Of a stretch of DNA of 64,000 nt, positions 1-64,000 are shown piece after piece. Numbering within the stretch: the first letter of the stretch is position 1; each line of letters begins with the position of its first letter. The stretch comes from an uncultured Gammaproteobacteria bacterium (GTDB lineage Bacteria > Patescibacteriota > Patescibacteriia > UBA9934). The notes under the pieces are model-generated. The model saw only the letters and a program-made list of their open reading frames with translations. It was not told where the DNA came from and did no database searches. The position numbers and the translations under genes are program-made. The DNA is taken from positions 200,895-264,894 of the forward strand of contig CAZTKG010000001.1 in NCBI GenBank assembly GCA_964613815.1. The letters are read 5' to 3'.

Positions 1-478
1 GATCGCGTCTCTAGGACGAGCGTGTTTGCGTCGATGTCAACTTCGACAATTTCGCCTCCTGGGCCGCGATGGTGTCGTTTTGGTGCGTGATCGGACACGA
101 AACGTGCGACCATCTCTCCCTCATCTGACTCACCTCCTGCGATGAAGATCGTTGTGCCGACTTCGTAGTCTTCGAGATCTACGTCGTCTGGCTCGACATC
201 TTCAGCGACAAGCCTTGTGTCGTCTGTGATGGAGAAGGTGATTTGATCGCCTTCGACATACCCACGCTTTTCGAGCACCTTTTGAACCAGGTCTCGCTCG
301 GCAGTCAGGGAAATGGTTAATGTTGTATCTGTAACCTCTACGAGCTCTCCAGCGAATGGAATGCGATGCTTTGGCTTGTGATGCTTGCCGCCTTCTGCTG
401 CGAATGACAGAGAAGGAATGGCCATAAGACTAAACACCGGAATAAAGATCGCTGATGTGATGAGCTTTTTTGGTGACA
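1..478 (-). CDS. Partial secreted hypothetical protein (5' end in window, 3' end beyond position 1)
   Basis: Manual reverse-strand translation from ATG at 478..476 (MSPKKLITSAIFIPVFSLMAIPSLSFAAEGG...) stays open to position 1. N-terminal signal-peptide-like hydrophobic stretch and internal repeated motif (EVTDTTLTISL / EVDIDANTLVLE). Not in ORF track because no stop lies in the window. Confidence 0.5.
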
Positions 479-580
479 TAGATTGATTTTAAGATTAATG
501 CGCTGGGCACCGCGGCCGCTAGTGCCTGTGCGTACGGAATGTTTTACACGCGTGATGATGAGATGTTACGAATTGCAGCG

Positions 581-589
581 TGATATAAT
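581..589 (+). promoter_or_regulatory. Extended -10 element (TGaTATAAT) immediately upstream of the 596 start; implies leaderless or very short-leader transcript
   Basis: Sequence cgTGaTATAATgagggtATGG; TATAAT at 584-589, TG at 581-582, ATG at 596. No clear -35. Confidence 0.3.
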
Positions 590-595
590 GAGGGT

Positions 596-1120
596 ATGGA
601 ATCTGAAGCACTTGATAAGCTTGAGGGACTCTCTCAAGTTGTGGAGAACGTGTCTTTTTTGACGTGGGACCTCGTTGGCATCGTCGGGATCTTTGTGGCG
701 ATTTTGATCTACTCTTATACGGCTGGAAAGGAGGAGTCTATTCCGATGATGGTCGCCGGGTACGCAGCTGGATTTGTTTTTACGTTCTCTTCTCACTTTT
801 CGATGATTACGGATCGGTTTAGCGGAGAGCCTTGGATGGTTTCCGGGATTGCGCTGTTTGTGTTGTTTGCGGCGTTCTTTTGGATTATTAAGACGAATAG
901 CTTTTTTGAGCCCTATGTTGTGCCGACGGGCTATGAAATTGCGACGTTTACGGTTGGGGTCGTGGGGCTTTTGATTGCGGTTGGACTGACGGCGGTTCCG
1001 GATGATCTTGCTGCGACGCTATCCCCTATTGTTCGAACGGGGTTTATGAGCGAGATTGCGACGACGGTGTGGGCGCTCGTGCCAGTTGGGACATGGATTA
1101 TTCTTCGGGGGGATGACTAG
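596..1120 (+). CDS. Hypothetical integral membrane protein (4-5 predicted TM helices)
   Basis: 174-aa ORF with several long hydrophobic segments (IVGIFVAILIYSY, GYAAGFVFTF, GIALFVLFAAFFWII, VGVVGLLIAVGL). No recognisable family. Confidence 0.55.
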   Translation: MESEALDKLEGLSQVVENVSFLTWDLVGIVGIFVAILIYSYTAGKEESIPMMVAGYAAGFVFTFSSHFSMITDRFSGEPWMVSGIALFVLFAAFFWIIKTNSFFEPYVVPTGYEIATFTVGVVGLLIAVGLTAVPDDLAATLSPIVRTGFMSEIATTVWALVPVGTWIILRGDD

Positions 1121-1222
1121 ACAAATAGCGTTTTCTGATGTAGATTGAGTGCTCGTAACAAAATCTGGGCAGTAGGGTAAGGCTAAACCGTAACCTTATT
1201 CTGGAATCGCCCTCGTTTTTCT

Positions 1223-1762
1223 ATGCTTACACGAGCGCTTCAAAAAGAATTTGATAAGTTTTACGCCACGCACTTAGACCGCGTGTATCGATTTGTTTTC
1301 TTTCGGGTAAAGATGAACAAGGATGTTGCAGAAGACCTCACGAGCGAGATCTTCATGAAGGCCTTGAAGCACTTTGCAAAGTACGATCCCAAACGGTCGC
1401 AAGTTGCTTGGATCATGACGATTGCGCGGAACCATGTCATCAATCATTATCGCGATACAAAGGAAACGTGCGATGTTGATGAACTTGCGTTTAAGCTTCC
1501 CGGGGAAGATGGTCGCAAAGTCCTTGAATCGATGAACGACACGATGCTCGTTCAAGAAGCGATCCTGCAGCTAAAGCCGAAGGATCGAAAGATTATTGAA
1601 ATGAAGTATTTGCAAGGCTATCGCTATAAAGAGATCGCCGAAATGCTTAACAAGACCGCTGGTGCTGTGCGGATCGAATCGCACCGAGCGATGAAGAAAT
1701 TGCGATCTATTTTAGAAAAACCCTATGCCGTGTACCGAAAAACAACTAAAGAAGCTGCGTAA
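1223..1762 (+). CDS. RNA polymerase sigma factor, sigma-70 family ECF subgroup
   Basis: 179 aa; region-2-like (DLTSEIFMKALKHF...ARNHVINHYRD) and region-4 HTH (LQGYRYKEIAEMLNKTAGAVRIESHRAMKKLR) typical of ECF sigma factors. Confidence 0.85.
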   Translation: MLTRALQKEFDKFYATHLDRVYRFVFFRVKMNKDVAEDLTSEIFMKALKHFAKYDPKRSQVAWIMTIARNHVINHYRDTKETCDVDELAFKLPGEDGRKVLESMNDTMLVQEAILQLKPKDRKIIEMKYLQGYRYKEIAEMLNKTAGAVRIESHRAMKKLRSILEKPYAVYRKTTKEAA

Positions 1763-2453
1763 AGCGAGCAAGCCGAATCGACGATTTAAGCGTGTTCTCA
1801 AGTCTCAACTTCGACTTGAGATGCGTGACACGTACCCGCTTTTTGTCCCTGCCTGGCCTCGGCTTTTGGTGGCACCGACGGCGATTTTTGTCTTGGTGTT
1901 TACCATGGGCGTTGGGAGCTTTGCGTATGCGAGTCCGTCGGTCACGGATAGTCATCCGCTTTATGTCGTCAAAACCGGCATTGAGTCCGTGGAAGGCATG
2001 ATGCATCGGTCGCCCGGCGCGAAGGCTCAATATCATGCACGTATGATGGAGCGACGACTCGCCGAAGGTGAACGAGAACATTCCTTGAAACAGCTTAGCG
2101 AGCGGCATATCGATGAGATCGCGCATCAGTTTTCAAATGTTATTACACACGTGAGCACCGCAAGCGCCGACACTACAGAACGTGATCAAATCGTCACACA
2201 ACTTCAATCGCAGGTTGCTCGGTACGACTATCTCATGCAGCTTGTTGAAGCGGAAAGCGAAGTTGACACGCGAGCTGAGATGCACCTGTGGGTGAGCGAA
2301 AGTGAGCTAAGTGATGATCAAAAACGAGCCCTTTATGAGCACTTGAAGCATACGGCGGCCGAGGCGGCTGTAGATGTGGGAGATGTTGACCAGTTTATTT
2401 CTCCGGAGTTACGAGGAGATCGAGGGGACGTGCCCCGTGTCAGATTTCAATAA
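1725..2453 (+). CDS. Putative anti-sigma factor / membrane-anchored partner of the ECF sigma (DUF5667-like architecture)
   Basis: Overlaps sigma gene by 38 nt (translational coupling). Short basic N-terminus, one TM helix (LLVAPTAIFVLVFTMGVGSFAYA), extracytoplasmic helical C-terminal domain. Call rests on gene order and topology only. Confidence 0.45.
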   Translation: MPCTEKQLKKLRKASKPNRRFKRVLKSQLRLEMRDTYPLFVPAWPRLLVAPTAIFVLVFTMGVGSFAYASPSVTDSHPLYVVKTGIESVEGMMHRSPGAKAQYHARMMERRLAEGEREHSLKQLSERHIDEIAHQFSNVITHVSTASADTTERDQIVTQLQSQVARYDYLMQLVEAESEVDTRAEMHLWVSESELSDDQKRALYEHLKHTAAEAAVDVGDVDQFISPELRGDRGDVPRVRFQ

Positions 2454-2485
2454 AAATATCGCCCGTGATTGGGCGATATTTTTAG
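2453..2485. terminator. Bidirectional rho-independent terminator between the convergent anti-sigma and dnaJ genes
   Basis: aaaatatcgccc-gtgatt-gggcgatatttt perfect 11-12-bp stem flanked by T/A runs on both strands. Confidence 0.5.
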
Positions 2486-3528
2486 ATCTTTAGATCCAGC
2501 TCTTCCATGAGCTTTTTTTGTTTTCTTGAGAGCTTCTTTGGCGTTACGACGTTGATGATGACAATCTGATCTCCCGCCGATCGGCCAGACTGGACGCCCT
2601 TTCCGCGAAGGCGAAGCTGATCTCCTGGCTGTGTTCCTGCGGGAATTTTTAGTTTTACTGATCCCTCGACGGTATCCACACTTACCTCATCGCCAAGTGC
2701 TGCCTGTGTGAATCCAATAGCCTTTTCGACATAGAGATCATTTCCATGCCGCTCGAATCTTGCGTCGTCGGTTACGCGAATGCGAATATAGAGATCTCCA
2801 GCTGGGCCGAGACTTCCGATAGATTCACCCTGACCTCGCACGCGGATTTTTACTCCTGTTTCTACGCCTGCAGGAAAATCTACTCTTAGTGTTTTTGATG
2901 CATGCACCGTTCCTGAACCCGAGCATGTCCCGCATTTCTTTTCTGGCTTCTCCCCTCTTCCGTTGCAGCTTGAACAGGAGACCCGCGACTTCATTGCTCC
3001 GAGAATCGTGCGCTGTATTGTCTCCTGCACACCTGATCCGTTGCAGATCTCACAGTTCTTCAGGGCTGACTCTGGTTCCCCACCTGTTCCCGCGCATCGT
3101 TCGCAGTTATCGTTTTTTGATAGTGAAATCTCCTTTTCTACGCCGAAGACAGACTCTTTAAAACTGATCGTGACATCTATTTGGATATCTGATCCTGATC
3201 TAGACCTTCGACCACGCGTTCGTCCGCCAAAGAAATCTCCAAATATATCCCCCAAGTCCTCGAAATGCATTCCCTGGAATCCTTGACCAAATCCGCCCAT
3301 CCCGCCAAAACCTTGCCCTCCTGGCCCTGCGGATCCGAATTGGTCGTACTGAGACCGCTTTGAATCATCCGAAAGAACCTGGTAGGCCTCGTTTATTTCC
3401 TTAAACTTCTCCGCGTCACCGCCCTTGTCTGGATGATGCTTATGCGCGAGGTTGCGAAAAGCACGCTTCATCTCATCTTTTGAAGCGCCTTTTTCTACCC
3501 CTAGAGTTTTGTAATAGTCTTTTGACAT
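2482..3528 (-). CDS. dnaJ: Molecular chaperone DnaJ
   Basis: J-domain with HPD (KDYYKTLGV...HKHHPDK), Gly/Phe-rich linker, four CxxCxGxG zinc-finger repeats, C-terminal substrate-binding domain. Confidence 0.95.
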   Translation of the reverse strand: MSKDYYKTLGVEKGASKDEMKRAFRNLAHKHHPDKGGDAEKFKEINEAYQVLSDDSKRSQYDQFGSAGPGGQGFGGMGGFGQGFQGMHFEDLGDIFGDFFGGRTRGRRSRSGSDIQIDVTISFKESVFGVEKEISLSKNDNCERCAGTGGEPESALKNCEICNGSGVQETIQRTILGAMKSRVSCSSCNGRGEKPEKKCGTCSGSGTVHASKTLRVDFPAGVETGVKIRVRGQGESIGSLGPAGDLYIRIRVTDDARFERHGNDLYVEKAIGFTQAALGDEVSVDTVEGSVKLKIPAGTQPGDQLRLRGKGVQSGRSAGDQIVIINVVTPKKLSRKQKKLMEELDLKI

Positions 3529-3537
3529 GTTTATTGT

Positions 3538-3996
3538 CTATTCTGTGATATCTACGACCTCCGGCTTTTCGATTACGATGTAATCTTTATACTTCATCTC
3601 AATGGAGTCTGTGAGACTTCCTGCGTTGAAGGTGATCTCTTCGTTCTCTGATAGCCGCCCGTCCATGTAGGTCTTGAGGCCTATAATGGAGCCAAATGGC
3701 GGAACTGATCCTCTTACGCACCCGGTGACATCGACCGGGTCTTTTGCAAAGGACGTGCGCTCCCCGATGATCGCTCGAAGTTTCTTACTGTCCAAGCGAG
3801 GATCGGCTGGCATGACGCAGGGTATGTGCTCCTTTGTCTTATTTCCTCTGATAACCAATGCCTTTGCGCCCTGATGCATGTCCGTACCACGCACCTCTGA
3901 AGCCTGTGCGCTTGTGACGACTGGCTCATGGTGATGTGTGGTGTATTTCGCCCCGTGATCCTCGAGAGCTTGCTTGATCTTTTCGAATACCGTCAT
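3538..3996 (-). CDS. YbaK/ProX-type aminoacyl-tRNA deacylase domain protein
   Basis: 152 aa; resemblance to the YbaK/EbsC family (HEPVVTSAQASEVRG...KALVIRGNK...VPPFG). Sits inside the heat-shock operon between dnaK and dnaJ. Confidence 0.65.
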   Translation of the reverse strand: MTVFEKIKQALEDHGAKYTTHHHEPVVTSAQASEVRGTDMHQGAKALVIRGNKTKEHIPCVMPADPRLDSKKLRAIIGERTSFAKDPVDVTGCVRGSVPPFGSIIGLKTYMDGRLSENEEITFNAGSLTDSIEMKYKDYIVIEKPEVVDITE

Positions 3997-3997
3997 G

Positions 3998-4150
3998 TTA
4001 GTCGTTTTTTATGATTCTTGCTTTCACGTCAACAACTTTTTCCGCGGCCTTGCGCCTAGCTCTACGCCAAATGCGCTTTGCAATCTGTTTGAAGGTCCAT
4101 GCCGCGAGCGTGAATAGCCCGCGGCGGATCCATTTAAAGATGTTTGCCAT
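3998..4150 (-). CDS. Unannotated 50-aa small basic protein (MANIFKWIRRGLFTLAAWTFKQIAKRIWRRARRKAAEKVVDVKARIIKND)
   Basis: Hand-translated from ATG 4150..4148 to TAA 4000..3998. AGGAGG Shine-Dalgarno directly upstream (caggaggatATG). Fills the 169-nt gap between dnaK and the ybaK-like gene. Amphipathic, Trp/Arg-rich. Below the 60-aa cutoff of the ORF track. Confidence 0.4.
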   Translation of the reverse strand: MANIFKWIRRGLFTLAAWTFKQIAKRIWRRARRKAAEKVVDVKARIIKND

Positions 4151-4165
4151 ATCCTCCTGTTCCGA

Positions 4166-6094
<1,929 letters not shown>

Positions 6095-6586
6095 TTATTT
6101 TTCAGTTTTTTGAGAATTGATGATGACTTTTGCTGGGCGGATGATTTGATCCCCTGCTTTCCACCCTGTTTGAACTTCTTCTATGACGTGCTGGTCTGGC
6201 AGTTCCTGATCTTCGCGTTCGCCTGCGGATTCATGCTGGGCAGGATCGAACGCCTCCCCTACTGTCTTGATGCGCTCCAGTCCGATTGATGCCATCGCTT
6301 CATCGAACTGTTTTGCGATGAAGAGCACGCCTTGAAGCCAGTTTTGCACGTCCTTGTTTAGATCTTCGCTGTCCGGCGCGTGGTTTGTGGCCACTTGGAA
6401 ATTGTCGATCACCGGGAGCAATGCATGCGCGAGAGATATTGATAGCGCTCGTCGCTGATCCACCTTCGCCGCCGAGAGATCGTTCTTGAGATTCTCGTAG
6501 TCGGCAAGGGCGCGCTTCCAGCCAGCTAAATACTCTTCGTTCTTTGCTTTTAGTTCGTCGATGACTTTGATTTTGAGTTTTGGCAT
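6095..6586 (-). CDS. grpE: Nucleotide exchange factor GrpE
   Basis: 163 aa coiled-coil N-terminus plus GrpE C-terminal beta domain. Position between hrcA and dnaK with 3-6-nt gaps. Confidence 0.9.
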   Translation of the reverse strand: MPKLKIKVIDELKAKNEEYLAGWKRALADYENLKNDLSAAKVDQRRALSISLAHALLPVIDNFQVATNHAPDSEDLNKDVQNWLQGVLFIAKQFDEAMASIGLERIKTVGEAFDPAQHESAGEREDQELPDQHVIEEVQTGWKAGDQIIRPAKVIINSQKTEK

Positions 6587-6589
6587 AGT

Positions 6590-7276
6590 TTATTGAGATT
6601 CTAGGATGTCACGGGCCTGCTCTAGGAGTTTTATGTTGCGTCGGTAGTTCATGCGCATTGGACCCACTAGCCCCAGGATTCCCGTTACGCCGTTTGACAT
6701 GGTGTATTTGACCATGACTGCGGCCATTTGCTTATTGAATGGATTTTCTTGGCCCATCCAGACGTTTGTTTCGCTTTTGACGCTTGGGAACAGCTCTCTG
6801 AGCGTGACGTCGAACTTGTCTACGGCGTTTGAGATGAGACGAAGTGTTTGGATGTCTTCGAACTCCGGCTTAGAGAAGAGTTGGGAAATTCCACTGTAAT
6901 GACTCCAGCCTGTCTCGAGGCTTGCTAGCGCAGTTTCTCCTGATAGTCGCATGAGGCAGTGCGTGATCTCTCGGACGAGCTCGTGAGCGTTTTCGTAGCT
7001 AAGCTCTGCGTTCATACCTTCGATTGGCGCCTGCTGATGCATTGTTTCGCGAAGATAGAGGCGATACCCTTTCTCTGTTGGAACGCGGCCGGATGATGTG
7101 TGTGGCTGACGAATGTAGCCAAGGTCTTCTAGGCGCGCCATCTCGTTTCTGATGGTCGCGGATGAGACACCAAAATCATACGCATTAACGAGGGCGCGCG
7201 AGGCAATTGGCTGCGCGGTCTCTACGTATGTTTCTATAATGGCGTTGAGTATTTGACGTTGTCGCTCTGTGAGCAT
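6590..7276 (-). CDS. hrcA: Heat-inducible transcription repressor HrcA (short form)
   Basis: N-terminal winged-helix ([29 protein letters not shown]...[18 protein letters not shown]). CIRCE operator immediately upstream. The ORF-track start at 7282 is a TTG; the ATG at 7276 is preferred. About 228 aa, shorter than typical HrcA. Confidence 0.85.
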
Positions 7277-7283
7277 AAACAAA

Positions 7284-7310
7284 TTAGCAGTCTCAATTGT
7301 AGACTGCTAA
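7284..7310. promoter_or_regulatory. CIRCE operator (HrcA binding site)
   Basis: TTAGCAGTC-N9-GACTGCTAA perfect 9-N9-9 inverted repeat; consensus is TTAGCACTC-N9-GAGTGCTAA. Located 8 nt upstream of the hrcA start. Confidence 0.85.
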
Positions 7311-7324
7311 TTTATATTCGTCAA
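7296..7324 (-). promoter_or_regulatory. Sigma-70-like promoter of the hrcA-grpE-dnaK operon overlapping CIRCE
   Basis: On the minus strand TTGACG (7324..7319), 17-nt spacer, TACAAT (7301..7296). The -10 lies inside the CIRCE spacer, the classic arrangement. Confidence 0.5.
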
Positions 7325-7389
7325 GTTTGTCTTCTCCCACCTCGTCACTCACTCCCCCCATCTCGAGCGAAGTCGAAAGATCTTGCCCT

Positions 7390-8142
7390 CTATGCCGCGC
7401 CTTTTGCGAGTTTTTTCTTGAGTTCCGCGATCCTGTGCTGCGCGGAATCGATCTGTTCTCTTCGAATGTTTGCCGCATTTGACTGCCCCTCTCCTTGTTG
7501 TGTGAGTTTGTCTAGGGTCTGCTGCAATTGAGCTATTCGTGTTTCGTGCGCCAAAATTTCTTCGTTGACGTTCTCTGCAGACTCGTAGCCCGTTTCGTTT
7601 CGTACCACTGATCTACGTTCTGCCTGTCGCGACATGCCCCGAGCATGCACTCTGCGCTGAGCTGCGAGCAGTCCAACGATATGATCCCTGGTAAGCCCTG
7701 CCGCCACCAAAGCTTCCTGCTGCTGCCGTGTCGCACCCCCTTGTTCACTCATGAGGCCGTTTGCGAGTGCATAGTCCATCCACTGCCCCCAAGCCTCTCG
7801 GTCACGCTCTGCTTGGCGTTCCCGTGATGAAATTGGGCCTCGTTCTTGATCTCTTGCCACCTGTGCGTCCATTGCCTTCACGCGCGCCATGTATTCTTGC
7901 TGCGCTGCCGCCTGCTGATCTGGCGTCTGTGTCTCGCCGAGCGCCTCAAGCGCTTTGCCGCGGGCAGCCGCTGCCTGCGCTGTATCTGTCTCTGCGCTTT
8001 TGAACAGCGCGGACTTTAGCCTGGCCCACATTCCCTTCTCTTGCTTCGCATCGGCCGCAGCTGGCTTTGGCTGCTGTTCTTGCTTGCTTTCGAAGGCTTC
8101 TGGATTCACTGTTCCTGACTCTGGTTTCCCTGCCATACGCAT
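7390..8142 (-). CDS. Hypothetical Ala/Gln-rich coiled-coil protein
   Basis: 250-aa ORF, low complexity with heptad-like stretches, no recognisable domain. Its 3' end abuts a solo family-1 repeat arm. Confidence 0.45.
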   Translation of the reverse strand: MRMAGKPESGTVNPEAFESKQEQQPKPAAADAKQEKGMWARLKSALFKSAETDTAQAAAARGKALEALGETQTPDQQAAAQQEYMARVKAMDAQVARDQERGPISSRERQAERDREAWGQWMDYALANGLMSEQGGATRQQQEALVAAGLTRDHIVGLLAAQRRVHARGMSRQAERRSVVRNETGYESAENVNEEILAHETRIAQLQQTLDKLTQQGEGQSNAANIRREQIDSAQHRIAELKKKLAKGAA

Positions 8143-8150
8143 AAAATAGA

Positions 8151-9818
8151 TTATTTAGCTCCTGCGAGCTGCTTCTTTTTGGCGGTTGACCACGAGGAAG
8201 CATTAAGCTTTTTGCGAGTTAGTAGTTGAGAGAAGTGCTCTCCACTGAGCATATTTGGCACAATGACGAACATTGCCCCCATTTCGTACATCTTTGCCAC
8301 GTCTGATGTTTTCTTTACCGTCACCACCACCTTCACCTTTGATTTTCGTGACTTCTTGTAGCTTAGGATATCTTGATTGATCTGGATATCTGGGATTGTG
8401 GATACAATCAGCTTTGCTTTTCCTGCCTGAATGGAGTCTAGGAACTCTTCGTTTCCAACATCTCCGTAGACATTTGGAATGCCCTTTTCTGAGAGCTCTG
8501 CCTGGAGGACTGGGTTGAAGTCGGCGACTGTGTAATTCTTTGTCATCTTTTTGATGGCTGGGAGAAGGGTCTCGCCCATGCCCTGGTAGCCGAAGAGGAG
8601 GACTTCGCTTGCTGGGGACTTTCGCTTCCTCTTTTCGATCTTTCCGACGCCCATCCATGAGAAGAGAAATTCTAACTTATCGTAAAGGAGTTCGTTGTAG
8701 GAAATGAGATAGGTGGAGAGTGTGATGGTGATGATGGCGACTAAGGTTGCCATGCTGACGATAGCGGGAGCGACAAGACCAACGGAAACAGCTGCAGCGA
8801 GGATAATGAAGGAGAATTCGCTGATTTGGGCGAGTGTGACGCCGGTGAGGAACCCTGCTCTTGGGTGATAGCCGAAGGCGCGGAGGATAAGGAGGAGGAT
8901 GATTGGGTTTCCGATGAGAACGAAGAGGCTGAAGATGATGGACTCATCGATGAAGCCGGTGATGTCGGAGAATGTGAGCTGGGTGCCGAGAATGATGAAG
9001 AAAATGATGAGGAAGAAGTCTCTGAGCGGACGGACGCGGCTGTTGATTTCTGACTGGAAGCCTGTTGATGCGAGGGAGACCCCTGCGAGAAGCGCGCCGA
9101 TTTCGATCCCGAATCCGATGAGGTGGAGGACGCTTGCGAGGGCGAAGCACCAACTAATAGCGACGAGGAAGAGAAGTTCTTGGTTGCGCGCAGCGTAGCG
9201 CATGAGGTGTGGGAGGATCCACTTTGCCGCAAGGTAGAGGAGGAAGAGGACGGCCGCTCCCTTGAGGAGAACGAAGGTGATGGCTCCTGTTAATGATCCT
9301 GATTCTGCGCCGAGACTGCTAATGACGAGCAGCGTGATCATAGCGACAAGGTCCTGGATGAGGAGGATGCCGATGCTGATACGGCCGTAGAAACGGTCTA
9401 GGTCTTCTTTGTCTGACAGGAGCTTTACGATGACGATCGTGCTTGAGAGGGCGAAGGCGAGGCCGAGGAGGAGAGCTGTTTGGGCGTGGAAGCCTAAGAG
9501 AAGGGCGATGCCGAAGCCTGCTAGGGTGGTAAAGAGAACTTGGCCTAGGCCTCCTATTATAGCGATCTTTCCGACGTCTTTTGCTTGTTGCCAGTGCAGG
9601 TTGAGCCCGACCAGGAACAACAAGAAAGCGATGCCGATTTCGCTTAGGGACTCGAACATGTGAGCTGACCCCGCTTCTGCGAGGAGATTTGGCCCGATTA
9701 ACAGCCCTGTAAGGATGTATGCGATGATGAGTGGCTGCTTGAGCCTGTATACGAGAAGGGATACGACGCCAGCCGTTACGATGACTGCGCCCATCTCGAT
9801 AAATGCCATGTCGATCAT
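8151..9818 (-). CDS. Cation:proton antiporter (CPA2/Kef-type) with C-terminal RCK/TrkA-N domain
   Basis: About 12 TM helices typical of the Na+/H+ exchanger fold, followed by a Rossmann-like RCK segment (EVLLFGYQGMGETLLPAIKK...). Confidence 0.85.
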   Translation of the reverse strand: MIDMAFIEMGAVIVTAGVVSLLVYRLKQPLIIAYILTGLLIGPNLLAEAGSAHMFESLSEIGIAFLLFLVGLNLHWQQAKDVGKIAIIGGLGQVLFTTLAGFGIALLLGFHAQTALLLGLAFALSSTIVIVKLLSDKEDLDRFYGRISIGILLIQDLVAMITLLVISSLGAESGSLTGAITFVLLKGAAVLFLLYLAAKWILPHLMRYAARNQELLFLVAISWCFALASVLHLIGFGIEIGALLAGVSLASTGFQSEINSRVRPLRDFFLIIFFIILGTQLTFSDITGFIDESIIFSLFVLIGNPIILLLILRAFGYHPRAGFLTGVTLAQISEFSFIILAAAVSVGLVAPAIVSMATLVAIITITLSTYLISYNELLYDKLEFLFSWMGVGKIEKRKRKSPASEVLLFGYQGMGETLLPAIKKMTKNYTVADFNPVLQAELSEKGIPNVYGDVGNEEFLDSIQAGKAKLIVSTIPDIQINQDILSYKKSRKSKVKVVVTVKKTSDVAKMYEMGAMFVIVPNMLSGEHFSQLLTRKKLNASSWSTAKKKQLAGAK

Positions 9819-10138
9819 TTGTTCTTTTTTACAGTGTGTTCAATAACTCGTGCGAGGTGTTCTCCGTAGATAATCTCGGTCACAAGCCCTATGCCAATGA
9901 CGAAGTATGGAACAGCGGATAGCATGAAAAATGTGGATAACAAACGAGACCCTGACTGCGTGACAGCCAAGTCGCCATATCCGACGGTGGTGATAGTAGC
10001 TACCGTGTAGTACAGCGCGTCGATCGCGGTCCACCCCTCTAGGAACATAAACGCTGCGGTTCCTCCTAGAATCATGCAAATAAGCACGAGAATGAAAACG
10101 ATGAAGCGCGCGCTTGTGAGAAACTTCGGCGCGAGCAT
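9815..10138 (-). CDS. Two-TM potassium channel pore protein (TVGYGD selectivity filter)
   Basis: 107 aa: TM1, pore helix, selectivity filter TTVGYGD, TM2. Stop overlaps the start of the downstream CPA2/RCK gene (ATGA). Confidence 0.8.
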   Translation of the reverse strand: MLAPKFLTSARFIVFILVLICMILGGTAAFMFLEGWTAIDALYYTVATITTVGYGDLAVTQSGSRLLSTFFMLSAVPYFVIGIGLVTEIIYGEHLARVIEHTVKKNK

Positions 10139-10221
10139 ATGTGCTCCATTATATCATAATTCTTCTCCGTCATTGCGAGCGCAGCGCGGCAATCTCAATC
10201 CAAATAACCGCCTTCTCATCT

Positions 10222-10296
10222 CCCATCTCGACCTTGTGGAGAGATCCTGGTTCTGCCCTCGATTTCTTCAGATCTCTCCACGTTGGTCGAGATGGG
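10222..10296. repeat. Family-1 palindromic repeat, copy B
   Basis: Arm cccatctcgaccttgtggagagatc, 24-nt loop, inverted arm gatctctccacgttggtcgagatggg. Confidence 0.85.
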
Positions 10297-10351
10297 ACTA
10301 TTAGCCCCTTAAATGACAAAGAAAAAATCACCCCCTGTGGGTGATTGATGT

Positions 10352-10732
10352 CTAGGCTTCGGACTGAGCAGCCGAGAGTATGGACTCGAGGTCCCGAACC
10401 GTCATCTTGACGTCCTGAGTAGTATTGCTCGAATGGCAGTTGATGGCCAGTGAGTCACTTGCTATACCGAGCGCTCTCTCGAATGCGCGCAACCTCAGGT
10501 CGTTTTCCGCGCTCTCGCTGTTCTTGCCGACCTCGACAACCAGCACTTTGGTGTCGAGATTTATCTGCTCACCGAGTCGCTTGATGAGCTGATCGGCAGC
10601 TTGATCTGCCCACTCATTCCTCTCGTGGATCTTGCGTATTTCATCGACCTTCTCGAGCGCTTGTCTTCTTCGCGACATCCTTCCTCCCATGAAAGAACGC
10701 CTCATCCTTGCACGAGCTCTCGATCTTGTCAA
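10352..10732 (-). CDS. Hypothetical protein (GC-rich patch)
   Basis: 126-aa ORF; the N-terminal Arg-rich stretch suggests the true start is further in. No recognisable domain. Confidence 0.3.
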   Translation of the reverse strand: MTRSRARARMRRSFMGGRMSRRRQALEKVDEIRKIHERNEWADQAADQLIKRLGEQINLDTKVLVVEVGKNSESAENDLRLRAFERALGIASDSLAINCHSSNTTQDVKMTVRDLESILSAAQSEA

Positions 10733-10853
10733 GGCCGTCCCCCTCTGTCATCCAGAGCGAAGCGTGGGATCCATTCGGGCGGCACTGCTGACATGAACCG
10801 ACGTCGATCATGAGCACGCCTGCATCCCGAATGGATCCTTCGCTGCGCTCAGG

Positions 10854-11294
10854 ATGACGTGCGGATTGACAGATACCTCAATACCTGCCATGCTTACCCC
10901 TCCTCCTGGAGCATTCATGACCACCACTCCAATCCCGCTCTTTGGCGGATCAGCCGCCAAATCTGCCGTACTTCTCTTTCTTGGCTGGACTGCCTTCAGC
11001 CACCTAGTCACATTCGTAGAGCTCTCTGCACGAGCAGGAGTCACACCGTTCGAGCTCCTTTTTCTGAACTGGGCAATGCTGGCGCCGGTCTGCGCTTTCG
11101 CGGGCTGGAAGTGGATGACGCCTGCTCGCGCCCAATCGCGCTCAACGATCGTCGTCGCTCTTGCGGCCGCGGCCGGCACCCTTGTCAGCGGCCTGATCCT
11201 GATGCCGCCGAACGTGGCAGGCTCGCTGCTCTTCATCTTCTACATGTTCGCCATGTTTACGGCCATGCCGTATAACGTGCGACGCAATGCGTAG
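10854..11294 (+). CDS. Hypothetical membrane protein (GC-rich patch)
   Basis: 146-aa ORF with 3-4 hydrophobic helices. Overlapped by antisense ORFs typical of high-GC DNA, so the coding strand is uncertain. Confidence 0.3.
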   Translation: MTCGLTDTSIPAMLTPPPGAFMTTTPIPLFGGSAAKSAVLLFLGWTAFSHLVTFVELSARAGVTPFELLFLNWAMLAPVCAFAGWKWMTPARAQSRSTIVVALAAAAGTLVSGLILMPPNVAGSLLFIFYMFAMFTAMPYNVRRNA

Positions 11295-11405
11295 CTCACC
11301 GTAAGGTGAGCGTTTTTATTTCGCCCGTCTCGCCTGAGATCCTCTGAATAAAAATCCGCCTTGAAGGCGGTGATGAGAGCGAGTGTCGCGGCAGACAAGG
11401 AAGAG

Positions 11406-11810
11406 CTACAGCGAGCCGAGCGGAACCTGCACGATGTCATATTCTCCGCATCTGGCGAGTTGCTGCCTAGCACAGTGTGCCGGGACCTCGTGGAATTCTC
11501 CGTGCATCTGAACGTATGTCGCTACCCATTCCGGAAGATCCTCTCTGCGCACTCTGCGGCAGCTGACCTCCCTCAAGAATTCGAATCGCTCTCTGAGAAC
11601 GGGGGCGCAGAGACGTGTCATTGCACCGATCTCGAAGCTGTTCACACTTCTGCCCACCATGTGAGTGAGGATGTCTTGAATCCCACCTATGTGGCGCGTT
11701 GAGAGCAATTGACCGGTTACAATGGAGAGGAGGTCGGAGAGGTGGAAAGCGCGAGCTTGCATATAAGTCCCCTTTTTTGTAGGCGATTTGTTGCGCAGCA
11801 AAGATACCAA
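11406..11810 (-). CDS. Hypothetical protein (GC-rich patch)
   Basis: 134-aa ORF, tandem with the 11878..12252 ORF on the same strand. No recognisable domain. Confidence 0.3.
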   Translation of the reverse strand: MVSLLRNKSPTKKGTYMQARAFHLSDLLSIVTGQLLSTRHIGGIQDILTHMVGRSVNSFEIGAMTRLCAPVLRERFEFLREVSCRRVRREDLPEWVATYVQMHGEFHEVPAHCARQQLARCGEYDIVQVPLGSL

Positions 11811-11877
11811 CTTTTTGCCGATTTGTCAATGCTATGGAGTAATTTTTGCCATAAAAAATTGCACGCCTTACTGCGTG

Positions 11878-12252
11878 CTAGTCGATGCTCTTCGCACCAA
11901 CCAAGAGGTCGTGCAGGTCTGAGAGCTTGATCTTGATCATGTCAGTCCCCGCCTCTATGTGCATGGAAATCGGGATCACGGTGCCGAGCAGCTTGCCGAT
12001 TTCCGCCAGGATCTCCTCTTCAGCCCTTGTCGGGAAACCCCCTTCGCAAACCATGACCGTGATCAGCGTGTCATGCTCTGCGCTGTGCGCCTGCGCAATC
12101 ATCGCCCTGGCCCGGCTCCCTGCGTAGCCTTCTCGATACTCTCTCATCGTTCGCGTTGTTTGCGCGTGGAGCCGAGCTCCGAGGTCTGTCAGTGCCATAC
12201 TTCCTCCTGGAAAGAACGTATGATTCGTCACATCTGAGATGCGCGATGTCAA
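11878..12252 (-). CDS. Hypothetical protein (GC-rich patch)
   Basis: 124-aa ORF upstream of the 11406..11810 ORF on the same strand. No recognisable domain. Confidence 0.4.
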   Translation of the reverse strand: MTSRISDVTNHTFFPGGSMALTDLGARLHAQTTRTMREYREGYAGSRARAMIAQAHSAEHDTLITVMVCEGGFPTRAEEEILAEIGKLLGTVIPISMHIEAGTDMIKIKLSDLHDLLVGAKSID

Positions 12253-12262
12253 TACCGCCTAC

Positions 12263-12408
12263 ATCCTGAGGAGGGAGAGCGCAGCCACGTCGCTCGCGAG
12301 CGACGTGGCGTAGCCGACTGACGGAAGGATCTCGTGCCGCGCGGCATGGACGTCGGTGTCCGTACGGGATCCTTCCGCCGAGGGGACCGCCCCCTCGACT
12401 CAGGATGG
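12263..12408. repeat. Family-2 nested-stem repeat, copy 1
   Basis: CCTGAGGAGGGAGAG ... CTGACGGAAGGATC, loop, GGGATCCTTCCGCCG ... CTCGACTCAGGATGG. Two nested inverted repeats, just upstream of the tRNA. Confidence 0.75.
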
Positions 12409-12492
12409 TGGACAACTTGACACGCCCCCTCCCCTTCGCTATCATCACGTCACGATTTCCCGCGCGACGCCTTGAAGTATTACGCGTATCAA

Positions 12493-12567
12493 GGCCCCAT
12501 CGTCTAATGGTTAGGACGCAAGGTTCTCATCCTTGAAATCGGGGTTCGATTCCCCGTGGGGTCACCA
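12493..12567 (+). tRNA. tRNA-Glu (anticodon CUC)
   Basis: Hand-folded cloverleaf: acceptor GGCCCCA/TGGGGTC, D-arm GTCT/GGAC, anticodon stem CAAGG/CCTTG with loop TTCTCAT (U33, CTC at 34-36), T-arm GGGGT-TCGATTC-CCCCG, encoded CCA. Confidence 0.8.
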
Positions 12568-12646
12568 AAAAACATGCACTTTGGTGCGTGTTTTTTGTTT
12601 TGACTTAACAAACAAAAAACTCAACCAAGCCAGGTTGAGTAGTTGA

Positions 12647-13600
12647 TCAATGAACCGTTTTCGTAGAGCTATCGATGTTCACGCTGGGAATGAAGTCGCC
12701 TGCATCTAGCGCTGCACCCCCCTGCGAAATCACTACGTCTGACGTGATCAAACTTGCAGTAAAAATCGCACCAACCGAAGCACCGATGTCTACTTCGATA
12801 ACGAGAGCGAGTGCACTTCCTGGCGTCATAGCTTCGTCAGCCTCAAAGATGACAGTCTGACATGCGTCGCTGTCGCCCGCGTCAGTGTCGAGCTCGAGTG
12901 GTCCAGCTATCACAGTTCCGCCACTTTCGGCTATCTTGAGATTTGTGATATTGCCGTGACCGCCCGTGTTGATTAGCCCGTCATCGTCTAGATCTGACGC
13001 ACCCGGGTCATCATCTTCCTCGTCAGGCGGATCACCATCTCCGTCGTCATCTGCGCAGAATTTTATCGGAACATCTTCCATCAGGACATCTGCATCTGAC
13101 GTGATGATGAGTTCTAGCAAGGATACATTGAGGTCTCCAGAAGATGCGTACCCTGCGCTTGGGCCGAGAGATACGATGATGATCTCCGCCGTGGGGCATT
13201 CGAGAATGCTCGCGTCGGTATCGTCGCAGTCGTCCGCGAGAATGAGTCCGTCATTGTCGAGATCGTCGTCTGGCGTTGTGATGTCACAATCGTTGTCGAA
13301 CGTGTCGTATGGAACCTCAGTGGCGCCGGGATTGATGTCTGCATCCGTGTCGTTGCAGTCTCTGGCACCACGTGCTCTCACGTAGCCAGTGACACTACGT
13401 AAACAAGTGTGTATCGCCCCGGGTGGAGAGCCGTAGCCGTCGCTGTCGCTGTCAGGAAGGTGCCATATGCGTCTTGATGCGTATGGATTTGGATTGAGCG
13501 GACGACAGTCCACCGCGTCTACAATTCCATCGTTATCAGCGTCGTTCTCAAGAGAGCCTGCAAAGGTGAATGCGATCAGAATCGGGAAAAAGAGCGTCAT
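12647..13600 (-). CDS. Secreted Asp-rich repeat protein, putative calcium-binding (thrombospondin-type-3-like DxDxDG repeats)
   Basis: Signal peptide MTLFFPILIAFTFAGS; repeated DNDGIVDAVDC / DSDSDGYG / DNDCD / DLDNDGL / DDDGDGDPPD motifs; many Cys. Confidence 0.6.
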   Translation of the reverse strand: MTLFFPILIAFTFAGSLENDADNDGIVDAVDCRPLNPNPYASRRIWHLPDSDSDGYGSPPGAIHTCLRSVTGYVRARGARDCNDTDADINPGATEVPYDTFDNDCDITTPDDDLDNDGLILADDCDDTDASILECPTAEIIIVSLGPSAGYASSGDLNVSLLELIITSDADVLMEDVPIKFCADDDGDGDPPDEEDDDPGASDLDDDGLINTGGHGNITNLKIAESGGTVIAGPLELDTDAGDSDACQTVIFEADEAMTPGSALALVIEVDIGASVGAIFTASLITSDVVISQGGAALDAGDFIPSVNIDSSTKTVH

Positions 13601-13929
13601 TTCGTATTCCTTTTTGGGGTTACTTGATGTGAGCGTGGTATAGCATTATTTCACCCTTTTGTCTAGCCTTTGGTGTGAAAGGGGTCAGGTCGTGTATCGT
13701 GACATTTTTGGAGCTTGCCTCATTGTGAAATGGTAGGATGAACAGCCCCCTATGCTGCGCCTGATTTTGAAAATTGTCACGATACACGACCCGACCCCAT
13801 CCACTACTCGATCATCGCCGCGATGTGCTATTACGCTGGAGCCACGGTCGCGACCCTCCGCTGAACGCCTCCGCCGCCCCATAGAGCGCCCTGCTCTGCG
13901 GGGCGTTTCTTTTTTTGACCCTGACCCTG

Positions 13930-14003
13930 CCCCATCTCGACCTTGTGGAGAGATCTTACCTCTGCGCTGTCCGAAGAGATCTCTCGGCTACGCTCGAGAT
14001 GGG
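13930..14003. repeat. Family-1 palindromic repeat, copy C
   Basis: cccatctcgaccttgtggagagatct, loop, agatctctcggctacgctcgagatggg. Confidence 0.85.
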
Positions 14004-14055
14004 AAGAGACATTTTCCAAAATTAAAACCGCAGAGCGAATCTGCGGGATGGGGGC

Positions 14056-14553
14056 TCAAGGGGAAGCGGACACGGGGATGGGGCTCAGGGGCAGCTCGGG
14101 CACGTGCAGCCAGGCTGGGATGGCGCGGCGGCGCCTGGACCAGTTGAGGAATGCGCGTGAGAGGCTCGCCATCCAGGTCAGGCCGACTTCGAAGTCGTTT
14201 GACTTGGCGTCTTCGTCCATGCCGGCGAGGTCGAACCCTTCTGGAGCGCGGTCGGGGAGCACCATACGCTGGCACTCGTACCCTGCACCGTCATCCAACT
14301 TGCGGATGCCGATGATTGCGCACGACTGACGAGGGTCTCTCCCCTGTGTGAGAACGAGCGAAACTGCGGTGCAGTCTGCGCGTTCTGAGGGGATGATGCG
14401 GAGGATCATGCCTGCGTGCTCTGCGGCGTTTCCGCGGAATTGGGCGTAGAGCCCGATCCTTCCGTATGCGGCAGCGAAGAGTTCCTGTGTCGCTTCCGAG
14501 ATGTCGTTCATGCAGTCTCCTTTTTTGCGAGAACGTGAGAGGGATATTGCCAT
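14056..14553 (-). CDS. Hypothetical protein
   Basis: 165-aa ORF; probable start at the internal MNDISEATQELF. C-terminal part runs through GC-rich repetitive DNA and may be over-called. Confidence 0.35.
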   Translation of the reverse strand: MAISLSRSRKKGDCMNDISEATQELFAAAYGRIGLYAQFRGNAAEHAGMILRIIPSERADCTAVSLVLTQGRDPRQSCAIIGIRKLDDGAGYECQRMVLPDRAPEGFDLAGMDEDAKSNDFEVGLTWMASLSRAFLNWSRRRRAIPAWLHVPELPLSPIPVSASP

Positions 14554-14602
14554 GGATTTTGTATTTTGTCAAGCCTGAGATTTCAATCTTGATTATTTCT
14601 GC

Positions 14603-14965
14603 ATGTTTGGTATATTTTTGATACTTCCCTGGAGAAGCATGTCACTTTCGTCTGCTATGGATCGGCTCGGTATCAGCGATGGACCCGGCCTTGCTCGGCA
14701 AAATGCGTACAAGAAGAAGCAGCTGGCTCATGCTCAAGCCGACGAGCAGGCCGAGGTCTTTCGCGGCATGAGCTATGCGGAGCAGTGCGCGTGGTGCAGA
14801 TCGCTCACGGAGAAGCCTGGGCTTTCGTGCTCTGATGCGATGAGAAGCGATGAGCTTGTGCAGGTCGCCGTCCATGACGAGCATACATGGCCCTTCCATC
14901 GTACGACGGCCTTTCTCGATATTTGGTCTGGTACGTACTACGGCTGGGCCCACGAACGCGTGTAA
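14603..14965 (+). CDS. Hypothetical protein
   Basis: 120-aa ORF divergent from the previous gene. No recognisable domain. Confidence 0.3.
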   Translation: MFGIFLILPWRSMSLSSAMDRLGISDGPGLARQNAYKKKQLAHAQADEQAEVFRGMSYAEQCAWCRSLTEKPGLSCSDAMRSDELVQVAVHDEHTWPFHRTTAFLDIWSGTYYGWAHERV

Positions 14966-15016
14966 CGCTCGGATGGGCGTTCTTTTTTTTGGATGAAAAA
15001 AGAGCCCAGATCGGGC

Positions 15017-15874
15017 TTATTCTTGTTCGTGTGCCTCGAGAAGCGGCGCAATTCCCTCTGTCTCCATTGCGGCGAGCATCTTCCAGTTCGCGTCGTCAAA
15101 GACCGTTGTATGCCCAACCAATCTCTTTCGCTGGCGGACGAGTGTTTCGGCTGTGACTTGGCTGCTGAGATCGATCTCTCCCAGTCGAGCCTCCGCGAGC
15201 ATCCCGTCCGCGATGGCGAACTCGGCGAGCCAGAATGCCTCTTCGTCCACATATGCGGCGTGAGCGCGCTCCGCGGCCTTCATGTCTCCCCTACCATGCC
15301 TTGCGCGTTCGCAGGCTATGTTCGATTGCTTCGCTTGGCTGTCGCCGTGACTTGTAATGATCGTGAAGACTCTTATGATCGCGGTTCGGCTGTCGGCATT
15401 GAATGCAGCTGTTCGAGTTCTAATGACATCGCCCGCCCTCTTGTTCAAATGCCTCGTTGCGGGGGCGTAGCCGTATGGCGCGAGGACTGTCCAGAAAAGG
15501 CGACTCCAAGCTGGCGTCTGCATGAGCCTTCGAAGACCGGTGAGGTCTTTTGATGCCTTGTCGATCTCTTCTTTGTTCATCTTGTACGTCAAGAGGTTGA
15601 ACAAGAGATAGAGCGTCACCACGAACATGGCGCTGAAGCTCATGCTGACCCTCATGAATAGCAGAACTGCGTAGGCTCCTGCCATGAGACTCGCGAGCCC
15701 ATTGAGCATGACTGTCCTTTGCTCGAAGACGGTGAGTAGCACTCTATCCTCACAAAGCTGAAAGAGATCGTCCAGGGCCTTGCGGATGTTTTTGAATGCG
15801 CCCATCTGTCCCGTGAGCGGCATGAATCGTCTGAAGTCGTACGGATGAGCTTCGGCTGCGATGTCGTCTGACAT
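15017..15874 (-). CDS. Hypothetical membrane protein
   Basis: 285 aa with hydrophobic helices in the middle (GLASLMAGAYAVLLFMRVSMSFSAMFVVTLYLLFNLLTY). No recognisable family. Confidence 0.45.
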   Translation of the reverse strand: MSDDIAAEAHPYDFRRFMPLTGQMGAFKNIRKALDDLFQLCEDRVLLTVFEQRTVMLNGLASLMAGAYAVLLFMRVSMSFSAMFVVTLYLLFNLLTYKMNKEEIDKASKDLTGLRRLMQTPAWSRLFWTVLAPYGYAPATRHLNKRAGDVIRTRTAAFNADSRTAIIRVFTIITSHGDSQAKQSNIACERARHGRGDMKAAERAHAAYVDEEAFWLAEFAIADGMLAEARLGEIDLSSQVTAETLVRQRKRLVGHTTVFDDANWKMLAAMETEGIAPLLEAHEQE

Positions 15875-15943
15875 TGTTTCTCCAAAAGAAAGAACGATAG
15901 GTTTAGCCTATCGTGTCAATCTATTTCTGACAAATGATAACCT

Positions 15944-16888
15944 CTACATCAAATTAAACAACTTCCCGATGAAGAGGGCGTAGATGACGAGGTACATCGC
16001 GCCTTCGTAGCTGTGCATGCGCTTGCTGATGCCTCCGATGATGAAGAGGAGGGTTGCGACGATGAGGACCGGGATACCAAGGGTTAGCGTGCTGTGGTCG
16101 ATCGCGATTGTTGTGAATAAGCCCGGGAGGCCAACGACGAGGAGGAGGTTGAAGACGTTTGAGCCGAAGATGTTTCCGAGGGCGACGTCTGACTTTCCTG
16201 CAAGCGCGGCTTTGACGGAGACGATGAGTTCTGGGAGCGATGTTCCGACCGCGACGGCTGCGAGAGAGATAGCCCCGACGCCGATGTCGAAAATGGTCGC
16301 GAGCTCGATGACGGAATCAACGAGGTACTTTGCGCCGAAAATGAGACCTAGGAGGCCGAGGATAAGGAAGAGGATGTCTGCGGCGACGATTTTTGGACGC
16401 TTTGCTTTCTTTTTTCTAGCGCGCTTTTTGGTGGACTCGTCTTTGTAGGTGATCGAGTAGATGAAATAGATGAAAAACGCAACCATGAGGAGCATGGACT
16501 CGATGCGCGTGATTTGTCCATCCATAGCAACGCCGAGGAAGAGGACGGTTGTTGCGGCAAGGAGCGGGAGGTCGAGGTCGATGAGGTCTTTTGAGACCAC
16601 GAGCTTCCGGCCGATGAGTGCACTAACTCCTACAACGAGGAGGATGTTGGCGATGTTGGAACCGATGGCGTTTGCGGCGACCATCTCTGTGACGCCCTGC
16701 ATGGTGGCAACGATGGATGAGATAACCTCGGGGAGCGAGGTTCCGAGGCCGACGATGACGACGCCGATGACGAAGGAAGAGAGCCCTGCGGCGAGGCCGA
16801 TTTTTTCGGCGCTTTTTAGGAGCCAGCCTGCGCCTTTGACGAGGACAACGAGGGATAACAAAAATACCCCCAGCCAGAATAGAATCAT
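15944..16888 (-). CDS. Ca2+/cation antiporter, CaCA family (YrbG-like)
   Basis: 314 aa; two homologous halves each with an alpha-repeat (GTSLPE...), cytoplasmic basic loop between them. Confidence 0.85.
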   Translation of the reverse strand: MILFWLGVFLLSLVVLVKGAGWLLKSAEKIGLAAGLSSFVIGVVIVGLGTSLPEVISSIVATMQGVTEMVAANAIGSNIANILLVVGVSALIGRKLVVSKDLIDLDLPLLAATTVLFLGVAMDGQITRIESMLLMVAFFIYFIYSITYKDESTKKRARKKKAKRPKIVAADILFLILGLLGLIFGAKYLVDSVIELATIFDIGVGAISLAAVAVGTSLPELIVSVKAALAGKSDVALGNIFGSNVFNLLLVVGLPGLFTTIAIDHSTLTLGIPVLIVATLLFIIGGISKRMHSYEGAMYLVIYALFIGKLFNLM

Positions 16889-16922
16889 ATGCTAGGAGTA
16901 TATCATGTCGGTCAACCTCGAA

Positions 16923-17021
16923 GAGATCTCTCCACTCCCTTTGGTCGGTCGAGATGGGGGGCGGAGGGACTTGTTAATAAACACGTTCCGCCCTCTCCCA
17001 TCTCGACCTTGTGGAGAGATC
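16923..17021. repeat. Family-1 palindromic repeat, copy D (arms in tail-to-tail order)
   Basis: gagatctctccactccctttggtcggtcgagatggg...loop...ccctctcccatctcgaccttgtggagagatc. Lies immediately 3' of the GIY-YIG gene. Confidence 0.85.
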
Positions 17022-17027
17022 TTGCAG

Positions 17028-17318
17028 CTATACAATGTAAAAATACAAATCCCTCCTCTCTTTATTCGTCCTGTCGATCAACCAATCCTTCTTTTTTCGT
17101 GACCACTTCTTCAATTGGATCTCACGCTCTCTTGCGCCGTCGTAATCACCTCCGGCTTCGAAGTAAACGAGTTTTGTTGCGTTGTATTTCTGTGAAAAAC
17201 CTTCGACTGCCTTTGCTTTATGTTCGTGCACTCTGCGGATAAGATCACTTGTGCAGCCAATGTACAGCACCGTATCGCCCGGGTTGGCCATGATATATAT
17301 GCAGTATTCCTCCTCCAT
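17028..17318 (-). CDS. GIY-YIG nuclease family small protein
   Basis: YCIYIMANPGDTVLYIGCTSDLIRRVHEHK... is the GIY-YIG catalytic module. The ORF-track start at 17345 lies inside repeat copy E, so the start is moved to the ATG at 17318 (MEEEYCIYIM). Confidence 0.75.
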   Translation of the reverse strand: MEEEYCIYIMANPGDTVLYIGCTSDLIRRVHEHKAKAVEGFSQKYNATKLVYFEAGGDYDGAREREIQLKKWSRKKKDWLIDRTNKERRDLYFYIV

Positions 17319-17333
17319 AAATAAAGATAATAC

Positions 17334-17414
17334 CCCCTCTCCCATCTCGACCTTGCGGAGAGATCTTGCGCCTGCCGCTATCAGATCTCTCGACTACGCT
17401 CGAGATGGGAGGGG
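17334..17414. repeat. Family-1 palindromic repeat, copy E
   Basis: cccctctcccatctcgaccttgcggagagatct, loop, agatctctcgactacgctcgagatgggagggg. Immediately 5' of the GIY-YIG gene. Confidence 0.85.
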
Positions 17415-17424
17415 TGCGGAAGAT

Positions 17425-17700
17425 CTATTTTAACTTTTCAATGATCTCCGGAATATCATTCACCGACACCTCCCCGAGCCATTCATTGTTCGGCATGACG
17501 ATGACTGTCACGCCCGTGAGACAGTTGCCGAGGCAGGAGCTTTTGATGACGCGGACGTCTGTATATTCTGCTGCTGCAGCCATTTTGAGTTCGTGGTAGA
17601 GATTTTCTGACCCGCGCTTCATGCAGCAGTCCATGTCGCCCTCGCGCTCACGTTGGCAGACGAGGACGAGTTTTCGGAAGGGATTATTTGCTGGAATCAT
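17425..17700 (-). CDS. Thioredoxin-like [2Fe-2S] ferredoxin
   Basis: 91 aa with Cys spacing C-x(10-12)-C...C-x3-C (VLVCQ...DCC...SSCLGNC) matching thioredoxin-fold [2Fe-2S] ferredoxins. Confidence 0.55.
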   Translation of the reverse strand: MIPANNPFRKLVLVCQREREGDMDCCMKRGSENLYHELKMAAAAEYTDVRVIKSSCLGNCLTGVTVIVMPNNEWLGEVSVNDIPEIIEKLK

Positions 17701-18442
17701 TTTGGACGGATTTACTGAATGTTTCGAAGGCTTTTACGACCTCAAGCGGAATCGCGAAGATGACCGTGTTTGACTGGTCGGATGAGAGGTCGTTTAGGGT
17801 TGAAAGCGTTCGAAGGTGGAGGGCGCCTGGAGACTTTGCGAGCATTGTCGCTGCTTCTTTGAGGTTTGTTGCTGCCTGCACCTCTCCCTGTGCCTTGATG
17901 ACGACAGCGCGTCGCTCTCGCTCTGCCTCTGCTTGTTTTGCGATTGTTCGCTTCATTTCTTCTGGAAGCGTGATGTCTTTGAGCTCAACATTATCAACCT
18001 GAATTCCCCACGGGTCTGTGAGCGAATCTACGAGTTCTTTGATCTTTCTTGATGCCTCATCTCGCTTTGTGAGGAGTTCGTCGAGATCCATCTCTCCCAC
18101 AACGTTCCGCATGGTTGTTTGCGCGAGTTGGGATACCGCGTGCTTGAAGTGCTCTACTTCGATGATGGCCTTTTCTGCATCTTTGACCTTGTAGTAGAGA
18201 ACCGCGTTGATGCGTGCGGAGATATTGTCTTTTGTGATCGCTTCTTGATCTGGCACATCAACCGCTTTGACGCGGATGTCGACCTTTTTCATGGACTGAA
18301 AAACGGGAATCACGAGACGCCATCCTGGCTGGAGCGTCTTTGTGTAGCGACCGAGCTGAAATTTGACCCCTCTTTGGTATTCGTTGATTTGGCGAATGCT
18401 AATGAGAATTATAAAAACGACGAGGTAAATCAAGTATTGCAT
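17684..18442 (-). CDS. SPFH/band-7 (stomatin/prohibitin-like) membrane protein
   Basis: N-terminal TM helix, then the band-7 core (NEYQRGVKFQLGRYTKTLQPGWRLVIP...DVPDQEAITKDN) and C-terminal coiled coil. Confidence 0.85.
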   Translation of the reverse strand: MQYLIYLVVFIILISIRQINEYQRGVKFQLGRYTKTLQPGWRLVIPVFQSMKKVDIRVKAVDVPDQEAITKDNISARINAVLYYKVKDAEKAIIEVEHFKHAVSQLAQTTMRNVVGEMDLDELLTKRDEASRKIKELVDSLTDPWGIQVDNVELKDITLPEEMKRTIAKQAEAERERRAVVIKAQGEVQAATNLKEAATMLAKSPGALHLRTLSTLNDLSSDQSNTVIFAIPLEVVKAFETFSKSVQNDSSK

Positions 18443-18452
18443 ACGCTTCGGT

Positions 18453-19235
18453 TTAGATTATGATCAAAATGATGATCGCTACCGCAATTCGGTAAAGCGA
18501 GAACCAACCGTAGCTGATTTTTGCCACCATTGCAAGGAGAAAACGTATGGCTAGAGTCCCCGCAAAGAAGGCGGAGATGAAGCCAGCGATGATGATTGGG
18601 AGGGGGGTTTCTAGACCTGTCGTGATGACATCGAGGAAGGTGACGAGGCCTGCGCCGGCGATTGCAGGTATGGCGAGGAGGAAGGAGAAGCGGGCGGCGG
18701 CGGTTCTTGAGAGGCCGGCGAGGAGGCCTCCGGTGATGGTGATGCCTGAGCGTGATGTTCCTGGGATGAGGGCGAGCATTTGCATGCAGCCGATGGCGAT
18801 TGCTTTGGTCCAGGTGAGGGTTTCGATGTTTTCTGTGGTCTTTTTGGATGAGGCGAATCTGTCGGCAGCCCAAAGCGCGATACCCCAGACGATGAGGCCT
18901 GTAGCGATGGCTTCTGGGGAGCGTATGAGGTCGATATCGAATACTGATAGGGCTACGCCGAGAATGCCCACTGGGATGGTTGCGATGATGATTTTGGCGA
19001 GGAGGGAGTTTTCTTTCTTGGTTTTGCAGGTTTTGATGAGGTCGGCGATGTCGGTCCTGAGAACCCAGATGATGGCGAGGAGGGTTGCGACGTGGACGGC
19101 GACGTCAAAATCCATCCCCTGCTCGGACCAGCCGAGGAGCTTGGGGATGAAGATGAGGTGGCCCGAAGAGGAGATCGGAAGGAATTCCGTGATCCCCTGG
19201 ACGGCGCCGAGGATGATGGGTTCGAGGAGTTGCAT
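18453..19235 (-). CDS. uppP: Undecaprenyl-diphosphatase UppP/BacA
   Basis: 260 aa polytopic; conserved BacA motifs (GITEFLPISSSGHL; PGTSRSGITITGGL). Confidence 0.9.
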   Translation of the reverse strand: MQLLEPIILGAVQGITEFLPISSSGHLIFIPKLLGWSEQGMDFDVAVHVATLLAIIWVLRTDIADLIKTCKTKKENSLLAKIIIATIPVGILGVALSVFDIDLIRSPEAIATGLIVWGIALWAADRFASSKKTTENIETLTWTKAIAIGCMQMLALIPGTSRSGITITGGLLAGLSRTAAARFSFLLAIPAIAGAGLVTFLDVITTGLETPLPIIIAGFISAFFAGTLAIRFLLAMVAKISYGWFSLYRIAVAIIILIII

Positions 19236-19250
19236 GCGTGTTTTTGACGT

Positions 19251-21302
19251 CTACTCTCCTGTCTTTTTGATCGGTGGGAGGGGTGAGATCTCGCCGCTTG
19301 GCCTTGACTTGGCCGGCGCAGCATTGCTCGTTTCAGACCTTGGTCGGCGATCTTCTTCTGGCTTTCGGCGTCTTCGGCGGCGCTTTCTTGGCTGTCTGCC
19401 CGCAGATTCTGATGAAGTCTGTGGCGACTTTTGATCCTGCTCTGGTTTTTCTTCCTGTTTTAGCACCGCCTCTTTTGGCCTGGGTTTTTCTTGGTCAAAT
19501 TTAAGAGGAGTTGGTGCATCTACAGGCCTTGATTCTTGTTTTGCGACTGGCTTTGATGTGGGCACCTTTCGAGGCTCTTTGCGCTCTTCTTTCTTATCTG
19601 CTGGCGCTGCTAATGCGGAAAGTGAGATACTCTCCCCCACTTTTCGCTCGATCGGCTTGCTGTTTTCGATCTTTGGCTGTGGAGCTAGCGCTGGACGGTC
19701 CTGTCGAGGCGGTCGATCGTTTCGTGGTCGATCTTCTCGTGGTCGATCCTGCCGGCCCTGATCGCTGCGCGGAGGCTTTTGATCTCGCCCTCGATCGCGT
19801 CCGCCTCCGCCCTTTCGCCCCTTTTCTCGCTCTGCCTTGATTTTAGGCATGCAGTCTTCGCAGTAGATTGGCCTTGATCTGTCGAGTTCAACCGGGAGCT
19901 GGAAGTTCTTTTTGCATCCTGAACAGTCGTACGCGTGCCCAAAGCGCTGCTTCTTCATCTCCTTCTTCTTTGTTTTTGCCTTGGCGTATTCGTCGTCCAA
20001 GTCCACATCTTTTCCAAAACCACTCCAAATAGCGACCTTTTCTTCGATCTTGGCTCGCGGCGTCGTGTAACGCTCGCGTGACTGAGCAATGACCCGCTCT
20101 TCCGAGCCTGTCTTTTGTGCGATTGGTGGGAGCGTTGCTGCGGAGAACGGCTGCGATGTGACGCCATCGATCATTAATTTAAGATAAATGTTGAACTTTG
20201 GGAGGTTGATGATGTCCTCCGGTGTGAACCGTGGGAGGAATTCGTCTTCCATGAACTTTGCATCTGGACCACCCACGCGGAATGCAATCAGGGTCCCGAC
20301 GTTTCCAAATACTGCGTCTCGCACCTCTTCCGTGAGTTGTGCGATATACTGGTGCGCCATGACAAGGTTGAGTTTGTATTTTCGCGCCTCAGATAAGATT
20401 GATGCGAATGACTCAACAGCAAAGTTTTGAAACTCATCAACGTAGAGATAAAAGTCTGTTCTATCATCTTTTGCAGTGTCGACACGTTCCATCGCGGACA
20501 TCTGGATCTTGGTGATAAGCATTCCTCCAAGGAGGCGAGACGCGTCCTCTCCAAGTCGCCCCTTTGAAAGGTTTACGATGAAGATTTTTTCCTCGTCCAT
20601 GATCTTTCGAACGTTGATGGAGGAATTTGCTTGCGCGACAATGTTTCGAATAATTGCTGCGGACAAAAACTGACCGACCTTGTTTTGAATCGGCGCTACC
20701 GCCTCGGTGGCGAATTTTTGTTGGTAGGAGGCGAACTCTTTGACCCAGAATTGTTTGACAATTGGATCTGTGACATTTGAGACGATTTCTTTTCTATAGA
20801 CCTCGTCTGAAAGCATGCGGTTGATGCCGAGGAGGGTTGTTCCAGGGTTGTCGATAAGGGCAAGAATGGCGTTGTTGAGGATGTATTCCATTCGTGCAGA
20901 CCAGACGCCTTCCCAGATTTTTTTGAAGACACTCATCATGCCCGCTGCGACGAGATGCTTCATGTTGGCGTCGACGGATTCGAGAATGTTGAATCCGACT
21001 GGATGTTCCAGGTCGCCTGGATTGAAGTAGACGACGTCGTTGATACGCCAGGATGGGATGTAGTCGAGGAGGAGCTCTGCCGTGTCTCCGTGTGGGTCGA
21101 CGTATGCACAGCCGTGGCCGGCGTAAATATCGGACAGGATCATGTTCTCGAGGAGCGTCGTCTTTCCCATGCCGGTTTTTCCGATGACGTAGGTGTGACG
21201 GCGGCGATCATCTGTTTTAATGCCAAATTTCCGCAAGGAGTTGCGGAAGTTTGTTTTGGCAAAATAGATAATGTCGTCTTCGTGTTCGTGCGGATATTGC
21301 AT
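19251..21302 (-). CDS. VirD4/TraD/TrwB-like coupling-protein ATPase with C-terminal zinc ribbon and Arg/Asp-rich tail
   Basis: Walker A VIGKTGMGKTT, Walker B FYLYVDEFQNF, sensor region VMAHQYIAQL. C-terminal CSGCKK...CEDC zinc-ribbon-like and an RDRGRDQKPPRSDQGRQDRPREDRPRNDRPPRQDRP low-complexity tail. Confidence 0.7.
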   Translation of the reverse strand: MQYPHEHEDDIIYFAKTNFRNSLRKFGIKTDDRRRHTYVIGKTGMGKTTLLENMILSDIYAGHGCAYVDPHGDTAELLLDYIPSWRINDVVYFNPGDLEHPVGFNILESVDANMKHLVAAGMMSVFKKIWEGVWSARMEYILNNAILALIDNPGTTLLGINRMLSDEVYRKEIVSNVTDPIVKQFWVKEFASYQQKFATEAVAPIQNKVGQFLSAAIIRNIVAQANSSINVRKIMDEEKIFIVNLSKGRLGEDASRLLGGMLITKIQMSAMERVDTAKDDRTDFYLYVDEFQNFAVESFASILSEARKYKLNLVMAHQYIAQLTEEVRDAVFGNVGTLIAFRVGGPDAKFMEDEFLPRFTPEDIINLPKFNIYLKLMIDGVTSQPFSAATLPPIAQKTGSEERVIAQSRERYTTPRAKIEEKVAIWSGFGKDVDLDDEYAKAKTKKKEMKKQRFGHAYDCSGCKKNFQLPVELDRSRPIYCEDCMPKIKAEREKGRKGGGGRDRGRDQKPPRSDQGRQDRPREDRPRNDRPPRQDRPALAPQPKIENSKPIERKVGESISLSALAAPADKKEERKEPRKVPTSKPVAKQESRPVDAPTPLKFDQEKPRPKEAVLKQEEKPEQDQKSPQTSSESAGRQPRKRRRRRRKPEEDRRPRSETSNAAPAKSRPSGEISPLPPIKKTGE

Positions 21303-21308
21303 AGGCGT

Positions 21309-22898
21309 CTACATTGGCAGATTTGTTGGCGTAGCTTGATCACGGTCAACTGGCTCGTCGCTAATGTCGAGTCCCGGAGGGAGCGGAGCTGGCATCCCTA
21401 CTTTTGGCATCCCTACGTGATCCTGCCTTGACTCTGGTGATTTCTTCTGGGCCTCCGCAATATCTTCCGTTTTGACCTCTTCTTGTTCTGAAGGACCTGT
21501 GGGCGCAGAAGGTGTTGGGACTGTCAGAGGACCTGATCTTACTCTTCTTTGCTTTTGCTTCGGCGCATCTGTTGGTGCCGCGTCTACATTTGGTAGCGTT
21601 GGAACGTCTTCCCCAGCGAAATCGAGATCCACAGGTGGCTCTGCGCGTCTTGCGCCAGTGACACGTAGGACAGGTGTTCGCGCGTCTGCTGCTGGGAAGT
21701 GGAACATGGTTGCAAGCTCTTCGCATGTGAGGATGTATGGCGTACAACCTGGACTGAATGAACGGCTCTGATAGCGCTTTGAGATCGTGCGCTGACGACC
21801 CGGCATCTGCCACTGCATCCAGAAGTAATCGTCTTTTGTGGTTGCTGGAACGTGGATGCCGAAGTTGTTCCAGCCCATGTGACGGTATTGGTGGAAGTAG
21901 CCTTTTGTCATGGCGGCGATCGTCCCTTTTCTGAATTGATCTTTGCGCGCCCAGTAGACAAACCGAACTTTTGACTTCCATCCGAGGGTTTCTAGCTTCT
22001 TTTGGATGCCATCGATCTCCGTCCGTTCTTCTGGCGTGATCTTGAACATTTTGAAATTGTCCTCTTCCGCACCACCCTCGCTTCCCGGCAGCTTAATACC
22101 AAGTGTATCTTCTAGAATCCCACTGACTAACCAGCCTATTGTTTTCTGATAAAATGACTTCTTTTTCTGCTTTGCCTTTCCATATAAGTCGTCGATTCTT
22201 TCGGCCCCCTTGTCCCGCCAATGCTGCTCGTTTGGCTGCATTATGATGAGCTGCATCCAATAGTGCTCGTGGGACTTCATGCGCCCCATTAACTCGAAGA
22301 GCGTGAGCATTGGGTCCTTGAATCGGCCGTCTTTCTCGCCTTGATGCTCGAACATCTCGTACGTCTTGATTGGGAGATAACTAGGCTTTCGAAGCACCAT
22401 CTCTGATCCGAAAAGATCGTATTCCTCTTGTGGCCATTCGGTTGGGATCTTTTTGGTGTAGTCTTCTACTTCTAGGAACTGTGCCTCTGGGTACTGTGCG
22501 TAGAACGCCCCTTGAATGAGGTCAATGTATTTCTGATCAGTTCGAACGTAAAAGCGGATATCTCCTCCGCTACCAGCGATTTCAAATGAAAATATTGCTT
22601 GAAATTTTCCATAGAAATTTGCCTCTTTCCAGGTGATGGATGACTTACTTCCAGCAATTTGCTTGAAGAAGTTTACCATTCCCATTGGGGACTGCATGGA
22701 ATCTGGCGGGACGTGGATTTCGTAGAGATGCCACTTGCGCTTCATGGCAAACTGATCCTGCTTTCTGCCGACCCAGACCATCCAGAACCCCTTGAGCATG
22801 ACCCAAAAAATCCCGACTGGGCCTAGGATGAAAAGCATGTATGCCAATATGACTTCTACTGGCGTGGAGATGAAGTAGCTCTTGATGAGTTCAAACAC
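21309..22898 (-). CDS. Hypothetical membrane protein, predicted partner of the VirD4-like ATPase
   Basis: 529 aa; two N-terminal TM helices, large soluble domain, Pro-rich C-terminus. Stop 6 nt before the ATPase start on the same strand. Confidence 0.55.
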   Translation of the reverse strand: MFELIKSYFISTPVEVILAYMLFILGPVGIFWVMLKGFWMVWVGRKQDQFAMKRKWHLYEIHVPPDSMQSPMGMVNFFKQIAGSKSSITWKEANFYGKFQAIFSFEIAGSGGDIRFYVRTDQKYIDLIQGAFYAQYPEAQFLEVEDYTKKIPTEWPQEEYDLFGSEMVLRKPSYLPIKTYEMFEHQGEKDGRFKDPMLTLFELMGRMKSHEHYWMQLIIMQPNEQHWRDKGAERIDDLYGKAKQKKKSFYQKTIGWLVSGILEDTLGIKLPGSEGGAEEDNFKMFKITPEERTEIDGIQKKLETLGWKSKVRFVYWARKDQFRKGTIAAMTKGYFHQYRHMGWNNFGIHVPATTKDDYFWMQWQMPGRQRTISKRYQSRSFSPGCTPYILTCEELATMFHFPAADARTPVLRVTGARRAEPPVDLDFAGEDVPTLPNVDAAPTDAPKQKQRRVRSGPLTVPTPSAPTGPSEQEEVKTEDIAEAQKKSPESRQDHVGMPKVGMPAPLPPGLDISDEPVDRDQATPTNLPM

Positions 22899-22941
22899 AA
22901 AAGGCGCTTGGTTACTTGCGCCTTATTATATCACAGCTTGG

Positions 22942-23844
22942 TTACGATGATTTCTTCGACGACTTCTTCTCCCACCAAACAAGGAGTGGACTTGCAAGAA
23001 ATAGAGAAGAGTATGCTCCGGAGAGGATCCCGATTATCAGCGCAAGAATGAATGATCGCGTTGTTTCTCCGCCGAAGAGGAAGATCGCGACCAGTACGAG
23101 TAAGGTTGTTACCGAGGTATTGATTGATCGAGCGAAGCTTTGCACCACTGACCTGTTTACAATATCTGCGAATGAGATATCTCGGTAACGATTGCCGATG
23201 AGGTTTTCTCGGGTTCTGTCGAATACTACGATCGTGTCGTTGATGGAGTACCCCATGATCGTGAGCAGCGCCGCGACGAATGCCGTGTCAACCTGGAAGC
23301 CGTAGAGGTGACCTAGGACAGCGAATGCGCCGATTGGGATAATGACATCGTGCACCGCTGCGACAATCGTGAGCAGCCCGTACTTCCATGAAGCGACTGG
23401 CTTTGAGACTTTTCGAAAAGCCCATGCTACGTAGAGGACGATTAAAATGAGGAGGAGGGCTACCGCAGAGATCGATGACTGGCGTAGCTCTTCGCCGATG
23501 ACTGGACCTACTGATTCGTATCGGAGTTCGTCAACTGCGCCAAATGAGGACTCTAGGGCGGCCAGGACATTGTCGTGGTCGTCTTGTGTGATGTTGCCGA
23601 ACCTTAGAATCGCCTCTGTTTCGCCAGATGCCTGCACGGTTGCCGGATAGCCGATGTTTTCTACTGTTGATCGGATCGTTGTGATGTCTACTTCGGATTC
23701 GAATGCGACCTCTAGAATACTTCCGCCCGTGAAGTCGATCCCCATGTTTAGGCCGAATGTTGCGATCGAGAAAATCGATAGCACGATGAGAGCAACCGAT
23801 ATGGTCAGCCAGGTTTTTGTGTTTTTGATTACCGCGATTGCCAT
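22942..23844 (-). CDS. secF: Protein translocase subunit SecF
   Basis: 300 aa, 6 TM, conserved SecF C-terminal half (IGYSINDTIVVFDRTREN); directly downstream of secD. Confidence 0.85.
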   Translation of the reverse strand: MAIAVIKNTKTWLTISVALIVLSIFSIATFGLNMGIDFTGGSILEVAFESEVDITTIRSTVENIGYPATVQASGETEAILRFGNITQDDHDNVLAALESSFGAVDELRYESVGPVIGEELRQSSISAVALLLILIVLYVAWAFRKVSKPVASWKYGLLTIVAAVHDVIIPIGAFAVLGHLYGFQVDTAFVAALLTIMGYSINDTIVVFDRTRENLIGNRYRDISFADIVNRSVVQSFARSINTSVTTLLVLVAIFLFGGETTRSFILALIIGILSGAYSSLFLASPLLVWWEKKSSKKSS

Positions 23845-23845
23845 A

Positions 23846-25870
23846 TTATGATGATTTCTTTTGGGACTCGCTCACTCCGTATAGCCACGTGGACTTCCCT
23901 ACCTTGAATGAACTTGTCCATTTTAAGAATACGCGCGTTACCAGGATCGCAGTGAGCATTGAGATAATAATTCCTACTGCCAGCGTTAGTGCGAAACCTT
24001 TAACAAAACTTGTTGCCATTGAAAAGAGAACGATGGAGGCGATAAGGGTTGTGAGGTTTCCGTCACGAATTGATGTCCATGCTCGGCGGAAGCCTTCGTC
24101 GATCGCTGTTGGGAGGTCTCTCCCGCTCTTTAACTCCTCTTTTAGACGCTCGAAGATCAGGACGTTGGCGTCAACCGCCATTCCAATGGAGAGAATGAAC
24201 CCTGCGATTCCTGCGAGGGTTATCGTGACACCTAGCCATTTGTAGAGTGTGAGGTTGATCGCGCTATATACGAAGAGTGCCATTACTGCCAGAAGACCGC
24301 AGAGTCTGTAGTAAGCGACCATAAAAATCGCGACGAGAGCGAAGCCAATCATCGCTGCCTTTAGGGACCGTTCTAGCGATGTTGCACCAAGGGTTGGGCC
24401 TACTGTTTGCTGACTGACGAGGTCGATAGCTACCGGCAGCGCACCTGCGTTTAGGCGCATTGCGAGTAATTTCGACTCTTCTAGCGTGAAGTTTCCGGAG
24501 ATCGTTGCTTGGCCGCCGTAGATTGCCTCTTGGACGACAGGGATCGAGATCGGCTCTCCGTCTAGGAAGATAGCAATAACTTCCCCAACGCGTGATTCTG
24601 TGAGTTGCTGGAACAGCTCTCCACCCTCCGCATTGAAGTCCATGACAACATATGGAAGACCTGTGTTTGGGTCAAAAGCTACTGATGCTTGATTGATGTG
24701 TTCTCCTGATAGCTCTGTGTTTTCCCAAGCTGCGTCGCCGCCGATAAGGTCGAGAATGGTCGTCCACGGCATTTCGATATGGGCGATATTGTAGGTATAG
24801 ATCGGGCTGGATGATTGACGGTAGATGATGTGATAACCGAAGTCTGTTTCGATTACGCCTGAGATTGATCCGTCTGAGATGGCAAATAATGCATCCTCGA
24901 AGTCTTGGACCATTTGACCTCTCTGAACAAGACCTAAGCTTCCTCCATCTTCTGCACTTGGGCCGTCTGATTTTTCTGTTGCGGTTGCGGCGAAATTTGC
25001 TACTGACACGTCACGCGCGATTTCTTCCGCGAGGAGCTGAGCCTCTACTTTTGAACGGTCGTTGTCGCAGCGCAATGACTCTGCGTGACACACGAGGATA
25101 TGCGAAGCCTCGATTGCAGCATCCTCGACTCGCTCCGTGTAGTTCACGATGTGCATTGAAGAGCCTGACTCATAGAGACCGTTAATGACTCCCGGCTGGA
25201 TGTTTTCTGTCGTGATTTGATTGATGAGCTCTCCGAAAATCGGGCCAGCGTTGTCTAGGTTTTCGATGATACCACCCTCTAATGAGGTTGATCTATCGAT
25301 TGAAAATTCATCTACCAGTGAAGAGAAGTCTTCTCCTGCTAGCGCTCTGTCTAGAACCGCAAGAGCCGATGCTTCTTCTGTGATGTTTGCTGTGTCGATG
25401 ATTGATTGCTGATCCTCTGTAGCGAGTACCTCAGTCTCTCTTGGAATTTTGAATTCAAGGATTGGGGTTTCGCCTATTTGAGCGATTGCCTCTGAGACGT
25501 CGAAAATACCTGCTAGCTCGATGATGATGCGATAATTACCGCCGCCGAGCTGGGTCTGGACGAGCGGTTCTGCGACACCAAATGCGTCTACGCGGCGTTC
25601 GATGACGTCTCGGACACCTTCTAGCGCGCTCTCTCGTTCGCCCTCGTCGATCGCAGACATGTCCGCGTCGTAAACGAGATGAGCTCCGCCCTGGAGATCG
25701 AGTCCGAGCTTGAATTCCTCCTCGTTCAGCGTAACTGCCGGGATGCCGATCGCGTTAAAGAACGTGTTCCACGTCTTTGGGAATGCGATAGATGCAGTAA
25801 ATAAGAACAGCAAAACGATTGCTGCAACGCCTAAGTTTAGGTTTCTTTTTGAAGATTGTTTTTTTGCCAT
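23846..25870 (-). CDS. secD: Protein translocase subunit SecD with an inserted PpiC/parvulin-type PPIase domain
   Basis: SecD P1-head start (LGLDLQGGAHLVY) and C-terminal TM bundle (IDEGFRRAWTSIRDGNLTTLI...). A parvulin-like segment (ASHILVCHAES...GGSLGLVQRGQMVQDFEDALF...FGYHIIY) is embedded in the periplasmic region. Start moved to the internal ATG 25870 (MAKKQSSKRN...); the 73-aa upstream extension looks non-coding. Confidence 0.8.
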   Translation of the reverse strand: MAKKQSSKRNLNLGVAAIVLLFLFTASIAFPKTWNTFFNAIGIPAVTLNEEEFKLGLDLQGGAHLVYDADMSAIDEGERESALEGVRDVIERRVDAFGVAEPLVQTQLGGGNYRIIIELAGIFDVSEAIAQIGETPILEFKIPRETEVLATEDQQSIIDTANITEEASALAVLDRALAGEDFSSLVDEFSIDRSTSLEGGIIENLDNAGPIFGELINQITTENIQPGVINGLYESGSSMHIVNYTERVEDAAIEASHILVCHAESLRCDNDRSKVEAQLLAEEIARDVSVANFAATATEKSDGPSAEDGGSLGLVQRGQMVQDFEDALFAISDGSISGVIETDFGYHIIYRQSSSPIYTYNIAHIEMPWTTILDLIGGDAAWENTELSGEHINQASVAFDPNTGLPYVVMDFNAEGGELFQQLTESRVGEVIAIFLDGEPISIPVVQEAIYGGQATISGNFTLEESKLLAMRLNAGALPVAIDLVSQQTVGPTLGATSLERSLKAAMIGFALVAIFMVAYYRLCGLLAVMALFVYSAINLTLYKWLGVTITLAGIAGFILSIGMAVDANVLIFERLKEELKSGRDLPTAIDEGFRRAWTSIRDGNLTTLIASIVLFSMATSFVKGFALTLAVGIIISMLTAILVTRVFLKWTSSFKVGKSTWLYGVSESQKKSS

Positions 25871-25935
25871 ACAAAAGTGGGGGTATTTTAACAGAATGAT
25901 GGCGTGTGGCAAGGGTTTGTGTGGGTTTTTGAAAA

Positions 25936-25965
25936 AAAGGCTCCCAGGATGGTTACTGGGAGTTG
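25936..25965 (-). terminator. Rho-independent terminator of the 25953..26645 gene
   Basis: On the minus strand ctcccagtaaccatcctgggag followed by cctttttttc. Confidence 0.5.
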
Positions 25966-26645
25966 ATGCGGAACTGGAGTGGATAGGTGACCGTGAGCTC
26001 GTAGGGGTCGAATGTGGGTGAGGTACGTCGAGCCTCACGAACCGCCTTATCCCTGCTTTTTTCGATGTGCGCCCGGGTGTTTTCCGCATTTGCTCCTTCG
26101 AGTAGGAGTGCGTATTTTCTATTCACCCTCTGCACCTCACTTTGACGCTCCCTCCAGACTTGTTCGTCGACCTCTTCTTGATGATCGTCCATCCGAGGGA
26201 AGTGAATCGACTCAAAGACGTCCGCCATACATTCCGTTGCGTCACCCGCCCTGATGTCGGAGCCATACACCCAAGCGACTCGGACACCTCCCCCTTGAGT
26301 TACGACGAAGCGGATCGCTACCGTTGTCACCGTTTTACGTTCGGACTCAGGGTGCATCTCGAAACAGTCGAGAAGTTCCGGCATGCGCGTGATGACGTAA
26401 ACGCTGATGTTTGAGAGCTCTCGCTGCGTTTCCGTATATGGAAACGAAGCTGAAACGATTCCGATCTCTGCAAAGAGAGACCCGACCTCTCCCCAATCGC
26501 GCGTGTAGGATTCGCCTGTTGGGTCGATGAGCTCTTGCGCTGACTTCTCCGGCAGGGACATCCATTTCGCCATCCCCTTTTCTGATGACGTACCTTGAGA
26601 TGCTGCCGCGCTGATGATGAACCAAAAAAGAACAAGAAGATTCAC
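25953..26645 (-). CDS. Hypothetical secreted protein
   Basis: 230 aa with signal peptide MNLLVLFWFIISAAAS. No recognisable domain. Confidence 0.45.
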   Translation of the reverse strand: MNLLVLFWFIISAAASQGTSSEKGMAKWMSLPEKSAQELIDPTGESYTRDWGEVGSLFAEIGIVSASFPYTETQRELSNISVYVITRMPELLDCFEMHPESERKTVTTVAIRFVVTQGGGVRVAWVYGSDIRAGDATECMADVFESIHFPRMDDHQEEVDEQVWRERQSEVQRVNRKYALLLEGANAENTRAHIEKSRDKAVREARRTSPTFDPYELTVTYPLQFRINSQ

Positions 26646-26665
26646 TGTCCCTCCGTTTTGTGCTG

Positions 26666-27004
26666 TTAGTGAAGCTTTCCGCCGAGCGGGACGTCCTTGT
26701 CTGTGGAGACGAGGATGCAGTCGCCGTTCGTATCGGCAAATCCGAGCGTGAGGACTTCAGACTTGTGTTTGCCGATTTGGCGGGGCTCAAAGTTTACTAC
26801 GCCGAGGACGAGTTTTCCAATGAGCTCTTCGGCGGCGTAGTTTGGCTTGAGTCGAGCTAATGACTTTTTCTTGCCGAGATCTGGGCCGAAGTCGATGATT
26901 AGGATGTGTGTTGAGAAGCGGCCTTCTGGGAAGTCTGTTGATTCGAGGACTTTGCCGATACGGATGTCGACCGCCTCGAATTGGTCGAATGTGATTGTTT
27001 GCAT
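26666..27004 (-). CDS. tRNA-binding domain protein (CsaA/Trbp111-like, MetRS C-terminal-domain fold)
   Basis: 112 aa; FEAVDIRIGKVLES...LVLGVVNFEPRQIGKHKSEVLTLG matches the OB-fold tRNA-binding domain family. Confidence 0.75.
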   Translation of the reverse strand: MQTITFDQFEAVDIRIGKVLESTDFPEGRFSTHILIIDFGPDLGKKKSLARLKPNYAAEELIGKLVLGVVNFEPRQIGKHKSEVLTLGFADTNGDCILVSTDKDVPLGGKLH

Positions 27005-27028
27005 ATGCGTGTTGATGCCCTGCAGCCA

Positions 27029-27139
27029 CCCTGAGGATAGAGAGACCTTGCTCTCTGACGGAAGGATCTCTTGGCATGGCAGTGCCGCGCGGTGGGGGAT
27101 CCTTCCGTCGGGGGCGATATTCCCCCTCCTCAGGATGGG
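27029..27139. repeat. Family-2 nested-stem repeat, copy 2
   Basis: CCCTGAGGATAGAGAG...CTGACGGAAGGATC, loop, GGGATCCTTCCGTCGG...CCCCCTCCTCAGGATGGG. Confidence 0.75.
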
Positions 27140-27165
27140 AGCTGATAAGGGAAGGTGAGGTGGTA

Positions 27166-27621
27166 TTAAGTGATGTTTGGCTTGATGAACGGCCGCGTGA
27201 GATCGATGTCTCTTTGGAGCATCGAGTGGAGGGGATCTGGAAGCTCATCAAACGGAAACCAGCCCAGTTCTTCGATTTTGTGCGGCTCGCCGTTCGTGAC
27301 ATCTGCTGGGTCGATCTCTACGGCGTGCGTGAGGGCTATCCAGTGGGTTTGCTGGTCTTGATGGTTGCGCAGGACGTTGTTTGCGCCGGCGAAGACGACG
27401 TTTTTTGGCGTTGCACCGTATTCTTCTTTGATTTCACGATGGAGCGCTTCTTCGAAGGTTTCGCCGTGCTCCAATCTGCCCCCGCCGCAGTCCCATTTGC
27501 CGATTTCGTCTCGGCAGTTTGCGGAGCGTTTGTGCATGAGGACGTTGCCTTGGCCGTCGTGGCACATAAATACGACGGTGACGCCGATGTGGTCTATTCC
27601 TACTTTCATATCATGCATCAA
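27166..27621 (-). CDS. NUDIX hydrolase
   Basis: Nudix box GGGRLEHGETFEEALHREIKEEYG. Confidence 0.8.
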   Translation of the reverse strand: MMHDMKVGIDHIGVTVVFMCHDGQGNVLMHKRSANCRDEIGKWDCGGGRLEHGETFEEALHREIKEEYGATPKNVVFAGANNVLRNHQDQQTHWIALTHAVEIDPADVTNGEPHKIEELGWFPFDELPDPLHSMLQRDIDLTRPFIKPNIT

Positions 27622-28183
27622 ATGTGATTCTCTTCATTTCTCGCCACTTAATCCCCTCGTCTTCGTAGATATCGCCTGCATGGCCCTGATATGTGTCAGA
27701 TGCCTTATATCCGAGCATTTCTACACCTTTCATAACCTCTTGTTCTGACGCTCCCTCGATTTCGATGAATGGAGCTAACATTGGCCATTCGTCAAGATCA
27801 AATTGCAGGCTACCTAACTCGTAGCGTGTTCTTTTGGTTTCTTGGTAGGACTTTTGCTCAAGACCTATAGAAATGAGGAAAGTGATAGCTTTTTCTGCGT
27901 TTTCTACAGTGAGTTCTACCTCTTCACAGGTTGCAATTTGGTCTTTTGATGGGATTTGGTGGCATTTGTAGGCCATTTGTATGGTGCCATCGCCAATGTC
28001 TCGCACACGGACCCAGGCGCGAGATGACTCTAGAGGGCGGCCTGGGAAGTCGAAAGTCCAGCGCTTTTGAAGGACTTCTGGGGTCTTTTTTGCGCCAAGA
28101 TCAGTCAATTTCTGGTCTATTTTGGCCTTATCTATGTTGAGAACGCGGGTTTCGAATTCTTGCATATGTGGAGATTTTAGCAC
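27611..28183 (-). CDS. CYTH-domain protein (class IV adenylyl cyclase / triphosphatase-like)
   Basis: 190 aa; N-terminal EFETRVLNID resembles the CYTH ExExK motif. Overlaps the NUDIX gene by 11 nt. Confidence 0.5.
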   Translation of the reverse strand: MLKSPHMQEFETRVLNIDKAKIDQKLTDLGAKKTPEVLQKRWTFDFPGRPLESSRAWVRVRDIGDGTIQMAYKCHQIPSKDQIATCEEVELTVENAEKAITFLISIGLEQKSYQETKRTRYELGSLQFDLDEWPMLAPFIEIEGASEQEVMKGVEMLGYKASDTYQGHAGDIYEDEGIKWREMKRITFDA

Positions 28184-28185
28184 AT

Positions 28186-28220
28186 CACCCCACCTCGACC
28201 ACGGTGGAGATGGGGTGAAA
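28186..28220. repeat. Family-1-related solo hairpin
   Basis: caccccacctcgaccacggtggagatggggtg (variant of cccatctcgacc...ggagagat) forming its own hairpin. Confidence 0.4.
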
Positions 28221-28333
28221 ATACGTCATGATTACGCTTTTGACCTCTCCTTCTTGACAAAATTACTATTTTGTGATATCTTTGTATGTTCCCAAGTACC
28301 TTCCCTGAACTGCGACTGCCCATAGGAGGCAAT

Positions 28334-28624
28334 ATGTTCGCTATCTTCGCCCGCGTCTCGGCCCCGGCCAAGACCCTCGAGCGCGCCAATGCGCTCGTCA
28401 ACTCCGACGCCGCTGACGAGACCGCAAAAGCGCGTTTGAGCCCGCAAAAGCGTGCGGATCTGTGGCTCATGGCCGCGTTATACGCCTTCGCTTCCGTGCT
28501 CTTCTCGCACCCGTTCGCGGGCGCGAACGTCGCTGGCCCGATCGGCGCCCTGCTGATTCTTCCGTTCGTTGAGCACTGCCTGAAGTGCTGGTGGCGGGTC
28601 GACTACACGCCCACTACGAGCTGA
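28334..28624 (+). CDS. Hypothetical small membrane-associated protein
   Basis: Start chosen at the ATG preceded by AGGAGGcaat (MFAIFARVSAPAK...); the ORF-track start is 28286. Hydrophobic C-terminal half. Confidence 0.4.
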   Translation: MFAIFARVSAPAKTLERANALVNSDAADETAKARLSPQKRADLWLMAALYAFASVLFSHPFAGANVAGPIGALLILPFVEHCLKCWWRVDYTPTTS

Positions 28625-28647
28625 TCCTAGCATCAGCTCGTGGCCGC

Positions 28648-28680
28648 TCACCCCCAGAAATGGGGGTGATTCTTTTTCTC
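28648..28680 (+). terminator. Rho-independent terminator
   Basis: cacccccagaaatgggggtg stem-loop followed by attctttttctc. Confidence 0.5.
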
Positions 28681-28784
28681 TTGTTCATGTAGACTTGACA
28701 GAATCTCTTTGCTGTGGTAGTCTACGTTGTCGGCCTGGGAAACCTCCCGGCCACAACCTGAGTCCTTGCGGCTCAAGGAGAATA

Positions 28785-28868
28785 CATGGGCACGATGATC
28801 AACGACGGCGACAACTACGGCGCCATCTGGAACACCTCCCGCACCCGACCCAGCGTCACGCGACGCTG
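28785..28868 (+). CDS. Possible 27-aa peptide (MGTMINDGDNYGAIWNTSRTRPSVTRR)
   Basis: AAGGAG Shine-Dalgarno 6 nt upstream of the ATG; precedes two small membrane-protein genes. Speculative. Confidence 0.2.
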
Positions 28869-29006
28869 ACCCCCTACGAGGTCATCCTCGCTCTACCCTG
28901 CTCGGCGTTTGGCCCTCTGCGCCTACGCCGAGTGAATTATTTTCTACGACATTTCAGTGCATAGATGTAGCGTCGTTTGACGGATCATCTGTTCATTGGA
29001 GGTAAA

Positions 29007-29318
29007 ATGAACCCCCGTCGCCCGACGTCACCCTTTGATGTCACCACCCTTGTCACCCTTAGCGGGTCAGATGCAGCTCGGGCTGATACGCTTCTGTGGT
29101 ATACGCTTGGTGGAGCATTTCCTACATTTGCCATGCTCGCCGCGATTGCGGTCTGTACGGCATTCGTTCACGAGATGCATCCGGACCGTTTGGACATAGC
29201 ATGTGTCATTCTCCGAGATCTCGATAAGGTCATCTTTCCAGCCATCATGGCTGCTGCCATCCTCGTCGGCGTGATCAATGGTCAGTACCATGCTCGTCGA
29301 CGCCATGGAATACCGTGA
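29007..29318 (+). CDS. Small hypothetical membrane protein
   Basis: Start at the ATG preceded by GGAGGtaaa (MNPRRPTSPFDV...); ORF-track start 28977. Two hydrophobic helices. Confidence 0.4.
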   Translation: MNPRRPTSPFDVTTLVTLSGSDAARADTLLWYTLGGAFPTFAMLAAIAVCTAFVHEMHPDRLDIACVILRDLDKVIFPAIMAAAILVGVINGQYHARRRHGIP

Positions 29319-29554
29319 TGCCTGGCGATCACCATGTCCGCAGAGGCACCGTAGCTTTTGTCATCGCACTGCTACTGATCCTGCTCCTGCCTTTCGGGCA
29401 GGCCGCAGCATCACAACTCCCGATGATCGCGCCACATATCTTCCCTCTCGAAACTCCATGGGGACGGGTTGGCATGATTCTCGGAGCCATGATCTGTTCG
29501 TCCGTGATGGGCGGGATGATCATTGGCCACGCGCTATGCCGCCGACTTCTCTAG
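29315..29554 (+). CDS. Small hypothetical membrane protein
   Basis: 79 aa, ATGA overlap with the previous gene, two hydrophobic helices. Confidence 0.4.
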   Translation: MMPGDHHVRRGTVAFVIALLLILLLPFGQAAASQLPMIAPHIFPLETPWGRVGMILGAMICSSVMGGMIIGHALCRRLL

Positions 29555-29629
29555 CCCGACCATTCGCTCCCTTGAGCGTCTGGTCGGTATTTGTTTGCAA
29601 AAAAGACGGCTCAATCGCCGTCCTTTTCT

Positions 29630-32353
29630 CTATTTCCCGCAACACTGCTTATACTTCTTTCCACTTCCACACGTGCATGGCTTGTTGCGCCCAGTTTTCT
29701 GATCTGCGGATTTGATGATTGCCGCTGCTGCCCCCATTGTCTTCCTTGCTCCAGCAAACTGTAGGCGCGCTTTTTCTAGAATTGATGGCGCGAGCTTGAT
29801 CACCTGCTGGGCCTTGAGCGTCTGCCCGAGGATTTTGAAGATGTTGTAGACCACTTCTCGACGAATGGATTGCTGAAGGGCGCTGAAGTGCTCAAATGCC
29901 TCGCGCTTGTACTCAACGAGTGGGTCGCGCTGACCATATCCTCGAAGACCGATTGATCTACGAAGATAAGTCATTGTGTCGAGATGACTGACCCAGGCGT
30001 TGTCGATTGAACGGAGAATGACTCCCTTTTCTAACTTCTTGAGCTGACTCTTGTCTTCAAATGCTTCCTCCGCCTTGTCGAGGCGCGTGTTTATGACAAC
30101 CATCGTCCCCTCGATGACCTCTGTGCGAATTTCTGCAAGACGCTCTTTGTCCTTTGGAATTTCTGGAAGCGCTGTTTTGATTTTTCCTGCGAGCTCTTCT
30201 GGCAATACTGTAATCGTACCAAGTGCTTCTATGATTTCTTTTGGGTCCCAATCTCCTCGGTTTTTTTCTTGGAACTCCTTTGGTACATCATCTGTCGCTT
30301 CTGTGGTGTGAAAATGGACGATGCGTTCCACCTCGGCCTCAATCATGCTTGAGATTTCTTTTTTGGCGTCAAACTCGTCGTCTTTTACCATCTCTCGCCG
30401 CTTGTCGTAGATACCTGTCCGGTGTTTGTTTAGGACATCATCGTAGTCGAGGAGATGTTTTCGCACGTCAAAGTTGCGGCCCTCAACGCGGGACTGGGAC
30501 TTTTCTAGGGTCTTGGAGATAATCTTACTTTCGATTGGTACAGTCTCTTCAACTCTGAGGGTGTCCATGACTTTTGCGACGCGGTCACCTCCGAAGATAC
30601 GCATGAGGTCATCTTCTAACGATACGTAAAATTGTGTTGTTCCAGGATCCCCCTGACGACCGGCTCGCCCTCTAAGCTGGTTGTCGATCCGCCGCGATTC
30701 GTGCCGTTCGGTTCCGATGACGTGCAGGCCGCCGAGATCTTTGACCTCTTGTTGCTCTTCTGACGTAGATGGGTTCCCTCCGAGGACAATGTCGACTCCA
30801 CGTCCTGCCATATTTGTTGCGACGGTTATTGATCCTTTTTTTCCTGCCTGGGCGATGATCTGACCCTCGCGTTCGTGATTCTTTGCGTTGAGCATCTCAA
30901 ATTTGAGACCGGCTTCCCTGAGCATGTTACCGATGAGCTCGTTCTTTTCGATGGAGGCGGTTCCGATGAGGACGGGCTGCCCCCTTTCCTGACGTTCTTT
31001 TGCTTCTGCGATGATACTCATGAGCTTTCCGCGCTCGGTCTTGTAGACGCGGTCAGCGCTATCATTTCTCGCAATTGGTTTATTTGTTGGAATAACGAGA
31101 ACATCTAGATCATAAATCTTTGCAAACTCTTCTGCCTCCGTTGCCGCTGTTCCGGTCATTCCTGAGAGCTTCGTGTACATCCGAAAGTAATTTTGGAACG
31201 TGATCGTGGCGAGGGTCTTACTTTCTCGTTTGATTTCTACCCCCTCTTTTGCCTCGATCGCTTGGTGAAGACCCTCTGAATACCGACGACCTTCCATGAT
31301 GCGACCAGTGAATTCATCAACGATTTTTACTTGCCCCTCTTGGATGACGTAGTCCTTGTCTTTTCTAAAGACAGCGTGTGCCTTTAGCGCCTGCTCTGCG
31401 TGGTGGATGAGAGCGAGACCTCCTTCTGAGTAAAGGTTTTCTACGCCGAGCTTCTTCTCCATCTTTTCGATTCCAGCGTCGGTGAACGTTGCGACGCGCA
31501 TTTTTTCGTCGATGTTGAAGTCCTCATCTTCTTTGAGGTCCTGCGCGATGCCTGCGAATTTGTAGTACATCTCGCCAGACTCTTCTGCCGGGGCACTGAT
31601 GATAAGCGGCGTTCTCGCCTCGTCGATGAGGATAGAGTCGATTTCGTCGATGATAGCGTAGTTTAGGTCGCGCTGAACCATGCGCTCCTTGGTTGGCGCC
31701 ATATTGTCACGAAGATAGTCGAAGCCGAATTGGTTGTTTGTGCCGTAAGTGATGTCGGCGTTGTAGGCATCTGCTCGCTCAGCTGGACGAAGGTAGTCCA
31801 TCTGGACTTTGAATGAGCCTGTGTTGTTTTGGTCTTGATGATCTTCTGCCTTCCAGGACTCGTCGTAGATGTAGCCACCTTCCTGCTGAATGCAGCCAAT
31901 GGAGAGACCGAGGAACGCGAATACCTGCCCCATCCACACAGCGTCACGCTTCGCTAGGTAGTCGTTTACGGTGATGAGGTGTACGCCTTTTTCTGACAGG
32001 GCGTTTAGGTATGTCGAAAGTGTTGACGTGAGCGTTTTCCCTTCTCCGGTGCGCATTTCTGCGATCATGCCGCGGTGCATGGAGAGCCCGCCGATGATTT
32101 GGACGTCGTAGTGGCGTTGACCGAGAGTTCGCATACCAGCCTCTCGCACGACAGCAAAGGCTTCGTAGGCAATGTCGTCTAGGGTTTTGCCGTTTTTGAT
32201 TGCTGTTTTGAATTCTTCTGTTTTTGCCTTGAGTTGGTCGTCTGATAGTGCCTTGATGCCTGATTCTAGGGCATTTACCTGTTCTACCTCTTCTCGTAGG
32301 GACTTGAGAAGCTTTTTATTGGGGTCTCCGAAGATTTTGGTGAGGATGCTCAT
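29630..32353 (-). CDS. secA: Preprotein translocase ATPase SecA
   Basis: 907 aa; DEAD-motor motifs, preprotein cross-linking and helical scaffold domains, C-terminal zinc-binding tail CTCGSGKKYKQCCGK. Confidence 0.97.
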   Translation of the reverse strand: MSILTKIFGDPNKKLLKSLREEVEQVNALESGIKALSDDQLKAKTEEFKTAIKNGKTLDDIAYEAFAVVREAGMRTLGQRHYDVQIIGGLSMHRGMIAEMRTGEGKTLTSTLSTYLNALSEKGVHLITVNDYLAKRDAVWMGQVFAFLGLSIGCIQQEGGYIYDESWKAEDHQDQNNTGSFKVQMDYLRPAERADAYNADITYGTNNQFGFDYLRDNMAPTKERMVQRDLNYAIIDEIDSILIDEARTPLIISAPAEESGEMYYKFAGIAQDLKEDEDFNIDEKMRVATFTDAGIEKMEKKLGVENLYSEGGLALIHHAEQALKAHAVFRKDKDYVIQEGQVKIVDEFTGRIMEGRRYSEGLHQAIEAKEGVEIKRESKTLATITFQNYFRMYTKLSGMTGTAATEAEEFAKIYDLDVLVIPTNKPIARNDSADRVYKTERGKLMSIIAEAKERQERGQPVLIGTASIEKNELIGNMLREAGLKFEMLNAKNHEREGQIIAQAGKKGSITVATNMAGRGVDIVLGGNPSTSEEQQEVKDLGGLHVIGTERHESRRIDNQLRGRAGRQGDPGTTQFYVSLEDDLMRIFGGDRVAKVMDTLRVEETVPIESKIISKTLEKSQSRVEGRNFDVRKHLLDYDDVLNKHRTGIYDKRREMVKDDEFDAKKEISSMIEAEVERIVHFHTTEATDDVPKEFQEKNRGDWDPKEIIEALGTITVLPEELAGKIKTALPEIPKDKERLAEIRTEVIEGTMVVINTRLDKAEEAFEDKSQLKKLEKGVILRSIDNAWVSHLDTMTYLRRSIGLRGYGQRDPLVEYKREAFEHFSALQQSIRREVVYNIFKILGQTLKAQQVIKLAPSILEKARLQFAGARKTMGAAAAIIKSADQKTGRNKPCTCGSGKKYKQCCGK

Positions 32354-32401
32354 AATGGGGCTATTGTGCGGGATTTGAGCTTAATTATCAAGGGTTGACA
32401 G

Positions 32402-32523
32402 CACTCCCCATCTCGAGCGTAGTCGAGAGATCTCACGGTATAGCGATGCTGGTGTTTCTATTTGTGACAGTCATGACGCACTCCCCCGAAGAGATCTCTC
32501 GACTTCGCTCGAGATGGGAAGGG
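32402..32523. repeat. Family-1 palindromic repeat, copy F (long loop, extra direct repeat gcactcccc at both arms)
   Basis: cactccccatctcgagcgtagtcgagagatctc ... cactcccccgaagagatctctcgacttcgctcgagatgggaaggg; between hpf and secA. Confidence 0.85.
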
Positions 32524-32537
32524 ACGAAAAAAGAGGC

Positions 32538-32843
32538 TTATCGCCTCTCTTTGTATTGCTTTATCTGCCGTTTGAGCTCGTCGGTGACCTTGTCGATGGA
32601 TGCGTAGAGGTCTTCTGTTGTTGCCTCTGCGCGTAGCATCTTTCCTGGGATGGTGAGGTTCACCTCTGCCTTGAAGATCTTCCCTTTTGTCTTTTGCCTT
32701 GCCGTCTTGCCGACATCGACTCTGACATCGCATGGCGATAGGCCTTCTGTGAGTTTTGCGACCCCCTCGATCTGCTTTTCGACCCTTGCCCGAATGGCGG
32801 GTGTTACGTCTAAATGCGTGCCGTGAATGGATACGATTCTCAT
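32538..32843 (-). CDS. hpf: Ribosome hibernation promoting factor / RaiA (short form)
   Basis: 101 aa, MRIVSIHGTHLDVTPAIRARVEKQIEG... matches the YfiA/HPF family. Confidence 0.85.
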   Translation of the reverse strand: MRIVSIHGTHLDVTPAIRARVEKQIEGVAKLTEGLSPCDVRVDVGKTARQKTKGKIFKAEVNLTIPGKMLRAEATTEDLYASIDKVTDELKRQIKQYKERR

Positions 32844-32860
32844 ATCGTTTTGGCTACGAA

Positions 32861-33826
32861 TTATTGAATATATTGTACCTCGTCATGGAGGTTGATGCCG
32901 AATTGCTCCTTTGCCTGTTCTTTGACGTGGTTTACGATCGCCATGACATCCTCAGCTTTCGCCTCCCCGAGATTCACGACGAAGTTGCCGTGCTCGTCGC
33001 TGATTTTGGCGCCGCCGACTTGGTACCCTTTGAGGCCCATTTGGTCGATGATCCAGCCGGAGCTGAGGCGCATGGATTTGATCATTGGCTCTGGGATGTC
33101 TAGCTTGGTTTTGATGGATTCTAGCTCTTCTTGTGACACGATGTCGTAGTTTTTGAACATGCAGCCGGCAGAACCTGCGTAGAGAGGTTGGGAGGATTTT
33201 CTGGCGTTGAGATGGTCGGTGAGCTTTGCCTTGAGTTCTTCGGCCTTGCCGGGCTTGAGCTCTAATGTTGCTTCGAGGACGATATCTTCTGAGTGCTTGA
33301 TGGCGGACTCTCGGTAGCCGAAGTTGAGATCTACTGCTTGGATGTCGATGACTTCATGGTTGCGGAGGATTTTTACCGATGTTACCGAGTCCTTCATTTC
33401 TCCACCGAAGCAGCCAGCGTTTCCTCTGACGGCGCCACCGATGGTGCCCGGGAGGGAGATGGCCCATTCGAAGCCCTCTAGACCTGCCGATGCGGTGATT
33501 CTGGCGAGGGCGGCGGAGATCATGCCTGCGCCTGCAGTAACGGTCGTGTCCGTGATTTGATGATCTCGGAGGGCGAGCTTGATGCATGCGCCGCGGAAGC
33601 CTTCATCGGCAACCAAGGTGTTTGATCCTCCGCCGAGGATGAAGTAGCGGACATCTTCATCTGACATCACCTTGATTGCGTGCTGGAGCTCCTCGATAGT
33701 TCTGACTTCGATGAACAGATCAGCAGGGCCTCCGATGCGAAAATTTAGATGCTTTGCGAGAGGCTCGTCTTGTTTAACGCGGTCTGTTGAGATCTTTTTT
33801 GCGAGTTTTTTGATCGTTTCTTCCAT
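32861..33826 (-). CDS. murB: UDP-N-acetylenolpyruvoylglucosamine reductase MurB
   Basis: FAD-binding domain (NFRIGGPADLFIEV...ILGGGSNTLV) and MurB C-terminal domain. Start set at the internal ATG 33826, because the ORF-track extension would overlap murC. Confidence 0.9.
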   Translation of the reverse strand: MEETIKKLAKKISTDRVKQDEPLAKHLNFRIGGPADLFIEVRTIEELQHAIKVMSDEDVRYFILGGGSNTLVADEGFRGACIKLALRDHQITDTTVTAGAGMISAALARITASAGLEGFEWAISLPGTIGGAVRGNAGCFGGEMKDSVTSVKILRNHEVIDIQAVDLNFGYRESAIKHSEDIVLEATLELKPGKAEELKAKLTDHLNARKSSQPLYAGSAGCMFKNYDIVSQEELESIKTKLDIPEPMIKSMRLSSGWIIDQMGLKGYQVGGAKISDEHGNFVVNLGEAKAEDVMAIVNHVKEQAKEQFGINLHDEVQYIQ

Positions 33827-33827
33827 A

Positions 33828-35138
33828 TTATTTTTTGTATTCTCTTGCGAGCGTGTCGATTGCGCCGGCACCCATGTAGATAATGACGTCGCCTTCGGTC
33901 TTGATTTTGTTGATTTGATCACGCACGGCGTCGAAGTCCTTTGCGTAGATTACCTCCTCTACGGTGTTTTGTTTTTTGATGAGGTCAGCGAGGTCTTTTG
34001 ATGACTCGTACTTTTCTTCTGTGCGGCCGGCGACTTCGTAGACTTCTGAGAGGATGAGGACATCGGTCTTGTCGAAGACGTGCTTGAAATCATCAAATAG
34101 CTCGTGGGTTCTGGAGTGCTGATGAGGCTCGTAGACGGTGATGATACGGCGGCGTTCGAAGGTTTCTCTGTAGGCGCTCAGGGAGGCGTTGATCTCTGTT
34201 GGGTGATGGGCGTAGTCGGAGTAGACATCGGCCCCGTCGAAGTTGCCGATGTACTCGAATCGACGCCAAGTGCCCCTGAAGTTTCTCAGTGCTGTACAAA
34301 TGACCTCACTGTCGATATTGAGATACTTTGCCACAGCGACCGCTGCAGAAGCGTTTATCGCGTTGTGCTCACCAGGGTATTGCAACTCAAAGACCTCGTC
34401 ACCTACAGTGAACTCGCCCGGTCCGCGTGCATCAATACCGAAGGCTGTACCGTTTTTTATAGTCAGTTTTGATGAGATCTCATCTCCCGTTAGAGTGAAG
34501 ACTTGACTCTCTTCTGGCATGGCATCAATCCATTTCTGGAAAGTCTCTTGGATGTGGTCAATGTCCCTGTAGAAATCTAAATGATCTGCTTCGATATTGG
34601 TTATGACAGCTATTTCGGGGATGATTTCGAGCATGCTTGCCATGTATTCACATGCTTCGACGACAAACCAGTCACCTTCCCCGATTCTAACATTGCCCCG
34701 ATTCAAGCCGATGACATTTGTTCCGACGATGACGGTGGGGTCAAGACCGGCCTCCGTCAATACCGCCGCAATCATTGCCGTCGTCGTGCTCTTGCCGTGA
34801 GTTCCGCTTACCGCGATAACCCTATAACTTTTTGCAAGTTCGCCGAGAAACTGAGGATAAGACATCAGCGTGATTCCACGTGACTTTGCAGCTTTACGTT
34901 CTGAATTTGATTCTGGAATCGCTTGCGTGTAGATTACGAGATCACAGTCTTTTGGGACGTTGCTTTCTTTGTGGCTGATTTTTATTGTTGCGCCTGCTTC
35001 TTTTGCGGCGTCGGTGATTTCTGATTGGGCCATGTCAGATCCTGATACTTTTGCGCCTCGAGCGAGCCACCACTTTGCTACTGCGGACGTGCCGATTCCG
35101 CCAATGCCTATAATGTGGACGTTTTTTGCGTTTTTCAT
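33828..35138 (-). CDS. murC: UDP-N-acetylmuramate--L-alanine ligase MurC
   Basis: N-terminal HIIGIGGIGTSAVAKWW, Mur-ligase P-loop GTHGKSTTTAM, C-terminal domain. Confidence 0.92.
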   Translation of the reverse strand: MKNAKNVHIIGIGGIGTSAVAKWWLARGAKVSGSDMAQSEITDAAKEAGATIKISHKESNVPKDCDLVIYTQAIPESNSERKAAKSRGITLMSYPQFLGELAKSYRVIAVSGTHGKSTTTAMIAAVLTEAGLDPTVIVGTNVIGLNRGNVRIGEGDWFVVEACEYMASMLEIIPEIAVITNIEADHLDFYRDIDHIQETFQKWIDAMPEESQVFTLTGDEISSKLTIKNGTAFGIDARGPGEFTVGDEVFELQYPGEHNAINASAAVAVAKYLNIDSEVICTALRNFRGTWRRFEYIGNFDGADVYSDYAHHPTEINASLSAYRETFERRRIITVYEPHQHSRTHELFDDFKHVFDKTDVLILSEVYEVAGRTEEKYESSKDLADLIKKQNTVEEVIYAKDFDAVRDQINKIKTEGDVIIYMGAGAIDTLAREYKK

Positions 35139-35242
35139 ACCTCTAGTTTATCCCCTTTGCGCCATATTCGTAAAGATGCGAAAATGCGGTCAATATGTTG
35201 CGCGATCCTACAGTCTAGTGTTTTTTCTTGCTTTGAGCGCGG

Positions 35243-35349
35243 AGATCCTTCCGGCGTGCTAGGGCTGGCACGCCTCAGGATGGGAATAGCTCAGCAACGA
35301 TTCTCCCCATCCTGAGGAGGGGGATAGTCGCCCCTGACGGAAGGATCCC
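35243..35349. repeat. Family-2 nested-stem repeat, copy 3 (stems in swapped nesting order)
   Basis: gcgcggAGATCCTTCCGG...CCTCAGGATGGG, loop, CCCATCCTGAGGAGGG...CTGACGGAAGGATCccgcgcgc. Located in the murC/glyA divergent intergenic region. Confidence 0.75.
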
Positions 35350-35385
35350 GCGCGCACGAATCTTTTATTACCAAATACAAACACT

Positions 35386-36675
35386 ATGAACATCAACATC
35401 GAGGATCCAGAAATCGCAAGCCTACTTAATGATGAACTCAAACGTCAGCAGGACGGGCTTGAAATGATTCCTTCCGAGAATTTCGTGAGCCAGTCTGTGC
35501 TTGATGCGCTTGGGTCAATTGCGACCAATAAATATTCTGAGGGGTATCCTGGGAAGCGGTATTACGGTGGATGTGAGTACGTGGATAAGATCGAACGGAT
35601 TGCGCAGGAGCGGGCGAAGGCGCTGTTTGGAGTGACGCATGCGAATGTACAGAGTTACAGTGGATCGCCGGCGAATCAGGCGGTGTATTATGCGCTTTTG
35701 GAACCTGGGGATACGGTGATGGGGATGCATCTTTACTATGGCGGGCACATGACGCATGGGTTGAAGGTGAATTTTTCTGGGACGATGTATAACTCTGTCC
35801 AATATCAAACGCGCCGGGATGGGTATCTTGATTTGGATGCAATGGATGCGATGGCGCAGGAGCATAAGCCGAAGATGATCATTGTTGGCGCGACGGCGTA
35901 TCCTCGGATTTTTGACTGGCAGGCTTTGAAGGAGATCGCGGATCGGGCTGGGTCTATTTTGATGGCGGATATTTCGCATATTTCTGGGCTTATTGTTGGA
36001 GGTCAGCATCCGACGCCTTGCGGGATTGCGGATGTGGTGACGACGACGACGCATAAGACGTTGCGCGGGCCACGGGGGGCGATGATTTTGTGTAATGGGA
36101 ATCCGTCTACACCACTCAAGAAGGTTAAGAAGACGCGGGAGAATATTCCGACGTTGATTGATCGTGCGATTATTCCTGGACTTCAAGGGGGGCCGCATAA
36201 TCATAAAACCGCGGCGATTGCGGTGGCTTTGAAGGAGGCTGCGGATGAATCATTTAAAGACTATGCGGCGCAGATTGTGGTGAATGCGAAGGCGCTTGCG
36301 GCGGAGATGATGGAGCGTGGGTTTGATTTGGTGACCGGGGGGACGGATAATCATCTTTTACTTTCTGATCTAACGAATAAAGGCGTGACTGGGAAGCAGG
36401 CGGAGGCGGCGCTTGATAAGGCTGGGATTACGGTGAATAAGAATACGGTGCCATTTGATCCGCGGAGTCCGTTTGATCCGAGTGGGATTCGGCTGGGGAC
36501 GCCGGCGCTTACGACGCGGGGGATGAAAGAATCGGAAATGAAGATGATTGGGGCGTGGATTGATCGGGCGGTGAGGGATTTTGATGACGCGGAAAAGCTT
36601 GAGGAGATTCGTGCGGAAGTGGAGGAGATGACGGCGAAGTTTCCGCTGTATGCGGGGACGAGTTATATTCAATAA
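35386..36675 (+). CDS. glyA: Serine hydroxymethyltransferase GlyA
   Basis: 429 aa; PLP-lysine region VVTTTTHKTLRGPRGAMIL, conserved SHMT N-terminus. Confidence 0.95.
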   Translation: MNINIEDPEIASLLNDELKRQQDGLEMIPSENFVSQSVLDALGSIATNKYSEGYPGKRYYGGCEYVDKIERIAQERAKALFGVTHANVQSYSGSPANQAVYYALLEPGDTVMGMHLYYGGHMTHGLKVNFSGTMYNSVQYQTRRDGYLDLDAMDAMAQEHKPKMIIVGATAYPRIFDWQALKEIADRAGSILMADISHISGLIVGGQHPTPCGIADVVTTTTHKTLRGPRGAMILCNGNPSTPLKKVKKTRENIPTLIDRAIIPGLQGGPHNHKTAAIAVALKEAADESFKDYAAQIVVNAKALAAEMMERGFDLVTGGTDNHLLLSDLTNKGVTGKQAEAALDKAGITVNKNTVPFDPRSPFDPSGIRLGTPALTTRGMKESEMKMIGAWIDRAVRDFDDAEKLEEIRAEVEEMTAKFPLYAGTSYIQ

Positions 36676-36690
36676 TCGTCATCCGCCTCG

Positions 36691-36778
36691 CTCCCATCTC
36701 GACCGAGCGAAGCGAGTGGAGAGATCTCTTCGAACTCGAATAGCTGCGAGATCTCTCCACTTTGGTCGAGATGGGACA
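36691..36778. repeat. Family-1 palindromic repeat, copy G
   Basis: ctcccatctcgaccgagcgaagcgagtggagagatctct, loop, gagatctctccactttggtcgagatgggacagg. Confidence 0.85.
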
Positions 36779-36803
36779 GGAAGAAAATGCTTATCTTCAA
36801 AAA

Positions 36804-36827
36804 ACTGGCTAAAATAGCCGGTTTTTT
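36804..36827 (+). terminator. glyA rho-independent terminator
   Basis: ctggct-aaaa-tagccgg stem-loop followed by TTTTTTG. Confidence 0.45.
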
Positions 36828-36838
36828 GTCTTTTTTAC

Positions 36839-36867
36839 TTGACAAAAGGCGTTTTTTGTGCTATTCT
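36839..36867 (+). promoter_or_regulatory. Sigma-70-like promoter at the AT-rich/GC-rich boundary of the cassette-like island
   Basis: TTGACA (36839-36844), 17-nt spacer, TATTCT (36862-36867). Confidence 0.4.
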
Positions 36868-36888
36868 TAGCTGTTCTTTGAACGCTAA

Positions 36889-37519
36889 ATGCCTACGCTA
36901 CCCCCACCCAATTCTGGATATCCCATGCGCCCCGAACCCTCCATTCTTCGCGCCAGCCTTGCCCTCCCGCTCTTCGGCGTCATTCTCACCGGCATCTTCC
37001 ACAAGTTCCCCGCGGACTTCAACCCGTGGATCATGTACGGCGTCTTCCTCGCCTGCATGGGGGGCGCTCATCTATGCCTTCATTCGTGACGATCGTTATA
37101 TCGTCCTGCGATTCCTGATCGAGAATGATGAGAAGGGCATCTACAGCCTCCCGTTCATGGCAGCTGTGGATCGCCTGAAGAAGCATGACCCGAAGGTGCA
37201 TGCGCTGATCCTCGGCCATGCGAATATGCAGGATGCTGTCGTGGATGGACTGAAGCACTTGCTCATGCGCACACGAGCGCATCGAGCAGATCACCTCGGC
37301 CCGACCTGCGTCGAATTCCACCAGACGGTTCTGACCCTCTGCACGCTCGCTCGTAGCATCCCGCCCTCTCGCTTCGCTGCCCTCCTCGATGACCAGAGCG
37401 GGCCATGGATGGAGCTGATGATCGACCTTCTGAACAGCTACTCTGTACAAGCCCTGCATGAGCGGCGACTTCCGCTGCTCCACTGCCTGGAGATCAAGAA
37501 TCGACTGATCCCCCGCTGA
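36889..37519 (+). pseudogene. Hypothetical membrane-anchored protein, apparently frameshifted at a G6 tract near 37053
   Basis: Frame A 36889..37089 (MPTLPPPNSGYPMRPEPSILRASLALPLFGVILTGIF...) and frame B continuing to 37519 (ALIYAFIRDDRYIVLRFLIENDEK...) join at atggggggcgc. The ORF-track 36839 start lies inside the promoter and is not credible. Confidence 0.3.
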
Positions 37520-37526
37520 GGCACTT

Positions 37527-37612
37527 GCCGAGGACCCAAGCTTAGCTTGGGCGCCTCGGCAGTCTTACTGAGATGCATTCGTGCACTCTGAGGACTTCCT
37601 TCACCCCCTTCT
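37527..37612 (+). repeat. Conserved inter-cassette junction, copy 1 (GC hairpin + AGTCTTACTG + CTGAGGAC..CTTCAC + GAGGAGA SD)
   Basis: gCCGAGGaCCCaAGCTtAGCTtGGgcGCCtCGGCAGTCTTACTG...CTGAGGACttccTTCAC...GAGGAGAactcaATG; near-identical to the 38234..38332 junction. Confidence 0.7.
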
Positions 37613-37639
37613 TCAACACTGCTCAACGAGGAGAACTCA

Positions 37640-38227
37640 ATGAGCCCCCCTACGACCATCCGCGAATACTATGACCTTCTCGGCCAGGAGCTTGATGTTT
37701 CCTGGCCTGGATGGCGCAACTTCCGCAGCGTCCATCTCCGCGGCTCCCCCATCATGGTGATGGGGTGGCTGAGCGATGATCGCACTATCCTCATGGATAG
37801 CCTCACCGCGGCGGAATCACGCCTGCTTGGAGGCGGCTTCGGGTTCAAGTACCCCGATTCGTGCAACTGCGTCGTAAGGACGCCTGATCCGCGTCCAGAC
37901 TGCGCGGCCGATGAATGGCCCGATGTATGGATCTGGTCTCAGATTCGTCACGGCGGCTTGCGGGACTCTGACCGCATCCTGGCTCGCAAGGAGCTGCTCC
38001 GTCGCAGTCCCAACGAGCCCACTCTCGGACGTGTAGCGCTCAACGACGCGTTCGCGTGGCGGCACAATTACCATGACAGGTACAACCGCGCGCTCGCGAA
38101 GATCGTTAGCGAGACGATCGGCGCCGATGCGCTCATCGACATGATCGAGCGTGACATGACCAGTGGCGAAGACCAGTGCATGCCCCTCGACTGGTCGGAG
38201 CGTACCCTCCTGCTCCTTCGGGGATAA
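37640..38227 (+). CDS. Hypothetical protein (cassette 2 of GC-rich island)
   Basis: 195-aa ORF preceded by the conserved junction and a GAGGAGA SD. No recognisable domain. Confidence 0.45.
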   Translation: MSPPTTIREYYDLLGQELDVSWPGWRNFRSVHLRGSPIMVMGWLSDDRTILMDSLTAAESRLLGGGFGFKYPDSCNCVVRTPDPRPDCAADEWPDVWIWSQIRHGGLRDSDRILARKELLRRSPNEPTLGRVALNDAFAWRHNYHDRYNRALAKIVSETIGADALIDMIERDMTSGEDQCMPLDWSERTLLLLRG

Positions 38228-38233
38228 CAACCC

Positions 38234-38320
38234 CTTCTTGCCGAGGGCCCGAGCTCAGCTCGGTGCCCTCGGCAGTCTTACTGGCGCGCGAAATCCTTCG
38301 CGCTCCTGAGGACCCCTTCA
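38234..38320 (+). repeat. Conserved inter-cassette junction, copy 2
   Basis: gCCGAGGgCCCgAGCTcAGCTcGGtGCCcTCGGCAGTCTTACTG...CTGAGGACcccTTCACtcGAGGAGActATG. Confidence 0.7.
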
Positions 38321-38332
38321 CTCGAGGAGACT

Positions 38333-38743
38333 ATGTCTCAGCGTATCCTCAACCTTTCTGGACGAGCCATCCCAGCATCACTTCGCCAAGTTGGTGTCGT
38401 GGACCCGGAAGGCGCCGTCACGCTCGGCCTCGTTCTTGAGGCAATTCGGAACGACCCGTCCAACCTGTATGATCAGCATGTGTCGCTGCTCCTTGCCGCG
38501 GCACGGCAAGCGAGCATTCGGTTCGTGTGGATCGGTATCACCCTCTTCATGCAGCAGACCGTGGATGCGCTCAGCGTCGCCGGTTTCGTCCCGGTTCGTC
38601 TCGAGTTCCTAGATGCGGGCATACGCAGGACTCTGGACGCCTCCGGTGTCGATGGTGCTCAGATGCGGCTCAACTACCGCTTCCGGCCCTTCCTCCAGAA
38701 CGATCCAGTGCCAGAGATCACCTTCGGGATGTCTCTCGGCTGA
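38333..38743 (+). CDS. Hypothetical protein (cassette 3 of GC-rich island)
   Basis: 136-aa ORF unrelated in sequence to cassette 2, same junction upstream. Confidence 0.45.
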   Translation: MSQRILNLSGRAIPASLRQVGVVDPEGAVTLGLVLEAIRNDPSNLYDQHVSLLLAAARQASIRFVWIGITLFMQQTVDALSVAGFVPVRLEFLDAGIRRTLDASGVDGAQMRLNYRFRPFLQNDPVPEITFGMSLG

Positions 38744-38756
38744 GCTCATCAGTATC

Positions 38757-38812
38757 GAGCCTCGTGATCGCAAAGACCCCGCGTCTTGCGATGCGAGGCC
38801 TTCTTTTTTCTC
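38757..38812. terminator. Bidirectional terminator between the island and the convergent permease gene
   Basis: gagcctcgtgatcgcaaagaccccgcgtcttgcgatgcgaggcc long hairpin followed by ttcttttttctc. Confidence 0.5.
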
Positions 38813-38822
38813 TTTATTTTTG

Positions 38823-39959
38823 CTATGTCACGATCATCATGATGATTCCTGTGATAAATACGAGTGCACAGGCATACATGGTCCAGCTTGGGACTTTGAA
38901 CGCACGCTTCGTGGTTGTGGCGTGTTTTTTTGCGGATAAGTATGTGGCGATGATGAGGAGACTTGCACAACCGCCGAAGACGCCGCCGACGAAGCCGACG
39001 ACTTCGATGAATTCTCGGATGTTTAGAAGGAAGAGGGCCATAGGGACGGAAATAACGACGGCCCAGCTAGTCATGTAGCGGCGTTTGTAGTCGATGGTGA
39101 GCATGTCCATGAAGGACATTCCGAGAATCAGGAAACTCGTGAAGACGGAGAAGAGGCCGATGAGGGAGCCGATGAGGAGGACCCATTCGCCGACGACGGC
39201 GCCGAGGCCGGTGATGGCGTCTTGGGTGGTTCCGGCGCCGCTTACGGCGACGATAATGCCGGTGAAAATAAGGTAGACGACGGATACGATGGCGACGCCG
39301 GTGATGATAGCTCTTGGGAGGAGGCGTTTTTGGCGGCCGAGGACTTGAGCCATTTCTGGGACAACGGCGGCTCCACCTAAGGCAAATATCACGACACCGA
39401 ATGGGGTGAACCAGTGGTCTGTGGTTATGGAGGTGAGGTTTGTGAGGTCAATGTGAGGAGTGGATCCTGTGAGGATCAGTGCCAGGAGGATGAATAATAG
39501 GGCCACAAAGATCCCCTCTAGGCGGACGATGAAGCCGAGGCCTCCGATGAGGAGGAGGCTGCAGATTGTGTAGAAGATGATTTGGTAGGTGAATACGGAG
39601 CCTCCGAGGAGCGGCGAGATGAGGGCGTGGAGGAAGCCGCCGCCGAGGATGAGGTATGCGAGAAGGGCTCCCCAGCTGCTTGCGGCGATGGTGATGAAGG
39701 CGGCCCAGGTCCAGTGTTTGCCGAGGTATTTTTTGGTGAGGCCGGCGAGGTGGTGTTTGCCGCGGGTTGTGACGATGACTTCGCTGTAGGCAGCGAGGAC
39801 GAGCATGTAGACGAGGGCGAGGGCGACGAGCCAGGTAGCGCCGATCGCGAATCCTGATTGCGAGAAAACGTAAGGGAGCCCGAAAATTCCGACGCCGATG
39901 ACGGAACCGATGAAGGGCTGGACAGCGCGCCAGAATACCCTCTTTTTTGCAGATATCAT
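38823..39959 (-). CDS. Amino-acid permease (aromatic amino acid / Aa_trans-like, 11 TM)
   Basis: 378 aa polytopic; N-terminal FWRAVQPFIGSVIGVGIFGLPYVFSQSG is typical of Trp/Tyr-permease-family transporters. Confidence 0.75.
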   Translation of the reverse strand: MISAKKRVFWRAVQPFIGSVIGVGIFGLPYVFSQSGFAIGATWLVALALVYMLVLAAYSEVIVTTRGKHHLAGLTKKYLGKHWTWAAFITIAASSWGALLAYLILGGGFLHALISPLLGGSVFTYQIIFYTICSLLLIGGLGFIVRLEGIFVALLFILLALILTGSTPHIDLTNLTSITTDHWFTPFGVVIFALGGAAVVPEMAQVLGRQKRLLPRAIITGVAIVSVVYLIFTGIIVAVSGAGTTQDAITGLGAVVGEWVLLIGSLIGLFSVFTSFLILGMSFMDMLTIDYKRRYMTSWAVVISVPMALFLLNIREFIEVVGFVGGVFGGCASLLIIATYLSAKKHATTTKRAFKVPSWTMYACALVFITGIIMMIVT

Positions 39960-39986
39960 AAGGAAATTATATCACAGGCTTCCTCT

Positions 39987-40038
39987 TCCCCATCTCGACC
40001 GAAGTGGAGAGATCTCTCGACTTCGCTCGAGATGGGAA
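39987..40038. repeat. Family-1 palindromic repeat, copy H (compact, no loop)
   Basis: ccccatctcgaccgaagtggagagatctctcgacttcgctcgagatgggaag; between the permease and dnaB. Confidence 0.85.
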
Positions 40039-40098
40039 GTGCTTTTGATGAATACGGGTAGCATTTGCGATTGCGGTGGATTGGGTTAATATGGGGCC

Positions 40099-41541
40099 AT
40101 GACTGATCGCGCGGGAAAAATCCCTCCTCAAAGTATTGAGGCGGAAGAATCGCTTCTGGGAGCCATTTTGACGGACTCGGAATCGCTTATTAAAATTGTT
40201 GATGTTTTAAAGGCGGAGGACTTTTATAAAAATGCCCATTCGCGTGTGTATGGGGCGATTGTGGAATTGTATGAGCGGCATGAGCCGGTTGATTTGTTGA
40301 CGGTTGGAAATCGGCTTGAGGAGTCGGACATGCTTAAGTACATCGGCGGGCGGACGACGCTTGTGGAACTGACGAACAAGGTGGCTTCGGCGGCGCATCT
40401 TTCGCATTACGCCGAAATCATTCAAAAGAAGGCGACATTGCGGCGGCTGATTCGGACGGCTGGAGAGATTGCGGAGATGGGATATGACGAGGGGGAGGAT
40501 GTGGATATTTTGATCGATGAGGCGGAGCAGAAGCTTTTTAATGTTTCTGGGCACTTTGTGAAGCAGGCATTTACGCCGATTCGGTCTGTTTTGAGTGGGG
40601 CGTTTGAGCGGATTGATGAGCTGCATAAGAATCGAGGGCAGTTGCGCGGGCTTCCGACGGGGTTTATTGGCGTGGATAATCTTCTCGCTGGACTTCAGCG
40701 GTCTGACCTTGTGATTCTCGCGGCGCGTCCTGCGGTTGGAAAGACAAGTTTTGCGCTGGATATTGTGCGAGCGGTTTCGCTGAAAACGAAGCAGCCTGTT
40801 GGCCTGTTTTCGCTGGAGATGAGTAAGGAGCAGCTTGTGGATAGAATGATTTGTGCAGAAGCGAATATTGACTTGTGGAAAATGCGTACGGGGCGGCTTA
40901 GTGAGAAGGATGATGACTTTCCTCGCATCGGTGAGGCGCTTGCGAAGTTGAGTGAGGCGCCGATCTTTATTGATGACTCTGGAATGGCGAACATTATGAC
41001 CATTCGTACGAAGACGCGGCGGCTGAAGGCGGAGCATGGACTTGGAATGATTGTGATTGATTATTTGCAGCTCATGGATGGGCGGAAGTCTGGAGAGAAC
41101 CGAACGCAAGAAATTTCTGAGATCAGTCGAGGCTTGAAGCAGATTGCGCGTGAACTTGATGTCCCGGTTCTTGCGCTCTCGCAGCTTTCTCGTGCGGTAG
41201 AACAGTCTAAGCCTGCGATTCCTAAGCTATCTCACCTTCGTGAATCTGGGTCGATTGAGCAGGATGCGGATGTGGTGATGTTTATGTATCGAAAGGCGGC
41301 GGACAGAAACTATCAGCCGGAGGAGTTGACGCCTGATGAGAAGAACACGGGTGAGCTCCATATTGCAAAGCATCGTAATGGGCCGACAGGGATGGTACGA
41401 TTGTTTTGGGATGCGAAACGTGCGAGTTTTCGTAATCTTGAGCAGCGCCAGATGGCACCGCAAGGGCAGGCACATAATCCAGCGAATGTTGGACTCCCGC
41501 CTGGGATGGCGCCAAAACAATCTGCTCCCGTAAATCAGTAA
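40099..41541 (+). CDS. dnaB: Replicative DNA helicase DnaB
   Basis: 480 aa; N-terminal domain (SIEAEESLLGAIL), Walker A ARPAVGKTSFAL, RecA-like motifs (IDYLQLM, SQLSR). Confidence 0.95.
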   Translation: MTDRAGKIPPQSIEAEESLLGAILTDSESLIKIVDVLKAEDFYKNAHSRVYGAIVELYERHEPVDLLTVGNRLEESDMLKYIGGRTTLVELTNKVASAAHLSHYAEIIQKKATLRRLIRTAGEIAEMGYDEGEDVDILIDEAEQKLFNVSGHFVKQAFTPIRSVLSGAFERIDELHKNRGQLRGLPTGFIGVDNLLAGLQRSDLVILAARPAVGKTSFALDIVRAVSLKTKQPVGLFSLEMSKEQLVDRMICAEANIDLWKMRTGRLSEKDDDFPRIGEALAKLSEAPIFIDDSGMANIMTIRTKTRRLKAEHGLGMIVIDYLQLMDGRKSGENRTQEISEISRGLKQIARELDVPVLALSQLSRAVEQSKPAIPKLSHLRESGSIEQDADVVMFMYRKAADRNYQPEELTPDEKNTGELHIAKHRNGPTGMVRLFWDAKRASFRNLEQRQMAPQGQAHNPANVGLPPGMAPKQSAPVNQ

Positions 41542-41549
41542 TATTTTCT

Positions 41550-41843
41550 ATGTTCAATAAATTGAAACAAATTAAAGATATTCGTAAGCAAGCTAAGTCC
41601 ATGCAGTCTGTGATGGCTGAGATTGTGATTGTTGGCCAAGGAAAAGGTGGAAAAGTGATGATTACGCTTGATGGGAATCAGGCGGTTCAGGGGGTGAAGA
41701 TCGAGGAAGGGATGAGTACTTCGGATATTGCCGATGGGGTGAAAGCCGCGTTTAATGATGCGACGAAGAAGTTGCAGAAGGAGATGGCGATGAAGTTGAA
41801 GGATATGGGCGGACTTGATGCGCTCAAGGACCTTGGGCTGTAG
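41550..41843 (+). CDS. ybaB: Nucleoid-associated protein YbaB/EbfC
   Basis: 97 aa; MFNKLKQIKDIRKQAKSMQ...GKGGKVMITLDGN matches the YbaB family. Classic position before recR. Confidence 0.85.
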   Translation: MFNKLKQIKDIRKQAKSMQSVMAEIVIVGQGKGGKVMITLDGNQAVQGVKIEEGMSTSDIADGVKAAFNDATKKLQKEMAMKLKDMGGLDALKDLGL

Positions 41844-41850
41844 GTGATGT

Positions 41851-42450
41851 ATGCGTCAGTTTCCGGCACCTATCCACAATGCTGTGGCAGCCTTTACACG
41901 ACTGCCTGCTGTGGGGCCGAAAACGGCGCTTCGGTATACATTTGCGCTTTTGCGGATGAGCCCGAGCGTGCGTCAGGGGCTTGCGCGTGCGATTGAGCGG
42001 CTTGATGATGTACGTGTTTGTCGGACCTGTTATGCGCATTCTGAGGAGCCGGTTTGTGGGATCTGTTCTGATCCTCGACGGGATGCGGGCCTTTTGTGTG
42101 TCGTGTCTGAGTCTCGAGACATTGCGACGATTGAGGCGACGGATGCGTATCGTGGGCGGTATTTTGTTCTTGGGGGGACGCTGAGTCCCATTGAAGGACG
42201 GACGCCGGAGACGCTTCATGTGCGGCAGCTTATGGGGATACTTGATTCGAGTCCGCATGTTAGTGAAGTGATTTTGGCGTTTTCTCCTGATGTGCATGGG
42301 GAGACGACGATCTTGTATCTTGCTAAACGACTGAAAGAACTCGGCAAAAAAACCACGAAACTTGCTCGTGGTCTTCCGATTGGGGCGGACTTGGAATATA
42401 CGGATGAGATTACGCTTCTTGGGGCGCTTGAGGGACGACGCGAGGCGTGA
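41851..42450 (+). CDS. recR: Recombination protein RecR
   Basis: HhH motif (LPAVGPKTALRY), C4 zinc finger (CRTCYAHSEEPVCGICSD), Toprim domain. Confidence 0.9.
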   Translation: MRQFPAPIHNAVAAFTRLPAVGPKTALRYTFALLRMSPSVRQGLARAIERLDDVRVCRTCYAHSEEPVCGICSDPRRDAGLLCVVSESRDIATIEATDAYRGRYFVLGGTLSPIEGRTPETLHVRQLMGILDSSPHVSEVILAFSPDVHGETTILYLAKRLKELGKKTTKLARGLPIGADLEYTDEITLLGALEGRREA

Positions 42451-42452
42451 TC

Positions 42453-43286
42453 TTATCTTGAGGCGATTGCTTGAGCTGCCTTGAGAACATTTGAGAGCAA
42501 GTATGCGACCGTTAGCGGTCCTACTCCTCCTGGGACAGGACTGATGAAGGCGGCATTTTCGATGACATCTGGAGCGGCGTCGCCTATTGTGCGGCGGCCG
42601 TTTTTGTTTGTGCCGACATCGATCACGATGGCGCCATTTTTTGTCATTTGTTTTGTGAGGACCCCTGCCCTGCCGACGGCGACAATGATAATGTCAGCTT
42701 CTTTTGTTTTTTGGATAAGCTCAGCGTCGTCAGGATTGATGATTTCGCTTGCTGTGCCGAGTCCTGCGAGAAGATGCACGATTGGCTCGCCGAAGATACC
42801 GCTGTTTGCGATGATGGCTGCGCGTTTTGACTTTAGCGGCTGCCGCGTTGCTGTCACAAGTTTCATGACGGCAAGTGCGACCGGGGGGACGAATGCTGGA
42901 GCGCCATTTAAGAGACCGCCTCGATTGATTGGATGGAAGCCGTCGACGTCCTTTTTGGGGTCGATTGTGCTAATAATGGCGTTTTCGTCCTGTCCTGAGA
43001 GGGGGAATTGGACGAGGATTCCATGAATATCGTCTCGCTTGTTAAAATTTTGGACCGCTTTTTTGATGTCTTCTGTGGATGCATCTTCTGGAAATAGCTG
43101 TTTATCCACGTATATCCCTGCCTCTTTCGCCGCTTTTTCCTTGAGGGATACGTACAGCTTGGAAGCTGGGTCAGAACCGACCAAAATGACCCCTAATCCT
43201 GGTAAAATAGGGAGTTTTTTGATGCGAATTGCGGTTTTTTCGAGGATTTTCTTTGCTAAAAGTGACCCTTTGATGATTTCTGACAT
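42453..43286 (-). CDS. folD: Bifunctional methylenetetrahydrofolate dehydrogenase/cyclohydrolase FolD
   Basis: 277 aa; GVILVGSDPASKLYVSLK and a C-terminal Rossmann segment typical of FolD. Confidence 0.9.
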   Translation of the reverse strand: MSEIIKGSLLAKKILEKTAIRIKKLPILPGLGVILVGSDPASKLYVSLKEKAAKEAGIYVDKQLFPEDASTEDIKKAVQNFNKRDDIHGILVQFPLSGQDENAIISTIDPKKDVDGFHPINRGGLLNGAPAFVPPVALAVMKLVTATRQPLKSKRAAIIANSGIFGEPIVHLLAGLGTASEIINPDDAELIQKTKEADIIIVAVGRAGVLTKQMTKNGAIVIDVGTNKNGRRTIGDAAPDVIENAAFISPVPGGVGPLTVAYLLSNVLKAAQAIASR

Positions 43287-43480
43287 AGGCGGTTTGTGGC
43301 CGAACTATAGCGTAAAACGGGGAAAAATCAAGCTTTTTTGGGGAAAACTTGGAGATAGGGGAAAATGTCCATAAAACATTGACAAAATGGGGGTTTTGTG
43401 GTATTTTGTGGCGTTGATCTTTGTCAATTTCACCCCGAATTTGCGCGGTTTCCGTGCAATTTTTCCAACCTGGAGAATCC

Positions 43481-45460
43481 ATGTCCCCCAATCCCTCATT
43501 CCTCGACCGCGCAGAAGGCGCAGCGTTCGACACCATCGGGCAGCACAAGCTGTCACACGGCGATGAGATCCTGGGCTCGCTTCTGCTCAAGCTGCACCTC
43601 CCGGGTGCACGCGGCGCAGAGCTGATGTTCCATGGCAACGACGACAACCTCCCCGAAGGCCCCGAGCATCTGCACGTCGGCATCGGCGGCGGGATGTTCG
43701 ACGAACATCGCGCGGAAGGACGGCTGCCGAATACGTGCAGTGCGGTTCTTGTCGCAGAAGCGCTCGAGATCGCGGATGCGCCCGAACTGCAGCTTGTCCT
43801 CAACGAGGCGCTGCGCGCGGACACAACTTCTGGTCAGCAGACCATGGAGCTCGCGCAGATGATCAAGACGCTGAACTCCCATGGCGATCAGGTCAAGGCG
43901 TCCGACAATCCAGACCTCCGCGTCTGGAAGATGGCGGCGCGGGCCTACCTTGCCGTGATCAACCAGCAGCGTGGCGACGAGCCGCGCGAACTCGACGTCG
44001 AGCAGATGCAGGTCCCGGAGAACTCGTGTCTCCCGGAACTCACCAAGAACAACCGAGCGAAGCAGCGGATCGATACCTTGATCCTCCCGGCGTTCTGCGA
44101 AATCCGCGCGCTCGCGCAAGCGAAGCTCCTGAAATGGTACGGATACGAGGGCTGGAACATGCCCGAGGACTCTGACCGACTGGAGATCGTTTTCGTGCGT
44201 ACCCAGCGTCAGCTGGAGCGCGAGATCCGCGCCTCGGACTATCGCTGTATCGTGATCGGTATCGAAGGAGGGCAGGTCCCTCCAACGATGACGGTCAGGC
44301 GGCTCGCCAAAGACCTCAAGGTCCGGTGGGTCAAGGAGATGCTGCGCGTGTTCCTGCGCGAGTGTCATCGGTGGGACCGCTACGGCCCCGATGGCTACGA
44401 ACCCGACGACGGCGGCGAGAGCCCCGACTACGACAGCCGGCGGTGGGTCCGCCCCCTCGAGCTCGTCAACTTGGTCAGCTGGCTCAATGGCTGGTCCAAG
44501 ATGGGTCCGGTGGAGATCTGGGACTACGTGGAAGAGGTGTTCGACGCCGTCTTCCGTGAGAGTCAGAACTTCTGGGAGGTCTGTCCCGCGCAGTTCAAGC
44601 GACGTGCCTTTGTGACGTCGTTCCCACTTCCGGAATCCTGTCGCGTTCGCATCGTGCCCGAAGTCGTCGAGAACATCCACGACGACGAAGACGAATACGA
44701 CGCGGACATCGACGGTCCGCGCGGCCTGATCGAGACGGTTTCGGCAGGCGTCAAGCTCCTTGAAGGACCCGCACCTGAGGCGCCGGAACAGCGGCTGAAG
44801 ATCTGTATCGTGTTCACCAACAACTCGGTGATGCACAAGTATGCGAGAGCGATCGAAGGCTGTCATGTGGTCATCGTGCGCAACAGCCGCCGTCAGGTTC
44901 AGCTGTTCACACATCGAGATCACAAGATGGCGGCACGGTATGCTGCAGCAGCCATCAGCCTGCTGGAGCACGTCGTCGCAGAGCAGGACCATGACCTCGA
45001 GGCGCAGTGGGCCCATATCTGTGAGATCGCTCGAACTGGACGTGGTCGCAACCTCCTCGGCGCAGCGTCCCACTGGTATGCGCATGATGTGGCCGGAAGT
45101 GTCCTCAACGGTTCCCTGACACATCCCGAGGTCCCGGCAACGAAACTCGATGATCACGAGCTCGTCGAAATGGTCCTCGCCGCTGCCGCTGCGTATGTAG
45201 GCGACTTCGCAGCCCTTCAGGACGCACAATTCGACGCTGCGTCCCGACTTGCCACGGGTCAGAAGTCCTCAACCGAGGAAGAGATCGCCACCGTGCACGA
45301 CAACGTCGCAGATCTCTTCGACTACATCAAGGGCCTTCGGCTCGTGATGGCGGATGAGGGCGACGAGGCCGTGACCGAGGACGACACCGAAGTCGATGAG
45401 GATGCGACCGAGGTCGAAGTCGACCTGCAGGCAGATTTCGACCCCACCTCCGACGAGTAG
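43481..45460 (+). CDS. Large hypothetical protein (659 aa) with acidic C-terminal tail; GC-rich, likely horizontally acquired
   Basis: Start at the ATG preceded by GGAGaatcc; ORF track begins at 43421. Weak promoter-like TTGGAC-N18-TATTTT upstream. No recognisable domain; C-terminus DEGDEAVTEDDTEVDEDATEVEVD. The antisense 558-aa ORF is judged spurious. Confidence 0.5.
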   Translation: MSPNPSFLDRAEGAAFDTIGQHKLSHGDEILGSLLLKLHLPGARGAELMFHGNDDNLPEGPEHLHVGIGGGMFDEHRAEGRLPNTCSAVLVAEALEIADAPELQLVLNEALRADTTSGQQTMELAQMIKTLNSHGDQVKASDNPDLRVWKMAARAYLAVINQQRGDEPRELDVEQMQVPENSCLPELTKNNRAKQRIDTLILPAFCEIRALAQAKLLKWYGYEGWNMPEDSDRLEIVFVRTQRQLEREIRASDYRCIVIGIEGGQVPPTMTVRRLAKDLKVRWVKEMLRVFLRECHRWDRYGPDGYEPDDGGESPDYDSRRWVRPLELVNLVSWLNGWSKMGPVEIWDYVEEVFDAVFRESQNFWEVCPAQFKRRAFVTSFPLPESCRVRIVPEVVENIHDDEDEYDADIDGPRGLIETVSAGVKLLEGPAPEAPEQRLKICIVFTNNSVMHKYARAIEGCHVVIVRNSRRQVQLFTHRDHKMAARYAAAAISLLEHVVAEQDHDLEAQWAHICEIARTGRGRNLLGAASHWYAHDVAGSVLNGSLTHPEVPATKLDDHELVEMVLAAAAAYVGDFAALQDAQFDAASRLATGQKSSTEEEIATVHDNVADLFDYIKGLRLVMADEGDEAVTEDDTEVDEDATEVEVDLQADFDPTSDE

Positions 45461-45548
45461 AAGCGTCACGCTCCTCGTCTTATCTTCCCCCCTTGGGAGC
45501 CCCAGTGGCTTCTGAGGGGGGATGTTTGTATAAAAAGAAGCCTCTTTG

Positions 45549-46556
45549 CTATGAAGCTTGAGACTTTTTGTGACGTCTGCGGCCAGATTGCCAGCCTTTA
45601 ATGAGACGTTGACGTTGCTGTTGGCGCGCGTTTGTCCAGAGACGGTATTCCTCGATTTTCCGTGGGATTTCTGAGAGCGGTATCTGCCTTACCACGATAT
45701 GGAATGATCCGTCGAATACCCTCCAGGGACCGAACCAGCCGTTTGCGTTTGCGCCGAATCCACATGTGAGTTCGACGACGGGAAGCGTCCAGCTGGATGC
45801 CTCAAGAGCCTCGAATGACCCGTTTGCTCGTGCGACGCCGACATGCGTGAGCATTTCGAGGTCACGAACCTTGCCGCTGAATTTCTTCTGATCGGCTGCG
45901 AGCGCGCTTGGGAGCGGACGGTGCTGGTCCTCGAGGATGACGTACGCCCTCCCCTCTTCGATGACACGAGTGATGAATTCCCGAATCTTCTTCTTGGCCT
46001 GCTTCGGCCTCTTGTACCGAATGACCTGCACGACGCCGATGACGATTCCGGGAAGGATGGCGATGACAGAGATCAGGATGTTTAGGACGTTCTTCTGCTT
46101 GCTGATGATGGTTGCACGCGAGTTGATGAACTTGGCAACATACCAAATCAGAAGCGGTACCCCCATGAATGGCGGATGATTGGAGAGGACGAGAACCGGT
46201 TTTCCGAGGAAGTCGAAGTCTGGGCGCGGTGCTCTGATGTCCATCCAGAGGAGAAACTGGACGATATGCGTGATGTTGCTTGACCATCTGCGGAGCGAAT
46301 CCTCGAGCGGGCTGCGAACCCCTACGAATCGCTTCCGCAGCTCGTAGGGGATGTGCATGATGAGGATCTTGAGCCCGTGGTAGGCCGTTGCGAGAACACT
46401 CAGAATGCCTGCAATCGGCACCCTGACTGATTTGCTGATGAATTCTTGCATGGATTCTCCTGCGCTCATGTCTATGCGCAGCTGATGAAAGAGCTGTGGG
46501 ATTATGCCTCGATCAGCTCCTTGTGTCAACTCATGTGTATGAAAAAATCTCTGCAT
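45549..46556 (-). CDS. Putative membrane-associated acyltransferase (PlsC/LPLAT-like); weak call
   Basis: 335 aa with a central hydrophobic region and a VLVLSNHPPFMG segment loosely resembling the acyltransferase H(X4)D block. Confidence 0.35.
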   Translation of the reverse strand: MQRFFHTHELTQGADRGIIPQLFHQLRIDMSAGESMQEFISKSVRVPIAGILSVLATAYHGLKILIMHIPYELRKRFVGVRSPLEDSLRRWSSNITHIVQFLLWMDIRAPRPDFDFLGKPVLVLSNHPPFMGVPLLIWYVAKFINSRATIISKQKNVLNILISVIAILPGIVIGVVQVIRYKRPKQAKKKIREFITRVIEEGRAYVILEDQHRPLPSALAADQKKFSGKVRDLEMLTHVGVARANGSFEALEASSWTLPVVELTCGFGANANGWFGPWRVFDGSFHIVVRQIPLSEIPRKIEEYRLWTNARQQQRQRLIKGWQSGRRRHKKSQAS

Positions 46557-46870
46557 TATGCAGAGATTTTTTCGATCTTTATCTTGGTGAAATGTTGGCG
46601 ATGACCAACGTTTCGGCGGTAGCGGCTTTTTGACTTGTATTTGATGACAGAGACTTTTTTGTCTCGGCCGGATTCGACGATTGAGGCCTCCACCTTCGCG
46701 CCGCTAACGGTAGGAGTTCCAACTTTGACGTCCGTGCCCTTTTCGTCAGAGACGAGCATCGCGTCAAATGCGAGCCTTGCTCCGGCGTCACCCTCGAGCT
46801 TTTCTACTTTGAGTTCTTGCCCTTCTTTGACGAGATATTGCTTCCCTCCGGTTTGGATCACTGCGATCAT
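46556..46870 (-). CDS. rplU: 50S ribosomal protein L21
   Basis: MIAVIQTGGKQYLVKEGQ...HRQHFTKIKI is the L21 signature. Confidence 0.9.
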   Translation of the reverse strand: MIAVIQTGGKQYLVKEGQELKVEKLEGDAGARLAFDAMLVSDEKGTDVKVGTPTVSGAKVEASIVESGRDKKVSVIKYKSKSRYRRNVGHRQHFTKIKIEKISA

Positions 46871-46978
46871 AGATTGATCTTACGCTGCTTTTGGTACGCG
46901 ATTGTTGCGGTTTGAAACCTCGGCAGGCGATGAATAATGTGCCAGGACTGTATCAGAAAGTAGGTTTTTTGGCAAGGG

Positions 46979-47431
46979 CTAGTCGTACTGCACCTTGTAG
47001 CCGATGAGGATCCCATGGGCGTCGACATAACCAGCTGGAAATTCGATAGCAGCATCTGCCCGGATCGGGCTTGATGACATGGTTTCTGGCTCCTCCCCCG
47101 GGAGCGGCGCTGACACGTTTTCGCTGATCTTTTTTACTTTTCCATCTTGAATCCAGATGACGTCGAGATCGAATTTCATGCCGTCCATCGTGAACGTTCG
47201 TGTTTCTTGATCGTTAAAGATAAACATCATGCCGTCCGCTTTTTCCATTTGGGCCGTTGAAACTCCGGATAACCCCTTTTGTTGCTCACTTCTTGAATCG
47301 GCGACCCAAAGATTCGCCTGAATTCCGTTGATGTCTACGGCCGTTGTTGATTTGGCAGCTGGCCCCCTTGTTCCAATGATGACGGTGAGAATGAGTGCGA
47401 TGACCGCTGTGAATGTGATCCATTTAAGCAT
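46979..47431 (-). CDS. DUF192-family secreted protein
   Basis: Signal/TM N-terminus, then ...GLSGVSTAQMEKADGMMFIF...FTMDGMKFDLDVIWI...AIEFPAGY pattern of DUF192 (COG1430). Confidence 0.55.
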   Translation of the reverse strand: MLKWITFTAVIALILTVIIGTRGPAAKSTTAVDINGIQANLWVADSRSEQQKGLSGVSTAQMEKADGMMFIFNDQETRTFTMDGMKFDLDVIWIQDGKVKKISENVSAPLPGEEPETMSSSPIRADAAIEFPAGYVDAHGILIGYKVQYD

Positions 47432-48452
47432 ACTGTTGTTTTGAGAGCCTTGATACTGCGAGGAATGTTAGCGTAAAAAGGATGATTAATGCAACCAGCT
47501 TTTGCCAACTTGAGAAGATAAGGGTCGTGAGGCCGAAGCATGTCGCAATAATCGTGTATATTGCAACGATTGATTTAGATGAAAATCCAGCATCTTTTAA
47601 TCTGAGATGGAGATGTGATCTGTCGCCTGATTTGATGGAAACTCCTCGCCTTCTACGGCTTCTGATGACGAAAAGTATGTCGATTGCCGGGACACCGATG
47701 ACAAGTAGGGCGGTCGCTATTTTGGAGCCACTGATGATCGCGAGCGTGCCGAGCATGTATCCGATCAGTGTGCTTCCGCCTTCGCCGAGGAAGATGTGTG
47801 CTGGGGGAAGATTCCAAAGGGCGAATCCTGCCGTTGCCGCAAAGGCGATCAGGGCCATGAGGGCGACGTCTGGCTGGTAGAAGGCTGCTGATAGAGCGAG
47901 GAGCGCGATCATGAGGAAGCCGACGGATCCAACGCTTGCCGTAAGACCGTCGAGGCCGTCGAGGAGCTTTGTCGTGTAGATAATGACCATAAGCCATGAA
48001 AAGGTGATGGCCGATGAGGTGAGCCGTGTCAGTTCGAAGGCACCCCCTGCTGGATTGGTGATTTTTGAGGGGCCGATTCCTGCGAGAACAGCGATCGCGC
48101 ATGCAATGATCGGGAACAGGATAGATGCCTTTGGCGGGAGCGTGTACTTGTCGTCGATAATCCCTCCGATGATCAGAACTGTGGCGCCCGCAAGGAATCC
48201 TGCAATGTGTCCAGCAGTGATGTCACCTGCCGTGAAATGCCTTGACTCGATCATGATAACAACAGTCGGGATGGTGAATGCCAAAAAAATCGCCACTCCA
48301 CCGAGAAGCGGTGTGGGGATTTTGTGATGTTTCCGTTTTCCGTCTGGCGCGTCTGTTACTCCCCAATTTTTTGCGAATTTTCGCACCGTGTGTGTGAGAT
48401 GCACGGCCAGTATCAGCGCGCCAATAACCGGGATAATCCACCAGCTTGGCAT
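47424..48452 (-). CDS. Glycosyltransferase family 4 polyprenyl-phosphate sugar-1-phosphate transferase (MraY/WecA family)
   Basis: 342 aa, 10-11 TM; DAPDGKRKHHKIPTPLLGGVAIF and LDGLDGL motifs of the MraY/WecA family. Confidence 0.85.
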   Translation of the reverse strand: MPSWWIIPVIGALILAVHLTHTVRKFAKNWGVTDAPDGKRKHHKIPTPLLGGVAIFLAFTIPTVVIMIESRHFTAGDITAGHIAGFLAGATVLIIGGIIDDKYTLPPKASILFPIIACAIAVLAGIGPSKITNPAGGAFELTRLTSSAITFSWLMVIIYTTKLLDGLDGLTASVGSVGFLMIALLALSAAFYQPDVALMALIAFAATAGFALWNLPPAHIFLGEGGSTLIGYMLGTLAIISGSKIATALLVIGVPAIDILFVIRSRRRRGVSIKSGDRSHLHLRLKDAGFSSKSIVAIYTIIATCFGLTTLIFSSWQKLVALIILFTLTFLAVSRLSKQQYA

Positions 48453-48494
48453 AGCGATAATGTACGCGGTGAATTTGGATCTTGCAAGGATGAA

Positions 48495-51149
48495 TTACAG
48501 CTCTGGAGCTTTTTCGATGGTGATCCCGCCACCTTCCTGGAGAATAATTGCATCTCGTCTCTCGACCTTTCCGCCTAGAATTTCTTCCGCGATTGCGTTT
48601 TCGATCGTCTCTTGAACGACACGTCTGAGTGGACGGGCGCCAAATTTTGGATCGTATCCCTTTTTTGCGAGTTCGATCACAGCTGGCTCTGATGCCTTGA
48701 AGTCGATTCCCTTTTCTTCTAGGCGCTTTGTGACTTTCTTGATCATGATTCTGGCGATAGCGATGATATTTTCCTGCGTGAGCGGCTTGAAGACCACAAT
48801 GCCGTCAAATCGGTTGAGGAACTCTGGCCTGTAGACCTCTTTGAGCTCCTGCTCCATGAGATGCTGCTTGATGGTTTCTGACGGCGTACCTTTTGAGACC
48901 TCGTCTTGGATGTAGGATGTTCCCGCATTTGAGGTCGCGATGAGAATCACGTTTGTGAAGTCGATTGTGTGCCCCAGGCCATCTGTGAGACGGCCGTCAT
49001 CCATGACCTGCAAGAAGAGGTTGAGGATGTCAGAATGCGCCTTCTCAAGCTCATCGAGCAGCACGAGAGCGAACGGGTTTTTGCGCACAGCCTCTGTGAG
49101 TTGACCGGGTTCGCCTGCAGATCCAATGAGGCGCTCGATTGAGGCCTTATCTTGATATTCTGACATGTCAAAACGAAGCATTGACTCTTCGTCTCCAAAG
49201 TAGACCTCTGCCGTCGCCTTAGCTGTCTCTGTTTTCCCGACACCTGTTGGTCCAAGAAAGAGGAAGTTGGCAATTGGACGTTTTTCTGATCGGAGCTCCA
49301 CTCGGGCACGGCGGAGCGCAGCCGCGATTGCGCCCACGGCCTCATCTTGACCAATGACACGTTCGTGAATCTTTGCCTCGAGATTGAGCATCTTCTCACC
49401 CTCATCCTCTGTGACATCTGTTACTTTGACGTGTGTTTTTTGGTTGATAATTGTCGCCACGTCTTGTTTTGCTATACGCGCCCATTCTTGACCGCGCTTT
49501 GCCACGTCATGCGCGACCTCTTTTGCAAGGAGCATCGCCTTTTCTGGAAGGAAGCTTTCGTGCATGTATCGGTCGGAAAACTCCACAATCGCGCGTAAAG
49601 ACTCGTACGTGAAAACAACGTTGTTTTGATGCTCGATGCCGCCGACTCGTGACTGGAGAACGTAGATTGCATTTTCGTGACTCGGCTCTTCGACGATGAT
49701 CTTTTCGAATGTTTTACCAATGACGCCGCGTTCGATGGATTTTGTGTAGGCCTCTGGCGTTGTTGTGGCGATGACGAATGTGTACCCCTTTTCCAATTCT
49801 GAGGCGAGCGCTGCGGAAAGATCTGCCCCGTGTGACCCATCTGCAACTTGCTCGAGACTGTCGATAATGAGCACGATATTTCCCGATCTACCGACTTCTT
49901 GCATCGTGTACAGCAAGCGCTCTTCTGCACCCTGCCCCCCTGATGCACTTGCGATGTGCGGGATGGAGATTCGAATGAGTCTCTTGTCTTTGAGGATTTC
50001 CGGGACACGCTCCTCCGCCATGAGCTCCGCGATTCCGCCGATAATTGCACCTTTTCCTGTTCCTGATTCACCGACGAGCACAACGCTTTTATTTCCCCCC
50101 TCGATCGCGCGCATGATTTGTTCGATTTCTGACTCTCTCCCGATGAGCATTGGGATGCCGCCTTTCACTGCCTTTACGGTAAGATCTTCGGAGACACTGT
50201 CGAGGAATGGCGTTGCAACTGATGTGTAGGCTTTGTTCATGGTCCCTGTAGCCTTGAAGGCGGCTGCGTGACGGCTGTCTTCGTAGCGCTCTTTTAGCCG
50301 GTCCTGGATCCGGACCCATTCGACGCAATACTTCATGTCTTCTTCCTCAATCTTGAGATCAAATAAGAGCTCTTTGATGAAGTCGTCTGCTTTGTAGGCG
50401 CAGTAGATGATGTCGATAGCTCCAACGCGCCTTCGTTTGGATGCAAGAGCGTCCGAAAGTGCGCAAGCGATGACCTGCTGCGCGTCTGCTCCGAAGACAG
50501 TGCTTCCCTGGGGAGACTCTGTGAGGCGACGTTTTATGGGCTCTTTGAGGTCATTAAAACTGATGCCTAGTCGCATAAAAAGACCAGCGACCGCTGAGGA
50601 CTCTAGAGCTCCAGAAAACAGATGAATTGGGAGCGTGCGTGCGTGACCGCTTTGTTTTGCGAGCGCGAACGCGGACTCTACGGATTTGATGCCGTCCTCC
50701 GAGAGGAGACGGATGATGTTTTTCTTTTTTTCGACGACATCTATCGATGGGATTGATACTGGCTTAATGACTGCGCCCTCAGCCGGTGTAGGCATCTTGA
50801 TATACCCGGTCTTTTTTTGGAATGCCCTGTAGAACAGGAAGCATGCGAGCGCGATCGCTATCCAAAGCAGTGAAACGCGGGGAGTTGGCATGCTCCAGGA
50901 GAGGTTTGCGAGCTCGTTTTGGCCGCCTGAGATTGAAAGCCAGCCATATCCGAGGACTGCTCCCGCTAATGCTAGAGCCGATGCGATGTTGATAAGACCA
51001 TTTGCCCACTTCTTCGCTTTTCTTCGCGAGATTCCTCCGGTTGAAAGTTCTTTTTTCCAATACCAAAACACGCCGTTTATGGAAACGCCCCAAATTCCAG
51101 ATGTGGATGATTTTTTTGGAGGCTGTTTGCTTTTTAGGAGATCTTCCAT
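48495..51149 (-). CDS. Clp/Hsp100 AAA+ chaperone (ClpC/ClpB-type, two nucleotide-binding domains) with predicted N-terminal membrane anchor
   Basis: NBD1 VLVGESGTGKG, NBD2 FLGPTGVGKTE plus sensor motifs. Short middle region. N-terminal about 110 aa contain two hydrophobic helices. Confidence 0.88.
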   Translation of the reverse strand: MEDLLKSKQPPKKSSTSGIWGVSINGVFWYWKKELSTGGISRRKAKKWANGLINIASALALAGAVLGYGWLSISGGQNELANLSWSMPTPRVSLLWIAIALACFLFYRAFQKKTGYIKMPTPAEGAVIKPVSIPSIDVVEKKKNIIRLLSEDGIKSVESAFALAKQSGHARTLPIHLFSGALESSAVAGLFMRLGISFNDLKEPIKRRLTESPQGSTVFGADAQQVIACALSDALASKRRRVGAIDIIYCAYKADDFIKELLFDLKIEEEDMKYCVEWVRIQDRLKERYEDSRHAAAFKATGTMNKAYTSVATPFLDSVSEDLTVKAVKGGIPMLIGRESEIEQIMRAIEGGNKSVVLVGESGTGKGAIIGGIAELMAEERVPEILKDKRLIRISIPHIASASGGQGAEERLLYTMQEVGRSGNIVLIIDSLEQVADGSHGADLSAALASELEKGYTFVIATTTPEAYTKSIERGVIGKTFEKIIVEEPSHENAIYVLQSRVGGIEHQNNVVFTYESLRAIVEFSDRYMHESFLPEKAMLLAKEVAHDVAKRGQEWARIAKQDVATIINQKTHVKVTDVTEDEGEKMLNLEAKIHERVIGQDEAVGAIAAALRRARVELRSEKRPIANFLFLGPTGVGKTETAKATAEVYFGDEESMLRFDMSEYQDKASIERLIGSAGEPGQLTEAVRKNPFALVLLDELEKAHSDILNLFLQVMDDGRLTDGLGHTIDFTNVILIATSNAGTSYIQDEVSKGTPSETIKQHLMEQELKEVYRPEFLNRFDGIVVFKPLTQENIIAIARIMIKKVTKRLEEKGIDFKASEPAVIELAKKGYDPKFGARPLRRVVQETIENAIAEEILGGKVERRDAIILQEGGGITIEKAPEL

Positions 51150-51152
51150 ATG

Positions 51153-51524
51153 TTAAAACCAACCGCCGACCCCGTGGTAGGCAATACTTGCCAGTGCAAC
51201 AACAGGGAGTGTGACGTAACAAATCATGATAAGGATGACGAGGACGATCCAGAGCGCAACGCCGATGCTGCGAACAACGATTTGGAAGAGACGGACGAAG
51301 AAGCTGATAATGCGACTTTGCCAATCGCGCATGCCGAACATGGGGACAAAAAGATTTTTGATCCAGACCCCGAGTGAGATAGATTTGGCGTACATTGTAA
51401 TGGAGCGAAGCGCCCATTTGCCGACCATAGCGAGACCCTGGGTGTACCACCAAATTGGCCACCGAATGATGGCTAATGCGGAGTCTGTGATAATGTATCG
51501 CAGCATTTCTAGAAAAGCGTGCAT
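51153..51524 (-). CDS. Hypothetical membrane protein
   Basis: 123 aa with 3 predicted TM helices. Confidence 0.4.
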   Translation of the reverse strand: MHAFLEMLRYIITDSALAIIRWPIWWYTQGLAMVGKWALRSITMYAKSISLGVWIKNLFVPMFGMRDWQSRIISFFVRLFQIVVRSIGVALWIVLVILIMICYVTLPVVALASIAYHGVGGWF

Positions 51525-51541
51525 ATGCTGCGTTTAGTATA

Positions 51542-52039
51542 TCATGTGGACGAGCCCGAACGATGCATTGCGAGTTCGTGTGCGGTGATCTTGTCGTTGA
51601 TGAGACGTACATATTTTTGATCCTGACCGCTCACTGTCTCATCTATTCTTTTTATTGTCGCGTTCATGGTCGCCATATCTTGGTCTATTTTCCCCGCCCA
51701 TGTTTGAATGCATTCGTAGATCTCTTTTTTTGCCATATCGACCGTCACATAGATTTCTGCTCTGAGCTCTGTTTTGATTCTGGCCTCAGAAGCCTCTATT
51801 GCTTCAGTGATATCTCTGCCTAGCTCTGTTTTTAGCTCTGTCTTTAGCCTACATTCAGACGCAGCGATCGCATCTAATACCTCTGCCTTGAGTTCAGTCC
51901 GCGATGCCTTGATCGCGTCTAGCACTTCTGCCTTGAGTTCAGTCCGCGATGCCTTGATCGCGTCTAATACCTCTACCTTGAGGCCGGCCCGTGATGCACC
52001 GATTGCACCTAAAATTTCTAACTTGTCGCTTTGTGTCAT
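51542..52039 (-). CDS. Hypothetical coiled-coil protein with 15-aa tandem repeats (EVLDAIKASRTELKA)
   Basis: 165 aa; DNA shows about 3 copies of a 45-bp tandem repeat at roughly 51838-51975. Confidence 0.45.
   Translation of the reverse strand: MTQSDKLEILGAIGASRAGLKVEVLDAIKASRTELKAEVLDAIKASRTELKAEVLDAIAASECRLKTELKTELGRDITEAIEASEARIKTELRAEIYVTVDMAKKEIYECIQTWAGKIDQDMATMNATIKRIDETVSGQDQKYVRLINDKITAHELAMHRSGSST
51838..51975. repeat. 45-bp tandem repeat (about 3 copies) inside the coiled-coil gene
   Basis: ctgccttgagttcagtccgcgatgccttgatcgcgtctagcactt repeated with 2-3 substitutions. Confidence 0.7.
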
Positions 52040-52191
52040 AAAAACTTGCTACGATTTAGAATGGGATCTATATCGCATCAACTAAAAACACTCTGAAGTC
52101 GTGGCTTAGAGTGTTTTTCTCTGGCTAGGAGAGATGTGATAATTATAGTTTTTCATCCTGACCCTCGATCGTCAATGATGACTGTGGACAT

Positions 52192-53478
<1,287 letters not shown>

Positions 53479-54078
53479 CTAGCCAGCGAGAAGGCGGCGG
53501 ATCTCGGCGAGGACGGAGGCCGTCTTGTGTTCGAAGCCGCCGTCGCAGGTGACCCGGATTGCTCCTGCGCCCTTGTACACGTCCCATGTTCGCTCGTTCA
53601 ATGCCAGAGCGTACTCTGGCGTTTTCTCGAAGCGGTGTTCGTTGCCATCTGTTCGATTCCAGTCTTCAGGATAGGTATCGAGGAAGATGATCGCATCGTA
53701 CTCCGCAAGGATCGCCTCACGGTCGTACGGCCGCCTGATGAGTCCCTCGATGTAGCCAGGAGGAACGTACGCCTCCCCATCGAGCGGGCTGCGGTCAAGG
53801 ACGATCATCCTGATGCCGCCTTGAATTTCGGCGAGGCGCCTGTGAGCTGGGAGTATTTGCTCTCCGACGATAAATACCGCTGTCTGGAAGGCGTCGAGCA
53901 ATGCCTGGTCTGGCGGATTGCCGTAGCCCGGGAATCCGCCGTCGAGAAGGATGCCGGCTGCCTCGGGAGCGATGAGGACCTGACTGCCGAATTCTTCCCT
54001 GATCATGCGGAGAATGGTCGATTTTCCGCTGCGTGGGCCGCCTGTGATAAGGACGATGATGTATGAAGTGACTGTCAC
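53479..54078 (-). CDS. P-loop NTPase / predicted kinase (AAA_28-like)
   Basis: 199 aa; Walker A ITGGPRSGKST near the N-terminus, size and layout of small nucleoside/nucleotide-kinase-like ATPases. Confidence 0.55.
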   Translation of the reverse strand: MTVTSYIIVLITGGPRSGKSTILRMIREEFGSQVLIAPEAAGILLDGGFPGYGNPPDQALLDAFQTAVFIVGEQILPAHRRLAEIQGGIRMIVLDRSPLDGEAYVPPGYIEGLIRRPYDREAILAEYDAIIFLDTYPEDWNRTDGNEHRFEKTPEYALALNERTWDVYKGAGAIRVTCDGGFEHKTASVLAEIRRLLAG

Positions 54079-54161
54079 TTTACCTCCAAAGAACGGAGGG
54101 ATGGTACCGATTATTGATATTTCTGTAAAGAAAAATCCGCGAACGAGTCGCGGGTGAGCTG

Positions 54162-54623
54162 CTACGCGGGAGCGTATCCAGCAGTGTCAAAGCAGGCGGG
54201 AACGATGCTGAGCTCGAGGCTGGGGTCCTCGGCGAGAAGGTCGCCGACAGGCCGATCTGTCTGACTGTCGATGAACGGAGCGGCGATTTCGACTTCGCCG
54301 TCCGCATCGCGCTCGTTCTGACCGTAGTCGAAGGTGATCTGCCGATCCTTGTGAATCCACCTGATCGCGACCAGATTGCGCCCATCGACGCATACGGTAG
54401 GCCTTCGACCGTTGTGGTTGGTGAAGCGACCGAAGTCGTCTTCTACGTGGATCGGCCCTTTGTCGTCGCAGCCGATCTGGATGGATGTACGAGTCCGCTG
54501 ACGCGTAGCTGACCCATTCATCGCATGGACGATCTCGCCCACGCGGAAGGACCTCGCTGCGAACAGCGCCATCCCATCTCCAGTCTCGACTGCGAAAACG
54601 TTTCCTTCTGCATCTTTGATCAC
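54162..54623 (-). CDS. SET-domain protein (putative protein-lysine methyltransferase)
   Basis: 153 aa; GRFTNHNGRRPT (NHSC-like) and ITFDYG (ELxFDY-like) motifs characteristic of SET domains. GC-rich codon usage. Confidence 0.55.
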   Translation of the reverse strand: MIKDAEGNVFAVETGDGMALFAARSFRVGEIVHAMNGSATRQRTRTSIQIGCDDKGPIHVEDDFGRFTNHNGRRPTVCVDGRNLVAIRWIHKDRQITFDYGQNERDADGEVEIAAPFIDSQTDRPVGDLLAEDPSLELSIVPACFDTAGYAPA

Positions 54624-54715
54624 ATGCCCTCCTTGGCAAAGAACTGTGGGAGAATATCAGCTCCTGCGATTCTTGTCAATCCTTTTCTGACAAGCGGGTT
54701 CGTGGTACGAATAAG

Positions 54716-55303
54716 ATGTTCATTCCGGAGGCTTTCATGCCAATCTTTCTCTTCTTCGTCTTCCTTGGGCTCGTGTTCTACCTTGGCCTACTTGGCTACC
54801 ATGCCATTGATGAGCAACATAAGGTCGGCCTCCCTGTCTCGCTTTGCATCGTGCTTTTTTCTGCGACCAGCATTGAAATCTCTGGGCTCTCTACTCAGAG
54901 CCGCGTCGTCGCTATCTTGCTCTTCCTGCTTTTGCTTTGCTGGTTTGGCTGGTCAGCCCTTGCTTCGCTCTGTACGCGCAGCGGTGCGCAAGAAGGCTTT
55001 TTCGAGATTCTTCTTGTCGGAATCTGTGCGATGCAAATCCTCGTCAATGACCTTTCTTGGCAGCATCTTGCGATGTCGATTCTTACCTTCTCAACGCAGG
55101 TTATCGAAGCGCGTAATATTCGCCGTGATGGGCGTGATGGGTACAAGATGTTCTGGATCGTTTTGTGTTTTATCCATCTTCTCTTTGCCATGCATCTCCT
55201 GCCGCAATATCCGCAGATTGGCTGGCTCTATGCGTTCTCGATTGGCCTTGCCGGCGTTCTTGGTCCGCTCATTATTGCCCTCAGCACTCCTCGTAGACCT
55301 TAA
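54716..55303 (+). CDS. Hypothetical membrane protein
   Basis: 195 aa, 5-6 hydrophobic helices. Confidence 0.45.
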   Translation: MFIPEAFMPIFLFFVFLGLVFYLGLLGYHAIDEQHKVGLPVSLCIVLFSATSIEISGLSTQSRVVAILLFLLLLCWFGWSALASLCTRSGAQEGFFEILLVGICAMQILVNDLSWQHLAMSILTFSTQVIEARNIRRDGRDGYKMFWIVLCFIHLLFAMHLLPQYPQIGWLYAFSIGLAGVLGPLIIALSTPRRP

Positions 55304-55374
55304 CTGCACAGCCATACCTGATGCGGTTTTTTTATATGCAAAAACCGAGCGTGTGCTCGGTTTTTGATGACTCT

Positions 55375-57339
55375 CTATGCTGAGAGCGGATCGTTTCCTG
55401 TGAGGATCTCCGTGTAATCGTCGTACACATCCCCGTCTGTGTCTTCGTTGTTTGGATCAGTTCCGTACCGTGCCTCTTGGCCGTTCGTGAGACCGTCGCC
55501 ATCGTTGTCGGCGGTCCCACTATCTGTTAGTTCCCAGCGGTTTTTGAGGAGCGTTGAATCTACATCCATGTCAGTGATATCCGTGATCGCGTTCCCTGAG
55601 TAGAACTTACTGAAGTAGGTTGGCTGTACGTCGATGACGTATGCCGCCCAGTCCTCGCCCCAGAGTGCAATCGCGATCTCTTCTGTGCTTACCCATCGCA
55701 TTCGCGGCTTGAAGTCGTCTGAGCTCTGCTCTAATGCGTAGACCTTTGGATCACTTTGAACCTTGATGAGTAGTGACCCCGCCTTTGGAACCATGAGACC
55801 TTCTAGAGTTAGCGCTGAGAGCGTTGCATCTGTGACTTCTTGCACTTCGCTGAATGAGTCTGCCCATGAGAAGTAGCTGTTTTCGTCCATGAATACGCGC
55901 CGTCCGCAGTTCTCTGTGATGTAGTAGACGGATGGGAAATTTGTGCTCTTTACGTATGCTCCGACTGATACTTCTGTAATCTCTTCTTCTTCGCCGGTGA
56001 GTGGGGATGTTCCAGTTCCACTTGGCATTTCGCAGGCTACTGTCGTTGTATCTTCGTCGGTGGTCGTCGTTGAGGTTGATCCGCCTCCGCCGCCTCCTCC
56101 GCCGCCTCCTCCGCCTCCGCTTGAGGTTGTGCCGCTATCTGTTGAAGGAGTTGATGCCGCCTGGAAGGTATCCGCTGATACGTCATCATCTTCGTCAATC
56201 GTGAGATCTGCCGCGTCTGTTGTTTTGATTTCGTAAGTTCCGTCAACTCCAGCGGTTGCTGGGTTTATTATTCCGTCGATCGTGCAAGTTTCTGCCGCAG
56301 CTGACTCGTTTGTTCCCCCAGATCGCGTGATTGTAACTACCTGGCCAGATACCGCTGTTGCGAAGTCTCCATCTACTGTTGAACATGTCGCGTCACTTGC
56401 ACCGCTTACATCGAATACACTTGAGTAGGTTACAACGATTTTCCCGTCTGATGGGATTCCTGTCACCGTCGTGAAGCTGACCGTGTTTTGCTGTGTTTGA
56501 CTCACGATGAGTGTCGCAGGCTGAACGTTTGTACTGGCGAGCGTGCCGATCGTTCTCGTTACCGCAAAGTCGGATAAGGCCGTTGTCGTGAATGAACATG
56601 CGCTGCTCGCGACTGTGCAATTTGAGCCGAGGTCGGTCCATGAACCCTCAGGTCCTCTGTTATAAATATCGAGCGACAAGCCATCATAGAATGCGTCTGT
56701 AACCGCCAGGCTGATTGTCACTGCCGTGTCCGATGATGTATCCGTGCCTTCGTGCCCGAAGTTTACATCCCCTAGAGGGACAAGCGTTGATGAGAGGGCC
56801 CCAGTCGATGCGCTGCCACTTGCTTCAAAACTCGTCCAATCTATGTTTGATGCTGCGGAAAATACCGATCCAGTTGGCACCAGCACCGTATCCGTCCCTG
56901 CCGTTGCCTGAAATGCGAAGTCAAATGTCATGGTTCCTGCCGCTGTGTGATCCGAGGTATTGAATCGTACAACACCTGATCGGTAAAGCTCATCAACGTC
57001 TGCCACTACGACTTCGAACCGCTCGTCGTCAGAGTCCCACGAAAGCCCGCCGCTGTTCCCTATGTCGTACCCTCGACCATACCCGTAGGCGAATGTGTCG
57101 AGATCGTCTCCACCGATTCGGCGACCAGCTGTGTCTCCACTGTCCCATCCGTAGCCTGATCCATACCCGTACCCATACCCGTAACCGAATGACGCGATGT
57201 CGTCGCCGGTCTGCCTGGCGAATTGCGCGTACATAGATGGCACGAATATGAATCCGACGATGAAAAGTATAAATGCAGCAAATGCGATTGCTGCTACTTT
57301 TTCTTCTCTCTGAAGAAAGCCCCTTTTACCCTCTCTCAT
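55375..57339 (-). CDS. Cell-surface protein with GYGYG repeats, a poly-Gly tract and C-terminal DxDxDG calcium-binding repeats
   Basis: Start at internal ATG 57339 (MREGKRG...); ORF track starts at 57408. N-terminal TM anchor, GYGYGYGSGYGW, (G)14 linker, C-terminal DNDGDGLTNGQE...DTDGDVYDD thrombospondin-type-3/dockerin-like repeats. Confidence 0.6.
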   Translation of the reverse strand: MREGKRGFLQREEKVAAIAFAAFILFIVGFIFVPSMYAQFARQTGDDIASFGYGYGYGYGSGYGWDSGDTAGRRIGGDDLDTFAYGYGRGYDIGNSGGLSWDSDDERFEVVVADVDELYRSGVVRFNTSDHTAAGTMTFDFAFQATAGTDTVLVPTGSVFSAASNIDWTSFEASGSASTGALSSTLVPLGDVNFGHEGTDTSSDTAVTISLAVTDAFYDGLSLDIYNRGPEGSWTDLGSNCTVASSACSFTTTALSDFAVTRTIGTLASTNVQPATLIVSQTQQNTVSFTTVTGIPSDGKIVVTYSSVFDVSGASDATCSTVDGDFATAVSGQVVTITRSGGTNESAAAETCTIDGIINPATAGVDGTYEIKTTDAADLTIDEDDDVSADTFQAASTPSTDSGTTSSGGGGGGGGGGGGGSTSTTTTDEDTTTVACEMPSGTGTSPLTGEEEEITEVSVGAYVKSTNFPSVYYITENCGRRVFMDENSYFSWADSFSEVQEVTDATLSALTLEGLMVPKAGSLLIKVQSDPKVYALEQSSDDFKPRMRWVSTEEIAIALWGEDWAAYVIDVQPTYFSKFYSGNAITDITDMDVDSTLLKNRWELTDSGTADNDGDGLTNGQEARYGTDPNNEDTDGDVYDDYTEILTGNDPLSA

Positions 57340-57441
57340 AATAAAATATTGTCTGTTTGATTGAAGTATACATGAGGGGCTCCTGATAGCCGCGGCGATT
57401 ATCCACACGGACGATCACGAGATGTATTAAGGTGTAGGCGT

Positions 57442-58968
57442 ATGACATTCATGAAAGGTAGACTTATTTGGATCGTGCTCAGCGTGATATTGAGTTTTGG
57501 ATTTATTTTGCGGGTTCATGACCTTGGGCATGACTCGCTTTGGATTGATGAGGGGTTTACGGTGAATGCGGCGCTCGAGACTTTGGAGAAGGGCTATCCC
57601 GAGCTTGATTCTGGACTTCTTTATAAACGCGGGATTGTGAGCACGTATTTAATTGCTGGATCCATTGGATTGTTTGGTGAGGGTCATGTGCCGAGTCGGA
57701 TGCCCAGTGTTTTGATCGGGACAGGGTTTATTGCGCTGATTTTTTTCTTTGCACGTACGTTATTTTCGACACCCGTTGCCCTTTATAGCTCGGCGCTGAT
57801 CGCGCTTTCGCATTTTTGCATTGCGTGGAGTCGGCAGGCGCGTATGTATATGAGTTTTGTGTTTTTGGTTTTTGCGGCGCTGTACGCGTTTTGGCTTTTG
57901 ATGGAGCGGTTTACGTGGTGGCGGCTTGGGGGGGTTTTGATTTTTACTGTTTTTGCCATTTTGGAACATTCGCTAGGACTCGTCTTGATTCCTGTGTTCT
58001 TTTTGATGGGAGCATTGAGTGCGTGGCTCCGGGCGCGCTCTTCTGGCCTGGGGCTCTTCACCTATGCGTCCACAGCTTTCAAATCTCAACTTCCTGATCA
58101 CGCTTCTCGTTTTGTCGTTCTGAGCCTTGTGTTCTTTTTGTTTGGGCTCCTGCTGAAGCTTGGGGTGCCATATATTGAGACTTCGCTGATCCCGCACGCG
58201 TTCGCTGTGAGCGATGTGTATCGACGATTTGTCCTGCAAAGCTATCTCGCTGCGCTCATCGGCGCTGGACTCGCGCTTTCCATTGCCCTTTTTCGTGAGC
58301 GAGACCATCGCCCCTTCTACTTCTTAGCACTTGCGTTTATTGTGCCGTTTTTGATCGTGAGTGTTGGGACGGATGTTTTTGCTGGGCGCTATTTGTTTGT
58401 GACGCTACCGACCCTGCTCGTTTTGACCGCGTATGCAATCTGGCAGACCTCGATTGCGCTATGGACCGAGGATCGACTTCGGGTTGCAGGATCGGTTTTG
58501 ATCACCGTCACCATTCTCTGGCTTGGAAACTTTTCCACAGGGCTTGCGTCATCTTACCGTCTTGAAATGCGAACACCGCAGCCGGACTTCTTTCGGGCGT
58601 ATGAAGCAATTAAAGCCTACGGCGCTTCTGATGAGAGTGTAATCATTTCTCCTTATACACAAATGGATCGCGTCTATCTTGGACAGACGGACTTTTGGCT
58701 GCCGATTTCTTATTCTGGAAAGGTTGATGAGATCGCTGGACAGATGACCTCGACGGGCCGACGCGATATTTATAACAACACGCCATTCATAGAGAACCTT
58801 GACCATTTACGTCGCATTGCTCAAAATGGAGATGGTTTTATTGTTCTAGATTCCATGGCCATGCACCGCGTGTCGCCGTTTTATCTCGACTATATCTTTG
58901 TTGAGTACGAGTTGATATTTCACGATCAAGGAGGGTCTTTACACGATATTTGGGTGTTTGAATTCTAG
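57442..58968 (+). CDS. GT-C fold membrane glycosyltransferase (PMT_2 / ArnT / family-39-like)
   Basis: 508 aa, about 11 TM; N-terminal HDSLWIDEGF and the first extracytoplasmic loop match dolichyl-phosphate-mannose-protein mannosyltransferase / ArnT-like enzymes. Confidence 0.75.
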   Translation: MTFMKGRLIWIVLSVILSFGFILRVHDLGHDSLWIDEGFTVNAALETLEKGYPELDSGLLYKRGIVSTYLIAGSIGLFGEGHVPSRMPSVLIGTGFIALIFFFARTLFSTPVALYSSALIALSHFCIAWSRQARMYMSFVFLVFAALYAFWLLMERFTWWRLGGVLIFTVFAILEHSLGLVLIPVFFLMGALSAWLRARSSGLGLFTYASTAFKSQLPDHASRFVVLSLVFFLFGLLLKLGVPYIETSLIPHAFAVSDVYRRFVLQSYLAALIGAGLALSIALFRERDHRPFYFLALAFIVPFLIVSVGTDVFAGRYLFVTLPTLLVLTAYAIWQTSIALWTEDRLRVAGSVLITVTILWLGNFSTGLASSYRLEMRTPQPDFFRAYEAIKAYGASDESVIISPYTQMDRVYLGQTDFWLPISYSGKVDEIAGQMTSTGRRDIYNNTPFIENLDHLRRIAQNGDGFIVLDSMAMHRVSPFYLDYIFVEYELIFHDQGGSLHDIWVFEF

Positions 58969-58970
58969 CT

Positions 58971-61082
58971 ATGACTATTCCCTCCTCTCTGCAACGGATC
59001 GCACTTAACGGCCTTGATCTCTGGCGCCGATTCTACGCCCACGCACTCGCCCCGCTCGCGATTTTTTCGGTGGGGCTTTTTGCGTTTTTTCAGATTCCTG
59101 ATGATACGGATCAGTTGATTTTCTTTTCGTTTGCGTTTCTTTTGGCTTATGCGGTTTACGTGGAATTGCGAGATCTTGATATTCATAAACCCATCTTTGC
59201 TGCATTTGCTGCAGCATTCATCTTTCTCTTTTTGTTTGAGCAAGCTGATACAACCCTGATTCCAGAAACATCAATTCTTCGAAACTCCATGAATGTCCTA
59301 ACAGATGTTCATTTTCACCTTTACGTCCTAGCCGCCACCGCTGGCGTCGTGACAGTTTTCATCTACCGCTTTGAGCTTCGAGAACAGTCCCTTCTAGAAG
59401 ATGAGGTGAAGACTGTTTCTCGAGAGAATAAAACGCTTTATGGCCCCCACCGTCAGCGCAGGAGCGCTCAAATTTCTTCATTCCTTCTTTCTAAACTAGA
59501 AAATGAAGGATGGTTCTGGCTTCTTTGCGTCGCCGCGCTGTCGATCACGGGTCTCCTTCTTCGTCTTGAGCAAATTTCGGACATGGGTCAAGGCATTGAT
59601 GGTTATTACCACCTTCTTGATGCAAGGCACTACCTCGCTCATGGAGAGTTCGTCTATAAACGTGCTCAATTCTTTAGTGCGTTGATTGCGATGAGCTACG
59701 CGCTTTTTGGAGAAAGTATTGCCTCGGCCTATCTTCCGAATATCTTTGTCAGCGTTTTATCGATTCCGCTAAGCTATGTTGTTGGTCGTCGCTATGTTGG
59801 GCGACTTGGCGGGATGATTACCGCCCTCCTTCTTACTACTTCGTTTTGGCACATCGGGGACATGGCAAACCTGCGCATGTACCCGCTCTTTTGCTTTTTG
59901 ACGCTTCTGATCTTTTGGCTTGTTCCGGTGCTCTTAGATGTTCGGCGTGATCAGGATGTGAAAGCTACCGTGAAACGATACGGCCTGTTACTCGCGATCT
60001 TGATTGGACTGTTTGCCCTTGGATTTCATGTTCACAAACTCACCGCGAGCCTTGTTCCAATTTTCGTCTTCTTCCTTATCCTCACAACGGGCGCGTCAGT
60101 CATCCAAGACATTCGGGAAAAGCACATTTCTGCAAAGACAAAGATTATTTCCTCTTTTCTCGGCACCGTTCTTGCGATTGGGGTTTTTCTTTATATTAAA
60201 CAACCGTCACTTGTGACCAGCGCATTGCGATGGGATCCGGTTCTCTTTCAAGAATGGGATACCTACGCTGGCCAAATTCGTACAAGCCTTGGATGGCTCT
60301 TGAGTCTCTTTGGGCACCAAACAATCTATTTGTTTTTGATTATTTATCTTGCACTCTGTCTTGCTAGACAAAAAATTACCTCCTCGATTCCATGGATCTT
60401 CTTTGTTGGCATCTGGTTTATGAGTGCATTTCTTTTCACTCGTGAATATTTTGCTCCCCGATATATTGTATTCACCCTTCCTTTCTTATTTATGGTGATT
60501 GGGGGCGTTATCGCAATTACGAGCCGTCAGTTTTTTCAGCAACGCGCGCTTCAGGTCATCCTCTCTCTCTGCCTTGTTATTCTCCTTGTCCCCTGGTCGC
60601 GCACAGAAATCGTTGTTAACGAAAAGCTGGGTGAGACAGAACTCCAGGAGCTTTACTACGCGTTTAATGATGTTGTGTCTCAAATTCCTGTCCGCGAGTC
60701 AGATGGGATGATTGATACGTCAACAGGAGCACTTGCCTATCATCAATCTACTGTCGATGACATTGTTTATATTCGCAGCATTGACGATAGAGGAAGCGGG
60801 CGCCCCATCCCAACAACCGTGCTTGAAAATCGATTCCTGTCGACAGTTCGCACACATGAACATGGCTGGTTCTTGACGGACATTTACCGTTTTCAGCACT
60901 GGGATTGCGATGTGACTGTTCCGTGCTCTATTCGCTCCCTCGTTGATGAGCACCCAGAAGTCTTTTATACGCACACCTATCCTGAAGATGACCAACTTCT
61001 TCTTATTGAATGGGACCATTCTTGGTCGCCAGGAATCATCGACTCGCTAGCTTTTCCTGCACTATCTGACGAGGTCCTCTAG
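58971..61082 (+). CDS. Second GT-C fold membrane glycosyltransferase (PMT_2/ArnT-like) with large C-terminal soluble domain
   Basis: 703 aa; polytopic N-terminal two thirds (GYYHLLDARHYLAHGEF...), C-terminal about 200-aa soluble domain. Confidence 0.7.
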   Translation: MTIPSSLQRIALNGLDLWRRFYAHALAPLAIFSVGLFAFFQIPDDTDQLIFFSFAFLLAYAVYVELRDLDIHKPIFAAFAAAFIFLFLFEQADTTLIPETSILRNSMNVLTDVHFHLYVLAATAGVVTVFIYRFELREQSLLEDEVKTVSRENKTLYGPHRQRRSAQISSFLLSKLENEGWFWLLCVAALSITGLLLRLEQISDMGQGIDGYYHLLDARHYLAHGEFVYKRAQFFSALIAMSYALFGESIASAYLPNIFVSVLSIPLSYVVGRRYVGRLGGMITALLLTTSFWHIGDMANLRMYPLFCFLTLLIFWLVPVLLDVRRDQDVKATVKRYGLLLAILIGLFALGFHVHKLTASLVPIFVFFLILTTGASVIQDIREKHISAKTKIISSFLGTVLAIGVFLYIKQPSLVTSALRWDPVLFQEWDTYAGQIRTSLGWLLSLFGHQTIYLFLIIYLALCLARQKITSSIPWIFFVGIWFMSAFLFTREYFAPRYIVFTLPFLFMVIGGVIAITSRQFFQQRALQVILSLCLVILLVPWSRTEIVVNEKLGETELQELYYAFNDVVSQIPVRESDGMIDTSTGALAYHQSTVDDIVYIRSIDDRGSGRPIPTTVLENRFLSTVRTHEHGWFLTDIYRFQHWDCDVTVPCSIRSLVDEHPEVFYTHTYPEDDQLLLIEWDHSWSPGIIDSLAFPALSDEVL

Positions 61083-62210
61083 GAGACTGTGCATTTCCGG
61101 GATGACGGCATTGATGTCGTGATGTGATTTTGCATACTTGTATGCACGGAGTCCAGCCGCCTTCTTCTCCTCCATGTCATTTATCAATGCCCCTGTCTTT
61201 TTGTAAAAAGCCTCTATGTCGCCATCTGTGATGACGCCCAAACCGTGTGACCTGATCACGTTGTTTGGATCGATGTCGATCGACGCGACTGGTATTTTAT
61301 TCTTCGTGGCCTGAATAAGTGTATTTGGAAATCCCTCAAACCTGGAGGTGATGACAAATAGGCTCGCTTCCTTAAATTCTTCATTGATTTTGTGAAACGG
61401 TACAAGGCCCTTGTATGTCACATTGGGCACATTTTTGCAGAGTGCTTCAATTTTCGTCTGGTAGTCCGCCTTATTGAGCGCCGGCGGGGCGATCATAATG
61501 AAATCTGTGTCTGGATTTTGCCTTGCTAGCTCGATGAAAATCTCTGGACGCTTCCAGTCTTCACACCTTCCAACCCAAAGGACTGGGCCATCCCAGGTCT
61601 TTTCCACCTCTTCGACCGGATAAACTGATAAAAGAAGATTTGATTCGATCTGATAGTTGTTGCGTAGCATTTCTTGCTGATCTGAGTTTTGCGCGATCAC
61701 AAGATCCGCCCCCTCTAGACCATATCGATACCAGCCGCCAGCAGAACCATTTCCGCGCTCGTACTCCCCCGAGCAGTCGATTTCGTGTGCCGCCATGTAA
61801 ACCAACTTTACGCCAATGAGCTTTGTCCAGAGTCGCAATTTTCCAAAGCCACCGCTTGCTGATCGAACGATCATGATGTCGTAACGATGAAAGAGGAATC
61901 GTGCGGCAAACACAAGCTTAGATGACCATTTTTTTGACTTTCTAATGAGTTGCTCTTTTAGAGATTCATTTTCTGATTTTGAGGCGTATTTTTGAATGGT
62001 TCTCATGAGCCTAATTCCATCCCTGACCTCCATCCCTGGTTGCCCAAAATCTGCAACAAGATAACTTACCTCACAGCCGAGTTCTTTCATTTTTTTTCCG
62101 ATGTAGTACATCTGAACCTCAGCACCTCCAAATCCGCCTCCGCAATCTGGATTAAATAGCGGATATGTTGAAAGTGAAACAAAGCAAATTTTTAGCGGAC
62201 GCTTTGGCAT
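61062..62210 (-). CDS. Glycosyltransferase family 4 (GT-B fold)
   Basis: GGFGGAEVQ N-terminal motif and C-terminal E-x7-E-like region. Start set at ATG 62210 (MPKRPLKICFV...); the ORF-track start 62276 would overlap the upstream gene. Confidence 0.8.
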   Translation of the reverse strand: MPKRPLKICFVSLSTYPLFNPDCGGGFGGAEVQMYYIGKKMKELGCEVSYLVADFGQPGMEVRDGIRLMRTIQKYASKSENESLKEQLIRKSKKWSSKLVFAARFLFHRYDIMIVRSASGGFGKLRLWTKLIGVKLVYMAAHEIDCSGEYERGNGSAGGWYRYGLEGADLVIAQNSDQQEMLRNNYQIESNLLLSVYPVEEVEKTWDGPVLWVGRCEDWKRPEIFIELARQNPDTDFIMIAPPALNKADYQTKIEALCKNVPNVTYKGLVPFHKINEEFKEASLFVITSRFEGFPNTLIQATKNKIPVASIDIDPNNVIRSHGLGVITDGDIEAFYKKTGALINDMEEKKAAGLRAYKYAKSHHDINAVIPEMHSLLEDLVR

Positions 62211-62211
62211 A

Positions 62212-63633
62212 TTAGCTGACTTTGGAGATCGTGTAGCGAAACTTTCCAGATGGGGACCTTGGAATCTGTTCAACAAAGGTCATGCGTATTTTGCACTCTT
62301 CCCCCATTACCGCACGGACCTCTTCGGCGATCTTGTCTAGCTGATCTTGCTTTGGGTCCCTTGCTTTGACGATGAAGATCTGGATCAAGTCCTCTTTCTC
62401 CTGAATGACCTGAAAGGTCTCCACCCAGTCCTGAAAGTAAAAAACATGCGTAAAATATTCGCCATGTATTCTTGATCCATTCAAAGCCTTGAAGTGGTCA
62501 GATGATCTGCCGGTTATGTGACCAATGAGCTTGAACCCCCTTCCGCAAGAGCACCTCTTGTCAGACTGGACCGCTGTGTCGCCGATGCGGTATCGAATGA
62601 TTGGCATCGCGTAGCTGATGAGTGATGTCACATAGACGTCACCCTGCTCTCCTGCAGCAACAGGCTCAAGATTCGCGTCAAGGATCTCAACAATGTGAGA
62701 GTACTCGAATATGTGCAGCCCCTCGTTTTTTGGGCACGATGCAGCGATGTCGCCCACCTCCCTTGAACCATATTGATTAATCACCGGGCAGTTGAAAACT
62801 TCGTGTATGAGGTCGTACTGAAAATCATGCATTGTACCTGCTGTGACAACAATTACTTTTGGCGCGTGAATGCGGATACCCGTCTTTTTGATAAACTTCG
62901 CCATTTCGTAGGCGGAATCTACGTAGGCCCAAACACCGACAGGCTTTACCCTGTTCCAGGTTTTCGTGTACTCGCGCCAAATATCGTCTGATACATAAAA
63001 TGCGTTTAAGAGCCGCCTGTTCGCAAGGAAGTTATCGATATGCGCACGGACACCAATGGAACCCTTCAGCAGATCTCGTTCCGATCCCCAAAGGTTGATC
63101 TGTGATTCGCCGTACATCTTTTGCCCCATGGAGAAAAAGTACATGTTGCTCGCAGACCAATTCGCATACTCCCTGTCTTGAATGACGGTGATTGGCTTTC
63201 CGGTTGATCCGCCGGAAGAGTTTCGATACCAGGCTCGACTCTCAAGATCTGATGATTTAAGATCCTCGAATCTTGTGCGGATAATGTCCTTTGTAAGGAT
63301 CGGTGCATTACGTAGATTTTCTGCCGTGATACCTGCTAGGACTTCCTTGTAATATGGAACTTGCTCCTTTGCGTGATTAATGAGACTTCCGAGCCGTTCC
63401 GATTGATATGTCTCAATATCTTCCGTTGGTGCGAATTCTAACCCCATGATGAGCTCGAAATTTTTTACCTGATCTGGATTTGCCTGGCGTAGAAACTCAT
63501 ATCTCCATGGCTTTTTCGACGTACTGGAAGCTGCAGCTGCCTTTATCATCCCTTTTGCTAAAAATCCCCCTGTCTTCATTGCTCGAAATGGGCTCATAAT
63601 AGAGATTTTGAAATTTTTCCTGTTTTCACCCAT
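62212..63633 (-). CDS. Adenylate-forming enzyme, CapK / PaaK (phenylacetate-CoA ligase)-like
   Basis: RNSSGGSTGKPITV P-loop-like AMP-binding motif and overall size of CapK/F390-synthetase-family proteins. True start may be an internal Met (63597 or 63579). Confidence 0.7.
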   Translation of the reverse strand: MGENRKNFKISIMSPFRAMKTGGFLAKGMIKAAAASSTSKKPWRYEFLRQANPDQVKNFELIMGLEFAPTEDIETYQSERLGSLINHAKEQVPYYKEVLAGITAENLRNAPILTKDIIRTRFEDLKSSDLESRAWYRNSSGGSTGKPITVIQDREYANWSASNMYFFSMGQKMYGESQINLWGSERDLLKGSIGVRAHIDNFLANRRLLNAFYVSDDIWREYTKTWNRVKPVGVWAYVDSAYEMAKFIKKTGIRIHAPKVIVVTAGTMHDFQYDLIHEVFNCPVINQYGSREVGDIAASCPKNEGLHIFEYSHIVEILDANLEPVAAGEQGDVYVTSLISYAMPIIRYRIGDTAVQSDKRCSCGRGFKLIGHITGRSSDHFKALNGSRIHGEYFTHVFYFQDWVETFQVIQEKEDLIQIFIVKARDPKQDQLDKIAEEVRAVMGEECKIRMTFVEQIPRSPSGKFRYTISKVS

Positions 63634-63995
63634 GTCTCAAACGCTTCTACAAACTCCTTCATCTGCTGCAACTCAGCCTTTAAGCTGCCCGTTTCGATCC
63701 CATAATGGTCGCAAATTTGAATATTGGTTCTCATGGATTCGTATGTCGCTTCGTGGTTTGAGAGGTATACCTGCATGACCAACCTCTCCTTCTCTGAGAA
63801 TAAATTGTTTAGGTACGGATTTCGTTCGGCTGCGATAATGTTATCCTCTTTCCACATGCGAATAACGATGTCGTAAAGGAGCCCGCCTATATAGAGCGCG
63901 ATGCATGATGTCAGTGAAAGGAGCGGCAATAAAATGAGCTTGTGAATATCTACCATCTTAGATACGTATGGCAGGTACACGCCGGCCAACGTCAT
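63594..63995 (-). CDS. Hypothetical membrane protein (glycosylation cluster)
   Basis: 133 aa, 2 TM helices at the N-terminus. Confidence 0.4.
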   Translation of the reverse strand: MTLAGVYLPYVSKMVDIHKLILLPLLSLTSCIALYIGGLLYDIVIRMWKEDNIIAAERNPYLNNLFSEKERLVMQVYLSNHEATYESMRTNIQICDHYGIETGSLKAELQQMKEFVEAFETWVKTGKISKSLL

Positions 63996-64000
63996 TGAAT

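Follow-up and report, generated by a model that had tools for sequence, protein, structure and literature searches.

Nested-stem elements in a marine Patescibacteria contig are probably paired Ssn-type hairpin repeats

Three intergenic elements with two nested stems, here termed family 2, are probably paired hairpin repeats of the Ssn type, a further example of a known system rather than a new RNA. A sequence-only reading of the same DNA had placed them in no known riboswitch or ncRNA class. However, they fit the Ssn-related hairpin repeats (PMC11893778), and a homologue of the nuclease gene ssn is encoded in the window, by which we mean the whole 64-kb stretch of DNA that was analysed. It is because a hairpin repeat of that kind and an ssn gene lie in the same window that we consider this assignment the most likely.

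Ssn-related motif (SRM) and NTS repeats, together with the GIY-YIG single-strand nuclease Ssn, were described by Chenal et al. (Nat Commun 2025; PMC11893778). On single-stranded DNA, Ssn recognises a short 5' tail, a palindrome starting with AT and a C just past the palindrome. In that system the repeat is bound and cut solely in single-stranded form, on one strand and a few bases upstream. The loop may have any identity, and the stem tolerates being split or lengthened. Binding depends chiefly on the C that follows the palindrome, and cleavage on the three upstream bases (PMC11893778). These experimental findings agree with the modules described below.

The window derives from an uncultured marine Patescibacteria bacterium with a reduced genome. 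All three family 2 copies were located where the sequence-only reading had put them, and in the gene context it had described. Copy 1 is upstream of tRNA-Glu(CUC), its end lying 9 bp before the -35 hexamer of the tRNA promoter. Copy 2 lies between the stop codon of a NUDIX gene (27166) and the start of a csaA-like tRNA_bind gene (27004), both on the minus strand, and copy 3 separates murC and glyA. The elements and their parts are as follows.

12262..12407, no strand: family 2 copy 1, a tails-inward doublet
12262-12331, plus strand: first module of copy 1, with a 54-nt insert carrying an 11-bp hairpin
12332-12367: spacer of copy 1
12368-12407, minus strand: second module of copy 1, with a G-rich/C-rich ('G5') inner hairpin
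27027..27137, no strand: family 2 copy 2, a tails-inward doublet
27027-27068, plus strand: first module of copy 2, head CACCCTGAGG with one mismatch
27069-27097: spacer of copy 2
27098-27137, minus strand: second module of copy 2, a G5 module with head CC-CATCCTGAGG
35244..35347, no strand: family 2 copy 3, a heads-inward doublet between the divergent genes murC and glyA
35244-35282, minus strand: first module of copy 3
35283-35307: spacer of copy 3
35308-35347, plus strand: second module of copy 3, a G5 module

That these are non-random, structure-forming palindromic repeats was borne out, both motif pairs occurring in the three elements far above chance. With up to one mismatch allowed, CCATCCTGAGG was matched seven times in the window against 1.15 expected, a count reached by none of 100 shuffles, and the paired arms of the three copies account for six of the seven matches. 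Across the window, CTGACGGAAGGATC (up to two mismatches) gave 5 matches versus 0.65 expected and GGAAGGATC (exact) 7 versus 1.19. The predicted folds of the three copies are four-way junctions, with energies of -92, -70 and -59 kcal/mol for copies 1, 2 and 3, respectively (z-scores -7.6, -6.0 and -5.4). Folds of the opposite strand are about as stable (z -5.3 to -6.5).

What recurs is a module of 39 to 70 nt (a half-element), and the element of 110 to 140 nt is an inverted pair of such modules. Each module comprises CCATCCTGAGG, a variable hairpin and CGGAAGGATC, and can be read as a yCC head, C-ATCCT, the purines GAG, a variable hairpin closed by G, CGGA, AGGAT and a terminal C. Copies 1 and 2 consist of a module, a spacer and a reverse module with the tails inward, whereas copy 3 has the opposite pairing with the heads inward. 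The six half-elements have CATCCTGAGG and CGGAAGGATC in common and differ in their inner hairpins, those of the two arms within each copy being unrelated. Between copies 2 and 3, the G5 modules match at 91% identity, whereas their partner modules are unrelated. The C after AGGAT, corresponding to the key binding base in Neisseria, is invariant (6/6 modules), and five of the six retain the AT...AT frame. CC precedes CAT in just three, the heads of copy 1 being degenerate (TA-CAT and AC-CAT versus CC-CAT), and CCC stands before the palindrome in place of GTC.

The swapped nesting described in the sequence-only reading is real: copies 1 and 2 have the CCTGAGG stem around the GGAAGGATC stem, and copy 3 has the GGAAGGATC stem around the CCTGAGG stem. 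Both the long-range stems and the swap arise because a single module, with its conserved head CCATCCTGAGG and conserved tail CGGAAGGATC, is present twice, in inverted orientation. The accompanying claim, that the nested long-range stems are selected and maintained under rearrangement, is not supported. Every deviation of an arm from the consensus is unmatched in the opposite arm, and the long-range stems therefore contain zero compensatory changes. Covariation is confined to the small inner hairpin of the module, where six of seven pairs have changed on both sides (score 0.295 versus 0.092 when shuffled, with 0/500 shuffles reaching 0.295 and slid controls at or below 0.143). When family 2 modules were folded as isolated single-stranded DNA, the expected outer stem and hairpin formed the minimum-energy structure in only two of six. 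Within a doublet, long-range pairing is by far the more stable and would bury the heads in duplex.

From its sequence, we propose the product of 17031-17318 as the candidate nuclease partner of the repeats. The gene and the related repeats of the window are listed below.

17031..17318, minus strand: ssn homologue, a 96-aa single-domain GIY-YIG protein (Pfam PF01541, E=8e-14)
16925..17021, no strand: family 1 doublet, heads-inward, directly downstream of the ssn stop codon
17343..17407, no strand: family 1 doublet, tails-inward, directly upstream of the ssn start
7359..53432: span of the other family 1 modules, at 7359 (single), 10224/10271, 13933/13978, 32409/32493, 36695/36750, 39991/40011 and 53355/53374
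10747..10858, no strand: third related doublet, with the canonical GTCAT head, GTCATCCAGAGCGAAGCGTGGGATCC ... GGATCCTTCGCTGCGCTCAGGATGAC

Comparison with N. gonorrhoeae by tblastn gave E=7e-18 with 95% of the query covered, and alignment to the N. gonorrhoeae protein was gapless over 91 aa at 43% identity. Mutation has shown residues Y6, Y17 and E64 of Nm SsnA to be necessary for catalysis (Fig. 3 of PMC11893778). Like Ssn, the homologue is a single-domain protein of about 95 aa in which the Tyr, Tyr and Glu are conserved: its IYI, LYIG and RE align with VYI, LYIG and RE of Neisseria.

The N. gonorrhoeae ssn gene is surrounded by seven exact NTS repeats. In the present window, family 1 doublets stand on both sides of ssn, the modules of 16925-17021 reading CC-CATCTCGACC...GGAGAGATC, and family 2 modules are not adjacent to the gene. 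We nevertheless tie family 2 to ssn because its frame and head are common with those of family 1, and because the same core flanks ssn in Planktothrix and Cytophagales. The common frame is yCC-C-AT(CYY)...(RRG)AT-C, including the CC-CAT head; the 5-bp outer stem differs between the families in a compensated manner (ATCTC/GAGAT in family 1 versus ATCCT/AGGAT in family 2). Family 1 numbers 17 modules in the window and 4 in the 8.3 kb upstream, the search having returned 43 raw matches versus approximately 0.8 in shuffles. One of these modules (53374-53432) has a long inserted hairpin. Family 1 forms nine tails-inward doublets and one heads-inward, family 2 two and one. The third doublet has the ATCCT/AGGAT core of family 2 without the inserted hairpin. 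Taken together, the three families contribute about 25 modules to the 64-kb window, all of them intergenic.

Similar repeats are found beside ssn in other organisms. Frames of the type YGTC-AT...AT-CY occur within approximately 600 bp of the gene at nine of 11 ssn loci, and the CATCCTGA...GAAGGATC core flanks ssn homologues in Planktothrix and in a Cytophagales MAG. In Planktothrix, GTCATCCTGA[17 nt]GAAGGATCT is present on both sides of ssn, in doublets of two module types; in the Cytophagales MAG, GTCATCCTGA[..]CGGAAGGAT lies around 80 bp downstream of the gene. The Shinella ssn locus carries GTCATCCTCGGG..CCCGAGGATCC, and a family 1 core with an inserted hairpin is found near a metagenome ssn homologue. 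GT precedes 102 of the 158 CATCCTGA..GAAGGATC modules in other phyla, where the head is GT-CATC, and doublets of these modules are tails-inward in 13 cases versus one heads-inward. Among loci chosen by the motif alone, ssn was within 8 kb at 1 of 114, a frequency that is expected if the repeats per gene are many and that lends the link to ssn nothing positive.

The published SRM pattern, HGTCWYN(0-2)YYVSBRHN(0-5)WNVSBRGN(0-2)RNCYNB, was made by hand from 29 genomes (PMC11893778). It had no match on either strand of the window, even with the head changed to yCCCAY, whilst the same script gave 8 matches around the Neisseria gene. This speaks against the Ssn reading, as do the CCC bases and incomplete CC heads of family 2, its lack of contact with ssn in the window and the folding of its isolated modules. 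Since the pattern is hand-made from 29 genomes, we treat it as a search tool and not as a definition. The modules resemble NTS/SRM repeats in being oriented hairpins with a short 5' tail, a palindrome starting with AT, a C directly after it and a free loop, as well as in their intergenic copies, about 25 modules in the 64-kb window, and in the presence of repeats (here of family 1) on both sides of the nuclease gene. Inverted doublets are likewise found around the Neisseria gene. Unlike NTS/SRM repeats, however, the present modules have a CC-CAT rather than a GT-CAT head. Their stem is interrupted by an internal loop rich in purines and by a 23- to 54-nt inserted hairpin, each of the three copies joins two unlike modules into a doublet, and the host belongs to the Patescibacteria, a group absent from the main text of PMC11893778.

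Of the alternatives, the one that fares best, though still unlikely, is that these are REP/BIME- or REPIN-type repeats mobilised by a RAYT (IS200/IS605-like) encoded elsewhere, the nearby GIY-YIG gene being coincidental. A conserved GTAG/GGAG tetranucleotide at the 5' end of the palindrome is a typical REP feature. The modules do share with these repeats the form of short, imperfect intergenic palindromes (read as single-stranded hairpins), inverted pairs in both orders and mosaic spacers, and, as in REP/RAYT systems, the partner gene has repeats of its own on both sides (here those of family 1); moreover, the search for a RAYT covered just 72 kb of the genome. Conversely, the modules lack the GTAG/GGAG head and instead have yCC-CATC (GT-CATC in other phyla), no RAYT was found in those 72 kb, and the gene calls for the window and the 8.3 kb upstream contained no Y1 or other transposase domain. 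Furthermore, in this window as in nine other organisms, the gene that the repeats flank is an ssn homologue of the GIY-YIG type and not a Y1 transposase.

We regard as very unlikely the proposal that the elements are a structured ncRNA or cis-regulatory RNA with the four-way junction as its functional unit. In its favour, the folds are predicted to be highly stable (z -5.4 to -7.6), and copies 2 and 3 are near gene starts and could be transcribed in 5' leaders. Yet the two strands are about equal in folding, no substitution in the long-range stems is compensated, the order of the stems is not conserved and there is no terminator-like tail. In other genomes, single modules are the usual form, not four-way junctions. 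Copy 1 also counts against an RNA, since it is upstream of the tRNA promoter and so outside the tRNA-Glu transcript. A search of Rfam, which the sequence-only reading had suggested, returned no family at either gathering or permissive thresholds.

Still less probable is an origin as insertion-sequence-derived MITEs in which the module serves as terminal inverted repeat: the lengths of 105 to 146 bp, terminal inverted repeats of approximately 40 nt and intergenic positions would suit it, but no target-site duplication is visible at the borders of the three copies, the reversed order of the arms in copy 3 is impossible for a MITE, the two arms of each copy have unrelated inner hairpins, and no parental insertion sequence lies in the window. 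The sequence-only reading had itself raised an origin from insertion-sequence ends as the case that would speak against it. This came close to the finding, in so far as the repeat would be tied to a mobile-element-like gene.

If the elements are Ssn-type repeats, Ssn would bind family 2 modules exposed in single-stranded form by replication, repair or DNA uptake, and would then cut a few bases upstream. By analogy, this activity might either spread the repeats, in the manner of REP sequences and their transposase, or restrict incoming single-stranded DNA, as in Neisseria. A broader and rather doubtful reading joins three proposals: that the specificity of Ssn has shifted from a GTC to a CCC head, that the doublets of unlike modules are non-autonomous mobile units, REPIN-like parasites driven by a GIY-YIG nuclease instead of a tyrosine transposase, and that the GTCATCCTGAGG-hairpin-CGGAAGGATCT core represents a large unrecognised branch of Ssn substrates.

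The assignment to Ssn-type repeats removes a candidate new structured RNA and places the element in a repeat-and-nuclease system first described only in 2025. It would extend that system, modestly, to a marine Patescibacteria bacterium with a reduced genome, to modules with a covarying hairpin inserted in the stem, and to a CCC head, the difference lying in precisely the three positions that are reported to determine cleavage in Neisseria. Should the encoded enzyme cut the modules, it would represent a new specificity in a nuclease family that has been put forward as a tool to cut single-stranded DNA. Because the CATCCTGAGG...GGAAGGATC core is common in several phyla and is missed by the published pattern, current repeat counts may be too low.

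Other small bacterial repeats, namely Correia, ERIC, RUP and the Neisseria dRS3 (ATTCCC-N8-GGGAAT), are likewise high-copy intergenic palindromes near genes. Unlike these, the present modules are directional and without target-site duplications, and their sequences are unrelated to those of Correia, ERIC and RUP; dRS3 is the palindromic core of NTS.

Three copies of a repeat (family 2), proposed from sequence alone, are present in the window, each in the gene context described for it. Every copy is an inverted pair of modules, a module being an oriented half-element with a head, a variable hairpin and a tail.

12262-12407: copy 1, upstream of tRNA-Glu; module, spacer, reverse module (tails inward)
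27027-27137: copy 2, between NUDIX and csaA-like genes; module, spacer, reverse module (tails inward)
35244-35347: copy 3, murC/glyA divergent region; reverse module, spacer, module (heads inward)

The finding is real, and the copies are probably best read as inverted doublets of a hairpin module related to the repeats of Ssn, a small GIY-YIG single-strand DNA nuclease. Each copy is predicted to fold as a four-way junction, in agreement with the two nested stems claimed for it, and the nesting is indeed swapped: copies 1 and 2 have the CCTGAGG stem on the outside, and in copy 3 the GGAAGGATC stem takes that place. Folding energies of copies 1, 2 and 3 were -92, -70 and -59 kcal/mol (z-scores -7.6, -6.0 and -5.4), and the reverse strands folded about equally to the forward strands. 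Exact GGAAGGATC occurs seven times in the window (1.19 expected), CCATCCTGAGG seven times with at most one mismatch (1.15 expected), six of these being paired arms of copies 1 to 3, and CTGACGGAAGGATC five times with at most two mismatches (0.65 expected).

The repeated unit is the module and not the whole copy. It has (y)CC-CATCCTGAGG as its head and CGGAAGGATC-C/T as its tail, with 23 to 54 nt inserted between them that fold into a separate hairpin (z -2.0 to -3.8). Since the copies are inverted module pairs, the two nested stems represent the pairing of head with head and of tail with tail, and the swapped nesting of copy 3 is an alternative way to pair two modules. Within each copy the two modules differ: one has the inner hairpin GGGGG...CCCCC and ends in the tail GATCCC, modules of this type from copies 2 and 3 being 91% alike, and the other has the tail GATCTC and an inner hairpin of unrelated sequence. 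Thus, the copies are not recent duplicates of one 110-140-nt master.

The sequence-only reading had taken the preserved nested stems as the signature of a selected structure. This part was not upheld: no deviation from the consensus in the long-range stems is matched by a change in the opposite arm (e.g. T to C in the copy 2 head, G to T in copy 1, and TGA versus CGG/CGA/GCC before the tail), giving no sign of selection on the long-range pairing itself. Covariation was assessed in an alignment of five window modules and 23 modules from other genomes, in which the outer stem is invariant because it was fixed by the search pattern. The inner hairpin showed changes on both sides in six of seven pairs, with a covariation score of 0.295 versus 0.092 in shuffled alignments (none of 500 reached 0.295) and at most 0.143 in slid controls. 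Structural conservation is therefore present at the level of the module, the unit in which a hairpin with a free loop is expected under the Ssn model.

Repeats of the REP/RAYT type have a similar layout, but no Y1 transposase was found in 72 kb and the modules lack a GTAG head; we regard this assignment as unlikely. That a structured RNA is the functional unit is very improbable. No known RNA class had been recognised from the sequence, and likewise Rfam matched no family to the elements at any threshold; a gathering search of the whole window and permissive searches around copies 1 to 3 returned only tRNA-Glu and noise. Furthermore, the two strands fold alike, the long stems are without compensatory change, terminator-like tails are absent, and placement relative to transcription units is inconsistent, given that the tRNA-Glu promoter has its -35 hexamer 9 bp downstream of the end of copy 1. 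An identity as MITEs has scarcely any likelihood: no target-site duplication can be seen, and the arms of copy 3 stand in reversed order, which is incompatible with a MITE. Hammerhead, k-turn and attC readings of the motif were dropped, as the defining core bases are absent.

The Ssn-related reading brings in a sister repeat family (family 1) and the gene that it surrounds.

7359-53432: span of family 1 in the window; module CC-CATCTCGA...GAGAGATC-T
10224-10294, 13933-14001, 32409-32516, 36695-36773 and 39991-40034: examples of family 1
10747-10858: a third doublet; ATCCT/AGGAT core without insert, GT-CAT head
17031-17318, minus strand: ssn homologue with a family 1 doublet on either side; its product is a single-domain GIY-YIG protein of 96 aa

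Family 1 is more abundant than family 2, with 17 clean modules in the window and four in the 8.3 kb upstream, a stretch that contained no further family 2 copy; the same search on shuffled sequence gave about 0.8 hits. Its modules form nine tails-inward doublets, one heads-inward doublet (16925/16999) and one single module. Both families share a CC-CAT head, a GAT-C tail and a 5-bp outer stem, the latter differing in a compensated manner (ATCTC/GAGAT in family 1 versus ATCCT/AGGAT in family 2). The family 1 module at 53374-53432 also has a long inserted hairpin. Counting all families, there is a module roughly every 2.6 kb, which is a heavy load of repeats for a reduced genome of a Patescibacteria bacterium.

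Ssn proteins are small GIY-YIG, site-specific nucleases that act on single-stranded DNA only (Chenal et al. 2025, PMC11893778). They bind hairpin repeats, namely the Neisseria repeat NTS, CGTCATTCCCGCGMAVGCGGGAATCYRG, and more generally Ssn-related motifs (SRM), and cleave the DNA a few bases upstream of these; an ssn gene typically has its own repeats on either side (PMC11893778). The key base for binding is the C directly after the palindrome, cutting is governed by three upstream bases, the loop sequence is dispensable, and the stem may be split or lengthened (PMC11893778). The window protein matched the Neisseria gonorrhoeae chromosome with E=7e-18 over 95% of the query, and its alignment with the N. 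gonorrhoeae protein is gapless at 43% identity. The two share the Tyr, Tyr and Glu residues that were targeted by mutation in PMC11893778. The gonococcal gene lies amid seven exact NTS copies, several as inverted doublets about 54 nt apart (this 2.17-Mb chromosome, NZ_CP119142.1, is mislabelled as a plasmid in the plasmid collection). NCBIfam gave no model for the 96-aa protein, and its closest solved structure is 1ZG2, a distant UPF0213 protein. Two kb from ssn, 19251-21302 (minus strand) encodes a 683-aa protein with TrwB/TraG-type coupling-protein domains (T4SS-DNA_transf, TrwB_AAD_bind), which may place a function in the transfer or uptake of single-stranded DNA close to a single-strand nuclease.

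Frames of the form YGTC-AT...AT-CY were found within about 600 bp of ssn in nine of 11 homologue loci from other organisms. Planktothrix agardhii, with the closest plasmid-borne homologue (52% identical), carries GTCATCCTGA[ATGTAGCGAAGCGAAAT]GAAGGATCT to either side of its ssn, in tails-inward pairing with modules of a second type. A Cytophagales MAG carries GTCATCCTGA[..]CGGAAGGAT about 80 bp downstream of ssn, the Shinella flank GTCATCCTCGGG..CCCGAGGATCC, and the Spirosoma flank a doublet whose spacer is a hairpin; near one metagenome homologue lies a family 1 core with an inserted hairpin. A genome-collection scan for CATCCTGAGG..CGGAAGGATC, with one genome per species, gave Acidobacteriota, Cytophagales, deltaproteobacteria and others among the matches listed, and none from the host. 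GT precedes 102 of the 158 modules among those matches (about 6% expected from base composition), and their doublets are 13 tails-inward to one heads-inward, a bias as in the window. In these three groups and others, the core GTCATCCTGAGG-hairpin-CGGAAGGATCT occurs widely (examples in MAG CAWIFH01); the published SRM search pattern misses it. One Cytophagales MAG holds dozens of near-identical core copies inside longer units; the flanks of these units, left and right, recombine mosaically. Only one of 114 loci chosen by motif had ssn within 8 kb, a metagenome scan with a host-specific pattern returned only 12 matches, chance or coding, and a literature search by sequence string retrieved primers only.

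If the classification is true, a recently described repeat-and-nuclease system gains a new host group, a variant head and an inserted hairpin. The published degenerate SRM pattern has zero matches in the window. The head is GTC in the Ssn/SRM system but CCC in family 2, where only three of six modules have it; the other three may be decayed. In the window ssn is flanked by family 1 and not by family 2. In folding of lone DNA, the expected fold is the minimum-energy structure in only two of six family 2 modules, and within a doublet the long-range fold would dominate over the module fold. We consider the chances about even that the neighbouring Ssn, as predicted, acts on family 2 modules.

The window is part of the 579-kb marine metagenome scaffold ERZ23498905 scaffold_2. 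No close relative of the host was found; the best non-self MurC matches (named Patescibacteria or Uhrbacteria) are just 57% identical, and relatives thus offer no comparable murC spacer for an empty-site comparison. The organism's other contigs all match the window fully or at 99.96-99.98% identity, the sole indel among them being an assembly gap with Ns. One such metagenome scaffold (12866-12963 of the stretch compared) has an N run in G+C-rich flanks in place of a short hairpin of the window (38240-38262); an assembly artefact at a palindrome is the probable cause.

Additional repeats were observed. An unrelated inverted repeat at 13675-13804 (GTGAAAGGGGTCAGGTCGTGTATCGTGACATTTTT and its reverse; 35-nt arms, 89% complementary, 60 nt apart) sits immediately 5' (upstream) of the MopE-like gene 12647-13600, which is on the minus strand. 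At 51821-52025, a 45-bp unit is present in four tandem copies with 60-89% identity to the reference copy. Finally, three copies of TTGACAAAA-N-TTTTGTG-TAT..T (28254-28282, 36839-36867 and 43379-43407) resemble a strong promoter motif common to the three sites, its spacer being palindromic.

Follow-up and report, generated by a model that had tools for sequence, protein, structure and literature searches.

A repeat-bracketed GIY-YIG nuclease gene in a Candidate Phyla Radiation bacterium is a probable member of the Ssn/SRM family

The 64-kb stretch of DNA analysed here (the window) is chromosomal, originates from a marine metagenome and carries SecA, DnaK, DnaB, ClpB and SHMT. The best named relatives are Candidatus Uhrbacteria, within the CPR/Patescibacteria. 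We identified on the minus strand a gene encoding a protein of 96 amino acids, which has a single match in a Pfam search, to the GIY-YIG family (PF01541, residues 5-76, E=8e-14). The start codon is the ATG at 17318, where the alignments to homologs begin; a longer open reading frame of 105 amino acids was dropped, as its ATG falls within one of the repeat arms described below. The AF2 model consists of one compact GIY-YIG domain (mean pLDDT 92.5), and the fold search with this model returned GIY-YIG nucleases only, namely UPF0213, Slx1 and the N-terminal domain of UvrC. The catalytic tyrosines of the GIY and YIG motifs, the arginine and the metal-binding glutamate are all retained (Tyr8, Tyr19, Arg29 and Glu66), and together with His33 and Asn85 they occupy columns that are invariant or near-invariant in an alignment of 29 homologs. 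The nearest solved structures are UPF0213 proteins (PDB 1ZG2 and 1YWL), and these are distant, with 26% identity and a profile E value of 3.4e-8. The gene has a GC content of 44.7%, compared to 51.8% for the window, and is the only GIY-YIG gene within it. A second GIY-YIG-like match obtained with tblastn, at 33408-33647 (E=0.009), lies inside an open reading frame of 353 amino acids, which we take to be MurB-like, and was regarded as noise.

Palindromic repeats are present on both sides of the gene, as a previous sequence-only reading of this DNA had proposed. The repeat unit is an arm of ~26-35 nt with the consensus CCC-ATCTCGA(C/G)C-loop-(G/C)GAGAGAT-CT, in which the conserved 5' end, CCCA, usually follows a pyrimidine-rich tract. 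Two types of arm can be distinguished, A (...GACC..GTGGAGAG...) and B (...GAGCGWAGTCGAGAG...), and some arms carry insertions in the loop. The window contains 17 arms, or ~0.27 per kb, all of them intergenic and arranged as eight inverted doublets and one single arm (Table 1). Two arms lie on each side of the open reading frame, 5-95 nt away, and recur elsewhere in the window. Read along the direction of the gene, the order is a forward B arm, a spacer, a reverse A arm, 22 nt, the open reading frame, 5 nt, a reverse A arm, a spacer and a forward A arm.

The two arms closest to the gene are direct repeats that match at 24 of 25 positions. This had been recognised before, with the left arm correctly placed at 16997-17021 and the right arm at 17342-17366, one position off from its actual place at 17341-17365. 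The same small shift affects one of two identical 25-mers reported elsewhere in the window; the copy at 10222 stands, and the other starts at 13931 and not at 13930. A further copy with two mismatches is found at 53353. In 100 dinucleotide-preserving shuffles no copies of the 25-mer were obtained. The direct repeat that brackets the gene is longer than the arm itself, spanning 50 nt with 86% identity, and contains a core of 34 nt in which one base differs between the copies. A shorter core of 10 nt, CCCATCTCGA, is present in 18 exact copies, and in 26 copies when up to one mismatch is allowed (6.1 expected). Seventeen of the exact cores belong to true arms; the remaining one, at 9790, matches by chance within a gene and was not counted as an arm.

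In seven of the doublets the end carrying the CCC tag faces outward. The element to the left of the gene, 16924-17022, has the opposite arm order with the tags facing inward, a detail absent from the earlier reading, and its palindrome extends beyond the repeat family into the flanks GGGCGGAGGGAC / GTTCCGCCCTC.

Table 1. Position of the nuclease gene and of the repeat elements within the 64-kb window.
Feature	Position	Strand	Evidence
ssn-like gene, 96-aa single-domain GIY-YIG nuclease	17028..17318, stop codon included	minus	Pfam, AF2 model, conserved residues, homologs
Repeat arm type A (CCCATCTCGACCTTGCGGAGAGATCT), inner arm of the right doublet, on the upstream side of the gene, ends 22 nt before the ATG	17341..17366	+	
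Repeat arm type B (reverse complement reads CCCATCTCGAGCGTAGTCGAGAGATCT), outer arm of doublet 17341-17409	17383..17409	-	
Repeat arm type A, 5 nt past the stop codon, direct repeat of the 17341-17366 arm	16997..17022	+	
Repeat arm type A with 8-nt loop insertion, pairs with 16997-17022 into an inverted-order extended palindrome	16924..16958	-	
Left copy of the 50-nt direct repeat around the gene	16976..17025	+	
Right copy of the 50-nt direct repeat around the gene	17320..17369	+	
Dispersed doublet, A + A arms	10222..10296	.	
Dispersed doublet, A + B arms	13931..14003	.	
Dispersed doublet, B + B arms, 58-nt spacer	32407..32518	.	
Dispersed doublet, first arm with loop insertion CGAGCGAAGCGAG, a variant that also adjoins the L015 homolog	36693..36775	.	
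Dispersed doublet, A + B arms, spacer absent, central AGATCT common to both arms	39989..40036	.	
Dispersed doublet, ~35-nt loop insertion in the second arm	53353..53434	.	
Single arm, type B, slightly degenerate	7357..7383	+	

It had been suggested that a GIY-YIG enzyme in such a position had not been characterised. This view is out of date, because Chenal et al. have described the Ssn nucleases and their Ssn-related motif (SRM) hairpins, showing the strand-specific cleavage of single-stranded DNA (ssDNA) next to a hairpin and drawing the analogy to RAYT/REP systems (Chenal et al. 2025, Nat Commun 16:2388; PMC11893778). SsnA of Neisseria meningitidis (CAX49033.1) is a single-domain GIY-YIG protein of 94 amino acids (CDD cd10448). 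Its binding to the hairpin repeat NTS (CGTCATTCCCGCGMAVGCGGGAATCYRG) requires the repeat to be single-stranded, and its cut falls upstream of the NTS, on one strand (PMC11893778). Binding and strand-specific cleavage of ssDNA next to the hairpin were shown for four Ssn homologs, and double-stranded DNA (dsDNA) is not cut by the characterised members (PMC11893778). Cleavage is governed by the three nucleotides that precede the palindrome, while the C immediately following the palindrome matters for binding (PMC11893778). An SRM is found near 71% of ssn homologs and on both sides of 42%, and of the genomes with more than 200 SRMs 81% carry ssn (PMC11893778). In Neisseria, Ssn lowers transformation by repeat-carrying DNA, and the NTS repeats cluster around variable genes (PMC11893778). 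In the library searched, we found no paper on the Ssn family later than Chenal et al. 2025.

We conclude that the window gene probably encodes a member of the Ssn family, with the palindromic repeats as its cognate SRMs, because the protein is homologous to others that are themselves flanked by SRMs. It aligns to proteins from four loci (L032, L067, L085 and L070) with 47-50% identity and E values of 1e-26 to 4e-30, and the published SRM pattern is matched in the flanks of these genes, on both sides in the first three and on the 3' side only in L070. This similarity is far stronger than that to UPF0213 proteins such as BH0048 and EF2693. The architecture also agrees. A member of the Ssn family would be expected to be a single domain of ~90-150 amino acids; the window protein agrees with this and has no extra DNA-binding domain, and, as in the Ssn system, a protein of ~95 amino acids is encoded between hairpin repeats of 20-50 nt that recur, dispersed between genes. 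The arm has the same layout as an SRM, in which a tag of three nucleotides precedes a stem that opens with AT, and the loop is followed by a stem that closes with AT and by a C; the window arm reads CCC-ATCTCGAS...SGAGAGAT-C where the Neisseria NTS reads GTC-ATTCCCGCG...GCGGGAAT-C. The window repeats cluster in a variable gene island, as do the NTS repeats, and SRM variants that lie next to homologs in other phyla have nearly the same sequence as the arm. The window system would be a new member of the family described in 2025 and not a new kind of system. The arrangement of repeat, gene and repeat is the usual cassette of this family. What is new here is the Uhrbacteria-like CPR host, the high density of repeats, their organisation in doublets and a CCC tag that is shared with Anaerococcus. 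The CPR/Patescibacteria are absent from the main text of Chenal et al., so that the host also sets the window apart from the published Ssn hosts.

Two observations stand against this assignment. The first is the tag, which is CCC in the window where the published critical nucleotides for cleavage are GTC. The published SRM motif, HGTCWYN(0-2)YYVSBRHN(0-5)WNVSBRGN(0-2)RNCYNB, matches no copy of the repeat and gave zero matches in the 64-kb window, because of the CCC tag and a stem that is less rich in G and C. The second concerns folding. Unlike the NTS, for which we calculated -8.9 kcal/mol, single arms of the window fold weakly as ssDNA (~-4 kcal/mol, z ~-1.2), and a stable fold is reached in the inverted doublet, with predicted energies of -25.3 kcal/mol (z = -5.6) for 17341-17409 and -36.4 kcal/mol (z = -9.0) for 16924-17022. 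It is thus the doublet that is predicted to fold strongly, and in such a fold the tag would be engaged in base pairs.

We scanned for homologs, using one genome per species, which gave at least 572 homologs, of which 80 loci were kept. The kept loci come from Gammaproteobacteria, Clostridia, Bacteroidales, Dehalococcoidia, Cloacimonadota, Patescibacteria and others, and the window protein is 44-60% identical to 79 homologs, which are spread over many phyla. Its closest homologs show 63-65% identity and are also flanked by doublets, tagged with GTC. The published SRM pattern, as implemented here, matches 7 of the 80 loci and misses the other 73, as it misses L006. Its failure in the window therefore points to a pattern that is too restrictive for these members, and not to a window that is foreign to the family. 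We used instead a generalised hairpin, defined by GTC, a stem opening with A and a pyrimidine, and then C. Within 300 nt of the 80 homologs these hairpins occur at 1.16 per kb. In the remainder of the same loci the density is 0.038 per kb, so that they are enriched ~30-fold near the homologs. The forward orientation tends to prevail upstream of the gene, and the reverse orientation downstream of it.

The association was also apparent in a test that makes no use of a motif, in which the 300-nt 5' and 3' flanks were compared with each other at a score of at least 16 and control positions were drawn from the same loci. The two flanks share a repeat in 75% of 84 homolog loci and at 2% of 351 control positions. 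Split by orientation, the repeat is direct in 56% of the loci (1.7% of controls) and inverted in 36%. In addition, the homologs in L015 (Gammaproteobacteria), L028 (Cloacimonadota), L042 (Thiotrichaceae) and L045 adjoin GTCATCTCGACCGAAGCGGAGAGATCT, GTCATCTCGAGCGTAGCCGAGAGATCT and GTCATCTCGACCGAGCGAAGCGAGCGGAGAGATCT, which match the A, B and insertion-variant arms of the window except for the tag, GTC in place of CCC, and one or two bases of the loop or stem. One such pair of almost equal hairpins is GTCATCTCGAGCGTAGCCGAGAGATCT, found beside four homologs in other phyla, and CCCATCTCGAGCGTAGTCGAGAGATCT in the window. In L042 the near-identical hairpins are also present as forward-reverse doublets.

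These results bear on the simplest alternative, that the repeats are ordinary REP-like or terminator palindromes with no relation to a housekeeping GIY-YIG gene of the UPF0213/YhbQ type that two of them flank by chance. Repeats this dense in intergenic DNA will flank some genes by chance, and UPF0213 proteins are the nearest solved structures. Coincidence is nevertheless ruled out by the motif-independent association across the family, 75% against 2%, together with the presence of the same hairpin beside homologs in unrelated phyla, and we consider this explanation extremely improbable. The UPF0213 match is moreover distant (26% identity, profile E=3e-8). The window repeats have no T-tract, a terminator scan did not call them as intrinsic terminators, and an Rfam search with them gave no family match. 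The link between gene and repeat, which the sequence-only reading had put forward for this single locus, is real and family-wide and not a coincidence, and we judge the association to be functional.

The tag itself varies between lineages. CCC is the tag on each of the 17 arms of the window, and therefore the repeat family spread, or was homogenised, within the lineage after the tag had changed. In a metagenome scan for the CCC-tagged arm, the matches listed included contigs with a GC content of 28-33%, from Anaerococcus vaginalis and A. hydrogenalis, which contain A and B arms as well as the insertion variant, in pairs too. Sporadic single matches were listed besides, and the window organism was absent from the matches listed. 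Among the matches listed, none of the dispersed CCC-arm copies had ssn within ~±5 kb. An Ssn homolog with 49% identity is present in Anaerococcus groningensis (L057), where the gene is surrounded by tandemly arrayed arms tagged with TCC and CCC, and a GCC-tagged variant was found in an Uhrbacteria MAG (L082). Tags other than GTC thus occur in several lineages, outside the published motif. As this motif misses such variants (CCC here, TCC and GCC elsewhere), surveys based upon it will undercount these systems.

GIY-YIG homing endonucleases exist, and the sequence-only reading had raised the possibility that the window gene is one of them, a free-standing enzyme that cuts the palindrome as duplex DNA and copies its own gene into the cleaved sites. 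The GIY-YIG catalytic fold and the tie between the gene and a presumed recognition sequence are shared with the I-TevI type, and the gene is flanked by the palindrome and lies in one of its copies or next to one, which would fit. Enzymes of the I-TevI type, however, need a linker and a DNA-binding domain, and the window protein, with 96 amino acids that are all catalytic domain, has neither; its gene is also chromosomal, and associated with neither an intron nor a phage. The 64 kb contain 17 potential targets and one copy of the gene, whereas the sites of a homing element should have been occupied or destroyed. A search of 2.9 million viral contigs gave only 4 homologs. The Ssn family acts on ssDNA and not on duplex DNA, and its characterised members leave dsDNA uncut (PMC11893778). 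We therefore did not retain the homing proposal, which has very little chance of being correct.

As an Ssn nuclease, the window protein may be expected to behave as its characterised relatives do. By analogy with the enzymes of Chenal et al. 2025, we infer that it would bind the hairpin only in ssDNA and would nick the hairpin strand on the 5' side of the tag, a few nucleotides away from it, leaving duplex DNA and the opposite strand uncut. The occasions on which the hairpin would become single-stranded could include replication, DNA uptake, conjugative transfer or repair. What this activity does for the cell is a matter of speculation; it may restrict or shape the recombination of incoming ssDNA around variable regions flanked by SRMs, or the cassette may be selfish and serve its own maintenance. 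DNA uptake is widely regarded as central to the lifestyle of CPR bacteria, and the window would extend the Ssn/SRM system to this group of small-genome bacteria. Each new pair of an Ssn protein and a hairpin is also a candidate sequence-specific reagent for cutting ssDNA. A pair whose difference falls on precisely the three nucleotides of the tag, which are reported to govern cleavage, offers a direct test of how the specificity is encoded.

Finding the gene bracketed by repeats across the family, mostly direct ones, bears on the question of whether the cassette is mobile. The sequence-only reading had likened the locus to a REPtron, and as a description of the layout this holds, with a single-copy nuclease gene among dispersed inverted doublets; the enzyme is of another class, a hydrolytic GIY-YIG protein and not an HUH tyrosine transposase. 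As in RAYT/REP systems with their REPINs and BIMEs, short palindromic repeats are dispersed between genes as inverted doublets, which are REPIN-like, and the pairing of two arm types within doublets is reminiscent of the Y and Z types of REP in BIMEs. The window differs from these systems in that GIY-YIG is the only Pfam match of the protein, where RAYTs are HUH Y1 transposases of the IS200/IS605 type; in that its repeats have neither the GTAG nor the CGTC 5' tetranucleotide of REPs; and in that the arms next to the gene are direct, where those of REPtrons are inverted. Chenal et al. themselves likened NTS-ssnA-NTS to an insertion sequence, compared it with RAYT/REP/BIME and raised mobilisation as a hypothesis (PMC11893778).

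The proposal is that the GIY-YIG nuclease spreads the hairpin doublets and its own cassette, with nicks at hairpins on ssDNA starting a copying process by repair or recombination. A mobilising role of this kind is compatible with the Ssn assignment and would be an addition to it. Several observations are in keeping with it. A direct repeat of 50 nt brackets the gene, and direct repeats bracket its homologs far more often than control positions, as given above. In most genomes the nearest two copies of the repeat are those that bracket the gene itself; a further copy within ~15-19 kb is present at no more than 17 of the 55 loci, with 33 copies counted over 814 kb. Compared to most homolog loci, the window with its 17 arms in 64 kb is unusually dense in repeats. 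The family is found patchily in many phyla, with 44-60% identity, and the gene is lower in GC than the window, both of which would fit horizontal movement; the lineage-specific CCC on every arm points to spread or homogenisation within the genome, and syntenic relatives lack both gene and repeats.

The chemistry argues against such a role. GIY-YIG enzymes hydrolyse DNA without a covalent intermediate and so do not perform strand transfer of the kind known from HUH/Y1 transposases. To our knowledge, no strand-transfer or mobilising activity has been found in this GIY-YIG family, and no transposition chemistry in this class of enzyme. A gene that lies within a repeat array, as in Anaerococcus groningensis, would also come to be flanked by direct repeats. 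Insertion polymorphism was sought in five contigs from different samples that encode an identical protein, and no strain polymorphism or empty site was found; these contigs are 99.95-100% identical and represent the same population (L003 with 99.95% over 9.9 kb). The sole candidate insertion that we followed, a truncated homolog of 82 amino acids in L006 as the victim of an SRM insertion, was rejected, as alignment with L219/L220 shows an internal deletion of 74 nt and a change in the copy number of a tandem unit. Overall we consider mobilisation by the nuclease unlikely. Going further, the CCC hairpin could define a separate specificity class of Ssn, common to the CPR bacterium and Anaerococcus, with ssn and doublet forming a self-propagating unit in which the nuclease spreads doublets through nicks at ssDNA hairpins; we hold this combined proposal to be decidedly unlikely. 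If true, RAYT/REPIN would have a hydrolytic counterpart in this unit, and the bracketing of the gene by direct repeats in most genomes would be accounted for.

The genomic neighbourhood of the gene was compared with related contigs (L215/L216 and L217), in which Band7 is 83-85% identical to that of the window. These contigs retain the blocks SecD-SecF-DUF8128-VirD4-like-BacA-Band7 and Ion_trans_2-Na/H exchanger, and the stretch between the two blocks is different in each genome. In the window, this variable stretch covers 7.3 kb and holds the GIY-YIG gene and four of the eight doublets. In ~20 kb of these relatives we found no gene of the Ssn type and no copy of the repeat. L217 does carry a UPF0213-type gene, and this gene has no flanking repeats. 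The window protein resembles the UPF0213/YhbQ proteins in being a small GIY-YIG protein of one domain, and differs from them in sequence, with only ~26% identity, and in the repeats that surround its gene.

The ssn gene, which encodes the small single-domain GIY-YIG nuclease, sits within a variable island. In three related CPR genomes, represented by the window and the contigs L215 and L217, Band7 and Ion_trans_2 are conserved, and the interval that separates these two genes varies, with a different gene content in each. In the window the island contains, together with ssn, four of the eight repeat doublets (paired inverted arms of the hairpin repeat). Adjoining BacA-Band7 is a gene pair encoding a VirD4/TrwB-like coupling protein and a DUF8128 protein, which also occurs in L001, L215 and L217 and is conserved in all three related CPR genomes. 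The coupling protein is a possible source of ssDNA transfer intermediates.

Features and their coordinates in the window and in the compared contigs
Feature	Sequence	Position	Strand	Remark
Band7 to Ion_trans_2 interval	window	10139-17424
Band7 to Ion_trans_2 interval	L215	10760-12374
Band7 to Ion_trans_2 interval	L217	10757-16836
tRNA gene	window	12493-12564	+	Rfam RF00005, 63 bits; inside the island
Palindrome extension	window	16963-16996		unique sequence
ssn gene	window	17028-17318	-	44.7% GC
105-aa ORF	window	17028-17345		spurious extension
Arm ATG	window	17343-17345
Coupling-protein and DUF8128 pair	window	19251-22898
Small GIY-YIG gene	L217	6828-7097
ssn homolog region	L006	5900-6260		74-nt deletion
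Ssn homolog and array	L057	9600-10900		~160-nt units

The GC content of ssn is lower than that of the whole window (51.8%) or the neighbouring genes (49-62%). An ATG is present in the arm beside the gene and in every reverse-oriented arm (TCGAGATGGG), which creates spurious N-terminal ORF extensions such as the 105-aa ORF. To the left of ssn the palindrome does not stop at the arms of the repeat family but takes in unique sequence as well (GGGCGGAGGGAC / GTTCCGCCCTC), and the reversed doublet here looks as if it had arisen by local inverted duplication.

Among the matches listed (L090-L169), arms identical to the CCC-tagged A, B and insertion variants of the window, also paired, were observed in contigs of 28-33% GC from two Bacillota species, Anaerococcus vaginalis and A. 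hydrogenalis; contigs with such arms include L166, L165, L152, L128 and L154. The arm sequence is therefore conserved despite a very different base composition. In Anaerococcus groningensis (L057) an Ssn homolog lies within a tandem, BIME-like array, with several units to either side, each comprising one TCC-tagged and one CCC-tagged arm.

A different small GIY-YIG gene lies between the DUF8128 and VirD4-like genes of L217. Its product shares 36% identity over 67 aa with the window protein and by eye looks UPF0213/YhbQ-like; no flanking hairpin repeats were seen at this gene. Alignment of L006 with L219 and L220 revealed a deletion in one variant of the same population that truncates the ssn homolog to 82 aa, suggesting that the gene can be lost while the flanking hairpins remain. 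The L006 variant also has an extra 22-nt tandem unit upstream.

What the first reader, a model, noticed from the sequence alone, without database searches (positions are those of the whole stretch)
19251..22898. Two-gene module: membrane partner + VirD4/TraD-like ATPase carrying a zinc ribbon and an Arg/Asp-repeat tail
The 683-aa protein has the Walker A/B and sensor motifs of conjugative coupling proteins (TrwB/VirD4/TraD, FtsK/HerA superfamily). No other type IV secretion or relaxase gene is visible in the window. Its C-terminus adds a CxxC...CxxC zinc ribbon and a long RD/RP low-complexity tail, which is not typical for canonical VirD4. The upstream 529-aa protein (two N-terminal TM helices, large soluble domain) is translationally adjacent, with a 6-nt gap. 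This could be a minimal DNA-translocation or uptake/segregation module.
Basis: partly seen in the sequence, partly recalled or inferred. Interest (0 to 1): 0.6.

Follow-up and report, generated by a model that had tools for sequence, protein, structure and literature searches.

The report
Split coupling-protein ATPase of Patescibacteria
The two genes are the two halves of a long-form type IV secretion coupling ATPase (a membrane-anchor/DUF8128 half and a motor half) that ultra-small Patescibacteria keep among housekeeping genes, away from any secretion or conjugation genes, so what it transports is still open.

Summary
A 529-aa and a 683-aa ORF lie on the minus strand, 6 nt apart. The ATPase passes Pfam thresholds for three coupling-protein (T4CP) families and carries a CxxC-x17-CxxC zinc ribbon.

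Two corrections:
- The partner has one hydrophobic segment, not two clear TM helices.
- The Arg/Asp repeat is a lineage-specific 15-nt tandem repeat.

The new result concerns the partner. It is Pfam DUF8128, and it is homologous to the N-terminal domain of single-chain long T4CPs.
- Bacillus phage G gp156: hhalign 97.9%; Foldseek E 5.6e-15.
- Actinobacterial plasmid T4CPs: hhalign 93.6%, 323 columns. These sit in PrgI–VirB4–T4CP–Replic_Relax–NlpC/P60 clusters.

So the pair is a split T4CP.

In 80 species-level Patescibacteria loci, the ATPase follows DUF8128 in 51 of 74 loci with room, mostly 30 nt apart or less. SecDF or a sigma-like gene lies upstream. No VirB4 or relaxase is nearby. The motor is more conserved (median 70% identity) than SecD or SecF (about 50%).

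The most likely role is a membrane-tethered substrate motor, probably for nucleic acid, feeding the T4SS encoded elsewhere. An autonomous, exapted role is not excluded. I rate it a new variant of a known kind, with moderate interest.

The parts
21309..22898 (-). Partner gene: 529-aa DUF8128 (PF26449) protein, the N-terminal half of a split long-form T4CP
   Evidence: The ORF is. The identical protein P0001 carries a precomputed PF26449 hit, named DUF8128. The family has 2,578 50%-identity clusters at E<=1e-3. The AF2 core has pLDDT about 85-93.
22776..22880 (-). N-terminal hydrophobic membrane anchor, aa 7-41, followed by a K/R-rich stretch that predicts a cytoplasmic domain
   Evidence: Kyte-Doolittle scan. 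AF2 models a single helix at aa 14-53. The topology follows from the positive-inside rule and is an inference.
21684..22736 (-). DUF8128 alpha/beta core, aa 55-405, including the invariant FEHQGEKDxRFKDP and ELATxxHFPxxDARTPV motifs
   Evidence: Alignment A1. hhalign to phage G gp156 gives 97.9%, E 6e-13. hhalign to the actinobacterial T4CP N-domain gives 93.6%, E 2.1e-7. Foldseek against BFVD gives E 5.6e-15. Foldseek against PDB puts TrwK/VirB4 on top, E 4.4e-4.
21312..21683 (-). Disordered linker (aa 406-495) and conserved C-terminal peptide (GMPAPLPPGLD ... PTNLPM)
   Evidence: pLDDT is below 50 at aa 407-496. The terminal PPxNLP[FVI] motif is present in nearly all 80 loci, including those without an adjacent ATPase.
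19251..21302 (-). ATPase gene: 683-aa soluble T4CP-class motor, the C-terminal half of the split T4CP
   Evidence: No hydrophobic segment was found. It is 31% identical over 390 aa to the C-terminal half of the Embleya plasmid T4CP, E 3e-59.
20013..21221 (-). Nucleotide-binding domain with an inserted all-alpha domain, aa 28-430. Walker A lies at 21159-21182 and Walker B at 20433-20450.
   Evidence: The Pfam TrwB_AAD_bind alignment covers aa 28-341, profile positions 9-308. AF2 shows helices at aa 112-236 between the core strands.
19842..19934 (-). CxxC-x17-CxxC zinc ribbon, aa 457-487
   Evidence: The matches are below threshold here: zf_Tbcl_2 20.4 vs 27 bits and TIGR04272 21.1 vs 36 bits. 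Homologues carry PF23477. The Cys residues are invariant. The ribbon is present in 39 of 48 ATPases.
19254..19841 (-). Basic disordered tail, aa 488-683, net charge +21. It holds a 15-nt tandem repeat (19711-19748) and the polybasic RKRRRRRRK run (19362-19388).
   Evidence: Composition and alignment of the tails. Tandem repeat. Motif positions.
22942..26089 (-). Conserved upstream neighbours secF (22942-23844) and secD (23846-26089). The real secD start is probably near 25870. SecD carries a PPIase insert.
   Evidence: Pfam. SecD-SecF lies directly upstream of DUF8128 in 46 of 80 loci.
18453..19235 (-). Downstream neighbour uppP/bacA
   Evidence: Pfam BacA. It lies downstream of the ATPase in 15 of 80 loci.

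Best explanation
**What it is.** The locus encodes one machine in two pieces, a split long-form type IV coupling protein (T4CP).
- Piece 1 is the DUF8128 protein. It has an N-terminal membrane anchor, a cytoplasmic alpha/beta domain of about 350 aa, and a disordered linker that ends in a short conserved peptide.
- Piece 2 is the soluble motor. It has a VirD4/TrwB-type nucleotide-binding domain with an all-alpha insert, a CxxC-x17-CxxC zinc ribbon and a basic disordered tail.
- In relatives from actinobacterial plasmids and Bacillus phages, both pieces form a single polypeptide of 810-910 aa.

**Shown.**
- Membership of both halves in these families.
- The split-versus-fused relationship.
- Tight, probably translationally coupled gene adjacency across Patescibacteria.
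- A chromosomal housekeeping context.
- Unusually strong conservation of the motor.

**Inferred mechanism.**
1. The DUF8128 half tethers the motor at the cytoplasmic face of the membrane and scaffolds it. The motor presumably forms a hexamer.
2. ATP hydrolysis drives a polymeric substrate towards a membrane conduit encoded elsewhere. The most likely conduit is the monoderm-type T4SS that most Patescibacteria carry.
3. These genomes lack relaxases, so the zinc ribbon and polybasic tail may engage nucleic acid directly, taking over the relaxosome-recognition role of canonical T4CP C-termini.
For: **T4CP class of the motor**
- Pfam scores are above threshold.
- The nearest solved sequences are DotL and TrwB.
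- The best fold match is Cag-beta, E 1e-5.

**The partner is the T4CP N-domain**
- PHROG 5156 (824-position profile) matches both proteins colinearly. The partner covers profile positions 55-295, E 3e-10. The ATPase covers 402-804, E 8.7e-60.
- A deep DUF8128 profile against phage G gp156 gives 97.9%, E 6e-13, 304 columns. VirB4, TrsD, TrsK and shuffled controls give 0.5% or less.
- The same profile against a 3-sequence actinobacterial T4CP N-domain alignment gives 93.6%, E 2.1e-7, 323 columns. The alignment starts right after the TM helix.
- Foldseek of the partner model against BFVD matches gp156 at E 5.6e-15 and the phage JL 913-aa protein at E 8e-14.

**Genomic setting of the fused relatives**
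- The actinobacterial protein sits in a conserved PrgI–VirB4–T4CP–Replic_Relax–NlpC/P60 cluster.
- Phage G gp155, next to gp156, is VirB4-like.
- SPO1 gp27.4 sits next to a Replic_Relax protein.

**Coupling of the two genes in Patescibacteria**
- They are adjacent in 51 of 74 informative loci. In 38 of those 51 the gap is 30 nt or less, and 14 overlap.

**Conservation**
- Median identity is 69.8% for the ATPase, 51.2% for SecF and 49.2% for SecD. The ATPase is the higher in 33 of 33 loci.

**Literature (PMC12102498)**
- VirD4-type homologues occur in 2,918 of 3,035 Patescibacteria genomes, but only 148 of 5,713 lie near virB4.
- VirB4 occurs in 2,417 genomes, and relaxases are rare.
Against: - No T4SS gene lies near the pair in the window or in any of the 80 related loci.
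- T4CP homologues are found in more Patescibacteria genomes than VirB4 is (PMC12102498).
- In Ca. Southlakia epibionticum the T4SS is essential. SEML1_0293, the likely fused orthologue, is scored non-essential. That orthology is inferred from domain offsets and a shared upstream sigma-like gene, not shown.
  - This is not decisive. From general knowledge, pilus biogenesis by T4SSs does not need the coupling protein.
- About 70% identity across classes is far more than conjugative T4CPs usually show. That hints at a different, more constrained job.
- Nucleic-acid binding by the zinc ribbon and tail is untested, and 9 of 48 homologues lack the ribbon.
- The ATPase structure model is only moderate, mean pLDDT 63.9.
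Confidence: 0.5

Rival explanations
1. The split T4CP has been exapted in Patescibacteria. It works on its own, or with a non-T4SS partner, as a housekeeping membrane-associated translocase or remodelling ATPase, independent of the T4SS.
For: - It is never next to T4SS genes.
- It is present in 96% of Patescibacteria genomes, against 80% for VirB4 (PMC12102498).
- It is more conserved than SecD or SecF.
- It sits in core-genome synteny: secA...secD-secF-DUF8128-ATPase-uppP, or with a sigma-like gene upstream.
- The authors of PMC12102498 themselves say exaptation 'cannot be ruled out'.
- The likely ML1 orthologue is dispensable while the T4SS is essential.
Against: - No T4CP is known to act without a T4SS channel.
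- One TM helix per subunit gives no obvious pore.
- MAG incompleteness can explain part of the 96% vs 80% difference.
- No alternative partner was identified here.
Confidence: 0.27
2. The pair is an accessory of the Sec protein-export pathway or of membrane-protein biogenesis.
For: - secD-secF lies directly upstream of DUF8128 in 46 of 80 loci. That includes 10 loci where the ATPase is not adjacent.
- secA lies a few genes further upstream in the window and in 12 loci.
Against: - In about 31 of 80 loci the upstream gene is instead a Sigma70_r4/HARE-HTH gene.
- The relatives outside Patescibacteria sit with VirB4 and Replic_Relax relaxase-type genes, not with Sec genes.
- Conserved gene order among related lineages can simply be inherited.
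Confidence: 0.07
3. The pair is the coupling protein of an integrated conjugative or mobilisable element.
For: - It belongs to the T4CP family.
- Homologues occur on plasmids of Actinobacteria, Bacillota and archaea.
Against: - No relaxase, integrase, VirB4 or other mobile-element gene is present in the window.
- GC content is even across the region.
- The same locus with the same housekeeping neighbours occurs in dozens of species.
- Identity of 58-82% across species indicates vertical inheritance.
Confidence: 0.03
4. The pair is an FtsK-like chromosome segregation or dimer-resolution pump, or a ComEC-pathway DNA-uptake motor.
For: - The ATPase belongs to the FtsK-HerA superfamily.
- It is membrane-tethered.
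- It has a basic tail and a zinc ribbon.
Against: - A canonical, essential FtsK with 4TM, alpha, beta and gamma domains exists in Ca. S. epibionticum.
- The Pfam FtsK_SpoIIIE score is only 16.4 bits against a threshold of 24.
- In the ML1 Tn-seq, comEC and dprA insertion read counts stay flat or rise. Counts for SEML1_0293 fall about 4-fold. The phenotypes therefore differ.
Confidence: 0.08
5. The pair is an anti-phage defence ATPase of the HerA or MADS mad8 type.
For: PADLOC mad8 matches at E 1.4e-19, with weak HerA hits.
Against: - There are no defence-island neighbours.
- The partner has no PADLOC hit.
- The pair is near-universal, vertically inherited and very highly conserved, which is the opposite of defence-gene behaviour.
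Confidence: 0.02

Closest known systems
Long-form T4CPs in actinobacterial plasmid T4SS clusters (for example Embleya sp. NBC_00896 WP_331738717.1, 812 aa, in PrgI–VirB4–T4CP–Replic_Relax–NlpC/P60)
   Same: - The order of elements is the same: N-terminal TM helix followed by an Arg-rich stretch, a DUF8128-like domain, then a T4CP ATPase.
- The N-domain is homologous (hhalign 93.6%, E 2.1e-7, 323 columns).
- The junction motif ELAxLxHxPxDAxxPxLxxxGAR is shared.
- The ATPase half is 31% identical, E 3e-59.
   Different: - It is a single polypeptide.
- It is embedded in a T4SS and relaxase cluster on plasmids.
- It has no zinc ribbon or basic tail.
- The Patescibacteria version is split into two genes, is chromosomal, and has no T4SS or relaxase neighbours.
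Bacillus phage proteins of PHROG 5156 (phage G gp156, 825 aa) and the weaker SPO1 relative gp27.4 (906 aa)
   Same: They have a DUF8128-like N-domain fused to the same ATPase class. They sit next to a VirB4-like protein (gp155) or a Replic_Relax protein (gp27.3).
   Different: - They are fused.
- They lack the N-terminal membrane anchor.
- They are phage-encoded, and their function is unknown.
Canonical coupling proteins TrwB (R388), VirD4, TraD, Cag-beta and DotL
   Same: - They share the Walker A/B nucleotide-binding domain with an all-alpha insert.
- Pfam T4CP families are passed.
- The best fold match is Cag-beta.
- The nearest PDB sequences are DotL and TrwB.
- They also use a C-terminal extension as a substrate-recognition region.
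   Different: - Canonical T4CPs carry two TM helices in the same chain and no DUF8128 domain.
- They are encoded with a T4SS or relaxase.
- They evolve fast.
- This ATPase misses the NCBIfam family cut-offs by far: 46.6 vs 366 bits and 40.3 vs 250 bits.
VirB4/TrwK N-terminal domain
   Same: All of the top ten PDB fold matches of the partner model are TrwK/VirB4 chains (best E 4.4e-4, probability 1.0). VirB4 and T4CPs are sister ATPase families.
   Different: - The TM-score is only about 0.30.
- Sequence profiles give no signal against three VirB4 proteins or TrsD.
- The ATPase half matches T4CP models, not VirB4 models.
- The resemblance is a lead, not an established homology.
'T4CP homologues' of Patescibacteria reported by Quinonero-Coronel et al. 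2025 (PMC12102498), and SEML1_0293 of Ca. Southlakia epibionticum (PMC10633639)
   Same: - This is very probably the same ATPase family. [quoted passage not shown]
- SEML1_0293 has the same three Pfam domains, offset by about 372 aa.
- It has the same sigma-like gene upstream as many of the DUF8128 loci.
   Different: - Neither paper describes the DUF8128 partner, the split/fused relationship or the zinc-ribbon tail.
- The SEML1_0293 sequence could not be retrieved, so the orthology is inferred.

Membership tests
Type IV coupling proteins (VirD4/TrwB/TraD) | P-loop nucleotide-binding domain that matches T4CP profile models above curated thresholds | tested here: met
   TrwB_AAD_bind scores 33.6 vs 20.5 bits, T4SS-DNA_transf 28.6 vs 20.1, and TraG-D_C 26.1 vs 22. 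Walker A and B are present.
Type IV coupling proteins (VirD4/TrwB/TraD) | All-alpha domain inserted in the nucleotide-binding domain | tested here: met
   The Pfam alignment spans profile positions 9-308. The AF2 model has eight helices at aa 112-236 between the core strands. The best fold match is Cag-beta. Model quality is moderate.
Type IV coupling proteins (VirD4/TrwB/TraD) | N-terminal transmembrane domain in the same polypeptide | tested here: not met
   The 683-aa protein has no hydrophobic segment. The anchor is supplied in trans by the DUF8128 protein.
Type IV coupling proteins (VirD4/TrwB/TraD) | Encoded with a T4SS (VirB4) and/or a relaxase | tested here: not met
   None is found in the window or in the 80 related loci. 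The rest of the genome could not be searched.
Type IV coupling proteins (VirD4/TrwB/TraD) | Equivalog-level match to a named T4CP family (TraD, CD1115) | tested here: not met
   SXT_TraD scores 46.6 vs a cut-off of 366 bits. conju_CD1115 scores 40.3 vs 250 bits.
Type IV coupling proteins (VirD4/TrwB/TraD) | Hexameric assembly and DNA-stimulated ATPase activity | not testable with these tools
   This needs biochemistry or a multimer structure prediction.
DUF8128 (Pfam PF26449) | Match to the Pfam model | tested here: met
   The identical protein P0001 and all 120 listed homologues carry a precomputed PF26449.1 hit. The family is named DUF8128. The local Pfam copy gave no hit, presumably because it lacks this model.
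Long-form (TM–DUF8128–ATPase) T4CPs of monoderm plasmids and phages | N-domain homologous to DUF8128, followed by a T4CP ATPase in colinear order | tested here: met
   PHROG 5156 matches both proteins colinearly. hhalign gives 97.9% to gp156 and 93.6% to the actinobacterial N-domain. Foldseek gives E 5.6e-15. In the window the two parts are separate genes.
VirB4 (pair read as a split VirB4) | N-terminal domain with the VirB4 NTD fold | tested here: inconclusive
VirB4 (pair read as a split VirB4) | ATPase domain that matches VirB4 models (AAA_10, CagE_TrbE_VirB, TIGR00929) | tested here: not met
   There is no Pfam AAA_10 or CagE hit at E<=0.1. TIGR00929 scores 18.5 vs 643 bits, on the P-loop only. 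No VirB4 appears among the fold matches of the ATPase.
FtsK/SpoIIIE | FtsK motor domain above threshold, 4TM N-domain and gamma domain | tested here: not met
   FtsK_SpoIIIE scores 16.4 vs 24 bits, on the P-loop only. No 4TM or gamma domain is present.
HerA | DUF87/HerA central domain above threshold | tested here: not met
   DUF87 scores 20.0 vs 23.2 bits. HerA is the second-best fold match, E 1.8e-4.
CxxC-x17-CxxC zinc ribbon (TIGR04272 / Pfam zf_Tbcl_2) | Four Cys with the defining spacing and a profile match | tested here: inconclusive
   The spacing is exact: C460, C463, C481, C484. Scores here are below the cut-offs, 21.1 vs 36 and 20.4 vs 27 bits. Many homologues carry a precomputed PF23477 hit.

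The most novel reading that the evidence does not exclude
The pair is a relaxase-independent nucleic-acid motor. The zinc ribbon and polybasic tail bind DNA or RNA directly. The split T4CP then drives import of host nucleic acid, or its export, through the Patescibacteria T4SS. This would be analogous to the archaeal Ced and Helicobacter ComB DNA-import systems, and it would give these nucleotide-auxotrophic epibionts a route to acquire nucleotides. As a corollary, DUF8128 would be the counterpart of the VirB4 N-domain, retained in an old branch of coupling proteins. That would imply the common ancestor of VirB4 and VirD4 had this two-domain layout.
Probability: 0.15. Interest if true: 0.85.

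Novelty: new variant of a known kind. Interest (0 to 1): 0.55.

Why it matters
Patescibacteria make up a large share of bacterial diversity. They depend on host cells, and in the one cultivated member tested the T4SS is essential, yet its gene cluster shows no coupling protein or relaxase. A 2025 survey noted near-universal 'orphan' T4CP homologues whose role is unknown.

This analysis adds four points:
- It gives a domain of unknown function (DUF8128) an identity, as the N-terminal half of a long-form coupling protein.
- It shows that the Patescibacteria version is split into two tightly coupled genes.
- It shows that the motor is more conserved than SecD or SecF.
- It shows that the motor has gained a zinc-ribbon and basic tail where canonical T4CPs recognise relaxosomes.

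This yields a concrete, testable candidate for how these cells select and drive T4SS cargo. Alternatively, it is a case of a conjugation ATPase recruited to a housekeeping job. A genetic system already exists to test this in Saccharibacteria.

Tried and rejected
1. **Stop-codon readthrough or a recent fusion.** The two ORFs share a frame. I rejected this because only 15 of 51 related loci are in frame, which is the chance rate, and none is fused.
2. **Direct BLAST of the partner** against phage genomes, plasmids and IMG/VR contigs. No hits were found. Only profile or fold methods see the homology.
3. **hhalign of the shallow alignments** against single pSK41 TrsD, TrsE (VirB4) and TrsK (VirD4) sequences. 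This was uninformative.
4. **A third database search seeded with the L060 partner**, to look for fused Patescibacteria forms. None of the best 120 hits was fused. The DUF8128 content of SEML1_0293 therefore remains inferred.
6. **Defence-system reading** based on the PADLOC mad8 hit. I rejected it on context and conservation. The MADS preprint gave no domain description for mad8.
7. **FtsK substitute.** I rejected this because a canonical essential FtsK exists in ML1.
8. **Own promoter or terminator for the pair.** The consensus scan found nothing above shuffled expectation.
9. **GMPAPLPPGLD motif as an ATPase-docking peptide.** It occurs only in close relatives. The terminal PPxNLP motif is universal, including in loci without an adjacent ATPase, so no correlation could be drawn.
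10. **Literature searches** for PF26449 and DUF8128 returned nothing.

Full report
**Observation**

The two ORFs are as reported. The ATPase is 19251-21302 (-), 683 aa. The partner is 21309-22898 (-), 529 aa, with a GTG start. The gap is 6 nt.

- The ATPase has Walker A GKTGMGKT (aa 41-48) and Walker B YLYVDE (aa 285-290).
- It passes the Pfam gathering thresholds of TrwB_AAD_bind, T4SS-DNA_transf and TraG-D_C.
- NCBIfam gives only sub-threshold TraD and CD1115 hits.
- The nearest solved sequences are DotL and TrwB.
- A moderate AlphaFold model (mean pLDDT 63.9) best matches H. pylori Cag-beta (E 1e-5), then HerA.
- The zinc ribbon has exact CxxC-x17-CxxC spacing. Its four Cys are invariant in 25 homologues.

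Two details of the finding need correction. First, the partner has one hydrophobic stretch (aa 7-41), modelled as a single helix. Second, the RD/RP repeat is a local 15-nt tandem repeat that homologues lack. The conserved tail features are the ribbon, a PPKVxDGEVI...SL motif, a polybasic run and a terminal PGExIxF motif.

**Organism and context**

Homologues of both proteins come from Patescibacteria, mostly Candidatus Uhrbacteria.

The window is core genome. It holds hrcA, dnaK, dnaJ, uppP, secF, secD, secA, murB, murC, glyA, dnaB, clpB, tgt and folD, and one tRNA. There is no T4SS, relaxase or integrase gene. tblastn with actinobacterial PrgI, VirB4, Replic_Relax and NlpC/P60 finds nothing in the window or in 80 related loci. 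GC content is even across the region.

**What the partner is**

No library model in the local copies recognises it. The identical database protein carries Pfam PF26449, which is DUF8128. The family has 2,578 50%-identity clusters. I found no literature on it.

The alignment shows four parts:
- a TM anchor;
- a well-conserved core of about 350 aa, with invariant FEHQGEKDxRFKDP and ELATxxHFPxxDARTPV motifs;
- a variable disordered linker;
- a terminal PPxNLP peptide, conserved in nearly all loci.

The AF2 model has a confident core.

The key result is that this protein is homologous to the N-terminal half of single-chain proteins whose C-terminal half is the same ATPase class.

1. PHROG 5156 matches both window proteins colinearly.
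2. Bacillus phage G gp156 (825 aa) matches the ATPase in its C-half (28.5% identity). It matches DUF8128 in its N-half: hhalign 93.8% with the shallow profile, 97.9% and E 6e-13 over 304 columns with a 186-sequence profile, and Foldseek E 5.6e-15.
3. An 812-aa 'conjugative DNA transfer family protein' on an Embleya plasmid has the same layout: a TM helix, an Arg-rich stretch, a DUF8128-like domain and a T4CP ATPase. With two further actinobacterial sequences, the N-domain alignment scores 93.6%, E 2.1e-7 over 323 columns against the DUF8128 profile. Controls (three VirB4 proteins, TrsD, TrsK, a shuffled sequence) score 0.5% or less.

That actinobacterial gene sits in a cluster conserved in three replicons: PrgI(VirB3)–VirB4–T4CP–Replic_Relax–NlpC/P60. 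Phage G gp155, next to gp156, is VirB4-like. SPO1 gp27.4 is a weaker relative and sits next to a Replic_Relax protein.

The window pair is therefore a split long-form T4CP.

**A fold-level lead**

**Co-occurrence**

More than 549 species-representative genomes encode a DUF8128 relative. Among the best 80 loci:
- The ATPase lies immediately downstream on the same strand in 51.
- Six loci end too early to tell.
- Twenty-three have no ATPase within about 6 kb.

All 51 adjacent pairs are split genes. Thirty-eight have gaps of 30 nt or less, and 14 overlap.

Upstream, secD-secF is present in 46 loci and a Sigma70_r4/HARE-HTH gene in about 31.

| Protein | Median identity to the window, same loci |
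|---|---|
| ATPase core | 69.8% |
| SecF | 51.2% |
| SecD | 49.2% |
| UppP | 46% |
| DUF8128 | 36.2% |

The ATPase is more conserved than SecD and SecF in 33 of 33 loci. The zinc ribbon is present in 39 of 48 complete ATPases.

**Literature**

PMC12102498 reports VirD4-type homologues in 2,918 of 3,035 Patescibacteria genomes (5,713 copies). Only 148 lie near virB4. VirB4 is present in 2,417 genomes, and relaxases are rare. The authors leave open that the T4CP was exapted. They do not describe the partner.

In Ca. Southlakia epibionticum (PMC10633639 supplements):
- SEML1_0293 (921 aa) has the same three Pfam domains, offset by about 372 aa, and the same sigma-like upstream neighbour. It is probably a fused orthologue, but this is inferred.
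- It is scored non-essential. Its insertion read counts fall from 5817 to 2940 to 1372, while comEC stays flat.
- A paralogue, SEML1_0142, is essential.
- A canonical FtsK is present and essential.

**Interpretation**

Shown:
- The pair is the two halves of a T4CP-class machine.
- It is vertically inherited and chromosomal.
- It is detached from T4SS and relaxase genes.
- Its motor is under unusually strong constraint.

Inferred:
- The DUF8128 half tethers and scaffolds a hexameric motor at the membrane.
- The cargo is probably nucleic acid, engaged through the ribbon and basic tail in the absence of relaxases.
- The conduit is probably the monoderm-type T4SS encoded elsewhere.
- Non-essentiality in ML1 does not contradict this. 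From general knowledge, T4SS pilus biogenesis does not require the coupling protein.

An autonomous, exapted role is the main rival. Sec-linked, mobile-element, FtsK/ComEC-like and defence readings are weaker, for the reasons given under each rival.

**Verdict**

The module is a new variant of a known kind: a split, DUF8128-anchored T4CP with a zinc-ribbon tail, in a housekeeping setting. It is of moderate interest because it gives a testable candidate for cargo selection, or for exaptation, in a large and poorly understood bacterial lineage.

Noticed in passing
window 23846-26089 (-): SecD carries a PPIC-type peptidyl-prolyl isomerase (rotamase) insert at aa 320-424. The same insert is present in the fused SecDF of a Magasanikbacteria locus, L054. 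The listed ORF is probably too long at its 5' end. Gene callers give 674 aa.
   Followed up: partly
L039:4845-5855, L060:4776-5810 and about 29 other loci (absent from the window): A gene of about 340 aa that combines Sigma70 region 4 with a HARE-HTH domain lies directly upstream of DUF8128 in about 31 of 80 species loci. Its likely counterpart in Ca. S. epibionticum, SEML1_0294, is annotated RpoS and is essential.
   Followed up: partly
window 19711-19748: A 15-nt tandem repeat (2.5 copies, 91% matches) encodes the DRPRE/DRPRN repeat in the ATPase tail. It is a lineage-specific expansion that homologues lack.
   Followed up: yes
window 22899-22941: A GC-rich hairpin, AAGGCGC-n10-GCGCCTTTT, preceded by GATATAAT, lies between the secF stop and the partner's GTG start. 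The consensus terminator and promoter scan did not flag it.
   Followed up: partly
window 17028-17345 (-): A small GIY-YIG nuclease-family ORF sits between the SPFH/Band 7 gene and the Na/Ca exchanger gene (Pfam annotation of the identical contig).
   Followed up: no
window 43421-45460: A 679-aa ORF on the + strand has no Pfam match. A 558-aa ORF on the - strand overlaps it almost fully. Both lie in the most GC-rich part of the window (GC 0.60 at 44-46 kb). Which strand is coding was not resolved.
   Followed up: no
L081 (Bacillus phage G 87975-97174); L082 (phage SPO1): Phage G encodes a VirB4-like ATPase (gp155, conju_CD1110 E 3e-51) next to the DUF8128–T4CP fusion gp156. SPO1 gp27.4, a weaker fused relative, sits next to a Replic_Relax protein (gp27.3) and near an actin-like ALP protein (gp27.9). 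Why large Bacillus phages keep conjugation-type ATPases is unexplained.
   Followed up: partly
L002, L003, L006-L008 and many others: Many TPA metagenome-assembled genomes are titled 'uncultured Gammaproteobacteria bacterium' yet carry typical Patescibacteria secDF–DUF8128–ATPase loci. The record titles look wrong.
   Followed up: no
L087 (Sulfitobacter mediterraneus plasmid NZ_CP081110.1, 99994-101181): The closest plasmid relative of the ATPase (38.8% identity, E 1e-91) is a stand-alone 395-aa protein with no N-domain. It is flanked by a recombinase and transposases on a non-mobilisable alphaproteobacterial plasmid. Overall, 298 of the 382 plasmid records with a match are typed non-mobilisable.
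   Followed up: partly
Ca. S. epibionticum SEML1_0142 (PMC10633639 supplement): A second T4CP-like paralogue in Saccharibacteria (1,019 aa, P-loop domain at aa 381-800) is essential. It sits next to gyrB and gyrA, after two small essential or growth-defect genes. It may be the real T4SS coupling ATPase there, or something else.
   Followed up: no
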